Source of the DNA: Haliotis rufescens
Lineage: Eukaryota
Length of the DNA: 64,000 nt
Direction: 5' to 3'
Assembly (NCBI RefSeq): GCF_023055435.1
Contig: NW_025963782.1
Coordinates: forward strand, 1 to 64,000
Under the pieces are notes generated by a model. The model was not told the DNA's origin. It ran no database searches and saw only the letters and a list, made by a program, of their open reading frames with translations. This document shows positions 1 through 64,000 of this stretch, one piece after another (within the stretch, counting starts at the first letter, position 1; each line of letters opens with the position of its first letter). The translations under genes were made by a program, and so were the position numbers.

Positions 1-1641
1 CAAGGAACACAGCCCCCAAGAAGCTTGCAGCATCCTCAGTGGTAGCACCTTTCTGTTTGTTGGGGATTCTCTGGTTCGTCATGTATATACTGCTATGGTG
101 CTGCTTGTTACGGGGAATATGAAAGATGGAGCCATGAATGAAAATGTACCACAGAGTAAGTTCAAATGATTCATTGTGTGAGATCTTGAGGTTTGAACTT
201 GCTTGGTTTTGTTTTATGTATATCTCCGCATTCAGCAATATTCCAGCTATATGACGGTGGTCTATAAATATTCGAGTCTGGACCAGACAATCCAGTGATT
301 GATATCTTGAGCATCAATCCACGCAAATGGGATCGATGGCATGCATCAACCAAGTCAGCGAGACTGACCACACGATCCCGTTAGTCTCGCATAAACATAT
401 ACATGTACATAGCTCCCCGGCTGCGTCATACAAAAAGACGTTAAAAGATGGTACTTGTTGTTACCCTGTCTGGCGCTCGGCATTAGGGGCTTACAGAAGG
501 ACTGGTCGGCTCTGAGTATGTATACTGTGTCTGAGTGGAGTATTCATGTTAAACTGCGGCATGGTATCTCAGTGTGCTAGCACTATAAATCGGCATCAGT
601 CCAGACTAGTACAAGCAGCCACACACACGTGCATGCACATCGCTATATAAGTGCAATAATCTTGGACGCGACGTTAAACCCCATTTCACCTCCCCTCACC
701 CATAGCAAAGTTGAAGGAAAAGAAGGAAACATACGATTAGATGAAACTATATCACTAAGGATATCAATGAAACACGTCAGAGGAAAATGCTATTTTTCTG
801 AATTTTCTGAATATATTATTTTCATACTCACACATCTATGAATACTTTCCTATATGCACATAGACGTCAAACGCTTAATCGATAAAATATGATTTGATCA
901 TTATTTGAAATAAACATATTCGAGATAATTCTTTTGGAATACCGTGCACGAAAACAAACGTATCAATGTCAGTTGTTTAACGACCGATTCAGTTGTGTTC
1001 AGAAGCAGCTGTTGTATTAACCGCTCCATTGATAATATAAACATTTTTAATGTTGATCCTTTGTCTTGACTTGTTGATCTTGTGTTTCAGATGTTAAAAA
1101 GGTGTGTAGCGGAATGTATATGTTCACAGAAAAATTGTGCCGACTGCATCTGAAGTATCAGCTTCGTGCCTGCAATGGCACAGCTAACCTGGAACTGAAG
1201 TACTTCTTCTCTGCAACATTCGGCCCGCACTTGAAACAAAGAGTCGCAAATATAAATAGCAAGTCATTACTTTTCGTAGGTATAGGTCCACACAATTTTT
1301 TTAACCATAAAGAAGTTCAAGAGAAGTTTCTGTTACCAACACTGTCCTACATGCGCAACAATACGAGACCTTGGCCAAAAGTACTGTGGGCAGCGAGTCA
1401 TGCTCCGGGTGCGTTGAAGTCCCCGAAAGTATTGGCCCAGTCGTACGACAGCGTTAAACGCTACAATGGCAACATGGAGAGTTTCCTGCGAGCTTGGAAA
1501 GTTCCTATTTTCGATACCTTTAACATGACGGATGGAATGACGAGCTTTGATGGTTCGCATTATGGACTTGGGATGAATGTAGTGAAAGCGAATGTAATAT
1601 TGAGTTACCTAAATGAATTGAAAAATAAAGGATTGTGGTGA
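1..1641 (+). CDS. 3' part (last two exons) of an SGNH-fold / PC-esterase-like acyl-esterase or acyltransferase (NXPE/TBL/CASD1-type motifs)
   Basis: Exon <1-155 reads KEHSPQEACSILSGSTFLFVGDSLVRHVY...VPQ and ends at a GTAAG donor at 156. Acceptor tttcag at 1090 opens exon 1091-1641, which joins in phase 1 and continues into the 179-aa ORF with DGSHYG. GDS and DxxH catalytic motifs are both present. The 5' exons lie outside the window. Confidence 0.8.
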
Positions 1642-2695
1642 AACCTCTTGTTGGTGTCTATTATTTAGTTTTAGTTTTGTTCGGCCATAAAAAAGAATAA
1701 GAAGATCCTTGATATATTTTTATGGATTAAAGTCTAAAATCATATACATACCAGAGATCATAATTTCAGGCACTTGTTCCGTTAAACTTGTTCCATTAAT
1801 ATATCATATTTCAAGTAGATTCATGGTGCTGACAAACCTAGAATCAGGGCAAACTTGAATTAGAACCCACGATCATAAGTTTCTCAGGCGGGCCTGATGG
1901 CCGCAAGTCTGCACGGCGAATTCTGATACGTAACATGATAAATGATTCTCAACCTTTGGAACGTTAATTTCACATACATGTACTTATGAAAAAGTATATG
2001 ATATGTTCGAATTCAAGTCGGCCCTGATTCTAAGTTTGACAGCACCATACTCATGCTTATGGGTTTACCTAGTGGTTAAAGCGTTCCCTCGTCATGGCGA
2101 AGACCCGTGTTCGATTCCCGACATGGGAACAATGTGTGAAGCTAATTTCTGGTGTCACCCGCCATGATATTGCATGAATATTGTTTAAAGCGGCGTAAAA
2201 TCACTCACTCACTCATGAGTTTCACCAAAGTAGTTAACCTCTAGGACCCGCTTCACCTCGGGACATTCGCCCACATCAAGACATGACGTGATTCAGGACA
2301 TAACTGAAACTGTTCGAAGTGACGTTAAATCAAACTCGCCCACCATTGGTGAGCTGAGAAGAAAAGGTATGGAAAAAGACACTGAAAGAATGGCGTCTTT
2401 TGTCATCTGAAAGTATCCGATCGTTAAACCTCCAATCATTACGGATGTTGTCGAGGCATATGCAAAAGGGATATACCAAAAGAAAAGATGAATGTGTTGA
2501 ATGTCTAGTGGTAGAGCGTCCGCCCGGAAAGTGGATGATGCGGGGTTGGGTCCCGGCCGCGTCATACCAAAAGATGTTAAAAGATAGTACTTGTTGTTAC
2601 CCTGTCTGGCGCTTGGCATTAAGGTCGGCTCGGAGTCAGAATACTGTGTCTGAGTGGGATATTCATGTTATATGGGATATCTCAGTGGGCTAGCA

Positions 2696-2902
2696 NNNNN
2701 NNNNNNNNNNNNNNNNNNNNNNNNNNNNNNNNNNNNNNNNNNNNNNNNNNNNNNNNNNNNNNNNNNNNNNNNNNNNNNNNNNNNNNNNNNNNNNNNNNNN
2801 NNNNNNNNNNNNNNNNNNNNNNNNNNNNNNNNNNNNNNNNNNNNNNNNNNNNNNNNNNNNNNNNNNNNNNNNNNNNNNNNNNNNNNNNNNNNNNNNNNNN
2901 NN
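2696..2902. other. Assembly gap
   Basis: Run of N. Confidence 1.
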
Positions 2903-5900
2903 ACCAGGGGTATGGGAGACAACTCTGCTTGTCTTGTTTACATAGTGATTTGCAGTTCGCTTCAATTGTGCTCAATGTTATAATTCTTCTCACTGTGATG
3001 TTTTCCACTGAAAATCCATTTGTTATAATTCATGTGTAATTTACTGGTATCTGTAATTGATAATAGTACACTCATTGTTCTGTAGTACATCTCCAAGTCT
3101 AACACTTGATATTTCAAGTACAGTTTCTGTTAAACTCATTTCCAAGCACGTGTTCCTTGAAGTAAAATTACTATTCGTGCATTGTAAATATGAATATTAT
3201 ATTTTAATGATAGGATTTATTATTTTCCTGTTCATCGAAAGTTAATACTGATCTTGTGTCAGATAGATGTTGAGAACAGAGAGAATTTAACAGGTAAATA
3301 GATACCATATTGTAACGATTGAGCTGGACGTTATATCCGTAGCGCCACGCCAAGTTTTAAACTTGACAGCAATACATTTTTGCCAGCCATGTTTTTACGA
3401 ATACGGAAATAATGACCCGAATTCCTCATTGTGTTTTCAGTCAATATAAGTTATTGATGAGCTGAGTAACATTTGGTTTAGTGTGCCAGGATCATAAGAT
3501 CATAAGAGGAGCGGGCCCTATATTTGGACTGAGGCGGACTAAGGCGGATCCAACTGGTTGAAATTCTGGAAAGACTGGGAATTGCAGATATATAAACGGA
3601 AAACAAGGGTAAATTGTTGCCCACACCAGGGTCCGTCATCGCGCAATGTAAAGTAGAAACCAAGCCTGAGAGAGTGAGTGAGTGAGTGAGTATGGTTTAA
3701 CGCCGCTTTTAGCAATATTCGAGCAATATCACGGCTGGGGACCCCAGAAATGGGCTTCACACATTGTACCCATGTCGGGAATCGAACCCGGGTCTTCAGC
3801 TTGACGAGAGAACGCTTTAACCATTAGGCTACCCGACCGCCCAAAACCAAGCCTGAAGTAACACAAACAGGTGCGCCAAATCCCCCACTTCAAGCTACCC
3901 TGAGAAAAAAATGTTAAGGCGCATTGCCTGATCAATGGAAAACTTGGTATACGTTTCATCAACCTTTTCCGATAGATTGACTCCGGAAAGAAACTCGGCT
4001 ATTCAGGCCTTGAAATCATCGAAGGAGTAATCAGAGCTATCGGCACCACAGATTCATTCCGGGAGTACCTTGAAGGGAATAGTAATATTCCAGTAACATC
4101 AGAGCGGGGGACACCAGAAATGGGCTTCACACATTGTAGCCATGTGGGTAATGGAACCAGGTCTTTCGGCACGACGGGCGAACGCTTTTACCACTAGGCT
4201 TTCCCACCGCCCCTAAAGTCACAGCAATAACCCGAATCTATTGATTCCAAAAGAATGAACTCGTCCCTTCGGCGAATTGTTTGTGATAGAATGTTGATAT
4301 ATACTGGATAATCGGATTGATTGCTGCTTGGACACTCTCCCATCATTACACTGCCCCTGCTATGTTGTGTATGTCAAAGAACGAAATGCCCTCAAAAACT
4401 GCTCACTGACCGAAATAGTTTGCTTAGTTTACTTACGTAATTAGTGAATTGCACTGTCCACTCAGGCACTAACTTGTTACGATATTTCACTAATCAGTTA
4501 GTAAATATTTGCTAATTAGACTAGTACATGTGGCCTATCATTGACTAGGGCAGTTTACTAATCAGTTAGTAGACATTACTATTCAAATAATCTTCTTCTC
4601 ATAATTTACTAACAGCAATAGTATATTTACAAAGCTTGTATGTTTTACTACACTTTAATAAAGGCTCGTTCCTTTGTCATTTTGCAATCCCTGTTGACAC
4701 CTGCTGAATACAATTGGCAAACAAAACAGAAGAAAACATGAAAAATTCAGGTGAAAGATAACAAAAAACGATTTTTCAGTTGCATTTTACGTTTACTTAT
4801 ACAATGCTACGTAAACATTCTTCATTAAGTACATGCTGTAAAGTTTTTGTGATTTCATGAATAAAAACAAATTTATGGCGTCAATCGCTCCTTTTCTTAA
4901 AAATAATAGAGTTGAGACCTGGTACAAGGATATTCCCCTACTTAAAACACATCCCCACTTTCACACTTTGACCAAACATTGTCTCGTGGAAAATTATTTG
5001 CTTAATTCAACAGAACTCTTTGTCGGCTGTATTTATTCTGTGTGAGTCGCCCTTGCGTGATTTACGAGGAATACGTTTTCTGCCGCTGTTGCACGTGCAC
5101 CAAGATCCCTCGTGAACTGATATTTAAAATGCATTATACACGGCTCATCATAATTTCGTGGGGTCCTTTTGTTTGTTTGTTGTATAACGCCGCACTCAGC
5201 AATATTCAAGCTGTATGACGGTTGTCTGTAAATAATCAAGTTGGGACCAGACAATCCAGTGATTAATATCATGAGCATCGATCCACTCAACTGAGAAGCG
5301 ATGAAATGCATCACCCGAGTCAGCGAGCCTGACCACACGATCCCGTTAGTCTCATATAAACATATACATGTACATATATCCCCGGCTGCGTCATACAAAA
5401 AGACGTTAAAAGATGGTACTTGTTGTTACCCTGTCTGGCGCTCGGCATTAGGGGCTAACAGAAGGACTGGTCGGCTCGGAGTCTGTATACTGTGTCTGAG
5501 CGGAGTATTCCACATAGTCACCATTCCCGGCAAACATCGGTTGCTGAAGACCTATTCTTCCCCGGATCTTCTCGGGTCTCGTGGGGTCCTGAAGTAATAT
5601 TTCATCAATCGCTTATAATTAAATGCTGACGGGGATTATAGGATAGATTGAGACCTGAATCTATTTGCTTTAAATATGATCATTGACGTAGTAGCCTGCT
5701 GTAACAACATTATAAACATAATATTTTTTGCTTTTAAGGCTTTTACGGGGGGCCTCTGCTCCATTATTTTTAGGGAATGGAGAGTTACTCGGACATTCCC
5801 CTTCTGCATGGGATACCCCTTCTCTCCACCACTGCCACGTGCAATCAACCAGGCAGGATATATTGTAAATAAGCTGTTTACGAACCATCTGCCCCTGTCA

Positions 5901-8167
5901 CTCAATAACTTTGTACAATTCTCTGGACTGTTTTCTCATTTTGGCCGATTCACTTACTGTGTACCTTTGGTATAAAACCCAACTAAACGCTTATAGCTGT
6001 GTTCCCTATGTAGCAATGTTCCAGGTTACAACTCCCACCCACCAGATCATGTTTCATGTTGACAGTGCCTGACATGAATAACCGGTGTAGAGCCAGGAAA
6101 ATACGTGTGGCTATTTTCGCTTGGTGATCTCGTCATATATCATTTTGTTGCTGCATGTGCATTAACACGGAACAGCATGTCACCACTTTGTCACGTCAGC
6201 GAAGTTGTAAGATGAATGGGACAGTAAACAACATTTACACCCTGATCTTTGATCCACAGATGTCCCGTCAAGTTTCAGGATCTAGAATTCAAAGTTGACG
6301 TAAACAATTCGTTGCACATGATGCAGAACGGTAACGTCATTTGTCATGACGCATATCCTATTTGCCAGGGATGTTTTTCTCCCCCGTTGAATTCTTTGCA
6401 AGCAGTAGAATGTTCTAGCTGCTGTGTGTCTTTTCAAATGGAAACGTTGAGTGTGTTGTTTGTGATTTTTCTCCGACCTTCTCATGGCTTTACATCGTAC
6501 AGAAGTTCTTATACGTACAATGCAGAGCCGCGTTTGCGTCTGTGTACGGCGGGGTCGGTGTCGAAGTCGTCCTTCGGATACAACATGTACGCATCGAATG
6601 GTATGTAAACCGCAAGAGGTTCTTTTGACAATCTTTGATGTATTTTTAACCATTTATTTCACAAAAAGTAAATCGGTTTAGAAAGGAGTTTACAGTATCA
6701 TTTATCCTTTGAATCTGTATGTTGTTACATTTATGAGTTTACAAACACCAAGGTGTCTTTACCGCTGTTGGGTAGGGCCCAGCCAAAGGTAAGGTTTGAT
6801 GGTATTCCAAGGTAAGTATCTGGTTTGGGAACAAGGGGTATAAAAAAAATCCACTGTCGAAACATCTGACAGAGTTTAAGAAGGTCATGGCAGAATCAGC
6901 AATAGCCTTAAAAAGCATGTTATGAAGGCGTGAAACGTTGCTATGTATTTGTACCAAGTGGGGATTAGATAGTAAAAGAGGATATAGCATCACGTTCCCA
7001 GTTACCAACGTTGTCAGAGACGATGGGTCGGGTATCCAACTCGGCTTAGTTGATTCCGTGTCATTGGGTTCAGATGCTCTGGGACGATGCCCATGATTGG
7101 AATCACTGGTTTGTCTGGACCAGACTCCACTATTTACAGGCCGCCATGGTAGGCTAGATAGAATATTGCAATAGTACGGCTTCAAATAAGGCAACAAAAA
7201 TAACATGTAGTAAAATATAGAGTTGATGGACATTATTTCATATAATACTTCATAGTTCAAAAGAAAGCTTGAGGTACCGGTAGACACTTTTGTAGAAATA
7301 AATAAAGTAAAAGGCAATAAATAGTACTTTCAAATGTCATATGAATGATCTCGGGACATAAGTCTGGCCAGTTCAGTTGAAATGTTGAACAAACACTAGA
7401 CAAGATCCTAGTAGTTGACATAGAGAAACATATTCTCCATATATATTGGGTATTTTGGTAATCTAATTCGTTAAATCCATTTTATAAATCAAAATACCCT
7501 GTGTTTTAGCTGGTGACAAGGTAATATCAGTAATCGACTGAGTATGTTGAAATACCATGGATATATCTACAGACATTCAATATTCAATGACATCACTTTA
7601 CTATAATGCCAACGTGGTTATTTTTCCATTTTGTCTAATGTACAAAAGGTGGCATTATCCCCGCGTTGTTCTGTATTGGTTGGTTTGTTTTGTTGTTTAA
7701 CGCCGCACTCAGCAATATTCCAGCTATATGACGGCGGTCTGTAAATAATCGACCAGACAATCCAGTGATTAATATCATGAGCATCGATCCACGCAATTGG
7801 GATGGATGACATGCATCAACCAAGTCAGCGAGGCTGACCACCCGATCCCGTTAGTCGCCTTTTACGACAAGCATAGTCACCTTTTACTCGTTGTACTGTA
7901 AGTTATACTTACCAATGTTTATGTATCGTAGAATAGTCAGTTGATGGAACTATTGGCAGTGGACAACATACAACCCTGTTCACGTACCTTTTCTGCACGT
8001 AAAGTTGCACATGTAAATAAAAGCATAAGTATGAAATAAACAAATTCCAAAAGGGAGAGATTTCTCATTTCTTCTTTGTACTTATCTGACAATAGGATTG
8101 GCGCAAGAAGGATTGTTTGGATTAAACCGACATCAAAGGCGTGGTTGAATGATATTGTAAAGGAACT

Positions 8168-8228
8168 TTCCGCAGAGTGACCAGAGAATTCCGCAGAGTG
8201 ACCAGAGAATTCCGCAGAGTGACCAGAG
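8168..8228. repeat. 21-bp tandem repeat, 3 copies
   Basis: ttccgcagagtgaccagagaa x3. Confidence 0.9.
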
Positions 8229-8291
8229 ACAAGTTTTACTTCCTTTATCATAAGCTTTAAAGTCCTTATCCAAAGAGTCGTCATGTCAGTC

Positions 8292-8460
8292 AGGGCGTTA
8301 GGGTAGCCTTGTGGTTAAAGCGTTCGCTCGTCACGCCGAAGACCCGGATTCGATTCACCACATGGTAACAATGTGTGAAAAACATTTCTGGTGTCACCCG
8401 CCGTGATATTGCTGGAATAGTGCTAAAAGCGGCGTAAAACCATACTCGCTCACTCACTCA
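8292..8460 (+). mobile_element. Short tRNA-derived SINE (family A, about 170 bp), representative copy
   Basis: gggtagcct.gtggttaaagcgttcgctcgtcacgccgaagacccgg.ttcgatt...gcggcgtaaaaccatactc. Other copies at about 2060-2215, 3672-3843 (-), 4082-4213 (-), 22265-22390 (-), 27485-27645, 41970-42120 (-), 52205-52345 and 62030-62168. Confidence 0.88.
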
Positions 8461-9498
8461 ACACGTAAACCCGTGAAACAGAAAGATGAAGTTCATATAG
8501 CAATACATTTTGCTGGTTTCGCCTGCTGAGTCTCGGAATGTGGGAAACCTATTTTCACAAGTTTGCACAAGATGATCTTGTCGTCTTCCGAAACCTTAAA
8601 TTGCTGTACACTATTTGATAATGATCCATAATACTGACGGATTCGCACACTCGACTGTGCTTTTGGCAGATACTATTCATGGATATGGAAAGGCTTTTGT
8701 CGCTTTTATTTCTCTAGCAGGCATTCTCAGTGAACCAATTTAATTCTCAAAGTGGATCATTTGTGGATAGACAAAGTTAAGAAAATTCAAGATATAAGAC
8801 AAAGTTGAATTTAATGGAACAATTTGATATATAAATGTGAGAACACTATGACCAACGGAATATCAGCCGTAATACACCAATAAGTCTGATATCGCGACAT
8901 GTTGTTGATATCGAAAGTGACCTTATCTATATTATATAATAAATTATTCATATCAGTTTTATTAAAACTTCATCCACGTCCACAGAGAAGGGAAAATAGA
9001 ATCATGCGATTTATATAAATTCCCGATTAGTATGGGGTATTCACATATATGCCTTGTTCAAAGTATTGAATATATATCAGTTGTACATATTGACAGGTCC
9101 ATGATGTCAATCACTGGATTGTCTGGTCCAAACTCGATTATGTACTGACCGCCGTCATACAGCAGGAATATTGCTAAGTACGGCTTTAAACAACAAACAG
9201 ACACGCAAAAACATATTGACAGTCAAGCACTTATAATTATGCCTCGTTACTTGTTCATATAAAATCAGATTATGTAGTATTTACCTATGAAATTTGATGA
9301 TGAACAATTTTGTTCCTTTTTTCAGAAGAGTCAGGTCAGAGTGACAGAGAAGGGACAGTTTTGTGTGTGTGTAAAGAGATTGCAGAAAGCAAATTCTGTC
9401 AAATGTTTTCGATATAAGTAATACCTATATCGACAAAAGCATGTATGAATAGTTATATGATACACACTCAAAATGGGCTAATTATGCTAATATTGCAG

Positions 9499-12400
9499 GT
9501 CCACTGCGGTGGCACCGGATCTCAACCTGCTGTGGGGGAGCGAAGCAGTCTCCCGTACCTCTGAGTACCCGAGGCGCAGCGTGTGGTCAGCCCTACACTC
9601 TCACATACAGTCAGTCTCAGGCTGCAAGTGTATCGTCAGTCACATATAACAATGGTAGGATTTCAGTTTGGTGTTAGCTGAATATATAAGTTACCTCTAG
9701 CCATATAGATCGACACGTCCATACCACGAACAACATGCTGAACGTGTGTTTGCAATAAAATAGAATAACAGAATGTTAACGTTCAGGAATACAGATGCGC
9801 CGACCACAGACAATCTCCAGTCATACAAAACACCAGTGTGATTAACTGATGAGGACATCATATTTGATGTCAAATGACTTGTACTCATCTCAGATTGTTA
9901 CGCCATCATTTCTGTAGGTTCCCCTGCAACAATGGTGTCCAAGACCAATATCAGAAACGTCTGCTGAGATCTGATGGTTGTTTTAAAATAAATACGAGTT
10001 AAGGTTACCACAGATTAACACGACTGTGCAGCTTATGGTTTGTTATCAAGTACCAAAGGTTGGAACAAGTGACATTCATATTTGATGCGATAGAGAGCTG
10101 TGATTCGAACCGAGTGCGAAATCTTGAATAAGGACCAACATGGCATGTGTCATTCCTTGTCTATATGTATGGAGGGTGTGATTATTTTTTATACGGCTAT
10201 ATTGTGTTGTACACGCTATCATCGAGTTCATGTTCAAGACCATAAATCATGTTTAAGTGACAAGTGCACATTCGGATTTATATTTCTTGAAACTCGATTC
10301 GTCAGTGTTTCAGAAGAGCACATTTTATAGTGTTTTCAGGCTTATAAAAGGGATACGACCTATTTCCAACCAGGGACTATTTTGTGGCAGAAGTATTAGT
10401 ACAAAGATACGGAACGCAAGACAGGGACATGTTCTCTTTCAATACCAATTCAATGTCTCCTACATATCCACAGGACAAACAGCTACAATGACCTTCCCGA
10501 AAAGGAGACTCTCTCTCAGTGACGTACCCCGTCGTCAGGGCTGCACGTTCCTCCTGGGGGAGATACACTACCATGCTGGCATCACAGGGGACACAGGCTC
10601 CGAACACTGGCTGGAACACACAGGATACGGGGCCGAGGTAGGTAGAGTGGGTGAACCTAGGTCAGAGATAGGCGAACGACGAAATCGGGCGGATGCAATG
10701 AGTCACATGTGGCATCAGGAACTACTTTACTAAAGGTTGCTTCTGGAATGTTACAAGCTGGAAGTTCTTGTTAACCTCGGGAATGAATATGGAGGAAAGG
10801 CCTAGGTATGGACATGGAATTTCAGTCTCTGAATTTAAAGTCCCAGAACCTGCCTTTAGTAACGGATTATTTTGATATACATTGAGGCCATTCTTTATAA
10901 TGATGATATTCCCCTATTGGTGGAATTCACAAGGCTATCCCTAACTTAAACTTGATTTGTTTTTTGTGCAGCGTAAATCTGTTCAGAGAGGGCTTCCTAA
11001 GGTTGTATAACCTGTACATCTCTCCCGTTCACAATGTCAATAAACTATACAAAACAACGATGCCCAGAAACCCTTGCGGATGATGTCCTATGGCACATTC
11101 TTCCACACCCTTGCTCAAAACGATCGCCCAATTCAGCCAATGCTATGGGACCCATCCACTCTCTAATCATTAAACGGGACCCGAGCAGCGAGTAAACATT
11201 GTCCAGAAGCAGGTTGACTGCATCTAGTGAATTGTTACTTACCATGTTGGTGGAAGAAGGATACAGCCCATACTGCCTGTAAACAGCTATGGTGAACAAA
11301 TAGAGGTGAGGTGAGGTGAAATTGGGTTTAACGTCGCGTCCAAGATTATTGCACTTATATAGCGACGTGCATGCACGTGTATGTGTGTGTGTGGCTGCTT
11401 GTACTAGTCCGGACTCATGCTGATTTATAGTGCTAGCTCACTGAGATACCATGCCGCAGTTTAACATGAATACCCCACTCAGACACAGTATACTGACTCC
11501 GAGCCGACCAGTCCTTGTTTTAGCCCCTTAATGCCGAGCGCCAGACAGGGTAACAACAAGTACAATCTTTTAACGTGTTTTTGTATGACGCGGCCCGGGA
11601 TCGAACCCTGGACCTTCCGCTCTCCGGGCGGACGCTCTACCACTAGACCACGGAGGCGGTCGAACAAATAGAGAGACATAACTGTCAATAATTTAGTATT
11701 GACGTGGCAGATGAATGTTGAGATATGAGCAGGTAGGGCACATCAGGACGCTATTCATATTAGCTGAAAACAGCTAAATGCTAAAGTGGATATGCTGTAG
11801 AGATCTATATATGTGAATTGTTAATGTAGACTGGAAAAACCCCCTGAATTATTAAAAGAAAGATACTAATGTTAATGTGTACAGAAATGTAATATGTATT
11901 ATGGAATAAATGTTATGTTAATGTATATGTAATAACCCTAAAACAAATGATCTAGTTGTTATAATAAAGAATTTATAGTTCCTTATTTTCGTGAGGATTA
12001 CACTGCTATGTTGTCGCTGTTTCAGGTCCATCTGGTGCACTACAACAGGAAGTATAGCGGTATAGTGGAGGCGACGTCAAAACCGGATGGACTTGTCGTT
12101 ATTGCTATCCTTATACAGGCGAGCAGCACGTTCCATGTTGTATTTTCATTTTGTAAACCACATTTTTTAGATTACTGTAAGAAAGTGGTGTAGTATCCCT
12201 GTCTCATGTTTTGGATGACATCATGCCTGATAACTGTAAAGATTGATCCACTCTATGGGGAAAAACAAGGAAAAGGTATATAAGGGTCCTTTTTGTGGTA
12301 ATAGCCAGTACCTATTTGGCAAGTTATCGCGTTTGTTGTTTTAGAAAGCAAGAACATCACCAAACAGCGAGTTAAGAAGATATGTCCGCTTGGTGTCGAG

Positions 12401-14103
12401 GTTAAAGGCAAACGGTACAGTGTTTATGTTACGTGCGAACCAAACCAACTCAGAATATGAAATATCACTGTCTATAAGTGTATCAAAGAAGATATGCTTT
12501 GCACTTTATTTGTTTGTTTGTTTGTTGTGTTACGCCGCACTCAGCAATATTCCAGCAAAATGACGGTGGTCTGTAAATGATTGAGGCTGGACCAGACAAT
12601 CCAGTGATTGTCATCACGAGCATCAATCCACGCAATTGCGATGCGATGACATACATGATGCAGCAAGCCTGACCACCCGATCCCGTTAGTCGCATCTTAT
12701 GACAAGCATAGTCGCTTTTTACGGCATGTTTGGGTTGCTGAAAACCTATTCTTCCCCGGATCTTCAAAGGTCGCTTCCATTGTACTACACAAACTACTTG
12801 ATATAACTGTATTGCCCAGCCCTATATTGTGTTTCATTGTAATTACCACATACAATATTGTTTACAACACATGTAATGTTTCTATGTTTGTAGCGTCCTA
12901 TACATGGTATATGTGTTATGATGTATATTCCCTCCTACAGATGCGAAACTCAGGACGACTATAAGGCCCCTCCTGCTGCTCCCCCACAGTAAAGAGTTCT
13001 TCATATATGAGGGTTCGCTCACGTCTCCGCCATGCTCGGAGTCAGTACTATGGGTCGTTATGAGGCAACCATTACAGCTGAGTTCACGAAGGGTATGTCA
13101 TGGAACGTCCGCCTGTGGATGACGTTGATCTGTATTTGATGTTCATAGGATACATGTAGAAACGAGAAGCTTTTTATATCGTAACCAAGAAATGATAAAT
13201 GAGACATTTTCTCTTGATGTCCCTTATACCAGCCGTGACTACTGGGCTTAGAATTCTTTGCAAGTATATATCCAGAGGTAATATGTAACAGTAATACAGA
13301 TTCTGCTGTATGTATACCTGAGATGAAATACCTGCTTTCAGCAATTTTCAGGCTGTGTAGTCCGCTACTAGCATAACTAAAATTGTTCAAAGGAGCCGTC
13401 TTTCCCTACGGATTCCGCTTCCAGTACATTCCTGCTATTTTATATGGAGCATTTGTAGGATATCAGAATGAGAGAGTGAGTGATTTTTTTCTAACGCTGT
13501 CGTCAGCATTATTTTAGCTATATGTCGACAGCCTGTAAATAACTGAGTCAGTGGCTGCAAGTAACGATCACTTATAAGACACGGTGACACCATCAAACTG
13601 GCGAGCCTGACCAGACTGTCTTCTTTAGGCAACTCTTCCGACAAGCGTAGGGAACTGCGAATCTATCCTTCCCCGAAATCCTGACAGCTACACGTGTACC
13701 AAAATATTCATTTATGTACGGTAGCAGTTTGTAATCCATGGTTTCTGTTCCACGGCGACGCGTGGAACATCTACATGCTATGTAACGTATTAATAGTATT
13801 CATTATATCTGAAACGACTATGCAAGGCATATTCAATGTAAGAACACGAGACTATTACGTCTCATTATCGTGATTATTTCAGGCAGCAACTTCTTAACAG
13901 TACTACCTAACCCTCCCTACCCCTTTTCTTTATAGCTGCAGATGCTGAGGAACCTTCCAAGAAAAGGTGGGCGGGTGTTGGCGACATATACAAACGTCCG
14001 CCCCGAACAAGAACTTAACAACAGGCTTGTGGAAACCAATTTCCCTTGTTCAGACAACCTCGATGCCTTCAATACACCGACAGAACACGGAGGACATTTA
14101 TAG
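9499..14103 (+). CDS. Alpha-carbonic anhydrase, probably secreted or extracellular; first coding exon(s) not identified
   Basis: Six exons join in phase: 9499-9654 (GPLRW...CCGGAKQSP...YNNG), 10474-10637 (QTATM...EIHYHAG...GSEH...GAE), 12026-12118 (VHLVHYN...[12 protein letters not shown]), 12345-12414, 12941-13092 (LLP...[16 protein letters not shown]) and 13936-14103 ([13 protein letters not shown]...stop). All three Zn-ligand His are present. Confidence 0.92.
11306..11661 (-). mobile_element. Full-length tRNA-derived SINE (family B) in a CA intron
   Basis: tRNA-like head with A box (tggtctagtgg) and B box (ggttcgatccc), and a (cacct)n tail. 12-bp TSD gaacaaatagag at 11294-11305 and 11662-11673. 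Related pieces at 412-700, 2500-2695 and 5380-5508. Confidence 0.9.
12510..12770 (-). mobile_element. SINE-like repeat (family C) with an (aaac)n tail, representative copy
   Basis: Core tctggaccagacaatccagtgatt...catgcatcaaccaagtcagcgagcctgacca. Other copies at about 200-390, 5170-5580, 7675-7885, 9095-9200, 14505-14705, 35275-35516, 42895-43110, 49305-49520, 51500-51620, 59140-59350 and 61320-61445. Confidence 0.85.
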
Positions 14104-16035
14104 ATATGAACATTGGAAAATGTCACGAATATGTGTTTGTTAAAGAGTTTAGGAGCTTATATTAACATATTTATGTCAATACATTTTTTGGCATTTCCAA
14201 ATTTGACGCCTCAGTGACACAACTTATATCCTATGCAATTCCCTATGTGTACCTTATGTTCCTGTCTTTTGTAATTTAACAACTGACTTGCCTTTGCATG
14301 TATTTGTGATGGTTGCCTCCAGTGAGGAAGGATATGTTCACCTTCTCGTGAACACCATGAACATGTGTTTGTTGCTTTAATATATGAAAAAGGTTGATTA
14401 CTTTACATTACATGAGATTGATTATGTTGTGTAAGTTTAACATCTATTTATATGTTTGAATAGGATATTGAAATACTTCCATGCCATACATACTCTTAAC
14501 TCATCAGCAACCCATGCTTGTCGTAAGAGACGACTAACGGGATCAGGTGGTCAGGCTCTCAAACTTTGTTGATGCATGTCATCGTATCCCAATTGTGTAG
14601 ATGGATGCTCCAAATATGATTCAGTTGATTGCCTGGTCCAAACTCGATTACTGACAAAATCGCCATCATATTGCCGAGTGCAGCGTTAAACAACAAACAA
14701 ACAACAAACATGATGAAATGATATATCAGGTATTTATGTTTGAATTGCTATTTAATATTTTTGTAGCTACAATGAAATCCCGTTATAGTTTTTGAACATT
14801 CAACGTAATAGTTTTGCTGAATGACACCTCAGTATGTTATGTGGTTTATAAGCCGGCACCATTGTGAACAAAATGTCATCTTCAGTTGTTGAACCATAGC
14901 GTTAATCACTGTTTGATTGTCCACTGCTCTCAGTGGTGTATTCTGTACTGTACACGTTTTCTTACTGATTCCCAAGGGGATTCTAAAGAACAAACCTTGT
15001 AACCTGTTTTGTTTTCATTCCTACCATGACACACCGAAGACCAGATTTTTCCCTTAGCCGGATACAATGTGTAAAGTCCATATTTGGTGCCCCCTTGGGA
15101 ACCCATGGAAGATAAGAATGTGTCCTCAGCACCCCATTGCTGGTCGTAAAAGACGACCGTATTGGGCAACCTGTTCAGAATCGAAACTGTGATACTCTAG
15201 TTATTATACTGTCCATCGCTGACAGGTTTTATTCCGTATAAATATTTATTATGTCTAAGTTCTCGTCACGATATGGCTGAAATATTGCCAATGCGACGTT
15301 AAATTCTAACTCACTCACTCAACATATTTGGTGTCCTCCGCCGTGCTATTGCTGGAATTTTGCTAAAATGCGGCGTAAAACCTTACACACTCGCAAAGTC
15401 ACTTCCACCATGAAACCATCGTATATAGGAAATTACTAAAGGTATAAACTACACGTACGTATGATATTAACTGTTATGTGTAAGAGTGATCTAAACTTCT
15501 CACACATCATTCAAATCTAGCTTCAAAGTCACTGTTTGTATTGGAATACATGGCACTGTTTACATATGCATATATATTGTTGTGTCAATGGATGTACACC
15601 TAGCTAGTTTTGTTTTCTTTCCTACCATGACACGCCAAAGTCCCGGATCGTTCCCAGCTGCATTGGTACAATGTGTGAAGTCCACATTTGGTGTCCCCCG
15701 CTGTGATATTGCTGGAATATTGATGAAAAGTGGTGTAAAACCACACTCACTCACTCACTCCTAGCAATAAAACAGTCGTATGTAGATAATTACTAAAAGT
15801 ATGAATTACACATCCGTACGATTACATCTTTTACGTGTATCTAAACTGCTCATACATCGTTCAAATCAAGGTTCAAAGTGAATGTTCATATAGGTATACA
15901 TGACTCACTTTATACATATTATTGTGTATAGACACACATGAAACTGTCCACATATGCATGAATATCGTTGTGTTTGATCGTATAGAGATGTAGACCCAGC
16001 TGGTTACAGATGCAATGGTGGAAGTCTCATTCCCT

Positions 16036-19000
16036 TCAGAAATCATCCCCTGATGATGTTTTCGTTTTCAGGAAAAATATAATGATAAATCCTGAAAAGA
16101 AAAGGGGCGAAGTTTACGTGTCAGATAGGATCTTTCTGTCTGATGAGAAGACAATAGTTTGCAGTGTAAAACTGTTGACTGTTTGATTGGCATTATAGAA
16201 GTTGCTGAGTACATAAGGTAACAACTTAATGCATAACAACTTCGGGTATATTGCATATAGCGAGGTTAACGATGTAGATTCACACACCCCTATCAAGCCA
16301 GAATGACTACACAAAGCAAACTAGCTTGATAACGGTGTAAGAATCAACATCGAAAAGTCGATATATGCAATACACCAGAGGTTGTAAGATGTTCGAGATG
16401 GACAGCAGTTTGAGACAAGTTAAAATGAGTTACACAGCGGGGTGTAAACTTTAATGTATAATGCTTTTACAGGTCATAATTTCGTATACATGGGGTTTTA
16501 TTGATGTCTTACCGGCTGCGGTGAATCCAGTTGACAGAAAGAACAAGCCATGCCAGCCAATGGAATCTTTGAGGATTTGCCCAAGGAAGGCACTTGTGGC
16601 TCCAGTTATGATCTGATGAGACAGCAAGTCAAATAGTTGACATATTGGTCATCTAAGCACAACTAGAAGTATCAGATCCTGAGATCAACGTCAGATATAT
16701 TACCACAGGGTAAGCAAGAGGGGTGTTTCACATTTTCACTGATGTGTGGAATCGATTTCGGGTTTACACTGTACAGCTTCAGCTTAAACCGTCTTTTAAA
16801 GAAGTGATAATTTAGACTCTCGGTGCCAGCGAAAATGTGCATCTATACAATTAATCCTTTAATCTCATACAAAGTAACAAAATAAATACTAATGAAACAT
16901 GCAGGAATTATGTCTTATTGGTGTTAGAAGCACCAACGTATGATTAAGGCTTTAAGTGTGACTAAAGGTTGCAGTCAGCAATGGTAGAATGTTTATAATC
17001 AGAGACATACAATTTACTCCTTCAGGCAGCTTGATTTGTCAGGTCACGTTTACCCGCATCTCACTGCAAGCATGGGGAACTGTGGATATATTTTGTCAAC
17101 GAATCTATTATATTGCCTTACCTGGGATGTGAAAAGAAGTCCAAAGTTGACTCCGACATACGTGTTCCCATACATCCTGGCAATGGCAGGTGGCATGATA
17201 GCGAAGATTCCGGAGAAAGCAAAAAAGATGAGGCACACCCAGATGAAAAACATCACCCTCCCAGCATACTCACACCCCAGAAACGAGGCTATGAGGCAGG
17301 CGAAGGCAATATATATACATCGGGCTGCAATCTGGTAATAAAAAACAGCACATGAAAAGGCCATGTATAACCGATCATATATCATAATGGAAATTAACAA
17401 AGGATAATGATAAAGGAAGACTTAAGGTCATGTCATTCAAAACAAAGCCAATTAATCAGTACAGGCGGTGTCTCCCTAGTTTGGATTCCTATGAAATATT
17501 GTCATTTGTAAGTCTCACTTGTAAGCCGAAGCTCAGCTGGTAATCTGTGGTAATCAGGATAAATATTTCACACAAAAGGTGCAGTTTCCTTCTTGATTCT
17601 GCTAAGAAGTAGCACTCATTTTATATTCCCTTTTATACATTTTCACACCTCTTATTTGTTTTCCGATATCAAATATATTTTAATTGATTCCAGTTTCACA
17701 TTCTAATTATTTGAACCTTCCATTTTCTTGTTACCTTTCCTCTAATTTGCTCGATATAATTAGATAAATTGCCTACTTATCAAAATCGATTATTTAAGTA
17801 TATACCTTTACCTTGACTGACACTAAATAAAGCAGGTTATATAGAGGTTATCACGCAAGTGTGTTTGGGGATGGTAAATATCCTGCATTAGGAACAAACA
17901 TTGTATTTAGCGAGCCTTGGCGATATCATATAATGTCATTCTTCAATTCTGTGCTTGAAAATCGCTTCCCCTCACTCACAAGCATTACCTAAACATTGCG
18001 AGTTTTCCTGGAATGCGCTCATTAATATTTATTACGTCACAGGGTAAGAGATGTGTCAGTCGGACAGTGACAGTAGCTCATATAGTTCCAATATAGCCAA
18101 TATCTTATACATGTCGAAGCAACATATATTGTTTTTACTTGCCTTTCGCGGCAATCCATCGGTCTGTCCGCTAGAGTAACTGCCCTTTGTCAAAGGGAAG
18201 CAACTCTAACCCTATTCTATGAGACGTCACGGCCACGTTCAGACTGTTGACAGTCGGTCTGTCCTGTCATAACGTTAAGCGCAGCCAGACGTACACACAG
18301 CGACAAAACGATACAAAGGTAACAATTCAAACATATTTCGGCCAAATCCAAATATTTTAATTTTTGGAAAAGATTTCAAACACAGATATGGCTACTGATC
18401 CCGCTTGGCTGGGCCAGGTGCCCTCGCAAAATTGTTTTGAAATTTATATCTCCAAAGTGGCCAAAACTTAGCTGTGCCTTAGCTACGTAACAGTTAAGAC
18501 ACTGATTTTCAGTATATTAGACTGTTCTTTTGATAATGATAGAATTATCCCTTTAAATTATCCAGATTCCCGATGGTTAATTCTGACTCGATCGCCGAAT
18601 GACAAGGGCGACGCCATGTTTGTTTATAAACACTGAAAGTAGTCCCTACGTGACCTTTGATATTTGCATCTCTATCCGCATATGACCCCAACGGATATCG
18701 TTTTTATCTGTTGGCTTTATCCTGCCGACCAACCTACCCATTATATGATAAGAAGTGGTATTACCTTAAAGGAGAACCGATCCATGATATATCCCCAGAA
18801 TATGCTGCCCCCAGCATTGAAGACTGATGACACAGACCCAACAATGGCCAGAAAGTGGTCATCATCAATGAATGTCTGTCCGTAATTCTGTATGAACATA
18901 AAAAGCGAAATTAATGATTTTATCATTTTGAATAATGTGACAATGGATGGCTAAAACATCAGAATTATCAACAATTCAAGGCCGATGATTTTATAAACAT

Positions 19001-22000
19001 TTGTTTTGTAATAAATATACCTTATATTGTGATGAAACAAACACAATCCCTTCTCCCCCAAAGAGAAATATCAGCCACAGGAGGTAGAAGTTCTTGGACT
19101 TGAGGACCTTCTGTGGTGGAACATCTTCAGCAGCAGCACTGTTCAGGAATAGTGAGTGAGGTAAAATATAACGTCAGGTCGTCATCAGACAAATAAATGT
19201 GTGCAAACGTGTACAATGCTATTCTATCATGAAGAGTCTCCACGTTAATCAAATCACGCCCTCACTCCATAATTGGTACATATAAGCGATTGAGGGAAGA
19301 GCGAGGGTGGTGGGAACTATTGTCTGACACGATTCTTCTTCTTCTGAAAAGATCTTTCCATTATTTTTATAAACATTTAATTATTATAGCTATTGTTGTG
19401 AAGCCGATGTACCGCTATAGCATATTTGCATCGACAAACAGACCCATTGTTATACATGAAAGGCCTGTTAAGTTTACAGGTAATAACATCTGTATGCATT
19501 GAGATTTTATCTGGGACATCGGCCGTGAAATGGCTGTTTTTCACACGGTCGACCCAGACACAACTGCCACGGTTGAATAAGTACAAAGTTATGCCATATA
19601 GTATATCAAACCACAACGGATTACATGTGTCACTTGTTTGTACTTGGACGCTACAGTATAAACCAGGTCTCCATGTAGTAGATCAAAACACATTGAGTTA
19701 CATGTGTCACTTGTTTGTACTGGGACGCTACAGTATAAACCAGGTCTCCATGTAGTAGATCAAAACACATTGAGTTACAGGTGTCACCTGTTTATACTTG
19801 AACGCTACAGTATAAACCAGGTCTCCATGTAGTGGATCAAAACACATTGAGTTACAGGTGTCACCTGTTTACACTTGAACGCTACAGTATAAACCAGGTC
19901 TCCATGTAGTAGATCCAAACACATTGAGTTACAGGTGTCACCTGTTTATACTTGAACGCTACAGTATAAACCAGGTCTCCATGTAGTAGATTCAAACACA
20001 TTGAGTTACATGTGTCACTTGTTTGTACTGGGACGCTACAGTATAAACCAGGTCTCAATGTATTGGATCAAAACACAGTGAGTTACATGTGTCACTTGTT
20101 TGTACTGGGACGCTACAGTATAAACCAGGTCTCCATGTAGTGGATCAAAACGCAGTGAGTTACATGTGTCACTTGTTTGTACTGGGACGCTACAGTATAA
20201 ACCAGGTCTCCATGTAGTAGATCAAAACACAGTGAGTTACATGTGTCACTTGTTTGAAATGGGACGCTACAGTATAAACCAGGTCTCCATGTAGTAGATC
20301 AAAACACAGTGAGTTACATGTGTCACTTGTTTGTACTGGGACGCTACAGTATAAACCAGGTCTCCAAGTAGTAGATCAAAACACACCGGGTTACATGTGT
20401 CACTTGTTTGTACTTGGACGCTACAGTATAAACCAGGTCTCCATGTAGTGGATCAAAACACAGTGAGTTCCCTTTTGTCACTTGTTTGTACTGGGACGCT
20501 ACAGTATAAACCAGATCTCCATGTAGTAGATCAAAACACAGTGAGTTACATGTGTCACTTGTTTGTACTGGGACGCTACAGTATAAACCAGGTCTCCATG
20601 TAGTAGATAAAAACACAGTGAGTTACATGTGTCACTTGTTTGTACTGGGACGCTACAGTATAAACCAGGTCTCCATGTAGTAGATCAAAACACATTGAGT
20701 TACATGTGTCACTTGTTTGTACTGGGACGCTACAGTATAAACCAGGTCTCCATGTAGTAGATCAAAACACAGTGAGTTACATGTGTCACTTGTTTGTACT
20801 GGGACGCTACAGTATAAACCAGGTATCCATGTAGTAGATCAAAACACATTGAGTTACAGACGTCACTTGTTTATACTTGAACGCTTCAGTATAAACCAGG
20901 TCTCCATGTAGTAGATGAAAACACATTGAGTTACAGGTGTCACTTGTTTGTACTTGAACGCCTATACAATGGAGATACGTTTGAAGTAGGTCTTCACACG
21001 CATAAAGATAGGTTAATATATACCAATGGACGACAGGTAGAAGGATTACGATCAAAGCGTGTCAGTGTTTATGGTGGCTCTAAATTGTCAATGTAATGCA
21101 TTATGTGGTGAATATATTTTCACGACGTTTGAAGGCTACATTCATGGTAGCAAGATAACATAAACAGTGTTAGGTCTCAGTGACATGTGTTTCTTCTTAT
21201 CAGCCAGGACAACAGGGTATACACCAGGGTCGACATGTAGTGCAGCTAGATGGAATGTGTTCATTGCGTTGGGGTTTCGTGACCTATTACTCATTGCATA
21301 ATATGTACCAGAAAAGGCAATGCATGATGCATGTTTATTCTGTTTGCAAAAAAACATATGTGCTATTAATATACAATACCCACTGTAAATAAAGTACCCC
21401 GGGATAAACATCAGCTGCAGAATGTTAGGGTCGACATACAAATGTATTTACATCCTACATACACGCATTCACCGTTTTAAATGAAGAAATGAATGACACC
21501 CCAAACTGTACAAGAAGATGCTTATCCATCGGGATATTGGAACATGTTCCTATAAACTTATTTCAAGAAACGTGTGATGTATGTGATGGAAAATAAATAT
21601 AAAATATCAAGGCCAGAGAATAACCAGTCTCGATTATCCGCCGAAACAGATTGCATTGAGCGTAAAAGGCAAAGTAGCAGTGAAAAATATATGAAAGGAT
21701 CACTGAGTGAGTGAGTGACTTGGGTTTAACACCGCTTTTGACAGTATTACAGTCATATTACAGCACCTTAATATGGGAGGAAGCCCGAAGTGATGCAGGT
21801 CTCAGACGTTTACCACTTCGATGAAACCCACGAGCATGGGTATGGTGCTGACAATTTTAGAAACATAACTTACCAAATTTGGTTGAAGTTAAAAATGGTA
21901 TTTTAATTTTGAATTCCGTCTGTTGAGTACAAGTTCAGCGATTCTGTTGCTTATAGGTAAAGAATAACTCACTCTATGTCTTTTGTTTGAACGGCTGCAG

Positions 22001-25000
22001 CTTCAGGAGAAGCTGACTTCGTCATCTCCATGTCACCAGAGAATCCTTCGTTAATGTTACTCATTTCATCAACAGTCTTGTAGCTTGTTACCCCGACCTC
22101 ATCCTGAAAAAATATATGATGTAATTTGTCATTCAACAGTCGTTTTATCTAAATATTTCACAATTAAAAGGATTGTGATTTTTTGTTTGTTTGTTGTTTA
22201 ACGCCGCACTGAGCAATTTTTCACTCTAAAGTCAGCGAGCCTGATACAATAATACCCCCTATATATTCCAGCGATATCTTGGCGGGGAACACGAGGAAAG
22301 GTCTTCACACATTGTACCTGCGTGGGGAATCGAACGAGCCTTCGGCGTGACGAGCGAACGCTTCCACCACTAGGCTACCCCACCGCCCCACCGTGTCGCA
22401 TGAACTGAAGATGATCTCCCAAAGATGACTCATGTACCGTTGTTAATGCTGATGTAATATTTCTCTGTGTGGTACCTGGCTGTCCTCGGGCGGGTCAACC
22501 AACATCAGACAGGAAAACAGCTGTACCACCGCGTATGTTCCCCCGAGCACCAGGAAGCAGTGGGGGACACGGTCCAACACCACGTCCTGAGAGAAGTAAC
22601 TGAAGATGCAGAAGGTACACGCTGTAAGAAGGCCATATCAGTGTTGCAAACATTGCCTCTATGTCTATAGGTAAAACATTTATGAGAGTCATATGCCCAC
22701 CATGGCTACGTATTTAAAAAGGTGAACTATATAGGGTAAGTTGGGGGTTGGTCAGGCTAATGATCCAGTATGTTATTGATAAACATTGAGGGAAATCTCA
22801 ATCTTTTAAATATCCAACCTTAAAAGCAAACAACAATCTCCTAATGATGTTCGGCACTTTGNNNNNNNNNNNNNNNNNNNNNNNNNNNNNNNNNNNNNNN
22901 NNNNNNNNNNNNNNNNNNNNNNNNNNNNNNNNNNNNNNNNNNNNNNNNNNNNNNNNNNNNNNNNNNNNNNNNNNNNNNNNNNNNNNNNNNNNNTACTACT
23001 ACTGCTGCTGTGGTGGTCGGGTAGCCTAGTGGTTAAAAGCGGCGTAAAACCATACTCACCCACTCACTACTGCTGCTGCTACTACTACTATTGCTACTTC
23101 TTATAATAATTATTAAGACAGAAAGACTGTAGCTATCAACACATGTTTTCTTACTTCTCTCCATCGTTGTTGTCATCAGGGCTGTAGTTTTCTGGGTTGA
23201 CATAGGCAGTGATAACCTGGTTAAACACCAGAGCGCCAGCTCCAAACCCTGCTATGATGGAACCACTCACAAGCCCCCTCCAGTCCGGCAACCACTGAGA
23301 ACATAATTCATCCAGGTGGGGTGGAATGGGGTTTAACTTAACTTAATGCTCTCATGTTTATTTCATGCACATGCAGGCAGGGTAACAACAAGTCCCATCT
23401 TTTGACGTATTTTAATATAACACTGCCAGGGGGTCAAACCACTGACATTCAGCTCCCCTAAAAGAGCTAAAGATGATGCGCTTTGGCCATTGGCCACCGG
23501 GGTCCCACGTATAACAAGCTGTCTAGGGAAGATATTCAGTGCTGGGGGATGGTTGAGTGCTTCTTACAGTATTCATGTTTCATCATGTTGGAATGAATGC
23601 GAGAAAATTATTTCAATTACCATAATAAATCTCCGTTGTACGATTCCGACTGTATCATAAGCATGTTTTAATGAAATACAGTCCCCCTGATGATAATACC
23701 AGGTGTTTTTGAACATGTGAGCATATCCTGAACAGTGGCACACGTCACAAACACATATAAAGGCAAGTCAATTGTTAACCTAAGAAAATACGGGAACATA
23801 CAACTGTATAGTACAAGTCAACATAGGGAATTGCAAAAAGCATCATTGTGTACACTGATGCGTCAGATTTGGAAATGTCCTCAAAATGTAATTTTTTTTA
23901 AAACTTTACCGAAGCCTTGAATGTTGGCACTCGTATGACACTCTTTGAACACTTCGTAGGCAAAACGTTAGCCCCCGATTTTTGCCCAGACCTCGAAATG
24001 TAGACACCAAAGGCTGGAGCTGCTGGAATATTGCTGGACATGAAGGGAAAGCAGACTCTGGGAAAGTTAAGTCATCACTCATGTCATACAGTCCCGTGTG
24101 TATATACTTTCTTGTCCTGATGAATCTTTATACAACGATCTACGTATGAAATAGATTAGACGGTTTCACAGGTCTCTTATTTCCCAGTTCAAACGAGAAG
24201 GCCTTTAGTGACATTTGTTGAAGCCTACGAGCACGGACAAGAAGCTGTATTATGAGGTCGGAGATAAAACACATGTTCCACAGCTCAAACTGACAATAAC
24301 ATGTGTACAAGGCATATTTTCGGTCATTCGTGACCAACTCGTGTTATTCCGGGACAAGCCGAATAGCGACTCGTGCCCCTCTCGTGGCCATTTTTGCAAC
24401 CGGGTTCCGTCTTAGCGCAAACGGGCATACCTAAAACACTTGTCAACTCGTTGCGCAATGATTCACATATACTTCCCGATATATTATTTATATTTCAGAT
24501 GCAATTTAAAGCACATCAGGACATGCGAAATTATACAGTATGATTGAACACATTTAACTGCGTCTTGGGTATATTTTTAGATGCAAGACATATGTAAAAA
24601 CAGAAATTATTTCTGAGGGATTCTTTGACGAAGAACTTGAAATCATACGCGCATTCTGATTGGTTTGTCGTATTTTCGCACATAACATTCATCGATAGGG
24701 GGACGAGTCTTCTTGCAGGTTACGGAAAGGGGCGAGTGGTGACGAATGATTTTCGGTGAACGGGTAACACACGGACAGGTCGCGTATACGGATGGTGAGA
24801 AGCGGTCCGCACCACAATATTTTAAGATAGAAACACTTGTCTTCATATATTCATATAGTATTTGACCAACCTTCATGGCGCAGCCCAATGGTATAGGATA
24901 TGCTATTCCTGTCCCCATACCAAACATCACGCCGTACGTAAAGACTGTAGCTATGTACGAATTCTGGATCGCGAAGTAGGACAGCATTACGCCAAGACTG

Positions 25001-27293
25001 CATGGATGAACAAGAGGACACATAATCATATAAATACATATTAATATTTTCACTAAGTCAAACTATTCAATGTTAAACTAAAGGTTAAATGATCGGTTGT
25101 ATGTCTTACGCAGCTACAATGTATTTATACGTAATAACACTTCACACTTACAGTTCCGTGAATCTACTGACCTCATGATCCATGATCCTATGAGAGTCGT
25201 TATTCTTGGTCCAAGCTTCCTCTCAAGAAGCCCTCCTCCAAACATTGTGATTCCTTGACCAATCATCATACACGCCTGTACCCATATCCCATCTACAAAG
25301 CGAAGATCACTGGGGGAGGACCCTCTCCGTATGTACGATATTATATATGGGCTGAAGTTCCCTGGAATTGGAAATACATATTCAGTTAAATAGTAGTTCA
25401 ATGTAGTTAACAAATGTTCCCTAATTCAACGATATATTCCACATGTGGAGCTTTATGGAACAGATCGCGTCCTGGTCTGTATTTGAGAGTTTGCGGTTAA
25501 TGTATTTGTGTTCTGTGTTATAACATTGTTTAAGCGTATATGGAATGTGGGGAGTTATATGACATACATAACTTTGGTATAACAGAGAGATCGTAAAGGA
25601 TCGAGAAAGAATGGAAGAATCGGAGTGCCATGTACTACAATAATGACAGGTGTTACATGGGTGAACAGACTCTATACTATCAACCTGTTCCGTGCATGTC
25701 GCATTTACAACGACAATGACACCAGGTCAACAGACTCTAAACTACCAACTTGTTCCGTGCATGTCGCATGTACAACAATTATGACACCAGGTGTTACATG
25801 GGTGAACGTACTCTGGACTACCAACTTGTTCCGTGCATGTCCCATGTACAACGATAATGACACCAGGTGTTACATGGGTCAAAAGACTCTATACTGCCAA
25901 CTTGTTTCGTGCGTGTCCCATGTACAACAATTATGACACCAGGTGTTACATGGGTCAACAGACTCTATACTACCAACTTGTTTCGTGCGTGTCCCATGTA
26001 CAACAATTATGACACCAGGTGTTACATGGGTGAACATACTCTATACTACCAACCTGTTCCGTGCATGTCGCATTTACAACGACAATGACACCAGGTGTTA
26101 CATGGGTCAACAGACTCTATACTACCAACTTGTTCCGTGCATGTCGCATGTACAACGTCAATGACACCAGGTCAACAGGCTCTATACTACCAACTTGTTC
26201 CGTGCGTGTCCCATGTACATCAATTATGACACCAGGTGTTACATGGGTCAACAGACTCTATACTACCAACTTGTTTCGTGCGTGTCCCATGTACAACAAT
26301 TATGACACCAGGTGTTACATGGGTGAACAGACTCTATACTGCCAACTTGTTCCGTGCGTGTCGCATGTACAACGACAATGACACCAGGTGTTACGTGGGT
26401 CAAAAGACTCTATACTACCAACTTGTTCCGTGCATGTCGCACGTACAACGACAATGACACCAGGTGTTACGTGGGTCAAAAGACTCTTTACTACCAACTT
26501 GTTCCGTGCATGTCGCATGTACAACGACAATGACACCAGGTGTTACATGGGTCAACAGACTCTACACTACCAACTTGTTCCGTTCGTGTCGTATATACAA
26601 CAGTGAAAACACTAGGTGTTACATGGGTCAAAAGATTCTACACTACCAACTTGTTCCGTTCGTGTCGTATATACAACAGTGAAAATACCAGGTGTAACAT
26701 GAGTGAACAGACTATACTACCAACTTGTTCCGTGCGTATCGTATATACAACAGTGATAACACCAGGTGTTGCAAGGGTGAACAAACTCTAAACTACCAAC
26801 TTGTTCCGTGCGTGCGATAGATGTGTATCCCCGAATAAGTGACAATTATGTCAGCTACATGCACACGCCTGGGCCATACATCATACTCCTTGCAAAGTAA
26901 CACATGTTACCTGACGGGTTTGACACTGATCTCACGACGGATTGCAAGGCATGCACGCATGTACATCTAGGTCACGGGCATTGATAACTAAAGTTATGAC
27001 ATTCGCAATAACAAATACAGCAACACGTGTATTTTTGTTCATAAAAGAATATTATCTTTATACTCACCGTATGAATAAAGTGTGCCGAGTGTGAGATGTA
27101 TTAAACATCCAGCAACAATAATAACACACCCTCGAAGGTTACACTGTCTTCTCCGAACTATTGCGCCGGGAATGTTGGTTGGCTTTACAAATACGCCCTG
27201 GTTGTCTCCTCCCGCGTTCGCACTGTTCTGTTCTTGCACGTGCATCGTGTTGTCCTCACTGACGTCCGTGTCGTTTTCTTTAATCATCTGCAT
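16036..27293 (-). CDS. MFS transporter, oxalate:formate antiporter (OFA)-like, 12 exons, about 540 aa
   Basis: GT-AG exons with consistent phases: 27068-27293, 25172-25361, 24871-24997, 23155-23294, 22476-22599, 21973-22103, 19266-19343, 19021-19138, 18765-18887, 17122-17331, 16513-16612, 16036-16091 (total 1623 nt). Motifs include HLTLGTLYSYGN, GGLLERKLGPR, GIAYPIPLGCAMKWLP, YGQTFIDDDHFLA, WGYIMDRFSFK and GVNFGLLFTSQ. The start Met and the two loop exons are the least certain parts. Confidence 0.9.
17841..18750. mobile_element. About 0.9-kb non-autonomous DNA element with a terminal hairpin (collapsed in this copy), in an MFS intron
   Basis: Same ends (tagaggttatcacgc...cccattatatgataa) as the copies at 40342, 52346 and 62169, but with unrelated flanks. 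Confidence 0.85.
19616..20962. repeat. 77-bp minisatellite, about 17 copies, in an MFS intron
   Basis: Unit gagttacatgtgtcacttgtttgtactgggacgctacagtataaaccaggtctccatgtagtagatcaaaacacagt, head to tail with no spacers. Confidence 0.95.
22862..22993. other. Assembly gap next to a (tac)n repeat
   Basis: Run of N. Confidence 1.
25627..26815. repeat. 76-bp minisatellite, about 15-16 copies, in MFS intron 1
   Basis: Unit gacaccaggtgttacatgggtcaacagactctatactaccaacttgttccgtgcatgtcgcatgtacaacgacaat. Some units carry a short internal deletion. Confidence 0.95.
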
Positions 27294-28169
27294 GTCAGTA
27301 TGGTTTATATTTTCATGTAGCACTACCTTCTACCACCGAGAGTCTATCTTACCTGGTGGCAACAGAGCAAAAACAGCGTTGTTTACACTCAGCCCCGCAA
27401 CACGCCGGCCAGCTAGCGGAGTAGGATTTAATTTGACATACATAGTGTGTCTTTAATATGTAAGTGGCGTGGTTAACACGTACACGGGGCGGTGGGTAGC
27501 CTTGTTGTTAAAGCGTTGGCTCGTCACGTCACGTCACGTTGGCTCGTTCGATTCCCCTCATGGGTACAATGTGTGAAGCCCCTTTTCCGGTGTCCCCCAC
27601 TGTGATATTGCTTGAATATTGCTAAAAGTGGGATAAAACCAAATTCACACACCACAATTAACCCGTATTAACATTAAAATACAGTATTTATGTAATCCTT
27701 ATTGAATGTTAATGTACCTGATGTACCTGATATTTGCATCAAAGACTATTTGGATCTATTTTTATCACTGAATTTTTCGTTACACTTATATGAAATAGAA
27801 TGTATATATATATATATATATATATATAAAAGTCAAATTATTTCATCTAAGCATACTGTTTTATTTGAATTAAGTATATTTCATATATTTTGTTACAGTA
27901 AACAGTTTATTGAATATAATCATTATCATTTCTCAAATATTCACAAAACATGTTTGATAATCAACATTTGACCCGTATTTATGTAAACATAGTAATCTGA
28001 CCTTTTTTATGTGCACACGCGACCTCAAAACGAATGGCGTAGAAGAACAATTTCGATGACAATCATAATTTTGGGCATCTACCAAAATACTGTCAAAGTT
28101 TGGTAAGTGTTTCTTTGTTTTAATCTGCATCAGGTAAAGTGCTACTTCCCTAGAAACATAGCTCCATTA

Positions 28170-28730
28170 AGTGGGTTCTACCCTTCTGATCACTATAATC
28201 AGGATCAGAGTGTCCCGCAAGGGAGTATTTTGTCTGTCGCTTTATTTAGTATAAACATTAATAGTCTTTCAAAGGTTTGAAGTGATTCAGTAGATGGATC
28301 ACTTTTCGTTTATGATTTTAATGTTTCTTGTCGTGGAAAAAATATGCATACAATAGAGAGGCAGTTACAAATCTGTCTCAATTTAATTCATCAATGGTAC
28401 CTTGAAAACGGGTTCAAATTTCCCAAATCAAAAACTAATTGTATACATTTCTGCAGAAAATATAAGCCGCATAAGGACCCTGACCTTTTTTTAAATGGCA
28501 CCCCTATCAAAGTTGTATAGGAGGCCAAGTTCTTCGGCCTTATAGTCGATAGCCATTTAACTTTTAACAGCAGATATACACACGAGTATTTGTTGAGAGA
28601 TGAAGATCCTCCGTTTTTCATACCTTGTGATGAAAGAATCACGGTCAAGCATGTATTGATTTTGCCATCACAAGGGATAACTTTTTCAAAGTTTCATTCT
28701 TGAAGGGTCTTTAAAATAGTTCTCATTTAA
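28170..28730 (+). mobile_element. Degraded non-LTR (LINE) reverse transcriptase fragment
   Basis: Broken frames read SVPQGSILSVALFSININSL, GSLFVYDF (YxDD region), GFKFPKSKTNCIHFC, KFFGLIVDSHLTF and C-terminal CDERITVKHVLI. Confidence 0.75.
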
Positions 28731-29353
28731 TCATCGTTGTTTAAAGGAATTTGAGTTATTACATAACTTTTGATTGCTATATTTTTTATAATTGGTTGAA
28801 TAAAATTAATAGCTGAGATTGTTGGGGTTGTATCCTCGAAGGGGGTTGAAGTAGTGTAAAATTATTGTCACCAACATTTTCCAATAACATATATCCACAG
28901 AATCCAGTCAGTGCCGAGGAGATGCAGAGCCGTGATTGCTGCCCGGGGCGGTCACACGAGCTATTGAGTTCAGCGCATCCGTGTGGCCTTATGTGACATG
29001 ACAATGAACAGTTTTCAATGCCTTTATAAAGCGACAACAGGTGACTATCGAGCTCCAAAATTTCATATTTGTATCTATGATATTCAATTAAATATATCGA
29101 CTTTATTAAGTACAATCAATTTACTAAAAATATAGTTTTACATACTCAAAAACTAGTTTTACGTAAATCTGTGAAATTCTAGTTATTATACTGTCCTTCG
29201 TTGACAGACTTTTATACAGTTTAAATATATATTGTTAATGTCAAATTTTGTCTCGTCACGATGTGGTTGTAATATTGCCGATGTGACGTTAAACTTTACC
29301 TCACCCACTCATCGTTCACCTCTCTCGTTCCTACGTTCACTCACTCTACCTAC

Positions 29354-30165
29354 CTCGGTCCCGTATTCTGTGTGTTCCAGCCAGTGTTCGGAGCCTGTGT
29401 CCCCTGTGATGCCAGCATGGTAGTGTATCTCCCCCAGGAGGAACGTGCAGCCCTGACGATGGGGTACGTCACTGAGAGACAGTCTTCCCTTTGGGAAGTT
29501 CATTGTAGCTGTTTGTCCTGTGGATATGTAGGAGTCATGGCTGACATTGGCAGTGAAAGAGAACGTGGAATGTCCGTGTCTTGCAGTCCATATCTGTGTT
29601 CTAATACCTCTACCACGAAATAGTCCCTGGTTCGAAATAGACCGTATTCCTTTTATAATACCGCAAAACACCATTACTCTTCTGAAACAATAACTGATCA
29701 CCGTTGAAGAAATGCATTCTACACATTCTACAGAATCTACAGAAATGATGGCGTAACCATCTGAGATGAGTAAAGGTCATTTGATATCAAATATTATGTC
29801 CTCATCAGTTAATCACACTGGTGTTTTGTATGACTGGAGACACAGCTGTGACCTGTGGTCGGTGCATCTGTATGTGCATCTGTGTGTCTGAACCTAAACA
29901 TTCTGTTATCCTATTTCATTGCAAACACACGTTTAGCATGTCGATTGTGGTATGGACGTGTCGACGTATATGGCTAGGGGAAACTTATATATTCAGCTAA
30001 CACCAAACTGAAAACCTACCATTATTATAAGTGACTGACGATACACTTGCAGCCTCAGACTGGCTGTATGTGAGAGTGTAGGGCTGACCACACGCTGCGC
30101 CTCGGGTACTCAGAGGTACGGGAGACTGCTTCGCTCCCCCACAGCAGGTTGAGATCAGGTGCCAT
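29354..30165 (-). pseudogene. Truncated inverted carbonic anhydrase duplicate (two exons)
   Basis: Exon 29354-29517 (164 nt, EIHYHAG/GSEH) matches 10474-10637, and exon 30020-~30164 matches 9499-9654. The acceptor AG and first codons of the latter are deleted (ttgca-atggcacc versus ttgcaggtccactgcggtggcacc). No downstream CA exons are visible before the MFS gene. Confidence 0.85.
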
Positions 30166-31078
30166 TGCAATATTAGCATAATGTACACCAGTTTTAGTGT
30201 GTATCATATAACCATTAAAACATACTTATTCCGAAACCATTTGACAGAAATGTGTTTTTTTCTTGAACATTGACACACACAAATTTATCATTAGCTAATT
30301 GGTTGGCAGTCCCTTCCTGGTCACTCTGACCTGCCTCTTCTGAAAAAAGGAACAAAATTGTTCTTTCGACTTCATCAAAATCCATAGGGTGGTAAATACT
30401 ACGTAATCTGATTTTATCTGAACAAGTAACAATACATATTAAAACGTGCTTGACTATGAATATGTTTTGCTTGTCTGATTGTTGTTTAAAGCCGTTCTCA
30501 GCAATATTCCTGTCGGTAAAAAATCGAGTCTGGACCAGACAATTCAGTGACTGACATCATGGAACTATCAATATGTACAACTGATATAAGGCATATATGT
30601 GAATAACTCATACCAATCGGGAATTGATACAAATCGCATTGTTCTATATTCCTTTCTCTGTGGACGATGATGAAGTTGTTCATTAAACAGATATGAATAT
30701 AGAACAATAGATAATGTCACTATCGATATCAACAACATGTCGCTGTATTATATTTTTGGGGATTACGGCTGATATTTTTACATCTTTCAAATGTGGAACA
30801 GACGAGTGCACTGGCATATTGTAATAAAGTGTACAGTTTGTTCATTTTTAACTTCCATCGCTCATAGTGTTCTTACATTTATATATCAAAAGGTTCCATT
30901 AAATTCAACTTTGTCTTATATCTTGAATTTTCTTAACTTTGCGTATCCACAAATCTTCCACTTTGAGAATTAAATTGGTTCACTGAGAAAGCTTGCGAAT
31001 GAAATAAAAGCGACAAAAGGTTTACCATATCAATATATCGGCGAAACCGCATTGTCGGTGGTTCATATTGGGAAAGGG

Positions 31079-31351
31079 GGCACGGGTGGCCCAGTCGTCT
31101 AAGGCGCCGCGATTCGCTGTGCAGAGTTGCGTCCCTTGGGCACGCCAGAAACCTATGATTGTGGGTTCGAATCCCGGTTCGCCCCAATTATGTTTCTAGG
31201 TTTGTCAGCACCATACCCGTGCTCGTGGGTTTCACCGAAGTGGTAAACGTCTGAGACCTGCATCACTTCGGGCTTTCCTCCCACATTAAGCTGACACGCC
31301 GTGATATAACTGGAATACTGTTAAAAGCGGCGTTAAACCCAACTCACTCAC
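31079..31351 (+). mobile_element. Full-length tRNA-derived SINE (family D)
   Basis: Head gggtggcccagtcgtctaaggcg...ggttcgaatccc and an (actc)n tail. 16-bp TSD tcatattgggaaaggg. Other copies at about 39750-40030 (+), 41553-41815 (-), 21705-21860 (-), 48470-48920 and 58305-58740. Confidence 0.9.
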
Positions 31352-32236
31352 TCATATTGGGAAAGGGTGGTCACTCTAATTTCAAACGGGAGCTATCTCC
31401 GTTGTTTTCGTATTTGTACATTGGACAAAATGGAATAATAACCACGTTGGCATTATAGTATAGTGTTGTCATTGAATATTGAATGTCTATAGATAATTCA
31501 TGGTATTTCATCATACACAGTCGACTCGTGATATTACCTAGTCACCAGGTAAAACACAGGGTGTTTTGGTTTCTAAAAGGGATTTAACGAATTAAATTAC
31601 AAAAATACCCAGTATAAATTGATGCACATGTTACTCTATGTATTTATCAACTACTACGATCTCGTTTACTGTTTGTTCAACATTTCAACTGAATTTGCCA
31701 GACTTCATGGCATTTGAAAGTACTAGTGCCTTTTACTTTATTTGTTTCTACAAAAGTGTCTGCCGGTATCTCAAAGCTTTCTGTTGAACTATGAAGTATT
31801 ATTTGAAATAATGTCTATCAACTCTATATTTTACTACATGTTGTTTTTGTTGCCTTGTTTGAAGCCGTACTGTTGCAATGTTCTAGCCTATCATGGCGGC
31901 CTGTAAATAGTGGAGTCTGGTCCAGACAAACTTGTGATTGTAATCATGGGCATCGTCCCAGAGCATCTGAACACAATGACACGCAATCAACCAAGCCGAG
32001 TTGGATACCCGACCCATCGTCTCTGACAACATTGGTAACTGGGAACGTGATGCGGAAACGTAGCTTTATCCTCTTTTACTGTCCCATCCCCACTGGGTAC
32101 AAATACATCGCAACGTTCCACGCCTTCATAACATGCTTTTAAAGGCTAATGCTGATTTTGCCATGTCCTTCTTAAACTCTGTCAGATGTTTCGACAGTGG
32201 ATTTTTTATACCCCTTGTTCCCAAACTAGTTACTTA

Positions 32237-33160
32237 CCTTGGAATACCATCAAACCTTACCTTTGGCTGGGCCGTTACGTTCCCAACAGCGGTAAAGACA
32301 CCTTGGAATACCATCAAACCTTACCTTTGGCTGGGCCGTACCCAACAGCGGTAAAGACACCTTGGAATACCATCAAACCTTACCTTTAGCTGGGCCGTAC
32401 CCAACAGCGGTAAAGACACCTTGGAATACCATCAAACCTTACCTTTGGCTGGGCCGTACCAAACAGCGGTAAAGACACCTTGGAATACCATCAAACCTTA
32501 CCTTTGGCTGGGCCCTACCCAACAGCGGTAAAGACACCTTGGAATACCATCAAACCTTACCTTTGGCTGGGCCGTACCCAACAGCGGTAAAGACACCTTG
32601 GAATACCATCAAACCTTACCTTTAGCTGGGCCCTACCCAACAGCGGTAAAGACACCTTGGAATACCATCAAACCTTACCTTTGGCTGGGCCGTACCCAAC
32701 AGCGGTAAAGACAACTTGGAATACCATCAAACCTTACCTTTGGCTGGGCCGTACCCAACAGCGGTAAAGACACCTTGGAATACCATCAAACCTTACCTTT
32801 GGCTGGGCCGTTCCCAACAGCGGTAAAGACACCTTGCAATACCATCAAACCTTACCTTTGGCTGGGCCGTACCCAACAGCGGTAAAGACACCTTGGAATA
32901 CCATCAAACCTTACCTTTGGCTGGGCCGTACCCAACAGCGGTAAAGACACCTTGGAATACCATCAAACCTTACCTTTGGCTGGGCCGTACCCAACAGCGG
33001 TAAAGACACCTTGGAATACCATCAAACCTTACCTTTGGCTGGGCCGTACCCAACAGCGGTAAAGACACCTTGGAATACCATCAAACCTTACCTTTGGCTG
33101 GGCCGTACCCAACAGCGGTAAAGACACCTTGGAATACCATCAAACCTTACCTTTGGCTGG
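32237..33160. repeat. 59-bp minisatellite, about 15.6 highly homogeneous copies
   Basis: Unit ccttggaataccatcaaaccttacctttggctgggccgtacccaacagcggtaaagaca. Confidence 0.97.
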
Positions 33161-33901
33161 TAACAGCGGCGGGGACATAAACAGAGACCTTGGTGTTTGT
33201 AAACTCATAAATGTAATAACATACAGTTCCAGAGGGGAAATGATCCTGTTAATTCCTTTCTAAACCGATTTACTTTTTGTGAAATAAATGTTTGAAAAAA
33301 TACATCAAAGATTGTCAAAAGAACCTCTTGCGGATTACATACCATTCGATGCGTACATGTTGCAAAGAATTCAACAGGGGAGAAAAACATCCTTGGCAAA
33401 TAGGATATGCCTCATGACAAATGTCGTCACCATTCTGCATCATGTGCAACGAATTGTTTACGTCAACTTTGAATTCTAGATCCTGAAACTTGACGGGACA
33501 TCTGTGGATCAAAGATCAGGGTGTATATGTTGTTTACTGTCCCATTCATCATACAACTTCGCTGACATGACAAAGTGGTGACATGCAATTCCGTGTTGAT
33601 GTACATGCAGACACAAAATGATACAGGACAAGATCACCAAGCGAAAATAGCCACACATATTTTCCTGGCTCTACACAGATTATTCATGTCAGGCACTGTC
33701 GACATTAAACATGATCTGGTGGGTGAGAGTTGGGATGTCACCTGGAACAGTGCTACATAGGGGATACAGCTATTTGCATTTAGTTGGGTTTTATACAAAG
33801 GGTACACAATAAGTGAATCGACCAAAATGAGAGAACAGTCCAGAGAATTATACAAAGTTATTGAGTGACAGGGGCAGAAGGTTCGTAAACAGCTAATTTA
33901 C

Positions 33902-34555
33902 TATACTCAAAAACAAAAGTTCCTGTGACACCAATATTTTGGTGTATTTTTCAAACAAGTAAAGTTTGGTTTCCAATTTTGTAGAACATGTATGGAATCA
34001 AGTCACAAAAACGCAACTGCTACAGAAAAGCATGCATTCCATGCAAAAGTTGACTTTTATGCAAGCCCCATGCATTTCACTACCCAAGAATGGCTATAAA
34101 AACATGTGCGTTAACGGGATTTCATAGGCATTGTTTAGCATCGTGCTGACATCAACCACTCAGAAAAACAACAAAATTACGCAATTATTCAACATTACGA
34201 AATGCCACGCCTGTCCGAAAATGTGCGTCTGCGAGCCATTGGTATGCTTGAAGCAGGATCGAGTCAACGTGATGTTGCAAGACAATTTAACGTCCACAGA
34301 AACACCATTTGGTGTTTATGGCAACGTTGGCAACAGACGAATGCAGTCAGAGACCATCCTCGGAGTGGCAGGCCACGCGTAACCAATAATCGACAAGACA
34401 ACTGGATTCGAACATGACACCTACGAAATCGATTCCAGCCAGCAACAGTGACTGCAAGATCTAGAAGCATCCCTGGCCTTCGACGAATATCTTCACAAAC
34501 CGTACGTCGCCGCCTGAGATGTGCAGGCATTTTCGACAGAAGACCCGCCAGACTT
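33902..34555 (+). mobile_element. 5' fragment of a Tc1/mariner DNA transposon (non-functional)
   Basis: Begins at TA followed by tactcaaaaacaaaag. ORF 34202 (MPRLSENVRLRAIGMLEAG...VARQF...RSGRPRVT) is a paired HTH with a GRPR motif. After an in-frame stop it continues ...ISSQTVRRRLR...RRP. It is truncated before the DDE domain. Confidence 0.88.
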
Positions 34556-35514
34556 CATGTAGAAGACCCGGTTTCGATTCCCCACATAGATACAATGTGT
34601 GAAGCTCATTCTGGTGTCCAAAAGCAGCGTAAAACCATACTCACTCACGCTCTGATTTAAACCATGTTGTGATTGAAACATAATTTCTCTTTAATTTTGC
34701 ATAAAGACATATAGTTGCGTCAATTTCAAAGTACACGTTCAGAATGGCCCGTAAACTCAGAATCTCAGAATCAACTACAAGAACAAAGGCGTGACGTCAT
34801 CATAATAGATTAAAAAAGGTTTTGTCGTTTTTATTTACACTTGAGTCATCAAACACCGATAAACAATCATATTTCTCGTCGGTATGTCTCGGAATAACAA
34901 GGGTAAACACAAATGGCATCAATGCAGACAAGAGCTTGTATGAATTCCATCTTCGCACTTAATTTCACCGCAGCATGGCGATGACGAGGTAAAACACATT
35001 ATCCAGTTGGTAAATTCATTTGGTGCCCATTCGGTCTTATACAGACTCCCTGCACAAACTAACACTGAGAACAACATACCCCTTAGAAGCAAGTATTTGG
35101 GTAACTATGGTATGGAACTATATACAGGAAAATTATCCGATATGTATCAAGAAAATATCTCCAGCAACACAAATACTATCACAATATTACCTTGATGTGT
35201 GCAGTTTAGGAGTATTGGAAAGTGACTGTTCGTGTTTTGTATTTACACATTAAAGAAAATTACTACATGAGTGTTTTTGTTTGTTTGTTTGTTTGTTGTT
35301 TAACGCCGCACTCAGCCATATGACGGCGGTCTGTAAATAATCGAATCTGGACCAGACAATCCAGTGATTGACACCATGAGCATTGATTCAGGCAATTGGG
35401 ACACGATGACATGCATCAACCAAATCAGCGAGCCTGACCACACGATCCCGTTCGTCGCCTCTTACGACAAGCATAGTCGCCTTTTACCGCAAGCATGGGT
35501 TACCGAAGACCTAT

Positions 35515-35909
35515 TCTGCCTCCTCAAGGAGCCCAGGTTCCCCGCCACCACAGGGAGCCCAAGGTTCTCCCGCCATCTCAAGGACCCCACATTTCCCCGC
35601 CATCTCAAGGAGCCCAGCTTTCCCCGTCATCTCAGGGACCCCAGCTTTCTCCGCCACCTCAGGGAGCCAAGACTCCCCCGCCACCCCAGGGAGCCCAGCT
35701 TTTCCCGCCGCCCCAGCTTTCCCCGCCACCTCAGGGACCCCAGCTTTCCCCGCCATCTCACGGACAGCAGCTTTAACCGCAACCACAGGGACCCCACGTT
35801 CCCCCGCCACCTCAGGCACCCCAGATTCCCTGGCTACGAGTATACACTCAGCAGAAGAATATTCCGTAGACCAATACCACAACATACAATGCGCATTACA
35901 TTTCATTAA
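35515..35909 (+). repeat. GC-rich 27-bp repeat block with a unique tail; open frame reads (PRHLREPSF)n...PRFPGYEYTLSRRIFRRP
   Basis: Unit ccccgccacctcagggagcccaggttc. The 5' end is cut by a SINE at 35275-35516. Confidence 0.8.
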
Positions 35910-36193
35910 ACATATGACAGATACAAACTAAGACTAAAAGTAAGTCGGTTCTGGTGGCAGCGGTGTTAAGGCTGCTAGGCGCGAGCGTCCCCGGAAGTGT
36001 ATAACACACGTCCTAGTACACATCACTAAACTGTCCAAAACACTCTGTGTAACAGTTTTATTATGAAAGTAATGGTCGCTCGCATCTTAAAAGTTGTGGC
36101 CATCTGTGTAACTGGTTGTGAGAATATTTCCATTTTCCTACGCTGTTCATGGGCTCAAGTCTCGTGTCGGAGTCTCTCTTAAGACAGATGTGA

Positions 36194-36339
36194 TCACGGA
36201 ATGAAACACATTACATTCTCAATATACTTCATTGTCTTCAGGTTGAAATGTACGTTGTTTTCCAGGTATATGACATCAATATTCTTTCCACTTATGTACA
36301 GGCTGTTGTTGTAGTAGACAAGGCTTCTAATGCTATCCC
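36194..36339 (-). pseudogene. 3'-terminal remnant of a fourth propeller-gene copy
   Basis: Encodes DSIRSLVYYNNSLYISGKNIDVIYLENNVHFNLKTMKYIENVMCFIP*, followed by its own diverged 3' flank (35910-36193). At 36335-36340 it is fused directly to the GC-rich repeat. Confidence 0.85.
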
Positions 36340-36800
36340 ACGCCACCTCAGGGACCCTTGGGTTCCCCCGCAACCTCAGGAAGCCCAGCTTTCTCAGCCA
36401 CCTCAGTGAGCCTAGGTTCCCCCGCCACCTCAGGAAGACCAGCTTCCTCAGCCGCCCAGGCACCCCAGGTTTCCCCGCCACCTCAGGGAGCCTATACTTC
36501 CCCCGCCACCTCAGGGGGCCCAGCTTTCTCAGCCACCTCAGGGAGACCAGATTTCTCCGCCACCCAAGATTTCCCCGCCACTACAGGGAGCCCAGTTTTT
36601 TCTGCCACCCCAGCTCTCCCTGCCACCTCAGGGAGCCAAGCTTTCTCCGCCATCTCAGGGACACAAGGTTCACCCGCCACTTCAGGGTCCCTTGCTTTTG
36701 CCTCGCCACCCCAGGGAGCCCAGGTCCTGCAAGCTCCCCAGGCAAAACAGGTTCCCCCGCCACCTCAAGGATCCCAGCTTTTCCCGCCACCCCGGTTCCC
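36335..36800. repeat. GC-rich repeat block B, distal part
   Basis: Appears identical to 45091-45556, with identical ORF translations. Confidence 0.9.
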
Positions 36801-37139
36801 TAACTATGGGTAATCATTCAGCAGAAGGAAATTCGGTAGACCAATACTACAACATGCATTACACATTACATTTCAATAATCATATGACATAGATACAAAC
36901 TAAGACTAAAAGTAATTCGGTTCTGGTGACAGCGGTGTTAAGGCTGCTAGGCACGAGCGCCCCCTGAAGTGTTCAACATACGTCCTACACTCTGTGTAAC
37001 AGTATTATTATCAAAATAATGGTCGCTCTATCTAAAAACTTGTGGCAATCTGTGTAACTGGTTGTGAGAATATTTCCATTTTCCTACGATGTCCCTGTGC
37101 TAAAGTATCGTGTAGGAGTCTCTTTTAAGACAGATGTGA

Positions 37140-38704
37140 TCACGGAATCAAACACATTACATTGTAACTATACTTCATTGTCTTCAGGTTGAAATGTACG
37201 TCGTTTTCCAGGTATATGACATCAATATTCTTTCCACTTATGTACAGGCTGTTGTTGTAGTAGACAAGGCTTCTAATGCTATCCCTGAAATCCAACATTT
37301 CCGTTGTAGTATTAGTTGATAAAGATCGTTTTATCACCTTCTTGTTGTCGCTGAAATATAGGACATTGTGAATAGTGTCAATAGTAACAGCAGAAACGTA
37401 ACGTGTCATATCTATCTGATGCAGCCTATTCCCATTATAGTCAACAGACCACAACCCATCATCAGTTTTACAGAAATAGATCATCTTCTTCCTGGAGTCT
37501 ACAGCAATGCCATTGGGAATGCCCGCTCCGCGATAATGCAAGTCCACAATGCCCCGAAAGTTTCTCCCAAATGTTGACATACGACTGATTGTCCACGTAG
37601 GATGGTATGTGGTAAGGAAGATGAGTCGTCTGTCAACATCGACTGTCATTCCGTACGATTGGATTCCCTCTCGTAGTGTTGTGACACCCGACACGTCCAG
37701 CCTTGAGGAGAAGATGCCTGGTGATGACATTCTACTGAATATCAGTCTCCTGGACACAGGCTCGTATGTTACAGCCTCAATGTATTTTGTGTAAAGATAA
37801 GGATACGTCTTTATGTCGTTTTTATCTATGGTAATCTGATGGGGATGTTGTGAGGAGACAGAGCCATATCGTACAACCAATATTCTCCTCTTGTCTTGAA
37901 ACTGTCGTGTTGTAGGTGTTGTAGCCACTGACCAGATGGAGTCGTGGGTGAGTAATGTGGTATTGGTTGTGTACTGTCAGCAATGGTCTGAAGGTCACGT
38001 GTCTTGTTGACGTAATTCAGATGAAAGTCTCCCAATGTCTGCACATCTTCTGCATGACTAGCGTTTATCACAATTAAGTCATTTCTCAAACGTACGTTCT
38101 GTTTTACAAGGGTCTCAACTGTTCGTTGGGTTTCATTAATCTGTGCTTGCACGTCAGCACTCTGTCGTATGACGATTAACACGTCATCTTTAAGTAAACT
38201 CACATCCTTTTCAACATGGGTCACGTGATGACGTGTCAGGTTCAACTCTTTCTTTAGTTCACTCACCTGCTGTTCACATGCATCTTTGTCTTTCACAGTG
38301 TCCGGTGGTTGTCGTGTTTTAGTCTGTCCGACCTCCCTCAACTGTCTTGTGAGGCTCAGTGTCTGTCGCTTCATCTGCTGATATCCACGCTTGAGGTGTC
38401 TAATCTGGGACATCACGTGAATGTTTACCGTGGCATCCAACGACTCTATTTGACTACGTATATAGGAAGGTACAATCTTCTCCGTCAAATCCGATCTCAG
38501 CAGTAACTCCAAAATGTCCATCTTGTTTATGACTCTCGTCTCCATTCCTGGAACGTCAGATTTCAAGTGGTTCAATTCCACTTTCAGATGGTTAATTTCT
38601 TTCTCAAGCAAACTCATCTGATTGACAACTGCTGCGATATGTTCGTGTCCATGAACCACAGATGAGGCTGCTACAAGCAGCACCAACACACACAAACTCG
38701 CCAT
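37140..38704 (-). pseudogene. Coiled-coil plus beta-propeller gene, copy 1, frameshifted in the linker
   Basis: Relative to copy 2, 13 nt (agtgaagggacgt on +) are missing at about 37931. This splits the gene into ORF 37826-38704 (signal peptide plus coiled coil) and ORF 37140-37928 (propeller). Both halves are otherwise open. Confidence 0.8.
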
Positions 38705-38967
38705 GTCAGATGGTAATTGTATAACTGTGTCAGAGTCGTGTAATCCAGAGCTAGGCGTCACGTGACTATCGCATTACATCTAACCTGGCAGCGGGCCAAA
38801 CGGAAACACTTGAATCTAACATGGCAACAGTCTCAGAGCAGTGTTCACTTGAGTTTCCCATCACGGGACCACACGGGTAGTATCCATGAAGTCAGCTCAC
38901 TGCCATTTTATCAATCAGTGGTGGGTGTACGGGATCGATCGATCCAATAACATGTTCATCTCAATGT

Positions 38968-39240
38968 ACCAAAAGACGTTAAAAGATGGTACTTGTTGTT
39001 AACCTGTCTGGCGCTCGGCATTAAGAGGCTAGAACAAGGACTGGTCGGTCGGAGTCAGTATACTGTGTCTGAGTGGGATATTCATGTTAAACTGCGGCAT
39101 GGTATCTCAGTGTGCTAGCACTATAAATCGGCATCAGTCCGGACTAGTACAAGCAGCCACACACACACACACGTGTATGCACGTCGCTATATAAGCGCCA
39201 TAATCTTGGACGCGACGTTAAACCCCATTTCACCTCACCT
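38968..39240 (+). mobile_element. 5'-truncated family B SINE upstream of propeller gene copy 1
   Basis: TSD tcatctcaatgt on both sides. The site is empty in copies 2 and 3 (about 47725 and 57724). Confidence 0.9.
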
Positions 39241-40341
39241 CATCTCAATGTGTGACCTGACAAATTTAAAGTTGATAATTTCATAACTTTAATGATAGCA
39301 CATGTTCTACAAATGCATGTATGTACGGATTTCAAGTTAAATAATACATAATATTACATAACTTCATTTGTTTAAAGTACTTAGTCATTTCACATTATAT
39401 CAGGAAATATAAAACTTCTAACACATGAGTATGTGAGTTGTTTAATCTACAATGTCACCAGAGGACGGGCCAGCGAAACGGGTTCAGTGTCAATTCCGAA
39501 ATACGTGAGTCCACTAAGTTTTCATCTTCGCATAATTTCAGAGACATGTGCATTTTCAAAACTAGCCTGTTACTGACAGGTTGCATGAAAAAAATTCTTG
39601 GAACAAAACCTTAGAATTAAACTATATTTTGTTTTAAAAACAAACTGTTATGACACGCTTCTTTTCAGTGGTGCTACACCCTTCATTGGCAGCTCACTAA
39701 CACCGCTACCAATCAATCAATCAATCACATTATTTCTTTTCAAAAACGGAGGCACGGGTGGCCAAGTCGTGTAAGGCGCCGCGATTCGCCATGCAGAGTT
39801 GCGTCACTTGGGCACATCAGATACCTATGATTGTGGGTTCGAATCCCGGTTTGCCCCGATTATGTTTCTAAGTTTGTCAGCACCATACCCATACCCCTGC
39901 TCGTGGGTTTCACCGAACTGGTAAGCGTCTGAGACCTGCATCACTTCGGGCTTTCCTCCCACATTAAGCTGACATGCCGCGATATAACCGGAATACTGTT
40001 AAAAGCGACGTTAAACCCAATTCACTCACTCTTTGAGGTGGTACAGGAGAAAAGGTTCTTTACATGATAATAATTTATGTTTAACAAGATGTCGGTTATG
40101 CTGTACAATCATTAGGTAACAGATTCAGCACACACATTAATACACTCATATCCAAGGTACTTTTTGCAAAGTATTTGATGATTTTTGCAAGGTTCTTGAT
40201 TTCTTTACATTTCTGGTACAAAACATTTCATGATGCTTGGAAATATATCTGAGATAAATTAGGATTTTGGTTCATGGAAAGCTTCATATTTATAACATAG
40301 ACGTAAATAGTCAGAGACTGCTAGTGGTATATACTGTATAA

Positions 40342-41340
40342 ATAGAGGTTATCACGCGAGTGTGTTTGGGGATGGTAAATATCCTGCATTAGGAATAAAC
40401 ATTGTATTTAGCGAGCTAAATACATAGTGTTTATTCCTAATACAGGATATTTACCATCCCCAAACACACAAGCGTGATAACCTCTTTATCATATAATGTC
40501 ATTCTTTAATTCTGTGCTTCAAAATCGCTTTCCCTCTCTCACATACATAACCGAAACATTGCGAGTTTTTCTGGAATGCGCGCATTAATATTTATTACGT
40601 CACAGGGTAAGTGATGTGTCAGTCGGAAAGTGACAGTAGCCAATATAGTTCCAACTGAAATCTGTTTCTTATACAGTGGCGAAGCAACATATACGCAAAA
40701 CAACAATTGTTTTTAATCGCCTTTCGCGGCAATCAATCTGTCTGTCCGCTAGAGTAACTGCCCTTTGTCAAAGGGAAGCTACTCTAACCTTAGTCTATGA
40801 GACGTCACGGCCACGGTCAGTCGTTGTTGACAGTCGGTCTGTCCTGTCATAACGTTAAGAAGTGTAGTCAGATGTACACACAGCGACAAAACGAAACAAG
40901 GTAACAATTCAAACACATTTCGGACAAATCCAACTATTTTAATTTGGGGAGAAGGTTTCAAGCCGCAGAGGTCTACAAGCACTGATATGGCTACTGATCC
41001 CGCTTGGCTAGGCCTCGTGCCCTCGCAAAATGTTTCGAAATTTATATCTCTAAAGTTGCCCAAACTCATAAAATGCCTTAGTTTATCACAGTTAGAGACT
41101 GATTTCAGTATATTAGACTGTTCTTTTGATAATGATAGCAATTATCCCTGTAGTTTATCCAGATTCCCGATGGTTAATTCTGACTCGATCGCCGAATGAT
41201 GAGGGCGACGCCATGTTTGTTTATAAACAGTCCCTACTTGACCTTTGATATTTGCATCTCTATCCGCATATGACCCCAACGGATATCGTTTTTATCCGTT
41301 GGCTTTATCCTGCCGAGAAACCTACCCATTATATGATAAA
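40342..41340. mobile_element. About 1-kb non-autonomous hairpin-ended DNA element (Crypton-like or Helentron-like, unresolved)
   Basis: Palindrome of about 140 bp at 40343-40485. Internal ttatcatataatg is inverted against the terminal cattatatgataa. Independent insertion site. Confidence 0.8.
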
Positions 41341-41938
41341 ACTATATACCTTTCCTCACAGGAAAGTTAAAGATCATCTACTGACGTATTAATCAATAAA
41401 CCATTAATGCGCGACGGCGAGATAGCGTATGATAAACGGTTTGGGCAACGTTGAAACGTGTTTCAATTGCCATTATAAATCCGCATTTCGGTTATTAGTT
41501 AAACGATTGTATTTGTAAAACAAACAACATATTCAAGGTCAGAAAAATGCATGGGTGAGTGAGTGAGTTTTGGTTTAACTCCGCTTTTAACAGTATTCCA
41601 GTCATATCGAGGCGTGTCAGCTTAATGTGGGAGGAAAGCCCGACGTGATACAGGTCTCAGACGTTTACCACTTCGGTCCAAAACCACGAGCACGGGTATG
41701 GTGCTGACAAACCTAAAAACATAATCGAGGCGAACCGGGATTTCTGGCGTGCCCAAGGGACGCAACTCTGCACAGGGAATAGCGACGCCTTAGACGACTG
41801 GGCCACCCGTGCCCTCAGAAGATTGCATGGAGAAACCTCGGTGAACGATAAAAACGATATACAAGATATGAATGAACACCCTTGTCTGTGTTATTCCATC
41901 ATTGACAAAGGCCAATTGTGGCAAGCGACTGGTGTGTG

Positions 41939-41972
<34 letters not shown>

Positions 41973-43709
41973 GTGAGTGAGTGAGTATGGTTTTACGCCG
42001 CTTTTAGCAATATTCCAGCAATATCACGGCGGGGGACACCAGAAATGGGATTCACACATTGTACCCATGTCGGGAATCGAACCCGGGTCTTCGGCGTGAC
42101 GACCGAACGCTTGAACCACTCGGAGGCCTGTCAACAAACTAGAAATATAATTTTATCAAAGATTTTAAAGATCACATTGAAGATATCATTACCTATTCAT
42201 TTGTTCCTTCGTATAATGAAAATGCCTGGATAATTTACGAGGAAAATAAAAAAACCCTTCCAAATACCTATTGATTGTAAGTATATGCAAAGCCCTTGTC
42301 TTATAAAACCATAATTCATCAGGTGAATATAGGGATCGATAAATCGATTCTGTCACGACAAAGACAGTCAACTCTCCATCGTGAATTGCTCGTGGGTTCC
42401 CCAAAGATTTAGTGAACACTGAGTTTGGTGTCAATTTTGGAAATGTATAATTACTATAGTAACTGGGCCACCCGTGCCCCCCGGTTCCTCATAGAAGTAA
42501 ACGACCATAATATTATGTCCCCCATTACTCCCACAATAAGCTAACAAGCCGTGATGCAAATAACTGTTTAAACCGGCGTTAAACCCAATATGCAATCCGA
42601 CTAAGAATCGGCAGTCAGGTGACTACACGCGGCTATATTTTGCAGCGTGTTCAGTGTACGTACATTACCAGCACGAATCGGGAAGAAAAGTGTGTGCAGA
42701 TGTAGTATTTAAAAAACCTCCGACCAAGATCACTGCTAAATATGACCGCTTGCTGTCACCTGACCATGGAGCCTTACCCGGATTGTAACCACGTGATCAA
42801 AAGGAAGTTTATCCCAACTTGGCTTGTTTCCATTTTATAAGTTACAAATCAGAAGCCATCAGTAGAAAGTTCTTAGAACTGATTACAAATCATCTGCTTT
42901 GTTTATTTGTTGTTTAACGCCACACTCAGATATAAACATACCATATGACGCCGGTCTGTAAATAAATCAAGTCTGGACCAGACAATCCAGTGACTAACAC
43001 CATGAACATCGACATGCATCAACCAAGTCAGCGAGCCTGACAATCCGATCCCTTCAGTCGCCTCTTACGACAAGCATTCTTGCTCAAGGCCTATTCTAAC
43101 CCGGATCTTCAGCTGACCTACATTATAAGTATCAGCACAAAGGCTTCCCTCGTCGCTTATTGATCATCGCGATATTTCGTGATTCTAACATTCGGGATTC
43201 CTTAACATGAGCACCTTGTCTGTTATTTACGTGCAATATGTCATGATTATTCAGAACAAACACCATAACCCCATAACAAAGTCCCCGTTGATCATGGTCT
43301 CCGTGATATCCTGAAATGTCCAGAAGATGTGACCCATTGCAAACGAACTGGTCAGGTTTAAAACGGGGAAGGATCTCCGTTCTTTAATGAGGTCGATTTT
43401 TGGGTGCGGTTGGTTTAAACGCGGCTGTGAACAATATTTCAAATATAGCCATTTCATTTTCAAGAAGGTAGGGTGTGTGTGGGGAGTTCTAATGTAATAA
43501 TCAAGCCCTTATTTTACCGAAAATATGTTATGTGCCCTTTTCTTGTATTAACGTATCGAGAAGTCAGTGTATTGGAAAGAGTACTTGAGCTCCTAAACAT
43601 TAAACAAAATGATGGTCGTTTATCGTTTCGTTCTCCCGCAATTTGCAAATTATCATTCTCATTCTGTATCAGCAATCATCCTCTTTTCCGGATCGCGTGG
43701 CGTGACGCA

Positions 43710-45556
43710 GCAGGTTCAACCGCCACCTCAGAGAGACCAGGTTCCCTCGCCATCTCAAGGAGCACAGATTCCCCCGCCGCTCCAGGGACTGCAGGTTCCC
43801 CTGCGACCTTAGGGAGCCCAGGTTCCCCTGCCAAACTAGGGAGCCCAGGTTTCCCCGCCACCTCAGGGAAGCCAAGGTTCCCCCGACAACTCAAGGAGCA
43901 CAGATTCCCCCGCCGCTCCAGGGACTGCGAGTCCCCTGCGACCTCAGGGAGCCCAGGTTCCCTCGCCAAACTAGGGAGTCCATGTTCCCGGCCACCCAAG
44001 GGACCACCGATTCCAACGCCATCCCAGGGAGTCCAGATTCCCCCGCCACCCAAGGGAGCCAAGGTTTCCCCGCCACCCAAGGGAGCCCAGGTTCCCCCGG
44101 CACCACAGGGAGCCCAGGTCCCCCGCCACCCAAGGGAGCCCAGGTTTCCCCGCCACCTCAGGGAAGCCAAGGTTCCCCCGCCGCCCCAGCTTCCCCCGCT
44201 AACTCAGGGAGCCCAGGTTCACCCGCCACCCCAGGTACCCCAGGCACCCCAGGTTCACCCCCCTGCTCGGGCACCCCAGGTTCACCCGCCTCCCCAGGTT
44301 CACCCGCCACCCCAGGCACCCCAGGTTCACCCACCACCCCAGGCACCCCAGGTTCACCCGCCTCCCCAGGTTCACCCGCCACCCCAGGCACCCCAGGTTC
44401 ACCCGCCACCCCAGACACCCCAGGTTCACCCGCCTCCCCAGGTTCACCCGCCACCCCAGGCACCCCAGGTTCACCCACCACCCCAGGCACCCCAGGTTCA
44501 CCCGCCTCCCCAGGTTCACCCGCCACCCCAGGCACCCGAGATTCACCCGCCACCCCAGGGACCCCAGGTTCAGCCGCCTCCCCAGGCGCCCCAGGCACCC
44601 CAGGTTCACCCGCCACCCCAGGCACCCCAGGCACCCTAGGCACCCCAGGTTCACCCGCCACCCCAGGTACCCCAGGTTCAGCCGCCTCCCAAGGCGCCCC
44701 AGGCACCCCAGGTTCACCCGCCACCCCAGGCGCCCCAGGCACCCCAGGCTCACCCGCCACCCCAGGCACCCCAGGTTTACCCGCCACCTCAGGGAGCCCA
44801 GGTTCACCCGCCACCCCAGGCACCCCAGGTTCCTCCGCCACCCCAGGGAGCCCAGGTTCCCCCGCCTCCCCAGGTTCACCCGCCACCTCAGGGAACCCAG
44901 CTTTTCCCACATCCCAGGGAGCCCAGGATCCCACGCCACCTCAGGGACCCTTGGGTTCACCCGCCACCTTAGGGAGCCCATCTTTCCCCAAACCTCTTCG
45001 GGAGCCCAGCTTTCTCAGCCACCACAGGCACCCTTGGTTCACCCGCCACCTCAGGGAACCCAGGTTTTCCCACATCCCGGGGAGCCCAGGATCCCACGCC
45101 ACCTCAGGGACCCTTGGGTTCCCCCGCAACCTCAGGAAGCCCAGCTTTCTCAGCCACCTCAGTGAGCCTAGGTTCCCCCGCCACCTCAGGAAGACCAGCT
45201 TCCTCAGCCGCCCAGGCACCCCAGGTTTCCCCGCCACCTCAGGGAGCCTATACTTCCCCCGCCACCTCAGGGGGCCCAGCTTTCTCAGCCACCTCAGGGA
45301 GACCAGATTTCTCCGCCACCCAAGATTTCCCCGCCACTACAGGGAGCCCAGTTTTTTCTGCCACCCCAGCTCTCCCTGCCACCTCAGGGAGCCAAGCTTT
45401 CTCCGCCATCTCAGGGACACAAGGTTCACCCGCCACTTCAGGGTCCCTTGCTTTTGCCTCGCCACCCCAGGGAGCCCAGGTCCTGCAAGCTCCCCAGGCA
45501 AAACAGGTTCCCCCGCCACCTCAAGGATCCCAGCTTTTCCCGCCACCCCGGTTCCC
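43710..45556. repeat. Fused GC-rich repeat blocks A and B (27-bp unit with 9-bp sub-periodicity)
   Basis: 43710-44130 matches block A (50110 onward) and 44130-45556 matches block B (54090 onward). The core is built from ccaggcacc, ccaggttca and cccgccacc 9-mers. Confidence 0.9.
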
Positions 45557-45895
45557 TAACTATGGGTAATCATTCAGCAGAAGGAAATTCGGTAGACCAA
45601 TACTACAACATGCATTACACATTACATTTCAATAATCATATGACATAGATACAAACTAAGACTAAAAGTAATTCGGTTCTGGTGACAGCGGTGTTAAGGC
45701 TGCTAGGCACGAGCGCCCCCTGAAGTGTTCAACATACGTCCTACACTCTGTGTAACAGTATTATTATCAAAATAATGGTCGCTCTATCTAAAAACTTGTG
45801 GCAATCTGTGTAACTGGTTGTGAGAATATTTCCATTTTCCTACGATGTCCCTGTGCTAAAGTATCGTGTAGGAGTCTCTTTTAAGACAGATGTGA

Positions 45896-47473
45896 TCACG
45901 GAATCAAACACATTACATTGTAACTATACTTCATTGTCTTCAGGTTGAAATGTACGTCGTTTTCCAGGTATATGACATCAATATTCTTTCCACTTATGTA
46001 CAGGCTGTTGTTGTAGTAGACAAGGCTTCTTATCCTATCACTGAATTCCAACATTTCCGTTGTAGTATTAGTTGATAAAGATCGCTTTATCACCTTCTTG
46101 TTGTCGCTGAAATATAGGACATCGTGAATAGTGTCAATAGTAACAGCAATAACGTCACGTCTCATGTCTATCTGATGCAGCCTATTCCCATTATAATCAA
46201 CAGACCACAACCCATCATGATTTTTACAGAAATAGATCATCTTCTTCCTGGAGTCTACAGCAAGACCTAGGGGACTGTTTGTTCCGTGATTACGCAAGTC
46301 CACAATGCCCTGAAAGTTTCTCCCAAATGTGGACATACGACTGATTGTCTTCGTCGGAAGGTATGTAGTAAGGAAGATGAGTCGTCTGTCAACATCGACT
46401 GTCATTCCGTACGACGTGATTCCCTCTCGTAGTGTTGTGACACCCGACACGTCCAGCCTTGAAGAGAAGATGCCACGTGGTGAATTTCTACTGAAAATCA
46501 GTCTCCTGGACACAGGCTCGTATGTTACAGCCTCAACGTGTGATGTATGCAGATAAGGATACGTCTTCATGTCGTTTTTATCTATGGTAATCTGATGGGG
46601 ATGTTGTAAGGAGCCAGAGTAAAGTTGTACCACCAATATTCTCGTCTTGTCTTGAAACTGCCGTGTTGTAGGTGTTGTAGCCACTGAAGTGAAGGGACGT
46701 CCAGATGGAGTCGTGGGTGAGTAATGTGGTATTGGTTGTGTTCTGTCAGCATTGGTCTGAAGGTCACGTGTCTTGTTATCGTAATTCAGATGAAAGTCTC
46801 CTAATGTCTGCACATCTTCTGCATGACTGGCGTTAATCACAATCAAGTCATTTCTTAAACGTACATTTTGTTTTACAAGGGTCTCAACTGTTCGTTGGGT
46901 TTCATTAATCTGTGCGTGCACGTCAGCACTCTGTCGTATGGCGAGTAACACGTCATTTTTTACTAAACTCACATCCTTTTCAACATGGGTCACGTGATGG
47001 CGTGTCAGGTTCAACTCTGTCTTTAGTTCACTCACCTGCTGTTCACATGCATCTTTGTCTTTCACAGTGTCCAGTGGTTGTCTTGTTTTAGTCTGTCCGA
47101 CCTCCCTCAACTGTCTTGTGAGACTCAGTGTCTGTCGCTTCATCTGCTGATATCCACGCTTGAGGTGTCTAATCTGGGACATCACGTGACTGTTTACCGT
47201 GTCATCCAACGACTCTATTTGACTACGCATATAGGAAGGTACAATCTTCTCCGTCAAATCCGATCTCAGCAGTAACTCAAAAATGTCCATCTTATTTATG
47301 ACTCTCGTCTCCATTCCTGGAACGTCAGATTTCAAGTGGTTCAGTTCCACTTTCAGATGGTTAATTTCTTGCTCAAGCAAACTCATCTGATTGACAACTG
47401 CTGCGATATTTTCGTGTCCATGAACCACAGATGACGCTGCTACAAGCAGCACCAACACACACAAACTCGCCAT
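45896..47473 (-). CDS. Intronless secreted protein: signal peptide, coiled coil, Thr/Pro linker, degenerate YWTD/LDLR-class-B-like beta-propeller (copy 2, intact, 525 aa)
   Basis: ATG at 47473 starts MASLCVLVLLVAASSVVHG, followed by heptad-rich helices and a TTPSG...TTPTT linker. Blade repeats include AVTYEPVSRRLIFS, GMTVDVDRRLIFLT, PLGLAVDSRKKMIYFC and AVTIDTIHDVLYFSD. No transmembrane segment is visible. Confidence 0.85.
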   Translation of the reverse strand: MASLCVLVLLVAASSVVHGHENIAAVVNQMSLLEQEINHLKVELNHLKSDVPGMETRVINKMDIFELLLRSDLTEKIVPSYMRSQIESLDDTVNSHVMSQIRHLKRGYQQMKRQTLSLTRQLREVGQTKTRQPLDTVKDKDACEQQVSELKTELNLTRHHVTHVEKDVSLVKNDVLLAIRQSADVHAQINETQRTVETLVKQNVRLRNDLIVINASHAEDVQTLGDFHLNYDNKTRDLQTNADRTQPIPHYSPTTPSGRPFTSVATTPTTRQFQDKTRILVVQLYSGSLQHPHQITIDKNDMKTYPYLHTSHVEAVTYEPVSRRLIFSRNSPRGIFSSRLDVSGVTTLREGITSYGMTVDVDRRLIFLTTYLPTKTISRMSTFGRNFQGIVDLRNHGTNSPLGLAVDSRKKMIYFCKNHDGLWSVDYNGNRLHQIDMRRDVIAVTIDTIHDVLYFSDNKKVIKRSLSTNTTTEMLEFSDRIRSLVYYNNSLYISGKNIDVIYLENDVHFNLKTMKYSYNVMCLIP

Positions 47474-47525
47474 GTCAGCTGGTAATTGTATAACTGTGTC
47501 AGAGTCGTGTAGTCCGGAGCTAAGT

Positions 47526-47535
47526 GTCACGTGAC
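47526..47535. promoter_or_regulatory. Palindromic E-box GTCACGTGAC upstream of the propeller genes (also 38757-38766 and 57525-57534)
   Basis: Exact 10-bp palindrome about 53 nt upstream of the ATG in all three copies. Function is untested. Confidence 0.35.
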
Positions 47536-48168
47536 TATCGCATTACATCTAACCTGGCAGCGGGCCAAACGGAAACACTTGAATCTAACATGGCAACAGT
47601 CTCAGAGCAGTGTTCACTTGAGTTTCCCATCACGTGACTACACGGGTAATATCCATGAAGTCAGCTCACTGCCATTTGATCAATCAGTGGTGGGTGTACA
47701 GGATCGATCGATCCAATAATACATTCATCTCAATGTGTGACCTGACAAATTTAAAGTTGATAATTTCAAAACTTAGAAATACCACATGTTCTACAAATAT
47801 ATATATATATATATGTACGGATTATTAGTTAAATGATGCATACTATTACACAACTTCATTTGTTTATAGTAATTAGTCATTTCCCACTATATCAGGAAAG
47901 ATATAACTTCTAACACATGAGAGTGTGAGTTGTTTAATCTGCAATGTCACCATAGCACGGGTCAGCGAAACAGTTCAGTATCAATTAGGAAGTACGTGAC
48001 TACGTTTTCCTCTTCGCATAATTTCAGAGACATGTGTATTGACAAAACCAGCCACTTACTCACAGGTTGCATGGAAAACAATTCTTTGATCGAAACCTTA
48101 GAATTATACTATATTTTGTTTTAAAAACAAACTATTATGACACGTTCCTCTTCCTTGTCACTGGCAGC

Positions 48169-48415
48169 NNNNNNNNNNNNNNNNNNNNNNNNNNNNNNNN
48201 NNNNNNNNNNNNNNNNNNNNNNNNNNNNNNNNNNNNNNNNNNNNNNNNNNNNNNNNNNNNNNNNNNNNNNNNNNNNNNNNNNNNNNNNNNNNNNNNNNNN
48301 NNNNNNNNNNNNNNNNNNNNNNNNNNNNNNNNNNNNNNNNNNNNNNNNNNNNNNNNNNNNNNNNNNNNNNNNNNNNNNNNNNNNNNNNNNNNNNNNNNNN
48401 NNNNNNNNNNNNNNN
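48169..48415. other. Assembly gap at a (caat)n repeat
   Basis: Run of N. The paralogous position 58222-58285 is a short (caat)n tract. Confidence 1.
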
Positions 48416-50109
48416 TTAATCAATCAATTAATCAATCAATTAATCAATCAATTAATCAATCACATTATTTAGGTGGCCACATCGTCCGAGGCGCCGCCAT
48501 TCGCCGTGCAGTGTTGCGTCACTTTGGCATGCCAGAAACCTATGACTGTGGGTTTAAATCCCTGTTCGCCCTATGTTTCTAGGTTTGTCAGCACCATACC
48601 CGTGCTCGATAGTTTCACCAAAGTGCTAAATGTCTGAGACCTACATCACTTCGGGATTTTTTCATCCCACATTAAGCTGACACGCCGTGATATAACTGAA
48701 ATACTATTAAAACCGGCGTTAAACCCAACTCACTCACTATAGCAATTATATATTTCCAAAATTGACCCAAACCCTCAGACGTTTATCACTTCGGTGAAAC
48801 CCACGAGCACGGGTATGGTGCTGACAAACCTAGAAACCTAATCGGGGCGAACCTGGATTCGAACCCATAATCATAGGTCTCTGGCGGGCCTAACATGCCT
48901 TACATGACTGAGCTCCCCCGTGTCCCCGTTCCCCCTAAAACGACCATATGTGCCCCATTACTTCGGGCTTTCCTCCCACATTAAGCTAACAAGCTGTGAT
49001 GCCAAAAAAATACTGTCCAAACCGGCGTTAAACCCAATTTACAATCCGACTAAGAATCGTCAGTCAGGTGACTGCAAACGACTATATCTTGCAGCGTGTT
49101 CAGTGTACCACATTTCCAGCACGAAGTGAAATTAAAGTAGGTGCTGATGTAGTACTTAAAAAACACTATCGACCAAGAACACTGCTAAATATGACCCCAC
49201 GTGATCAAAAGGATGTTTATCCCAATTTGGTTTGTTTCCATTTTATGAGTTACAAATGAGAAGCCATCAGAAGAAAAGTTCTGAGAACTGATTACAAATG
49301 ATCTGGTTTGTTTATTTGTTGTTTAACGCCACACTCAGATATACACATACTATATGACGCCGGTCTGTAAATAATTCAAGTCTGGACCAGACAATCCAGT
49401 GACTTACACCATGAACATCGACATGCATCAACCAAGTCAGCGAGCCTAACCATCCGATCCCTTCAGTCGCCTCTTGCGACAAGCATGGGTTGCTCAAGGC
49501 CTATTCTAACCCGCATCTTCAGCTGACCTACTTTATAAGTATCAGCACAAAGGCTTCCCTCGTTGTTAATTGATCATCGCGATATTTCGTGGTTCTAACA
49601 TTCGTGATTTCTTAACATGAGCACCTTGTCTGTTATTTACGTGCAATATGTCATGATTATTCAGAACAAATACCATAACCCCACAACAAAGTCCCCGTTG
49701 ATCCTGGTCTCCGTGATATCCTGAAACGTCCAGAAGATGTGTCCCGTTACAAACGAACGGGACAGGTTTAAAACGGGGAAGAATCTCCGTTCTTTAATGA
49801 GGTCGATTTTTGGGTGCGGTTGGTTTAAACGCGGCTTTGAACAATATTTCAAATTTTGCCATTTCATTTTCAAGAAGGTAGGGTGTGTGGGGTGAGTTCT
49901 ATTTTAATAATCAAGCCCTTATTTTACCCAAAATATGTTATGTGCCCATCTCAGGTATTGACGTATCGAGAAGTCAGTGTATTGGAAAGAGTACTTGAAC
50001 TCCTAAACATTAAACAAAATGATGGTCGTTTATCGTTTCGTTCTCTCGCAATTTGCAAAATATCATTCTCATTCTGTATCAGCAATCATCCTCTTTTCCG
50101 GATCGCGTG

Positions 50110-51260
50110 GCGTGACGCAGCAGGTTCAACCGCCATCTCAGAGAGACCAGGTTCCCCCGCCATCTCAAGGAGCATAGATTCCCCCGCCGTTCCAGGGACT
50201 GCAGGTTCCCCTGCGACCTCAGGGAGCCCAGGTTCCCCCGCCAAACTAGGGAGCCCATGTTCCCCGCCACCCAAGGGACCACCGATTCCAACGCCATCCC
50301 AGGGAGTCCAGATTCCCCCGCCACCCAAGGGAGCCAAGGTTCCCCCGCCATCTCAAGGAGCACAGATTCCCCCCGCCGCTCCAGGGACTGCAGGTTCCCC
50401 TGCGACCTCAGGGAGCCCAGGTTCCCCCGCCAAACTAGGGAGCCCATGTTCCCCGCCACCCAAGGGACCACCGATTCCAACGCCATCCCAGGGAGTCCAG
50501 ATTCCCCCGCCACCCAAGGGAGCCAAGGTTCCCCCGCCATCTCAAGGAGCACAGATTCCCCCCGCCGCTCCAGGGACTGCAGGTTCCCCTCCGACCTCAA
50601 CTAGGGAGTCCAGATTCCCCCGCCACCCAAGGGAGCCCATGTTGCCCCGCCTCCCGAGGGTGCCAAGGTTACCCAGCCTCCCCAGGGAGCCCAGGTTTTC
50701 CTCCCACCTCAGGGAACACAGGTTCCCCCACCATCCCAGGGAGTCCAGATTCTCCCGCCGACCCAGGAAGCCCAGATGACCCCGGCTCTCCAGGGAGCCC
50801 ATGTTGCCCTGCCGCCTCAGGGAGCCCAAGTTCCACCACCGACCCTGTTAGCCGAAGTTTCCCCGCCGACCCAGGGAGCCCAGGTTCCCCAGGGAGCCAG
50901 GGAGCCCCTATTGCCCCGCCGCTCCAGGGGCCCTGGTTACCCCACCTCCCCATGGAACCCATGTTCCCCAGGGAGAAGAGATTCTCCCGCCTCCCCATGG
51001 AGCCCAGGTTCCCCCGCCGTCCCATGGAGTCAAGGTTCCCCCGCCATCTCAAGGACCACAGATTCCTCCGCCGCTCCAGGCAGCCCAGGTTCCCCCGCCA
51101 CCTCAGGGAAACCACGTTCACCTGCTACCCCAGGGAGCCAAGGTTCCCCCGCCATCCAAGGACCACAGATTCCCCCACCACCCCAGTAAGCCCAGGGTCC
51201 CCCACCAACCCAGGGACCACAGATTTACCCGCCGCTCCAGGGACCACAGATTCCAACGTC
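50110..51260. repeat. GC-rich repeat block A (second copy at 59935-61085)
   Basis: Degenerate 27-bp units with an internal duplication of about 190 bp. Confidence 0.9.
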
Positions 51261-52345
51261 ATCCCAATGGAGCCGAGGCCACCCGTAAAACCCTTAAAAA
51301 CATATTATGTATATAATGTTGTTACAGCAGGTTACAAAAAGAATGTTCGTATTTAAAGCAATTAGATTAATCTTTGAAGAGATAAAAATCAGGTAAACAT
51401 ATATTAATGTTCAGGTCTCCATATTTCCTATAATCCCCGTCAGCATGTATTTACAACGTGTGGGCGATTGATAAAATGTTACTTTTGGAACCAACTTGAC
51501 CCGTGAAGATCCGGGTAGAGAATAGGTCTTCAGCAACCAATGTTTGCGGTAAAAGACGACTTTCCTTGTCGCCGTCATGTAGCTGGAATATTGCTGAGTG
51601 CGGCGTTAAACAAAACACAAACAGACAAATAATTACGGTTAGGTAGTATTAAACTGAAAATGCCACTGAAAATATTGATATGTTATCTATCACCTGTATT
51701 TTCCATGTTTTTTACTTGTATTTTGCAAATTGTATTCATCAGCTATCAATAGGGATCGCGAAACAAGCCTTTATTAAAGTCTAGTAAACCATACAAGCTC
51801 TGTAAATATACTATTGCAAATTAGTAAATACTGAGAAGAAGATTCTTTGAAAAGCGGATAGTAATCTTTAATAACTGATAAGTAAACTGCACTAGTCTAC
51901 GATAGACCACATGTACTAGTCTAATTAGCAAATATTTACTTACTGATCGGTAAAATCTCGTAACAACCTTGAGTCTGATTGGGCAGTGAATTTCGCTAAG
52001 TAACTTGGTAACTGTTTCTGTCAGTGAGTAGTTATTTGGAGAACGTTCATTGACATTGACTACACAGCAGGGGCGGTGTAATGATGTGACGGTGGCCAAG
52101 CAGCAATTATTCCAGATTATTCATTTTATATCAACATTCTATCGCGAACAATTCGCCGAAGTGAAGAGATAATTCGTCTGGAATCAAAAGATCCAGGCGA
52201 CTTCATGGGCGGTGGGGTAGCCTAGTAGGCCTTCACTCGTCATATCGAAGACCCAGGTTCGATTCCCCACATAGATACAATGTGTGAAGCCCATTCTGGT
52301 GTCCCCAGTCGTGATTTTGCTAAATATTGTTAAAAGCAGCGTAAA

Positions 52346-53322
52346 TAGAGGTTATCACGCGAGTGTGTTTGGGGATGGTAAATATCCTGCATTAGGATTA
52401 CATAGTGTTTATTCCTAATACAGGATATTTATCATCCCCAAACACACCAGCGTGATAACCTCTTTATCATATAATGTCATTCTTTAATTCTGCGCTTCAA
52501 AATCGCTTTCCCTCTCACAAACATTACCGAAACATTGCGAGTTTCCCTGGAATGCGCGCATTAATATGTATTACGTCACAGGGTAAGTGATGTGTCAGTC
52601 GGACAGTGACAGTAGCCAATATAGTTCCAACTGAAATCTGTTTCTTATACAGTGGCGAAGCAACATATACGCAAAACAACAATTGTTTTTAATTGCCTTT
52701 CGCGGCAATCCATCGGTCTGTCCGCTAGAGTAACTGCCCTTCGTCAAAGGGAAGCTACTCTAACCCTAGTCTATGAGACGTCACGGCCATGGTCAGACGT
52801 TGTTGGCAGTCGGTCTGTCCTGTCATAACGTTAAGAAGTGTAGTCAGATGTACACAGAGCGAAAAAACGAAACAAGGTAACAATTCAAACATATTTCGGC
52901 CAAATCCAACCATTTCAATTTGTGGAGAAGGTTTCAAGCCGCAGAGGTCTACCAGTCATGGCTACTGATCCCGCTTGGCTAGGCCTCGTGCTCTCGCAAA
53001 ATTGTTTCGAAATTTATATCTCCGAAGTTGCCAAAACTTATAAAATGCCTTAGCTGCGTCACAGTAAGACACTGATTTTCAGTATATTAGACTGTCCTTT
53101 TGATAATGAAAGCAATTATCTCTGTAGTTTATCCAGATTCACGATGGTTAAATCTGACTCGATCGTCGAATGACGAGGGCGACGCCATGTTTGTTTATAA
53201 ACAGGTAAAGTAGTCCCTACTTGACCTTTGATATTTGCATCTCTATCCGCATATGACCCCAACGGATATCGTTTTTATCCGTTGGCTTTATCCTGCCGAG
53301 AAACCTACCCATTATATGATAA
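52346..53322. mobile_element. Same 1-kb element nested in a SINE tail (duplicated with the unit at 62169-63145)
   Basis: The empty site is visible at 34623-34650 (gcagcgtaaaaccatactcactcacgc). Confidence 0.88.
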
Positions 53323-54044
53323 AACCATATTCACTCACGCTCTGATTTAAACCATGTTTTGATTGAAACATAATTCCTCTATAATTTTGTATAAAGACAT
53401 GTAGTTGCGTCAGTTTCAAAATGCACGTTCAGAATGACCCGTAAAATCAGAATCAACTGCAAGAACAATGGCGTGATGTCATCATGATAGATTAAGGAAA
53501 GGGTTTGTCGTTTTTATTTACACTTGAGTCATCAAACACCGATAACCAATCACAGTTCTCGTCGGTATGTGTTTAAGTGAATGTTTATGGTCATGTATGC
53601 TGCAGTGGCATTACAGTTTTCCAAGGATCTCTGTGCCTTAATTAGGTCTGTTTTGGGTGCGGTCGGTTTTGACGCGGCTTTGAACAATATTTCAAATACA
53701 ATGTATACCCATTTGATTTTCAATGAGGTGTGTGTGTGTTGGGGGGTTGGGGGTGGGGGTTGGGGGTTGGGGGGTGGTGGTTGGTGGCCGGGGAGAGTTC
53801 TAATATAATAATCAAGCCCTTATTTTGCCGAAAATATGTATTGTGCCCTTTTCTTGAATAATCGAGAAAGAAATCAAAATCCACCCACCCCTCTTTGAAA
53901 ATCAAATGGTTGCTCTCTAATAACTCAATATAAATCAGGATACTTCCAAAGTAGTCACGAATGTCGTTTCTCGCAAATTATCATTCTCATTCTGTATTAG
54001 CAATTAATTCTCTTTTTTGGATCGCCTGTGTACAGTATTATTAT

Positions 54045-55556
54045 GACCCTCGCCACCTTAGAGAGCCCAGCTTACCCCGCAACCTCAGGGAGCCCAGGTT
54101 CCCCCGCCACCTCAGGGAAGCCAAGGTTCCCCCGCCGCCCCAGCTTCCCCCGCTAACTCAGGGAGCCCAGGTTCACCCGCCACCCCAGGCACCTCAGTTT
54201 AACCCGCCTCCCTTGGTTCACCCGCCACCCAAGGTACCCCAGGCACCCCAGGTTCACCCGCCTGCTCAGGCACCCCAGGATCACCCGCCTCCCCAGGTTC
54301 ACCCGCCACCCCAGGCACCCTAGGTTCACCCGCCACCCCAGGCACCCTAGGCACCCCAGGTTCACCCGCCACGCCAGGCGCCCCAGGCACCCCAGGTTCA
54401 CCCGCCACCCCAGGCACCCCAGGTTCACCCGCCACCCCAGGTACCCCAGGTTCAGCCGTCACCTCAGGGAGCCCAGGTTCCCCCGTCTGCCCAGGTTCAC
54501 CAGACACCCCAGACACCCCAGGTTCACCCACCACCCCAGGCACCCCAGGTTCACCCGCCTCCCCAGGTTCACCCGCCACCCCAGGCACCCCAGGTTCACC
54601 CGCCACCCCAGGAACCCCAGGTTCACCCGCCTCCCCAGGCGCCCCAGGCACCCTAGGTTCACCCGCCACCCCAGGCACCCTAGGCACCCCAGGTTCACCC
54701 GCCACGCCAGGCGCCCCAGGCACCCCAGGTTCACCCGCCACCCCAGGGACCCCAGGTTCACCCGCCACCCCAGGTACCCCAGGTTCAGCCGCCTCCCAAG
54801 GCGCCCCAGGCACCCCAGGTTCACCCGCCACCCCAGGCACCCCAGGTTCCTCCGCCACCCCAGGGAGCCCAGGTTCACCCGCCACCTCAGGGAACCCAGC
54901 TTTTCCCACATCCCAGGGAGCCCAGGATCCCACGCCACCTCAGGGACCCTTGGGTTCACCCGCCACCTTAGGGAGCCCATCTTTCCCCAAACCTCTTAGG
55001 GAGCCCAGCTTTCTCAGCCACCACAGGCACCCTTGGTTCACCCGCCACTTCAGGGAACCCAGGTTTTCCCACATCCCGGGGAGCCCAGGATCCCACGCCA
55101 CCTCAGGGACCCTTGGGTTTCCCCGCCACCTCAGTGAGCCCAGCTTTCTCAGCCACCTCAGGGAGCCTAGGTTCCCCCGCCACCTCAGGGAGACCAGCTT
55201 CCTCAGCCGCCCAGGCACCCCAGGCTTCCCCGCCACCTCAGGGAGCCTATACTTCCCCCGCCACCTCAGGGGGCCAGCTTTTTCAGCCACCTCAGGGAGA
55301 CCAGATTTCTCCGCCACCCAAGATTTCCCCGCCACTACAGGGAGCCCAGCTTTTTCTGCCACCCCAGCTTTCCCTGCCACCTCAGGGAGCCAAGCTTTCT
55401 CCGCCATCTCAGGGACACAAGGTTCACCCGCCACTTCAGGGTCCCTTGCTTTTGCCTCGCCACCCCAGGGAGCCCAGGTCCTGCAAGCTCCCCAGGCAAA
55501 ACAGGTTCCCCCGCCACCTCAGGGATCCCAGCTTTTTACCGCATCCCCGGTTCCCT
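54045..55556. repeat. GC-rich repeat block B (next copy begins at about 63870)
   Basis: 9/27-bp periodic sequence. The 9-mer core differs in order and length from the 44.2-44.9 kb copy. Confidence 0.9.
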
Positions 55557-55894
55557 AACTATGGGTAATCATTCAGCAGAAGGAAATTCGGTTTACCAAT
55601 ACTACAACATACAATACACATTACATTTCAATAAACATATGACATAGATACAAACTAAGACTAAAAGTAATTCGGTTCTGGTGGCAGCGGTGTTAAGGCT
55701 GCTAGGCACGAGCGCCCCCTGAAGTGTTCAACATACGTCCTACACTCTGTGTAACAGTATTATTATCAAAATAATGGTCGCTCTATCTAAAAACTTGTGG
55801 CCATCTGTGTAACTGGTTGTGAGAATATTTCCATTTTCCTACGATGTCCCTGTGCTAAAGTATCGTGTAGGAGTCTCTTTTAAGACAGATGTGA

Positions 55895-57472
55895 TCACGG
55901 AATCAAACACATTACATTGTAACTATACTTCATTGTCTTCAGGTTGAAATGTACGTCGTTTTCCAGGTATATGACATCAATATTCTTTCCACTTATGTAC
56001 AGGCTGTTGTTGTAGTAGACAAGGCTTCTAATCCTGTCACTAAATTCCATCATTTCCGTTGTAGTATTAGTTGATAAAGATCGCTTTATCACCTTCTTGT
56101 TGTCGCTGAAATATAGGACATCGTGAATAGTGTCAATAGTAACAGCAATAACGTCACGTCTCATGTCTATCTGATGCAGCCTATTCCCATTATAATCAAC
56201 AGACCACAACCCATCATGATTTTTACAGAAATAGATCATCTTCTTCCTGGAGTCTACAGCAATGCCACGGGGATTGGATGTTCCGTGATTACGTAAGTCC
56301 ACAATGCCCAGAAAGTTTCTCCCAAATGTGGACATACGACTGATTGTCTTCGTCGGATGGTATGTGGTAAGGAAGATGAGTCGTCTGTCAACATCGACTG
56401 TCATTCCGTACGACGTGATTCCCTCTCGTAGTGTTGTGACACCCGACACGTCCAGCCTTGAAGAGAAGATGCCATTTGGTGAATATCTACTGAATATCAG
56501 TCTCCTGGACACAGGCTCGTATGTAACAGCAACAACGTGTGATGTATGCAGATAAGGATACGTCTTCATGTCGTTTTTATCTATGGTAATCTGATGGGGA
56601 TGTTGTAAGGAGCCAGATATATATTGTACAACCAATATTCTCGTCTTGTCTTGAAACTGTCGTGTTGTAGGTGTTGTGGCCACTGACGTGAAGGGACGTC
56701 CAGATGGAGTCGTGGGTGTGTAATGTTGGATGGGTTGTGTTCTGTCAGCATTGGTCTGAAGGTCACGTGTCTTGTTATCGTAATTCAGATGAAAGTCTCC
56801 TAATGTCTGCACATCTTCTGCATGACTAGCGTTAATCACAATCAAGTCATTTCTTAAACGTACATTCTGTTTTACAAGGGTCTCAACTGTTCGTTGGGTT
56901 TCATTAATCTGTGCGTGCACGTCAGCACTCTGTCGTATGGCGAGTAACACGTCATTTTTTACTAAACTCACATCCTTTTCAACATGGGTCACGTGATGGC
57001 GTGTCAGGTTCAACTCTGTCTTTAGTTCACTCACCTGCTGTTCACATGCATCTTTGTCTTTCACAGTGTCCAGTGGTTGTCTTGTTTTAGTCTGTCCGAC
57101 CTCCCTCAACTGTCTAGTGAGACTCAGTGTCTGTCGCTTCATCTGCTGATATCCACGCTTGAGGTGTCTAATCTGGGACATTACGTGACTGTTTACCGTG
57201 TCATCCAACGACTCTATTTGACTACGCATATAGGAAGGTACAATCTTCTCCGTCAAATCCGATCTCAGCAGTAACTCCAAAATGTCCATCTTGTTGATGA
57301 CTCTCGTCTCCATTCCTGGAACGTCAGATTTCAAGTGGTTCAATTCCACTTTCAGGTGGTTAATTTCTTTCTCAAGCAAACTCATCTGATTGACAACTGC
57401 TGCGATATTTTCGTGTCCATGAACCACAGATGAGGCTGCTACAAGCAGCACCAACACACACAAACTCGCCAT
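55895..57472 (-). CDS. Coiled-coil plus beta-propeller secreted protein (copy 3, intact, 525 aa)
   Basis: Same architecture as copy 2, 9999 bp downstream. I count 16 amino-acid differences from copy 2. Confidence 0.85.
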   Translation of the reverse strand: MASLCVLVLLVAASSVVHGHENIAAVVNQMSLLEKEINHLKVELNHLKSDVPGMETRVINKMDILELLLRSDLTEKIVPSYMRSQIESLDDTVNSHVMSQIRHLKRGYQQMKRQTLSLTRQLREVGQTKTRQPLDTVKDKDACEQQVSELKTELNLTRHHVTHVEKDVSLVKNDVLLAIRQSADVHAQINETQRTVETLVKQNVRLRNDLIVINASHAEDVQTLGDFHLNYDNKTRDLQTNADRTQPIQHYTPTTPSGRPFTSVATTPTTRQFQDKTRILVVQYISGSLQHPHQITIDKNDMKTYPYLHTSHVVAVTYEPVSRRLIFSRYSPNGIFSSRLDVSGVTTLREGITSYGMTVDVDRRLIFLTTYHPTKTISRMSTFGRNFLGIVDLRNHGTSNPRGIAVDSRKKMIYFCKNHDGLWSVDYNGNRLHQIDMRRDVIAVTIDTIHDVLYFSDNKKVIKRSLSTNTTTEMMEFSDRIRSLVYYNNSLYISGKNIDVIYLENDVHFNLKTMKYSYNVMCLIP

Positions 57473-57791
57473 GTCAGCTGGTAATTGTATAACTGTGTCA
57501 GAGTCGTGTAGTCCGGAGCTAATTGTCACGTGACTATCGCATTACATCTAACCTGGCAGCGGGCCAAACGGAAACACTTGAATCTAACATGGCAACAGTC
57601 TCAGAGCAGTGTTCACTTGAGTTTCCCATCACGTGACTACACGGGTAATATCCATGAAGTCAGCTCACTGCCATTTGATCAATCAGTGGTGGGTGTACAG
57701 GATGGATCGATCCAATAATACATTCATCTCAATGTGTGACCTGACAAATTTAAAGTTGATAATTTCAAAACTTAGAAATACCACATGTTCT

Positions 57792-57795
<4 letters not shown>

Positions 57796-57868
<73 letters not shown>
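57796..57868. repeat. (AT)n microsatellite, much shorter in unit 2 (about 47797-47814)
   Basis: Read directly from the sequence. Confidence 0.95.
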
Positions 57869-57873
<5 letters not shown>

Positions 57874-58235
57874 GGATTATTAGTTAAAGTATGCATACTA
57901 TTACACAACTTCATGTGTTTAAAGTAATTTGTCAATTCCCATTATATCAGGAAAGATATAACTTCTAACACATGAGAGTGTGAGTTGTTTAATCTGCAAT
58001 GTCACCATAGCACAGGTCAGCGAAACAGTTCAGTATCAATTACGAAATACGTGAGTACGTTTTCCTCTTTGCATAATTTCAGAGACATGTGTATTGACAA
58101 AACCAGCCACTTACTCACAGGTTGCATGGAAAACAATTCTTTGATCGAAACCTTAGAATTATACTATATTTTGTTTTAAAAACAAACTATTGTGACACGT
58201 TCCTCTTCCTTGTCACTGGCAGCTCACTAACACCG

Positions 58236-58285
<50 letters not shown>

Positions 58286-59934
58286 CATTATTTCTTTAAA
58301 CAACGGGGGCACAGGTGGCCACATCGTCTGAGGCGCCGCCATTCGCCGTGCACTGTTGCGTCACTTTGGTATGCCAGAAACCTATGAATGTGGGTTTAAA
58401 TGCCTGTTCGCCCCATGTTTCTAGGTTTGATAGTTTCACCCAAGTGGTAAATGTCTGAGACCTGCATCACTTCGGTCTTCTTTCCTCCCACATTAAGCTG
58501 ACACACTATAGCAATTATCTATTTCCAAAATTGACCCAAACCCCCAGACGTTTACCACTTCGGTGAAACCCACGAGCGCGGGTATGGTGCTGACAAACCT
58601 AGAAACCTAATCGGGGCGAACCTGGATTCGAACCCATAATCATAGGTTTCTGGCGGGCCTAAGGGACGCAAATCTGCACAGCGAATTGCGGTGCCTTACA
58701 TGACTGAGCTCCCCCGTGCCCCCGTGCCCCCGTGCCCCCCAAAACGACTATATGTCCCCCATTACTTCGGGATTTCCTCCCACATTAAGCTAACAAGCTG
58801 TGATGCCAAAAACTACTGTTCAAACCGACGTTAAACCCAATTTACCATCCGACTAAGAATCGTCAGTCAGGTGACTGCAAGCGACTATATTTTGCAGCGT
58901 GTTCAGTGTACGTACATTACCAGCACGAAGTGTAAGAAAAGTGTGTGCAGATGTAGTATTTAAAAAAACCTCCGACCAAGATCACTGCTAAATATGACCG
59001 CTTGCAGTCACCTGACCATGGACCCTTACCCGGATTGTAACCACGTGATCAAAGGGATGTTTATCCCAACTTGGCTTGTTTCCATTTTATGAGCGGTAGA
59101 CATCAATAGAAAGTTTCTGAGAACTGATTACAATTCATCTGCTTTGTTTATTTGTTGTTTAACGCCACACTCAGATATAAACATACTATATGACGCCGGT
59201 CTGTAAATAAATCAAGTCTGGACCAGACAATCCAGTGACTAACACCATGAACATCGACATGCATCAACCAAGTCAGCGAGTCTGACCACCCGAGTGGCCT
59301 CTTTCGACAAGCATGGGTTGTTGAAGGACTATTCTAACCCGCATCTTCAGCTGACCTACTTTATAAGTATCAGCACAAAGGCTTCCCTCATTGTCAATTA
59401 ATCATCGCGATATTTCGTGATTCTAACATTCGGGATTCCTTAACATGGGCATCTTGTCTGTTATTTACGTGCAATATGTCATGATTGTTCAGAACAAATA
59501 CCATAACCCCACAACAAAGTCCCCGTTGATCCTGGTCTCCGTGATATCCTGAAATGTCCAGAAGATGTGTCCCGTTACAAACGAACTGGACAGGTTTAAA
59601 ACGTGGAAGGATCTCCGTTCTTTAATGAGGTCGATTTTTGGGTGCGGTTGGTTTAAACGCGGCTTTGAACAATATTTCAAATTTTGCCATTTCATTTTCA
59701 AGAAGGTAGGGTGTGTGGGGGGAGTTCTATTTTAATAATCAAGCCCTTATTTTACCCAAAATATGTTATGTGCCCATCTGTTGACGTATCGAGAAGTCAG
59801 TGTATTGGAAAGAGTACTTGAACTCCTAAACATTAAACAAAATGATGGTCGTTTATCGTTTCGTTCTCTCGCAATTTGCAAAATATCATTCTCATTCTGT
59901 ATCAGCAATCATCCTCTTTTCCGGATCGCGTGCC

Positions 59935-61085
59935 GTGGCGCAGCAGGTTCAACCGCCATCTCAGAGAGACCAGGTTCCCCCGCCATCTCAAGGAGCATAG
60001 ATTCCCCCGCCGCTCCAGGGACTGCAGGTTCCCCTGCGACCTCAGGGAGCCCAGGTTCCCCCGCGAAACTAGGGAGCCCATGTTCCCCGCCACCCAAGGG
60101 ACCACCGATTCCAACGCCATCCCAGGGAGTCCAGATTCCCCCGCCACCCAAGGGAGCCAAGGTTCCCCCGCCATCTCAAGGAGCACAGATTCCCCCCGCC
60201 GCTCCAGGGACTGCAGGTTCCCCTGCGACCTCAGGGAGCCCAGGTTCCCCCGCCAAACTAGGGAGCCCATGTTCCCCGCCACCCAAGGGACCACCGATTC
60301 CAACGCCATCCCAGGGAGTCCAGATTCCCCCGCCACCCAAGGGAGCCAAGGTTCCCCCGCCATCTCAAGGAGCACAGATTCCCCCCGCCGCTCCAGGGAC
60401 TGCAGGTTCCCCTCCGACCTCAACTAGGGAGTCCAGATTCCCCCGCCACCCAAGGGAGCCCATGTTGCCCCGCCTCCCGAGGGTGCCAAGGTTACCCAGC
60501 CTCCCCAGGGAGCCCAGGTTTTCCTCCCACCTCAGGGAACACAGGTTCCCCCACCATCCCAGGGAGTCCAGATTCTCCCGCCGACCCAGGAAGCCCAGAT
60601 GACCCCGGCTCTCCAGGGAGCCCATGTTGCCCTGCCGCCTCAGGGAGCCCAAGTTCCACCACCGACCCTGTTAGCCGAAGTTTCCCCGCCGACCCAGGGA
60701 GCCCAGGTTCCCCAGGGAGCCAGGGAGCCCCTGTTGCCCCGCCGCTCCAGGGGCCCTGGTTACCCCACCTCCCCATGGAACCAATGTTCCCCAGGGAGAA
60801 GAGATTCTCCCGCTTCCCCATGGAGCCCAGGTTCCCCCGCCGTCCCATGGAGTCAAGGTTCCCCCGCCATCTCAAGGACCACAGATTCCTCCGCCGCTCC
60901 AGGCAGCCCAGGTTCCCCCGCCACCTCAGGGAAACCACGTTCACCTGCTACCCCAGGGAGCCAAGGTTCCCCCGCCATCCAAGGACCACAGATTCCCCCA
61001 CCACCCCAGTAAGCCCAGGGTCCCCCACCAACCCAGGGACCACAGATTTACCCGCCGCTCCAGGGACCACAGATTCCAACGTCAT
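59935..61085. repeat. GC-rich repeat block A, unit 3
   Basis: Near-identical to 50110-51260. Confidence 0.9.
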
Positions 61086-62168
61086 CCCAATGGAGCCGAG
61101 GCCACCCGTAAAACCCTTAAAAACATATTATGTATATAATGTTGTTACAGCAGGTTACAAAAAGAATGTTCGTATTTAAAGCAATTAGATTAATCTTTGA
61201 AGAGATAAAAATCAGGTAAACATATATTAATGTTCAGGTCTCCATATTTCCTATAATCCCCGTCAGCATGTATTTACAACGTGTGGGCGATTGATAAAAT
61301 GTTACTTTTGGAACCAACTTGACCCGTGAAGATCCGGGTAGAGAATAGGTCTTCAGCAACCAATGTTTGCGGTAAAAGACGACTTTCCTTGTCGCCGTCA
61401 TGTAGCTGGAATATTGCTGAGTGCGGCGTTAAACAAAACACAAACAAACAAATAATTACGGTTAGGTAGTATTAAACTGAAAATGCCACTGAAAATATTG
61501 ATATGTTATCTATCACCTGTATTTTCCATGTTTTTTACTTGTATTTTGCAAATTGTATTCATCAGCTATCAATAGGGATCGCGAAACAAGCCTTTATTAA
61601 AGTCTAGTAAACCATACAAGCTCTGTAAATATACTATTGCAAATTAGTAAATACTGAGAAGAGGATTCTTTGAAAAGCGGATAGTAATCTTTAATAACTG
61701 ATAAGTAAACTGCACTAGTCTACGATAGACCACATGTACTAGTCTAGTTAGCAAATATTTACTTACTGATCGGTAAAATCTCGTAACAACCTTGAGTCTG
61801 ATTGGGCAGTGAATTTCGCTAAGTAACTTGGTAACTGTTTCTGTCAGTGAGTAGTTATTTGGAGAACGTTCATTGACACTCACTACACAGCAGGGGCGGT
61901 TTAATGATGTGACGGTGGCCAAGCAGCAATTATTCCAGATTATTCATTTTATATCAACATTCTATCGCGAACAATTCGCCGAAGTGAAGAGATAATTCGT
62001 CTGGAATCAAAAGATTCAGGCGACTTCATGGGCGGTGGGGTAGCCTAGTAGGCCTTCACTCGTCATATCGAAGACCCGGGTTCGATTCCCCACATAGATA
62101 CAATGTGTGAAGCCCATTCTGGTGTCCCCAGTCGTGATTTTGCTAAATATTGTTAAAAGCAGCGTAAA

Positions 62169-63145
62169 TAGAGGTTATCACGCGAGTGTGTTTGGGGATG
62201 GTAAATATCCTGCATTAGGAATACATAGTGTTTATTCCTAATACAAGATATTTACCATCCCCAAACACACAAGCGTGATAACCTCTTTATCATATAATGT
62301 CATTCTTTAATTCTGCGCTTCAAAATCGCTTTCCCTCTCACAAACATTACCGAAACATTGCGAGTTTCCCTGGAATGCGCGCATTAATATGTATTACGTC
62401 ACAGGGTAAGTGATGTGTCAGTCGGACAGTGACAGTAGCCAATATAGTTCCAACTGAAATCTGTTTCTTATACAGTGGCGAAGCAACATATACGCAAAAC
62501 AACAATTGTTTTTAATTGCCTTTCGCGGCAATCCATCGGTCTGTCCGCTAGAGTAACTGCCCTTTGTCAAAGGGAAGCTACTCTAACCCTAGTCTATGAG
62601 ACGTCACGGCCATGGTCAGACGTTGTTGGCAGTCGGTCTGTCCTGTCATAACGTTAAGAAGTGTAGTCAGATGTACACAGAGCGAAAAAACGAAACAAGG
62701 TAACAATTCAAACATATTTCGGCCAAATCCAACCATTTCAATTTGTGGAGAAGGTTTCAAGCCGCAGAGGTCTACCAGTCATGGCTACTGATCTCGCTTG
62801 GCTAGGCCTCGTGCCCTCGCAAAATTGTTTCGAAATTTATATCTCCGAAGTTGCCAAAACTTATAAAATGCCTTAGCTGCGTCACAGTAAGACACTGATT
62901 TTCAGTATATTAGACTGTCCTTTTGATAATGAAAGCAATTATCTCTGTAGTTTATCCAGATTCACGATGGTTAAATCTGACTCGATCGTCGAATGACGAG
63001 GGCGACGCCATGTTTGTTTATAAACAGGTAAAGTAGTCCCTACTTGACCTTTGATATTTGCATCTCTATCCGCATATGACCCCAACGGATATCGTTTTTA
63101 TCCGTTGGCTTTATCCTGCCGAGAAACCTACCCATTATATGATAA
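62169..63145. mobile_element. Same 1-kb element, unit 3 copy
   Basis: Near-identical to 52346-53322 with the same flanks. Confidence 0.88.
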
Positions 63146-64000
63146 AACCATATTCACTCACGCTCTGATTTAAACCATGTTTTGATTGAAACATAATTCC
63201 TCTATAATTTTGTATAAAGACATGTAGTTGCGTCAGTTTCAAAATGCACGTTCAGAATGACCCGTAAAAGCAGAATCAACTGCAAGAACAATGGCGTGAT
63301 GTCATCATAATAGATTAAGGAAAGGGTTTGTCGTTTTTATTTACACTTGAGTCATCAAACACCGATAACCAATCACAGTTCTCGTCGGTATGTGTTTAAG
63401 TGAATGTTTATGGTCATGTATGCTGCAGTGGCATCACAGTTTTCCAAGGATCTCTGTGCCTTAATTAGGTCTGTTTTGGGTGCGGTCGGTTTTGACGCGG
63501 CTTTGAACAATATTTCAAATACAATGTATACCCATTTGATTTTCAATGAGGTGTGTGTGTGTTGGGGGGTTGGGGGTGGGGGTTGGGGGTTGGGGGGTGG
63601 TGGTTGGTGGCCGGGGAGAGTTCTAATATAATAATCAAGCCCTTATTTTGCCGAAAATATGTATTGTGCCCTTTTCTTGAATAATCGAGAAAGAAATCAA
63701 AATCCACCCACCCCTCTTTGAAAATCAAATGGTTGCTCTCTAATAACTCAATATAAATCAGGATACTTCCAAAGTAGTCACGAATGTCGTTTCTCGCAAA
63801 TTATCATTCTCATTCTGTATTAGCAATTAATTCTCTTTTTTGGATCGCCTGTGTACAGTATTATTATGACCCTCGCCACCTTAGAGAGCCCAGCTTACCC
63901 CGCAACCTCAGGGAGCCCAGGTTCCCCCGCCACCTCAGGGAAGCCAAGGTTCCCCCGCCGCCCCAGCTTCCCCCGCTAACTCAGGGAGCCCAGGTTCACC

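What the first reader, a model, noticed from the sequence alone, without database searches (positions are those of the whole stretch)
36194..57472. Tandemly amplified secreted coiled-coil plus beta-propeller family: candidate diversified recognition proteins
Seen: at least four related single-exon genes (2 intact, 1 frameshifted, 1 remnant), with a further unit starting at the window edge. They encode a signal peptide, about 230 aa of coiled coil, a Thr/Pro linker and a degenerate YWTD-like propeller, with no TM, EGF or LDLa modules. Known: signal + coiled-coil or collagen stalk + globular head is the layout of oligomeric recognition proteins (C1qDC, fibrinogen-related proteins, collectins) and of olfactomedins. 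YWTD propellers normally sit in multi-domain receptors followed by an EGF module. Inference: this is a lineage-specific family of soluble oligomeric ligand binders under birth-and-death evolution, possibly in immunity or cell/gamete recognition. I do not recognise it as a named family.
Basis: partly seen in the sequence, partly recalled or inferred. Interest (0 to 1): 0.85.

Follow-up and report, generated by a model that had tools for sequence, protein, structure and literature searches.

The report
Abalone secreted coiled-coil YWTD-propeller gene family
Red abalone carries roughly ninety or more intron-less genes, so far seen only in abalones, for a secreted protein with a coiled-coil stalk and a six-bladed propeller head; the copies differ mostly on one face of the propeller, as expected of a diversified binding-protein repertoire, but expression and ligands are untested.

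Summary
The window (Haliotis rufescens, unplaced scaffold C4) has a ~10-kb tandem unit with two intact 525-aa minus-strand genes (45896-47473, 55895-57472). It also has a copy broken by a 13-nt deletion (37140-38704) and a 144-nt 3' remnant (36194-36337). A fifth copy lies just past the window edge.

The assembly gap (48169-48415) is intergenic. It lies 696 nt upstream of copy B, and its flanks are colinear with the next unit.

The protein has four parts: a signal peptide, about 210 aa of coiled coil, a Thr/Pro linker, and a six-bladed propeller (AF2 pLDDT >90). The best structural matches are YWTD propellers, led by nidogen (Z 31). No Pfam model passes its cutoff, and there is no EGF, LDLa or TM module. 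A trimer model of the stalk passed its controls (0.45 vs 0.01).

Genome-wide there are about 88 full-length paralogs in tandem arrays, plus fragments. Every named homolog is an "uncharacterized" Haliotis protein.

In two independent subfamilies, amino-acid change concentrates in the B-C and D-A loops of one propeller face (omega 1.2-1.35). The framework and stalk are under purifying selection (omega 0.35-0.65).

The best reading is a secreted, oligomeric, germline-diversified binder family. An immune role is plausible but unproven. The scan had already noted the top-face pattern on this stretch.

The parts
45896..47473 (-). Copy B: intact single-ORF gene, 525 aa plus stop.
   Evidence: ORF and translation. 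100% query for tblastn. AF2 model me75887c561ed.
47417..47473 (-). Copy B signal peptide, residues 1-19 (MASLCVLVLLVAASSVVHG, V-H-G before the cut).
   Evidence: Read from the sequence. No signal-peptide predictor was run. The position is conserved across 20 paralogs.
46784..47416 (-). Copy B coiled-coil stalk, residues 20-230. It holds the nearly invariant HLKxGYxQMKRQ motif and Cys143.
   Evidence: AF2 gives long helices. There are weak coiled-coil Pfam hits only. The three-copy model is parallel and in register, with a 3-4 contact spacing over residues 22-231 and Cys143 in the core. ipSAE 0.45 vs best control 0.01. Omega 0.35.
46643..46783 (-). Copy B Thr/Ser/Pro-rich linker, residues 231-277. 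Its length varies among paralogs.
   Evidence: 43% S/T/P. Paralog L040 carries about six extra TTPVTTPRSPLL-like repeats here. Low pLDDT.
45899..46642 (-). Copy B six-bladed YWTD-type beta-propeller, residues 278-525. It ends in the conserved strand VMCLIP.
   Evidence: 24 strands, pLDDT >90. Foldseek top hits are all YWTD propellers. VIA: nidogen Z 31.1, rmsd 1.9 A over 239 residues. Profile vs LRP2 E 2e-33.
55895..57472 (-). Copy C: intact gene, 525 aa. It differs from B at 16 residues, 12 of them in the propeller.
37140..38704 (-). Copy A: a 13-nt deletion in the linker (between 37931 and 37932) shifts the frame. What is left encodes signal peptide plus stalk only (292 aa), or the copy is a pseudogene.
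   Evidence: Pairwise alignment to B, 94.1% nt identity. tblastn splits it over two frames.
36194..36337 (-). Remnant: the last 144 nt of a CDS (residues 479-525 plus stop). It abuts a minisatellite fragment at 36341-36564.
   Evidence: The junction maps to unit position 45091, inside the minisatellite.
47474..47814 (-). 5' flank of copy B. The stretch 47401-47814, which covers it, is 99.3% identical to the flank of copy C. Presumed promoter and 5' UTR.
   Evidence: Its function is inferred, not tested.
48169..48415 (.). Assembly gap (N), intergenic.
   Evidence: The flanks are colinear with the next unit. Not filled.
43711..45535 (-). GC-rich 27-bp minisatellite 3' of copy B. On the minus strand it reads as collagen-like G-X-Y. 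The same block lies at 54047-55535, 3' of copy C.
   Evidence: TRF. The longest uninterrupted G-X-Y run is 29 triplets on the minus strand vs 5 or fewer on plus. It occurs only in the C4/C605 subfamily.
50121..51278 (-). Second 27-bp minisatellite block of the unit. Its copy lies at 59944-61077.

Best explanation
These are members of an abalone-specific multigene family of intron-less genes for secreted glycoproteins.

How it most likely works:
1. The signal peptide directs the protein out of the cell.
2. The ~210-residue N-terminal helix zips several chains into a parallel, in-register coiled coil. A core cysteine (Cys143) may lock the chains together.
3. A flexible, probably O-glycosylated Thr/Pro linker follows.
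4. Each chain ends in a six-bladed YWTD-type propeller, so the oligomer presents two or more propeller heads.
5. Ligands bind on the face formed by the B-C and D-A loops. This is the ligand-binding (top) face in LRP6, LDLR and nidogen, as recalled from established knowledge of these propellers and not checked here.
6. That face differs from paralog to paralog, while the framework and stalk are conserved.
7. Tandem duplication, loss, and probably exchange between copies keep generating and pruning variants.

The result would be a germline-encoded repertoire of multivalent binders, working like collectins, ficolins, FREPs, C1q-domain proteins or olfactomedins but with a different head.

Shown here: gene structure, fold, family size, lineage restriction and the selection pattern. 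Supported only by a model: self-association. Inferred: secretion, glycosylation, the ligand face and the biological role. Immune recognition is the leading guess.
For: **Copies and tandem unit.**

**Fold.**
- AF2 gives residues 278-525 at pLDDT >90 with 24 strands.
- The Foldseek list is filled with LRP6, LDLR, LRP4, ApoER2, megalin and nidogen, E 1e-16 to 1e-13, about 263 columns.
- In VIA-wide the first 11 rows are all YWTD propellers (Z 23.7-31.1). Other six-bladed folds score 23.5 or below, and no olfactomedin is in the top 50.

**Sequence link.**
- The family profile hits LRP2 at E 2e-33 and LRP4 at 1e-5.
- Its distant hits in 1.84 billion representatives are multi-propeller proteins that carry Pfam Ldl_recept_b at E 1e-72 to 1e-98.

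**Stalk.**
- Three copies of residues 20-240 score ipSAE 0.45 against a best control of 0.01. That mark was reached by 21 of 30 proteins solved as pairs of one chain and by 0 of 23 solved as single chains.
- The runs share at least 77% of contacts, and partner pLDDT is at least 68.
- Contacts are in register (residue 196 with 196, 161 with 161).

**Family size and range.**
- About 88 full-length propeller matches (E <1e-100) lie in ORFs of about 440-650 aa.
- They sit in arrays on C57, C124, C312, C4, C605 and C68, with scattered copies on C334, C556 and C168, plus fragments.
- All named homologs are from Haliotis: rufescens, cracherodii, rubra and asinina.

**Selection, close subfamily (15 genes).**
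- Omega: stalk 0.35, strands 0.65, bottom loops 0.66, top loops 1.2.
- Top-loop entropy vs the rest: Mann-Whitney p 4e-9.
- N:S ratio, top vs rest of propeller: Fisher p 0.012.

**Selection, second subfamily (14 genes from other contigs).**
- Top loops 1.35 vs about 0.5 elsewhere, Fisher p 1.7e-11.
- 14 of the 15 most variable sites are in top loops, several at the same positions as in the first subfamily.

**Purifying selection.** It is significant in the stalk (p 5e-10 and 2e-27) and in the propeller framework (p 0.01 and 3e-11).

**Secretory-type features.** Six N-x-S/T sequons and three cysteines in the mature chain.
Against:
- The intact window copies have no matching protein in the public collections. 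RefSeq did not call them, which could mean low or no expression.
- Omega in the top loops is not significantly above 1 in the close subfamily (p 0.21) and only marginally so in the second (p 0.024). dS is also raised there. Relaxed constraint, multi-nucleotide changes or gene conversion could produce much of the pattern.
- The selection counts used parsimony on a single tree, which ignores recombination.
- The top and bottom face labels come from strand order in the AF2 secondary structure and from convention, not from inspected coordinates.
- The trimer was imposed. The complex test was calibrated on two copies and mostly on microbes, and coiled coils are easy to model.
- No ligand is known.
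- Some copy number may be inflated, because scaffold C4 mirrors part of C605.
Confidence: 0.6

Rival explanations
1. Same molecule, different job. The repertoire serves non-immune extracellular recognition, such as gamete or egg-coat interaction, larval settlement cues, or cell-cell and matrix adhesion. Abalone reproductive proteins are known to evolve fast.
For: The fast-changing binding face and the restriction to Haliotis fit rapidly evolving reproductive proteins as well as immunity. No tissue data favour either.
Against: About 90 paralogs in several arrays is far more than known abalone gamete-recognition genes, which are single genes or a few. That comparison rests on my own knowledge. 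Such numbers are typical of invertebrate immune-type expansions.
Confidence: 0.15
2. A structural secreted protein of mucus, matrix or shell organic matrix. The coiled coil builds fibres or networks, and the loop variability reflects only weak constraint.
For: A long coiled coil with a mucin-like linker. Top-loop omega is about 1, not clearly above it.
Against: The variability is sharply confined to one face and recurs at the same positions in two subfamilies, while bottom loops of similar exposure are conserved. Structural proteins rarely need about 90 diverged heads.
Confidence: 0.1
3. Largely silent amplified ORFs. A young segmentally duplicated block carries gene copies that are mostly unexpressed or decaying, and part of the copy number is assembly redundancy (retained haplotigs).
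For: - RefSeq lacks models for the window's intact copies.
- 3 of the 5 copies in or next to the window are broken.
- Window 5000-11305 recurs at 100% identity at C4:130979-137282. Related stretches lie at 95-100% identity at two other places on C4 and at 96-98% on C605.
Against: - Purifying selection on the stalk and framework holds across paralogs with tree-wide dS up to about 2.
- About 88 ORFs of about 500 codons remain open.
- Homologs at 57% identity exist in H. asinina.
- The same gene spacing (10.0 and 8.7 kb) is seen on chromosome-scale C605. B-type and C-type lineages are each closer to C605 copies than to each other, so B and C are not haplotypes of one gene.
Confidence: 0.08
4. An enzyme of the six-bladed propeller clan (SGL, lactonase, arylesterase or strictosidine-synthase type) with a stalk.
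For: Weak Pfam hits to Arylesterase, Lactonase and DUF5050 in a few paralogs. Such enzymes appear at Z 21-23.
Against: YWTD receptors score clearly higher (Z 24-31) and are the only significant sequence link. The invariant residues look like framework positions, though I did not look for a catalytic set as such. The face where such enzymes place their active site (from memory) is the hypervariable one.
Confidence: 0.03

Closest known systems
YWTD (LDL-receptor class B) beta-propellers of nidogen G3, LDLR, ApoER2, LRP4, LRP5/6, LRP2 and ROS1/Sevenless
   Same: Six four-stranded blades with a hydrophobic-aromatic motif on strand 2. Best structural match: Z 31.1, rmsd 1.9 A over 239 residues. Significant profile match. 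In those proteins, ligands bind the face made by the 2-3 and 4-1 loops (from memory).
   Different: - 13-18% identity, and no Pfam PF00058 hit.
- No following EGF module, no LDLa repeats and no membrane anchor.
- One propeller on a coiled-coil stalk, instead of propellers inside a large mosaic receptor.
- Encoded by about 90 intron-less paralogs with a variable face.
Olfactomedin-domain proteins (myocilin, noelin/olfactomedin-1, gliomedin, sea-urchin amassin)
   Same: Same layout: signal peptide, N-terminal coiled coil that oligomerises (with disulfides), then a linker and a C-terminal beta-propeller.
   Different: The OLF domain is a five-bladed propeller (from memory). Here there are six blades, no olfactomedin among the top 50 structural matches, and OLF Pfam E of 0.013 at best in 3 of 21 paralogs. 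This is an analogue, not a member.
Stalk-and-head soluble recognition proteins of invertebrate immunity (FREPs, ficolins, angiopoietin-like proteins, collectins, C1q-domain proteins)
   Same: An oligomerising stalk with a C-terminal globular binding head. Large lineage-specific tandem expansions with variable binding surfaces in molluscs (from memory).
   Different: The head is a YWTD propeller, not a fibrinogen, C-type lectin or C1q domain. No binding or immune data exist for this family.
TRIM-NHL arrays noted elsewhere in this genome by the scan (unchecked notes, e.g. s1-813591)
   Same: Coiled coil plus six-bladed propeller, tandem arrays, and reported variability on the propeller top face.
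   Different: Those are intracellular RING/B-box E3-ligase-type proteins with NHL propellers. This family has a signal peptide and no RING or B-box, and YWTD rows score well above NHL rows (Z 24-31 vs 21-23).

Membership tests
YWTD / LDL-receptor class B beta-propeller | Six blades of four antiparallel strands closing into a ring | tested here: met
   The AF2 model has 24 strands over residues 278-525 at pLDDT >90. The C-terminal strand completes the blade begun by the first three strands.
YWTD / LDL-receptor class B beta-propeller | Closest structural neighbours are YWTD propellers, ahead of other six-bladed classes | tested here: met
   The first 11 VIA rows are all YWTD propellers: nidogen, ApoER2, LRP4, LDLR and LRP6 at Z 24.7-31.1, and ROS1 at 23.7-24.2. 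TolB, NHL, SGL and Kelch score 23.5 or below. The Foldseek list is filled with YWTD entries.
YWTD / LDL-receptor class B beta-propeller | Sequence homology to class B repeats | tested here: met
   The family profile hits LRP2 at E 2e-33 (single domains at i-E 3e-4 to 8e-3) and LRP4 at 1e-5. Distant library hits carry PF00058 at E 1e-72 to 1e-98.
YWTD / LDL-receptor class B beta-propeller | Passes the curated Pfam model Ldl_recept_b (PF00058) | tested here: not met
   No PF00058 hit, even at E up to 10, for any of 21 paralogs. The strand-2 motif is degenerate: LIFS, LIFL, IYFC, LYFS, LYIS.
YWTD / LDL-receptor class B beta-propeller | Propeller followed by an EGF module and embedded in a mosaic receptor | tested here: not met
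   The protein ends at the last propeller strand (…VMCLIP). No EGF, LDLa or TM module was found.
Olfactomedin family | OLF domain (PF02191), five-bladed propeller | tested here: not met
   Best OLF E is 0.013, in 3 of 21 paralogs. The model has six blades. No OLF structure is among the top 50.
Olfactomedin family | Signal peptide, coiled coil and C-terminal propeller layout | tested here: met
Soluble oligomeric pattern-recognition proteins (functional class) | Self-association through the stalk | tested here: inconclusive
   The three-copy model scores 0.45 vs a best control of 0.01 and passes the tool's mark. The stoichiometry was imposed, and this is a prediction only.
Soluble oligomeric pattern-recognition proteins (functional class) | Paralog diversity focused on the binding surface | tested here: met
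   Top-face loops show omega 1.2 and 1.35, vs 0.5-0.66 in the rest of the propeller, in two subfamilies (Fisher p 0.012 and 1.7e-11).
Soluble oligomeric pattern-recognition proteins (functional class) | Expression in immune tissues, induction by challenge, binding to microbes or glycans | not testable with these tools
No paper was found.

The most novel reading that the evidence does not exclude
Abalones have built a previously unrecognised class of secreted immune receptors: a germline repertoire of about 100 coiled-coil oligomers. Their YWTD propeller heads would carry CDR-like hypervariable loops and bind diverse microbial or parasite surfaces. This would be a head domain not known from any soluble pattern-recognition family, evolved in parallel to FREPs, C1q-domain proteins and lamprey VLRs.
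Probability: 0.3. Interest if true: 0.85.

Novelty: new variant of a known kind. Interest (0 to 1): 0.7.

Why it matters
Molluscs lack antibodies and rely on expanded germline families of soluble binders. The known families use fibrinogen, C1q, C-type lectin or Ig heads. A YWTD propeller on a coiled-coil stalk, free of EGF, LDLa or membrane modules, is an architecture I could not find described. This fold is otherwise known from endocytic and Wnt co-receptors and from nidogen.

The family is large, confined to abalones among annotated genomes, mostly missing from RefSeq gene sets, and variable on exactly one propeller face. It is therefore a concrete, testable candidate for a recognition repertoire in a farmed and endangered animal group troubled by infectious disease (withering syndrome, vibriosis, herpesvirus). 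It also offers a natural scaffold showing how far the YWTD top face can be varied.

Tried and rejected
- **Pfam, single sequences.** Only sub-threshold coiled-coil matches. The propeller was not recognised.
- **phmmer vs PDB, single sequence.** Nothing useful. The profile was needed.
- **ESM Atlas.** No usable hit.
- **The search for homologous proteins with the alignment.** It returned the same five proteins. The stalk alone found only family members, so there is no sign that the stalk is shared with other heads.
- **Expression.** I did not try to get round either.
- **Literature.** Six searches on Haliotis or abalone with YWTD, propeller, coiled-coil, class B repeats and six LOC identifiers found nothing on this family.
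- **The 525-aa plus-strand ORF 43982-45559.** It gave a Pfam Collagen hit. I rejected it as a gene: it is the antisense of a 27-bp minisatellite whose G-X-Y frame is on the minus strand.
- **B and C as stacked haplotypes.** Rejected. Each is closer to a different C605 copy than to the other, and C605 shows the same 10.0 and 8.7 kb spacing.
- **Olfactomedin membership.** Rejected.
- **Enzyme reading.** Judged unlikely.
- **Positive selection.** Pairwise NG86 gave top-loop dN/dS of 0.96 with raised dS, so I do not claim proven positive selection.

Full report
**1. What is in the window**

ORF listing and translation show two intact minus-strand ORFs, 45896-47473 (copy B) and 55895-57472 (copy C). 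Each encodes 525 aa from MASLCVLVLLVAASSVVHG to …VMCLIP. tblastn of copy B against the window and a pairwise alignment add two more pieces.

- Copy A (37140-38704) is 94% identical to B. A 13-nt deletion in the linker, between 37931 and 37932, shifts the frame. What remains encodes a 292-aa signal-plus-stalk product at best.
- A remnant at 36194-36337 equals the last 144 nt of the CDS. It abuts a minisatellite fragment.

A fifth copy lies just outside the window (C4:65640-67211) and has ACG in place of the start codon.

Self-BLAST shows a ~10-kb tandem unit. 44040-47814 matches 54047-57813 at 93.7%, and 49197-54177 matches 59041-64000 at 98.3%.

**2. The gap**

The N run 48169-48415 lies in the spacer, 696 nt upstream of copy B's ATG. 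No family reading frame crosses it. Its two flanks align colinearly, in the same orientation, to the next unit. 47797-48168 matches 57852-58223 at 96.5%, and 48418-48683 matches 58253-58504 at 81%. This fits a continuous spacer but does not prove it. I did not fill in or look up the missing letters.

**3. Source**

The best database hit is a Haliotis rufescens RefSeq model at 98% identity (P0005). It lies on a contig of 1,046,183 bp, which is exactly the length of scaffold C4 that holds the window. Earlier follow-ups of this scan also call the genome red abalone. No protein identical to copies B or C is in the collections. RefSeq therefore has no model for them.

**4. The protein**

- *Pfam.* It recognises nothing above cutoff, only weak coiled-coil matches.
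- *Alignment.* Twenty paralogs (A1) share a signal peptide and a helical region with a nearly invariant HLKxGYxQMKRQ motif. They also share a Thr/Pro linker of variable length and a ~251-aa C-terminal domain ending in C-L-I-P. One paralog has about six extra repeats in the linker.
- *AlphaFold2 on A1.* Residues 278-525 have pLDDT above 90 and form 24 strands, that is six four-stranded blades. The N-terminal half forms three long helices at low confidence, as expected for a lone coiled-coil chain.
- *Foldseek against the PDB.* The list is filled with YWTD propellers: LRP6, LDLR, LRP4, ApoER2, megalin and nidogen. E-values run from 1e-16 to 1e-13 over about 263 columns.
- *Foldseek-independent VIA search of 48,161 chains.* Nidogen ranks first at Z 31.1 (rmsd 1.9 A over 239 residues). 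ApoER2, LRP4, LDLR and LRP6 follow at Z 24.7-30.5, and ROS1 at 23.7-24.2. TolB, NHL, SGL and Kelch propellers score 23.5 or below, and no olfactomedin is in the top 50.
- *Sequence link.* A profile of the domain (A2) hits LRP2 at E 2e-33 and LRP4 at 1e-5. In 1.84 billion representatives its non-family hits are multi-propeller proteins. The three I scanned carry Pfam Ldl_recept_b at E 1e-72 to 1e-98.

The family fails the curated Pfam model and lacks the EGF module that normally follows such propellers.

**5. The stalk**

A three-copy model of residues 20-240 passed the tool's mark.

- ipSAE was 0.45 against a best control of 0.01.
- That mark was reached by 21 of 30 proteins solved as pairs of one chain and by 0 of 23 solved as single chains.
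- The runs agree in at least 77% of contacts, and partner pLDDT is at least 68.
- Contacts follow a 3-4 spacing from residue 22 to 231 and are in register (residue 196 with 196). This describes a parallel coiled coil.
- Cys143 sits in the core. It is one of three cysteines in the mature chain.

The trimer was my choice, so the test does not tell a dimer, trimer or tetramer apart. The tool's calibration used two copies. It is support, not proof.

**6. Family size and range**

Searching the whole assembly with the domain profile gives about 88 full-length propeller matches (E below 1e-100) in open frames of about 440-650 aa.

- They lie in tandem arrays on C57 (13.3-16.1 Mb, 40 or more genes), C124 (12.90-13.04 Mb), C312, C4, C605 and C68.
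- Scattered copies lie on C334, C556 and C168.
- There are also about 20 fragments or stop-interrupted copies.
- A more distant set of propeller-only ORFs (258-298 aa) lies on C46, C445, C576 and C90.

Only 150 of 286 candidates were scored, so these are lower bounds.

Of 30 cluster representatives looked up, all 17 that carry a name are "uncharacterized" proteins of H. rufescens, H. cracherodii, H. rubra or H. asinina. The rest are unnamed short contigs. The H. asinina homolog is 57% identical, so the family is older than the split of these species. One related H. rufescens protein joins a PAN domain to the same propeller.

**7. Are the copies real paralogs?**

Window 5000-11305 recurs at 100% identity at C4:130979-137282. 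Related stretches lie at 95-100% identity at two other places on C4 and at 96-98%, inverted, on C605:24.80-24.81 Mb. C4 thus holds a ~120-kb higher-order repeat and mirrors part of chromosome-scale C605. Some of this may be a retained haplotype, so genome-wide counts for this sub-locus could be inflated.

Two observations argue that B and C are nevertheless separate genes.

- C605 itself has two arrays about 120 kb apart, with gene spacings of 10.0 and 8.7 kb. The window's spacings are 10.0 and 8.76 kb.
- B is closest to C605:24654607 (dS 0.039). C is closest to C605:24761360 and C605:24644625 (dS 0.03-0.04). B and C differ from each other at dS 0.075.

B and C are therefore distinct lineages, not two haplotypes of one gene.

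**8. Selection**

For 15 intact close paralogs I counted changes on a tree.

| Region | Omega |
|---|---|
| Stalk | 0.35 |
| Propeller strands | 0.65 |
| A-B and C-D loops (one face) | 0.66 |
| B-C and D-A loops (opposite face) | 1.2 |

- Non-synonymous change per site is about four times higher in the B-C and D-A loops.
- Entropy there exceeds the rest of the propeller (Mann-Whitney p 4e-9).
- The N:S ratio differs from the rest of the propeller (Fisher p 0.012).
- The most variable positions are 285, 312, 314, 333, 353, 355, 372, 399, 400, 402, 418, 419 and 442. All sit in or next to those loops.

A second subfamily of 14 paralogs from C57, C124 and C312 (66-87% identical) repeats the result. 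Omega is 1.35 in those loops against about 0.5 elsewhere (Fisher p 1.7e-11). Of the 15 most variable sites, 14 are in those loops, several at the same positions as in the first subfamily.

Purifying selection on the stalk and framework is significant in both sets. Omega above 1 is not significant in the first set (p 0.21) and marginal in the second (p 0.024). dS is also raised in these loops, so I claim focused diversification, not proven positive selection.

Loops alternate between the two faces in a four-stranded blade. By convention the 2-3 and 4-1 loops form the top face, where ligands bind in integrin, WD40 and YWTD propellers. That convention is established knowledge and was not checked on coordinates here. 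The scan's own first-stage note on this stretch (s1-807628) made the same claim, and these tests bear it out.

**9. Mechanism**

The most likely reading is a secreted glycoprotein. The parallel coiled coil gathers two or more chains, possibly disulfide-locked. A flexible mucin-like linker follows, and the YWTD heads bind ligands through a paralog-specific top face. Multivalency would supply avidity, and the array would supply diversity through duplication, loss and exchange.

This works like collectins, ficolins, FREPs, C1q-domain proteins and olfactomedins, but it belongs to none of those families. An immune role is the leading guess because of the family's size and pattern. Gamete or other extracellular recognition, a structural role, or mostly silent ORFs remain possible.

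**10. What could not be done**

Transcription, transcript ends and the RefSeq splice could not be checked. Six literature searches found no description of the family.

**11. Verdict**

I rate it a new variant of a known kind: a stalk-and-head diversified binder with a new head and architecture. Interest is 0.7.

Noticed in passing
window 43711-45535, 54047-55535, 36341-36564; also 50121-51278 and 59944-61077: A GC-rich (about 62%) 27-bp minisatellite lies 3' of each gene copy. On the gene's own (minus) strand it reads as collagen-like G-X-Y, with up to 29 uninterrupted triplets (GEPGVPGVA…). The long plus-strand ORFs, including the 525-aa one at 43982-45559 that hits Pfam Collagen, are its antisense. 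It occurs only in the C4/C605 subfamily. Copies that carry it show no AATAAA or ATTAAA within 600 nt of the stop.
   Followed up: partly
window 35514-35876 (-) and 45528-45602 (-): The RefSeq model P0005 ("circumsporozoite protein-like", on this same scaffold) joins codons 1-167 of a family gene to sequence from the 3' flank and minisatellite. The result is a signal, half-stalk and collagen-ish product with no propeller. It is either a real alternative splice or an annotation artefact. It could not be tested without reads.
   Followed up: partly
window 5000-15000 vs C4:130979-140651, C4:251821-261525, C605:24803574-24813032: A ~120-kb higher-order repeat. Window 5000-11305 recurs at 100% identity at C4:130979-137282, related stretches lie at 95-100% elsewhere on C4, and at 96-98% inverted on C605. 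C4 (1.05 Mb, unplaced) may be partly a retained haplotype of C605:24.64-24.81 Mb.
   Followed up: partly
window 36194-36564: The gene remnant ends exactly where a minisatellite fragment begins, and the junction maps inside the minisatellite of the full unit (position 45091). This fits the scan's note that these repeat blocks are breakpoints of array rearrangement.
   Followed up: partly
window 40419-41347, 52399-53330, 62220-63153, 17924-18751: A ~930-bp element present once per tandem unit (93% identical between units), with a further copy at 86-87% outside the array. It is probably a dispersed repeat or transposon fragment.
   Followed up: no
window 19594-20961, 25625-26814, 32236-33160: Three further tandem-repeat arrays upstream of the gene array. 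Self-BLAST offsets suggest periods of about 77 bp, about 70 bp and about 59 bp. The 59-66-bp unit also recurs on C605 and elsewhere on C4.
   Followed up: no
window 1102-1641 (+): A 179-aa ORF with a …DGSHYG… motif that recalls PC-esterase or NXPE-type domains (from memory). It may be an exon of a neighbouring gene and was not scanned.
   Followed up: no
P0031 (H. rufescens LOC124131306); G000 C46, C445, C576, C90: The same propeller type occurs with other N-termini: a PAN/apple domain in P0031, and propeller-only ORFs of 258-298 aa in further tandem clusters. This points to a wider abalone superfamily of secreted YWTD-like heads.
   Followed up: partly
L040 (G000:C57:14383500-14387500), positions 780-2453: One paralog has its Thr/Pro linker expanded by about six tandem TTPVTTPRSPLL-like repeats, giving 558 aa. 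Stalk-to-head spacing therefore varies within the family.
   Followed up: no
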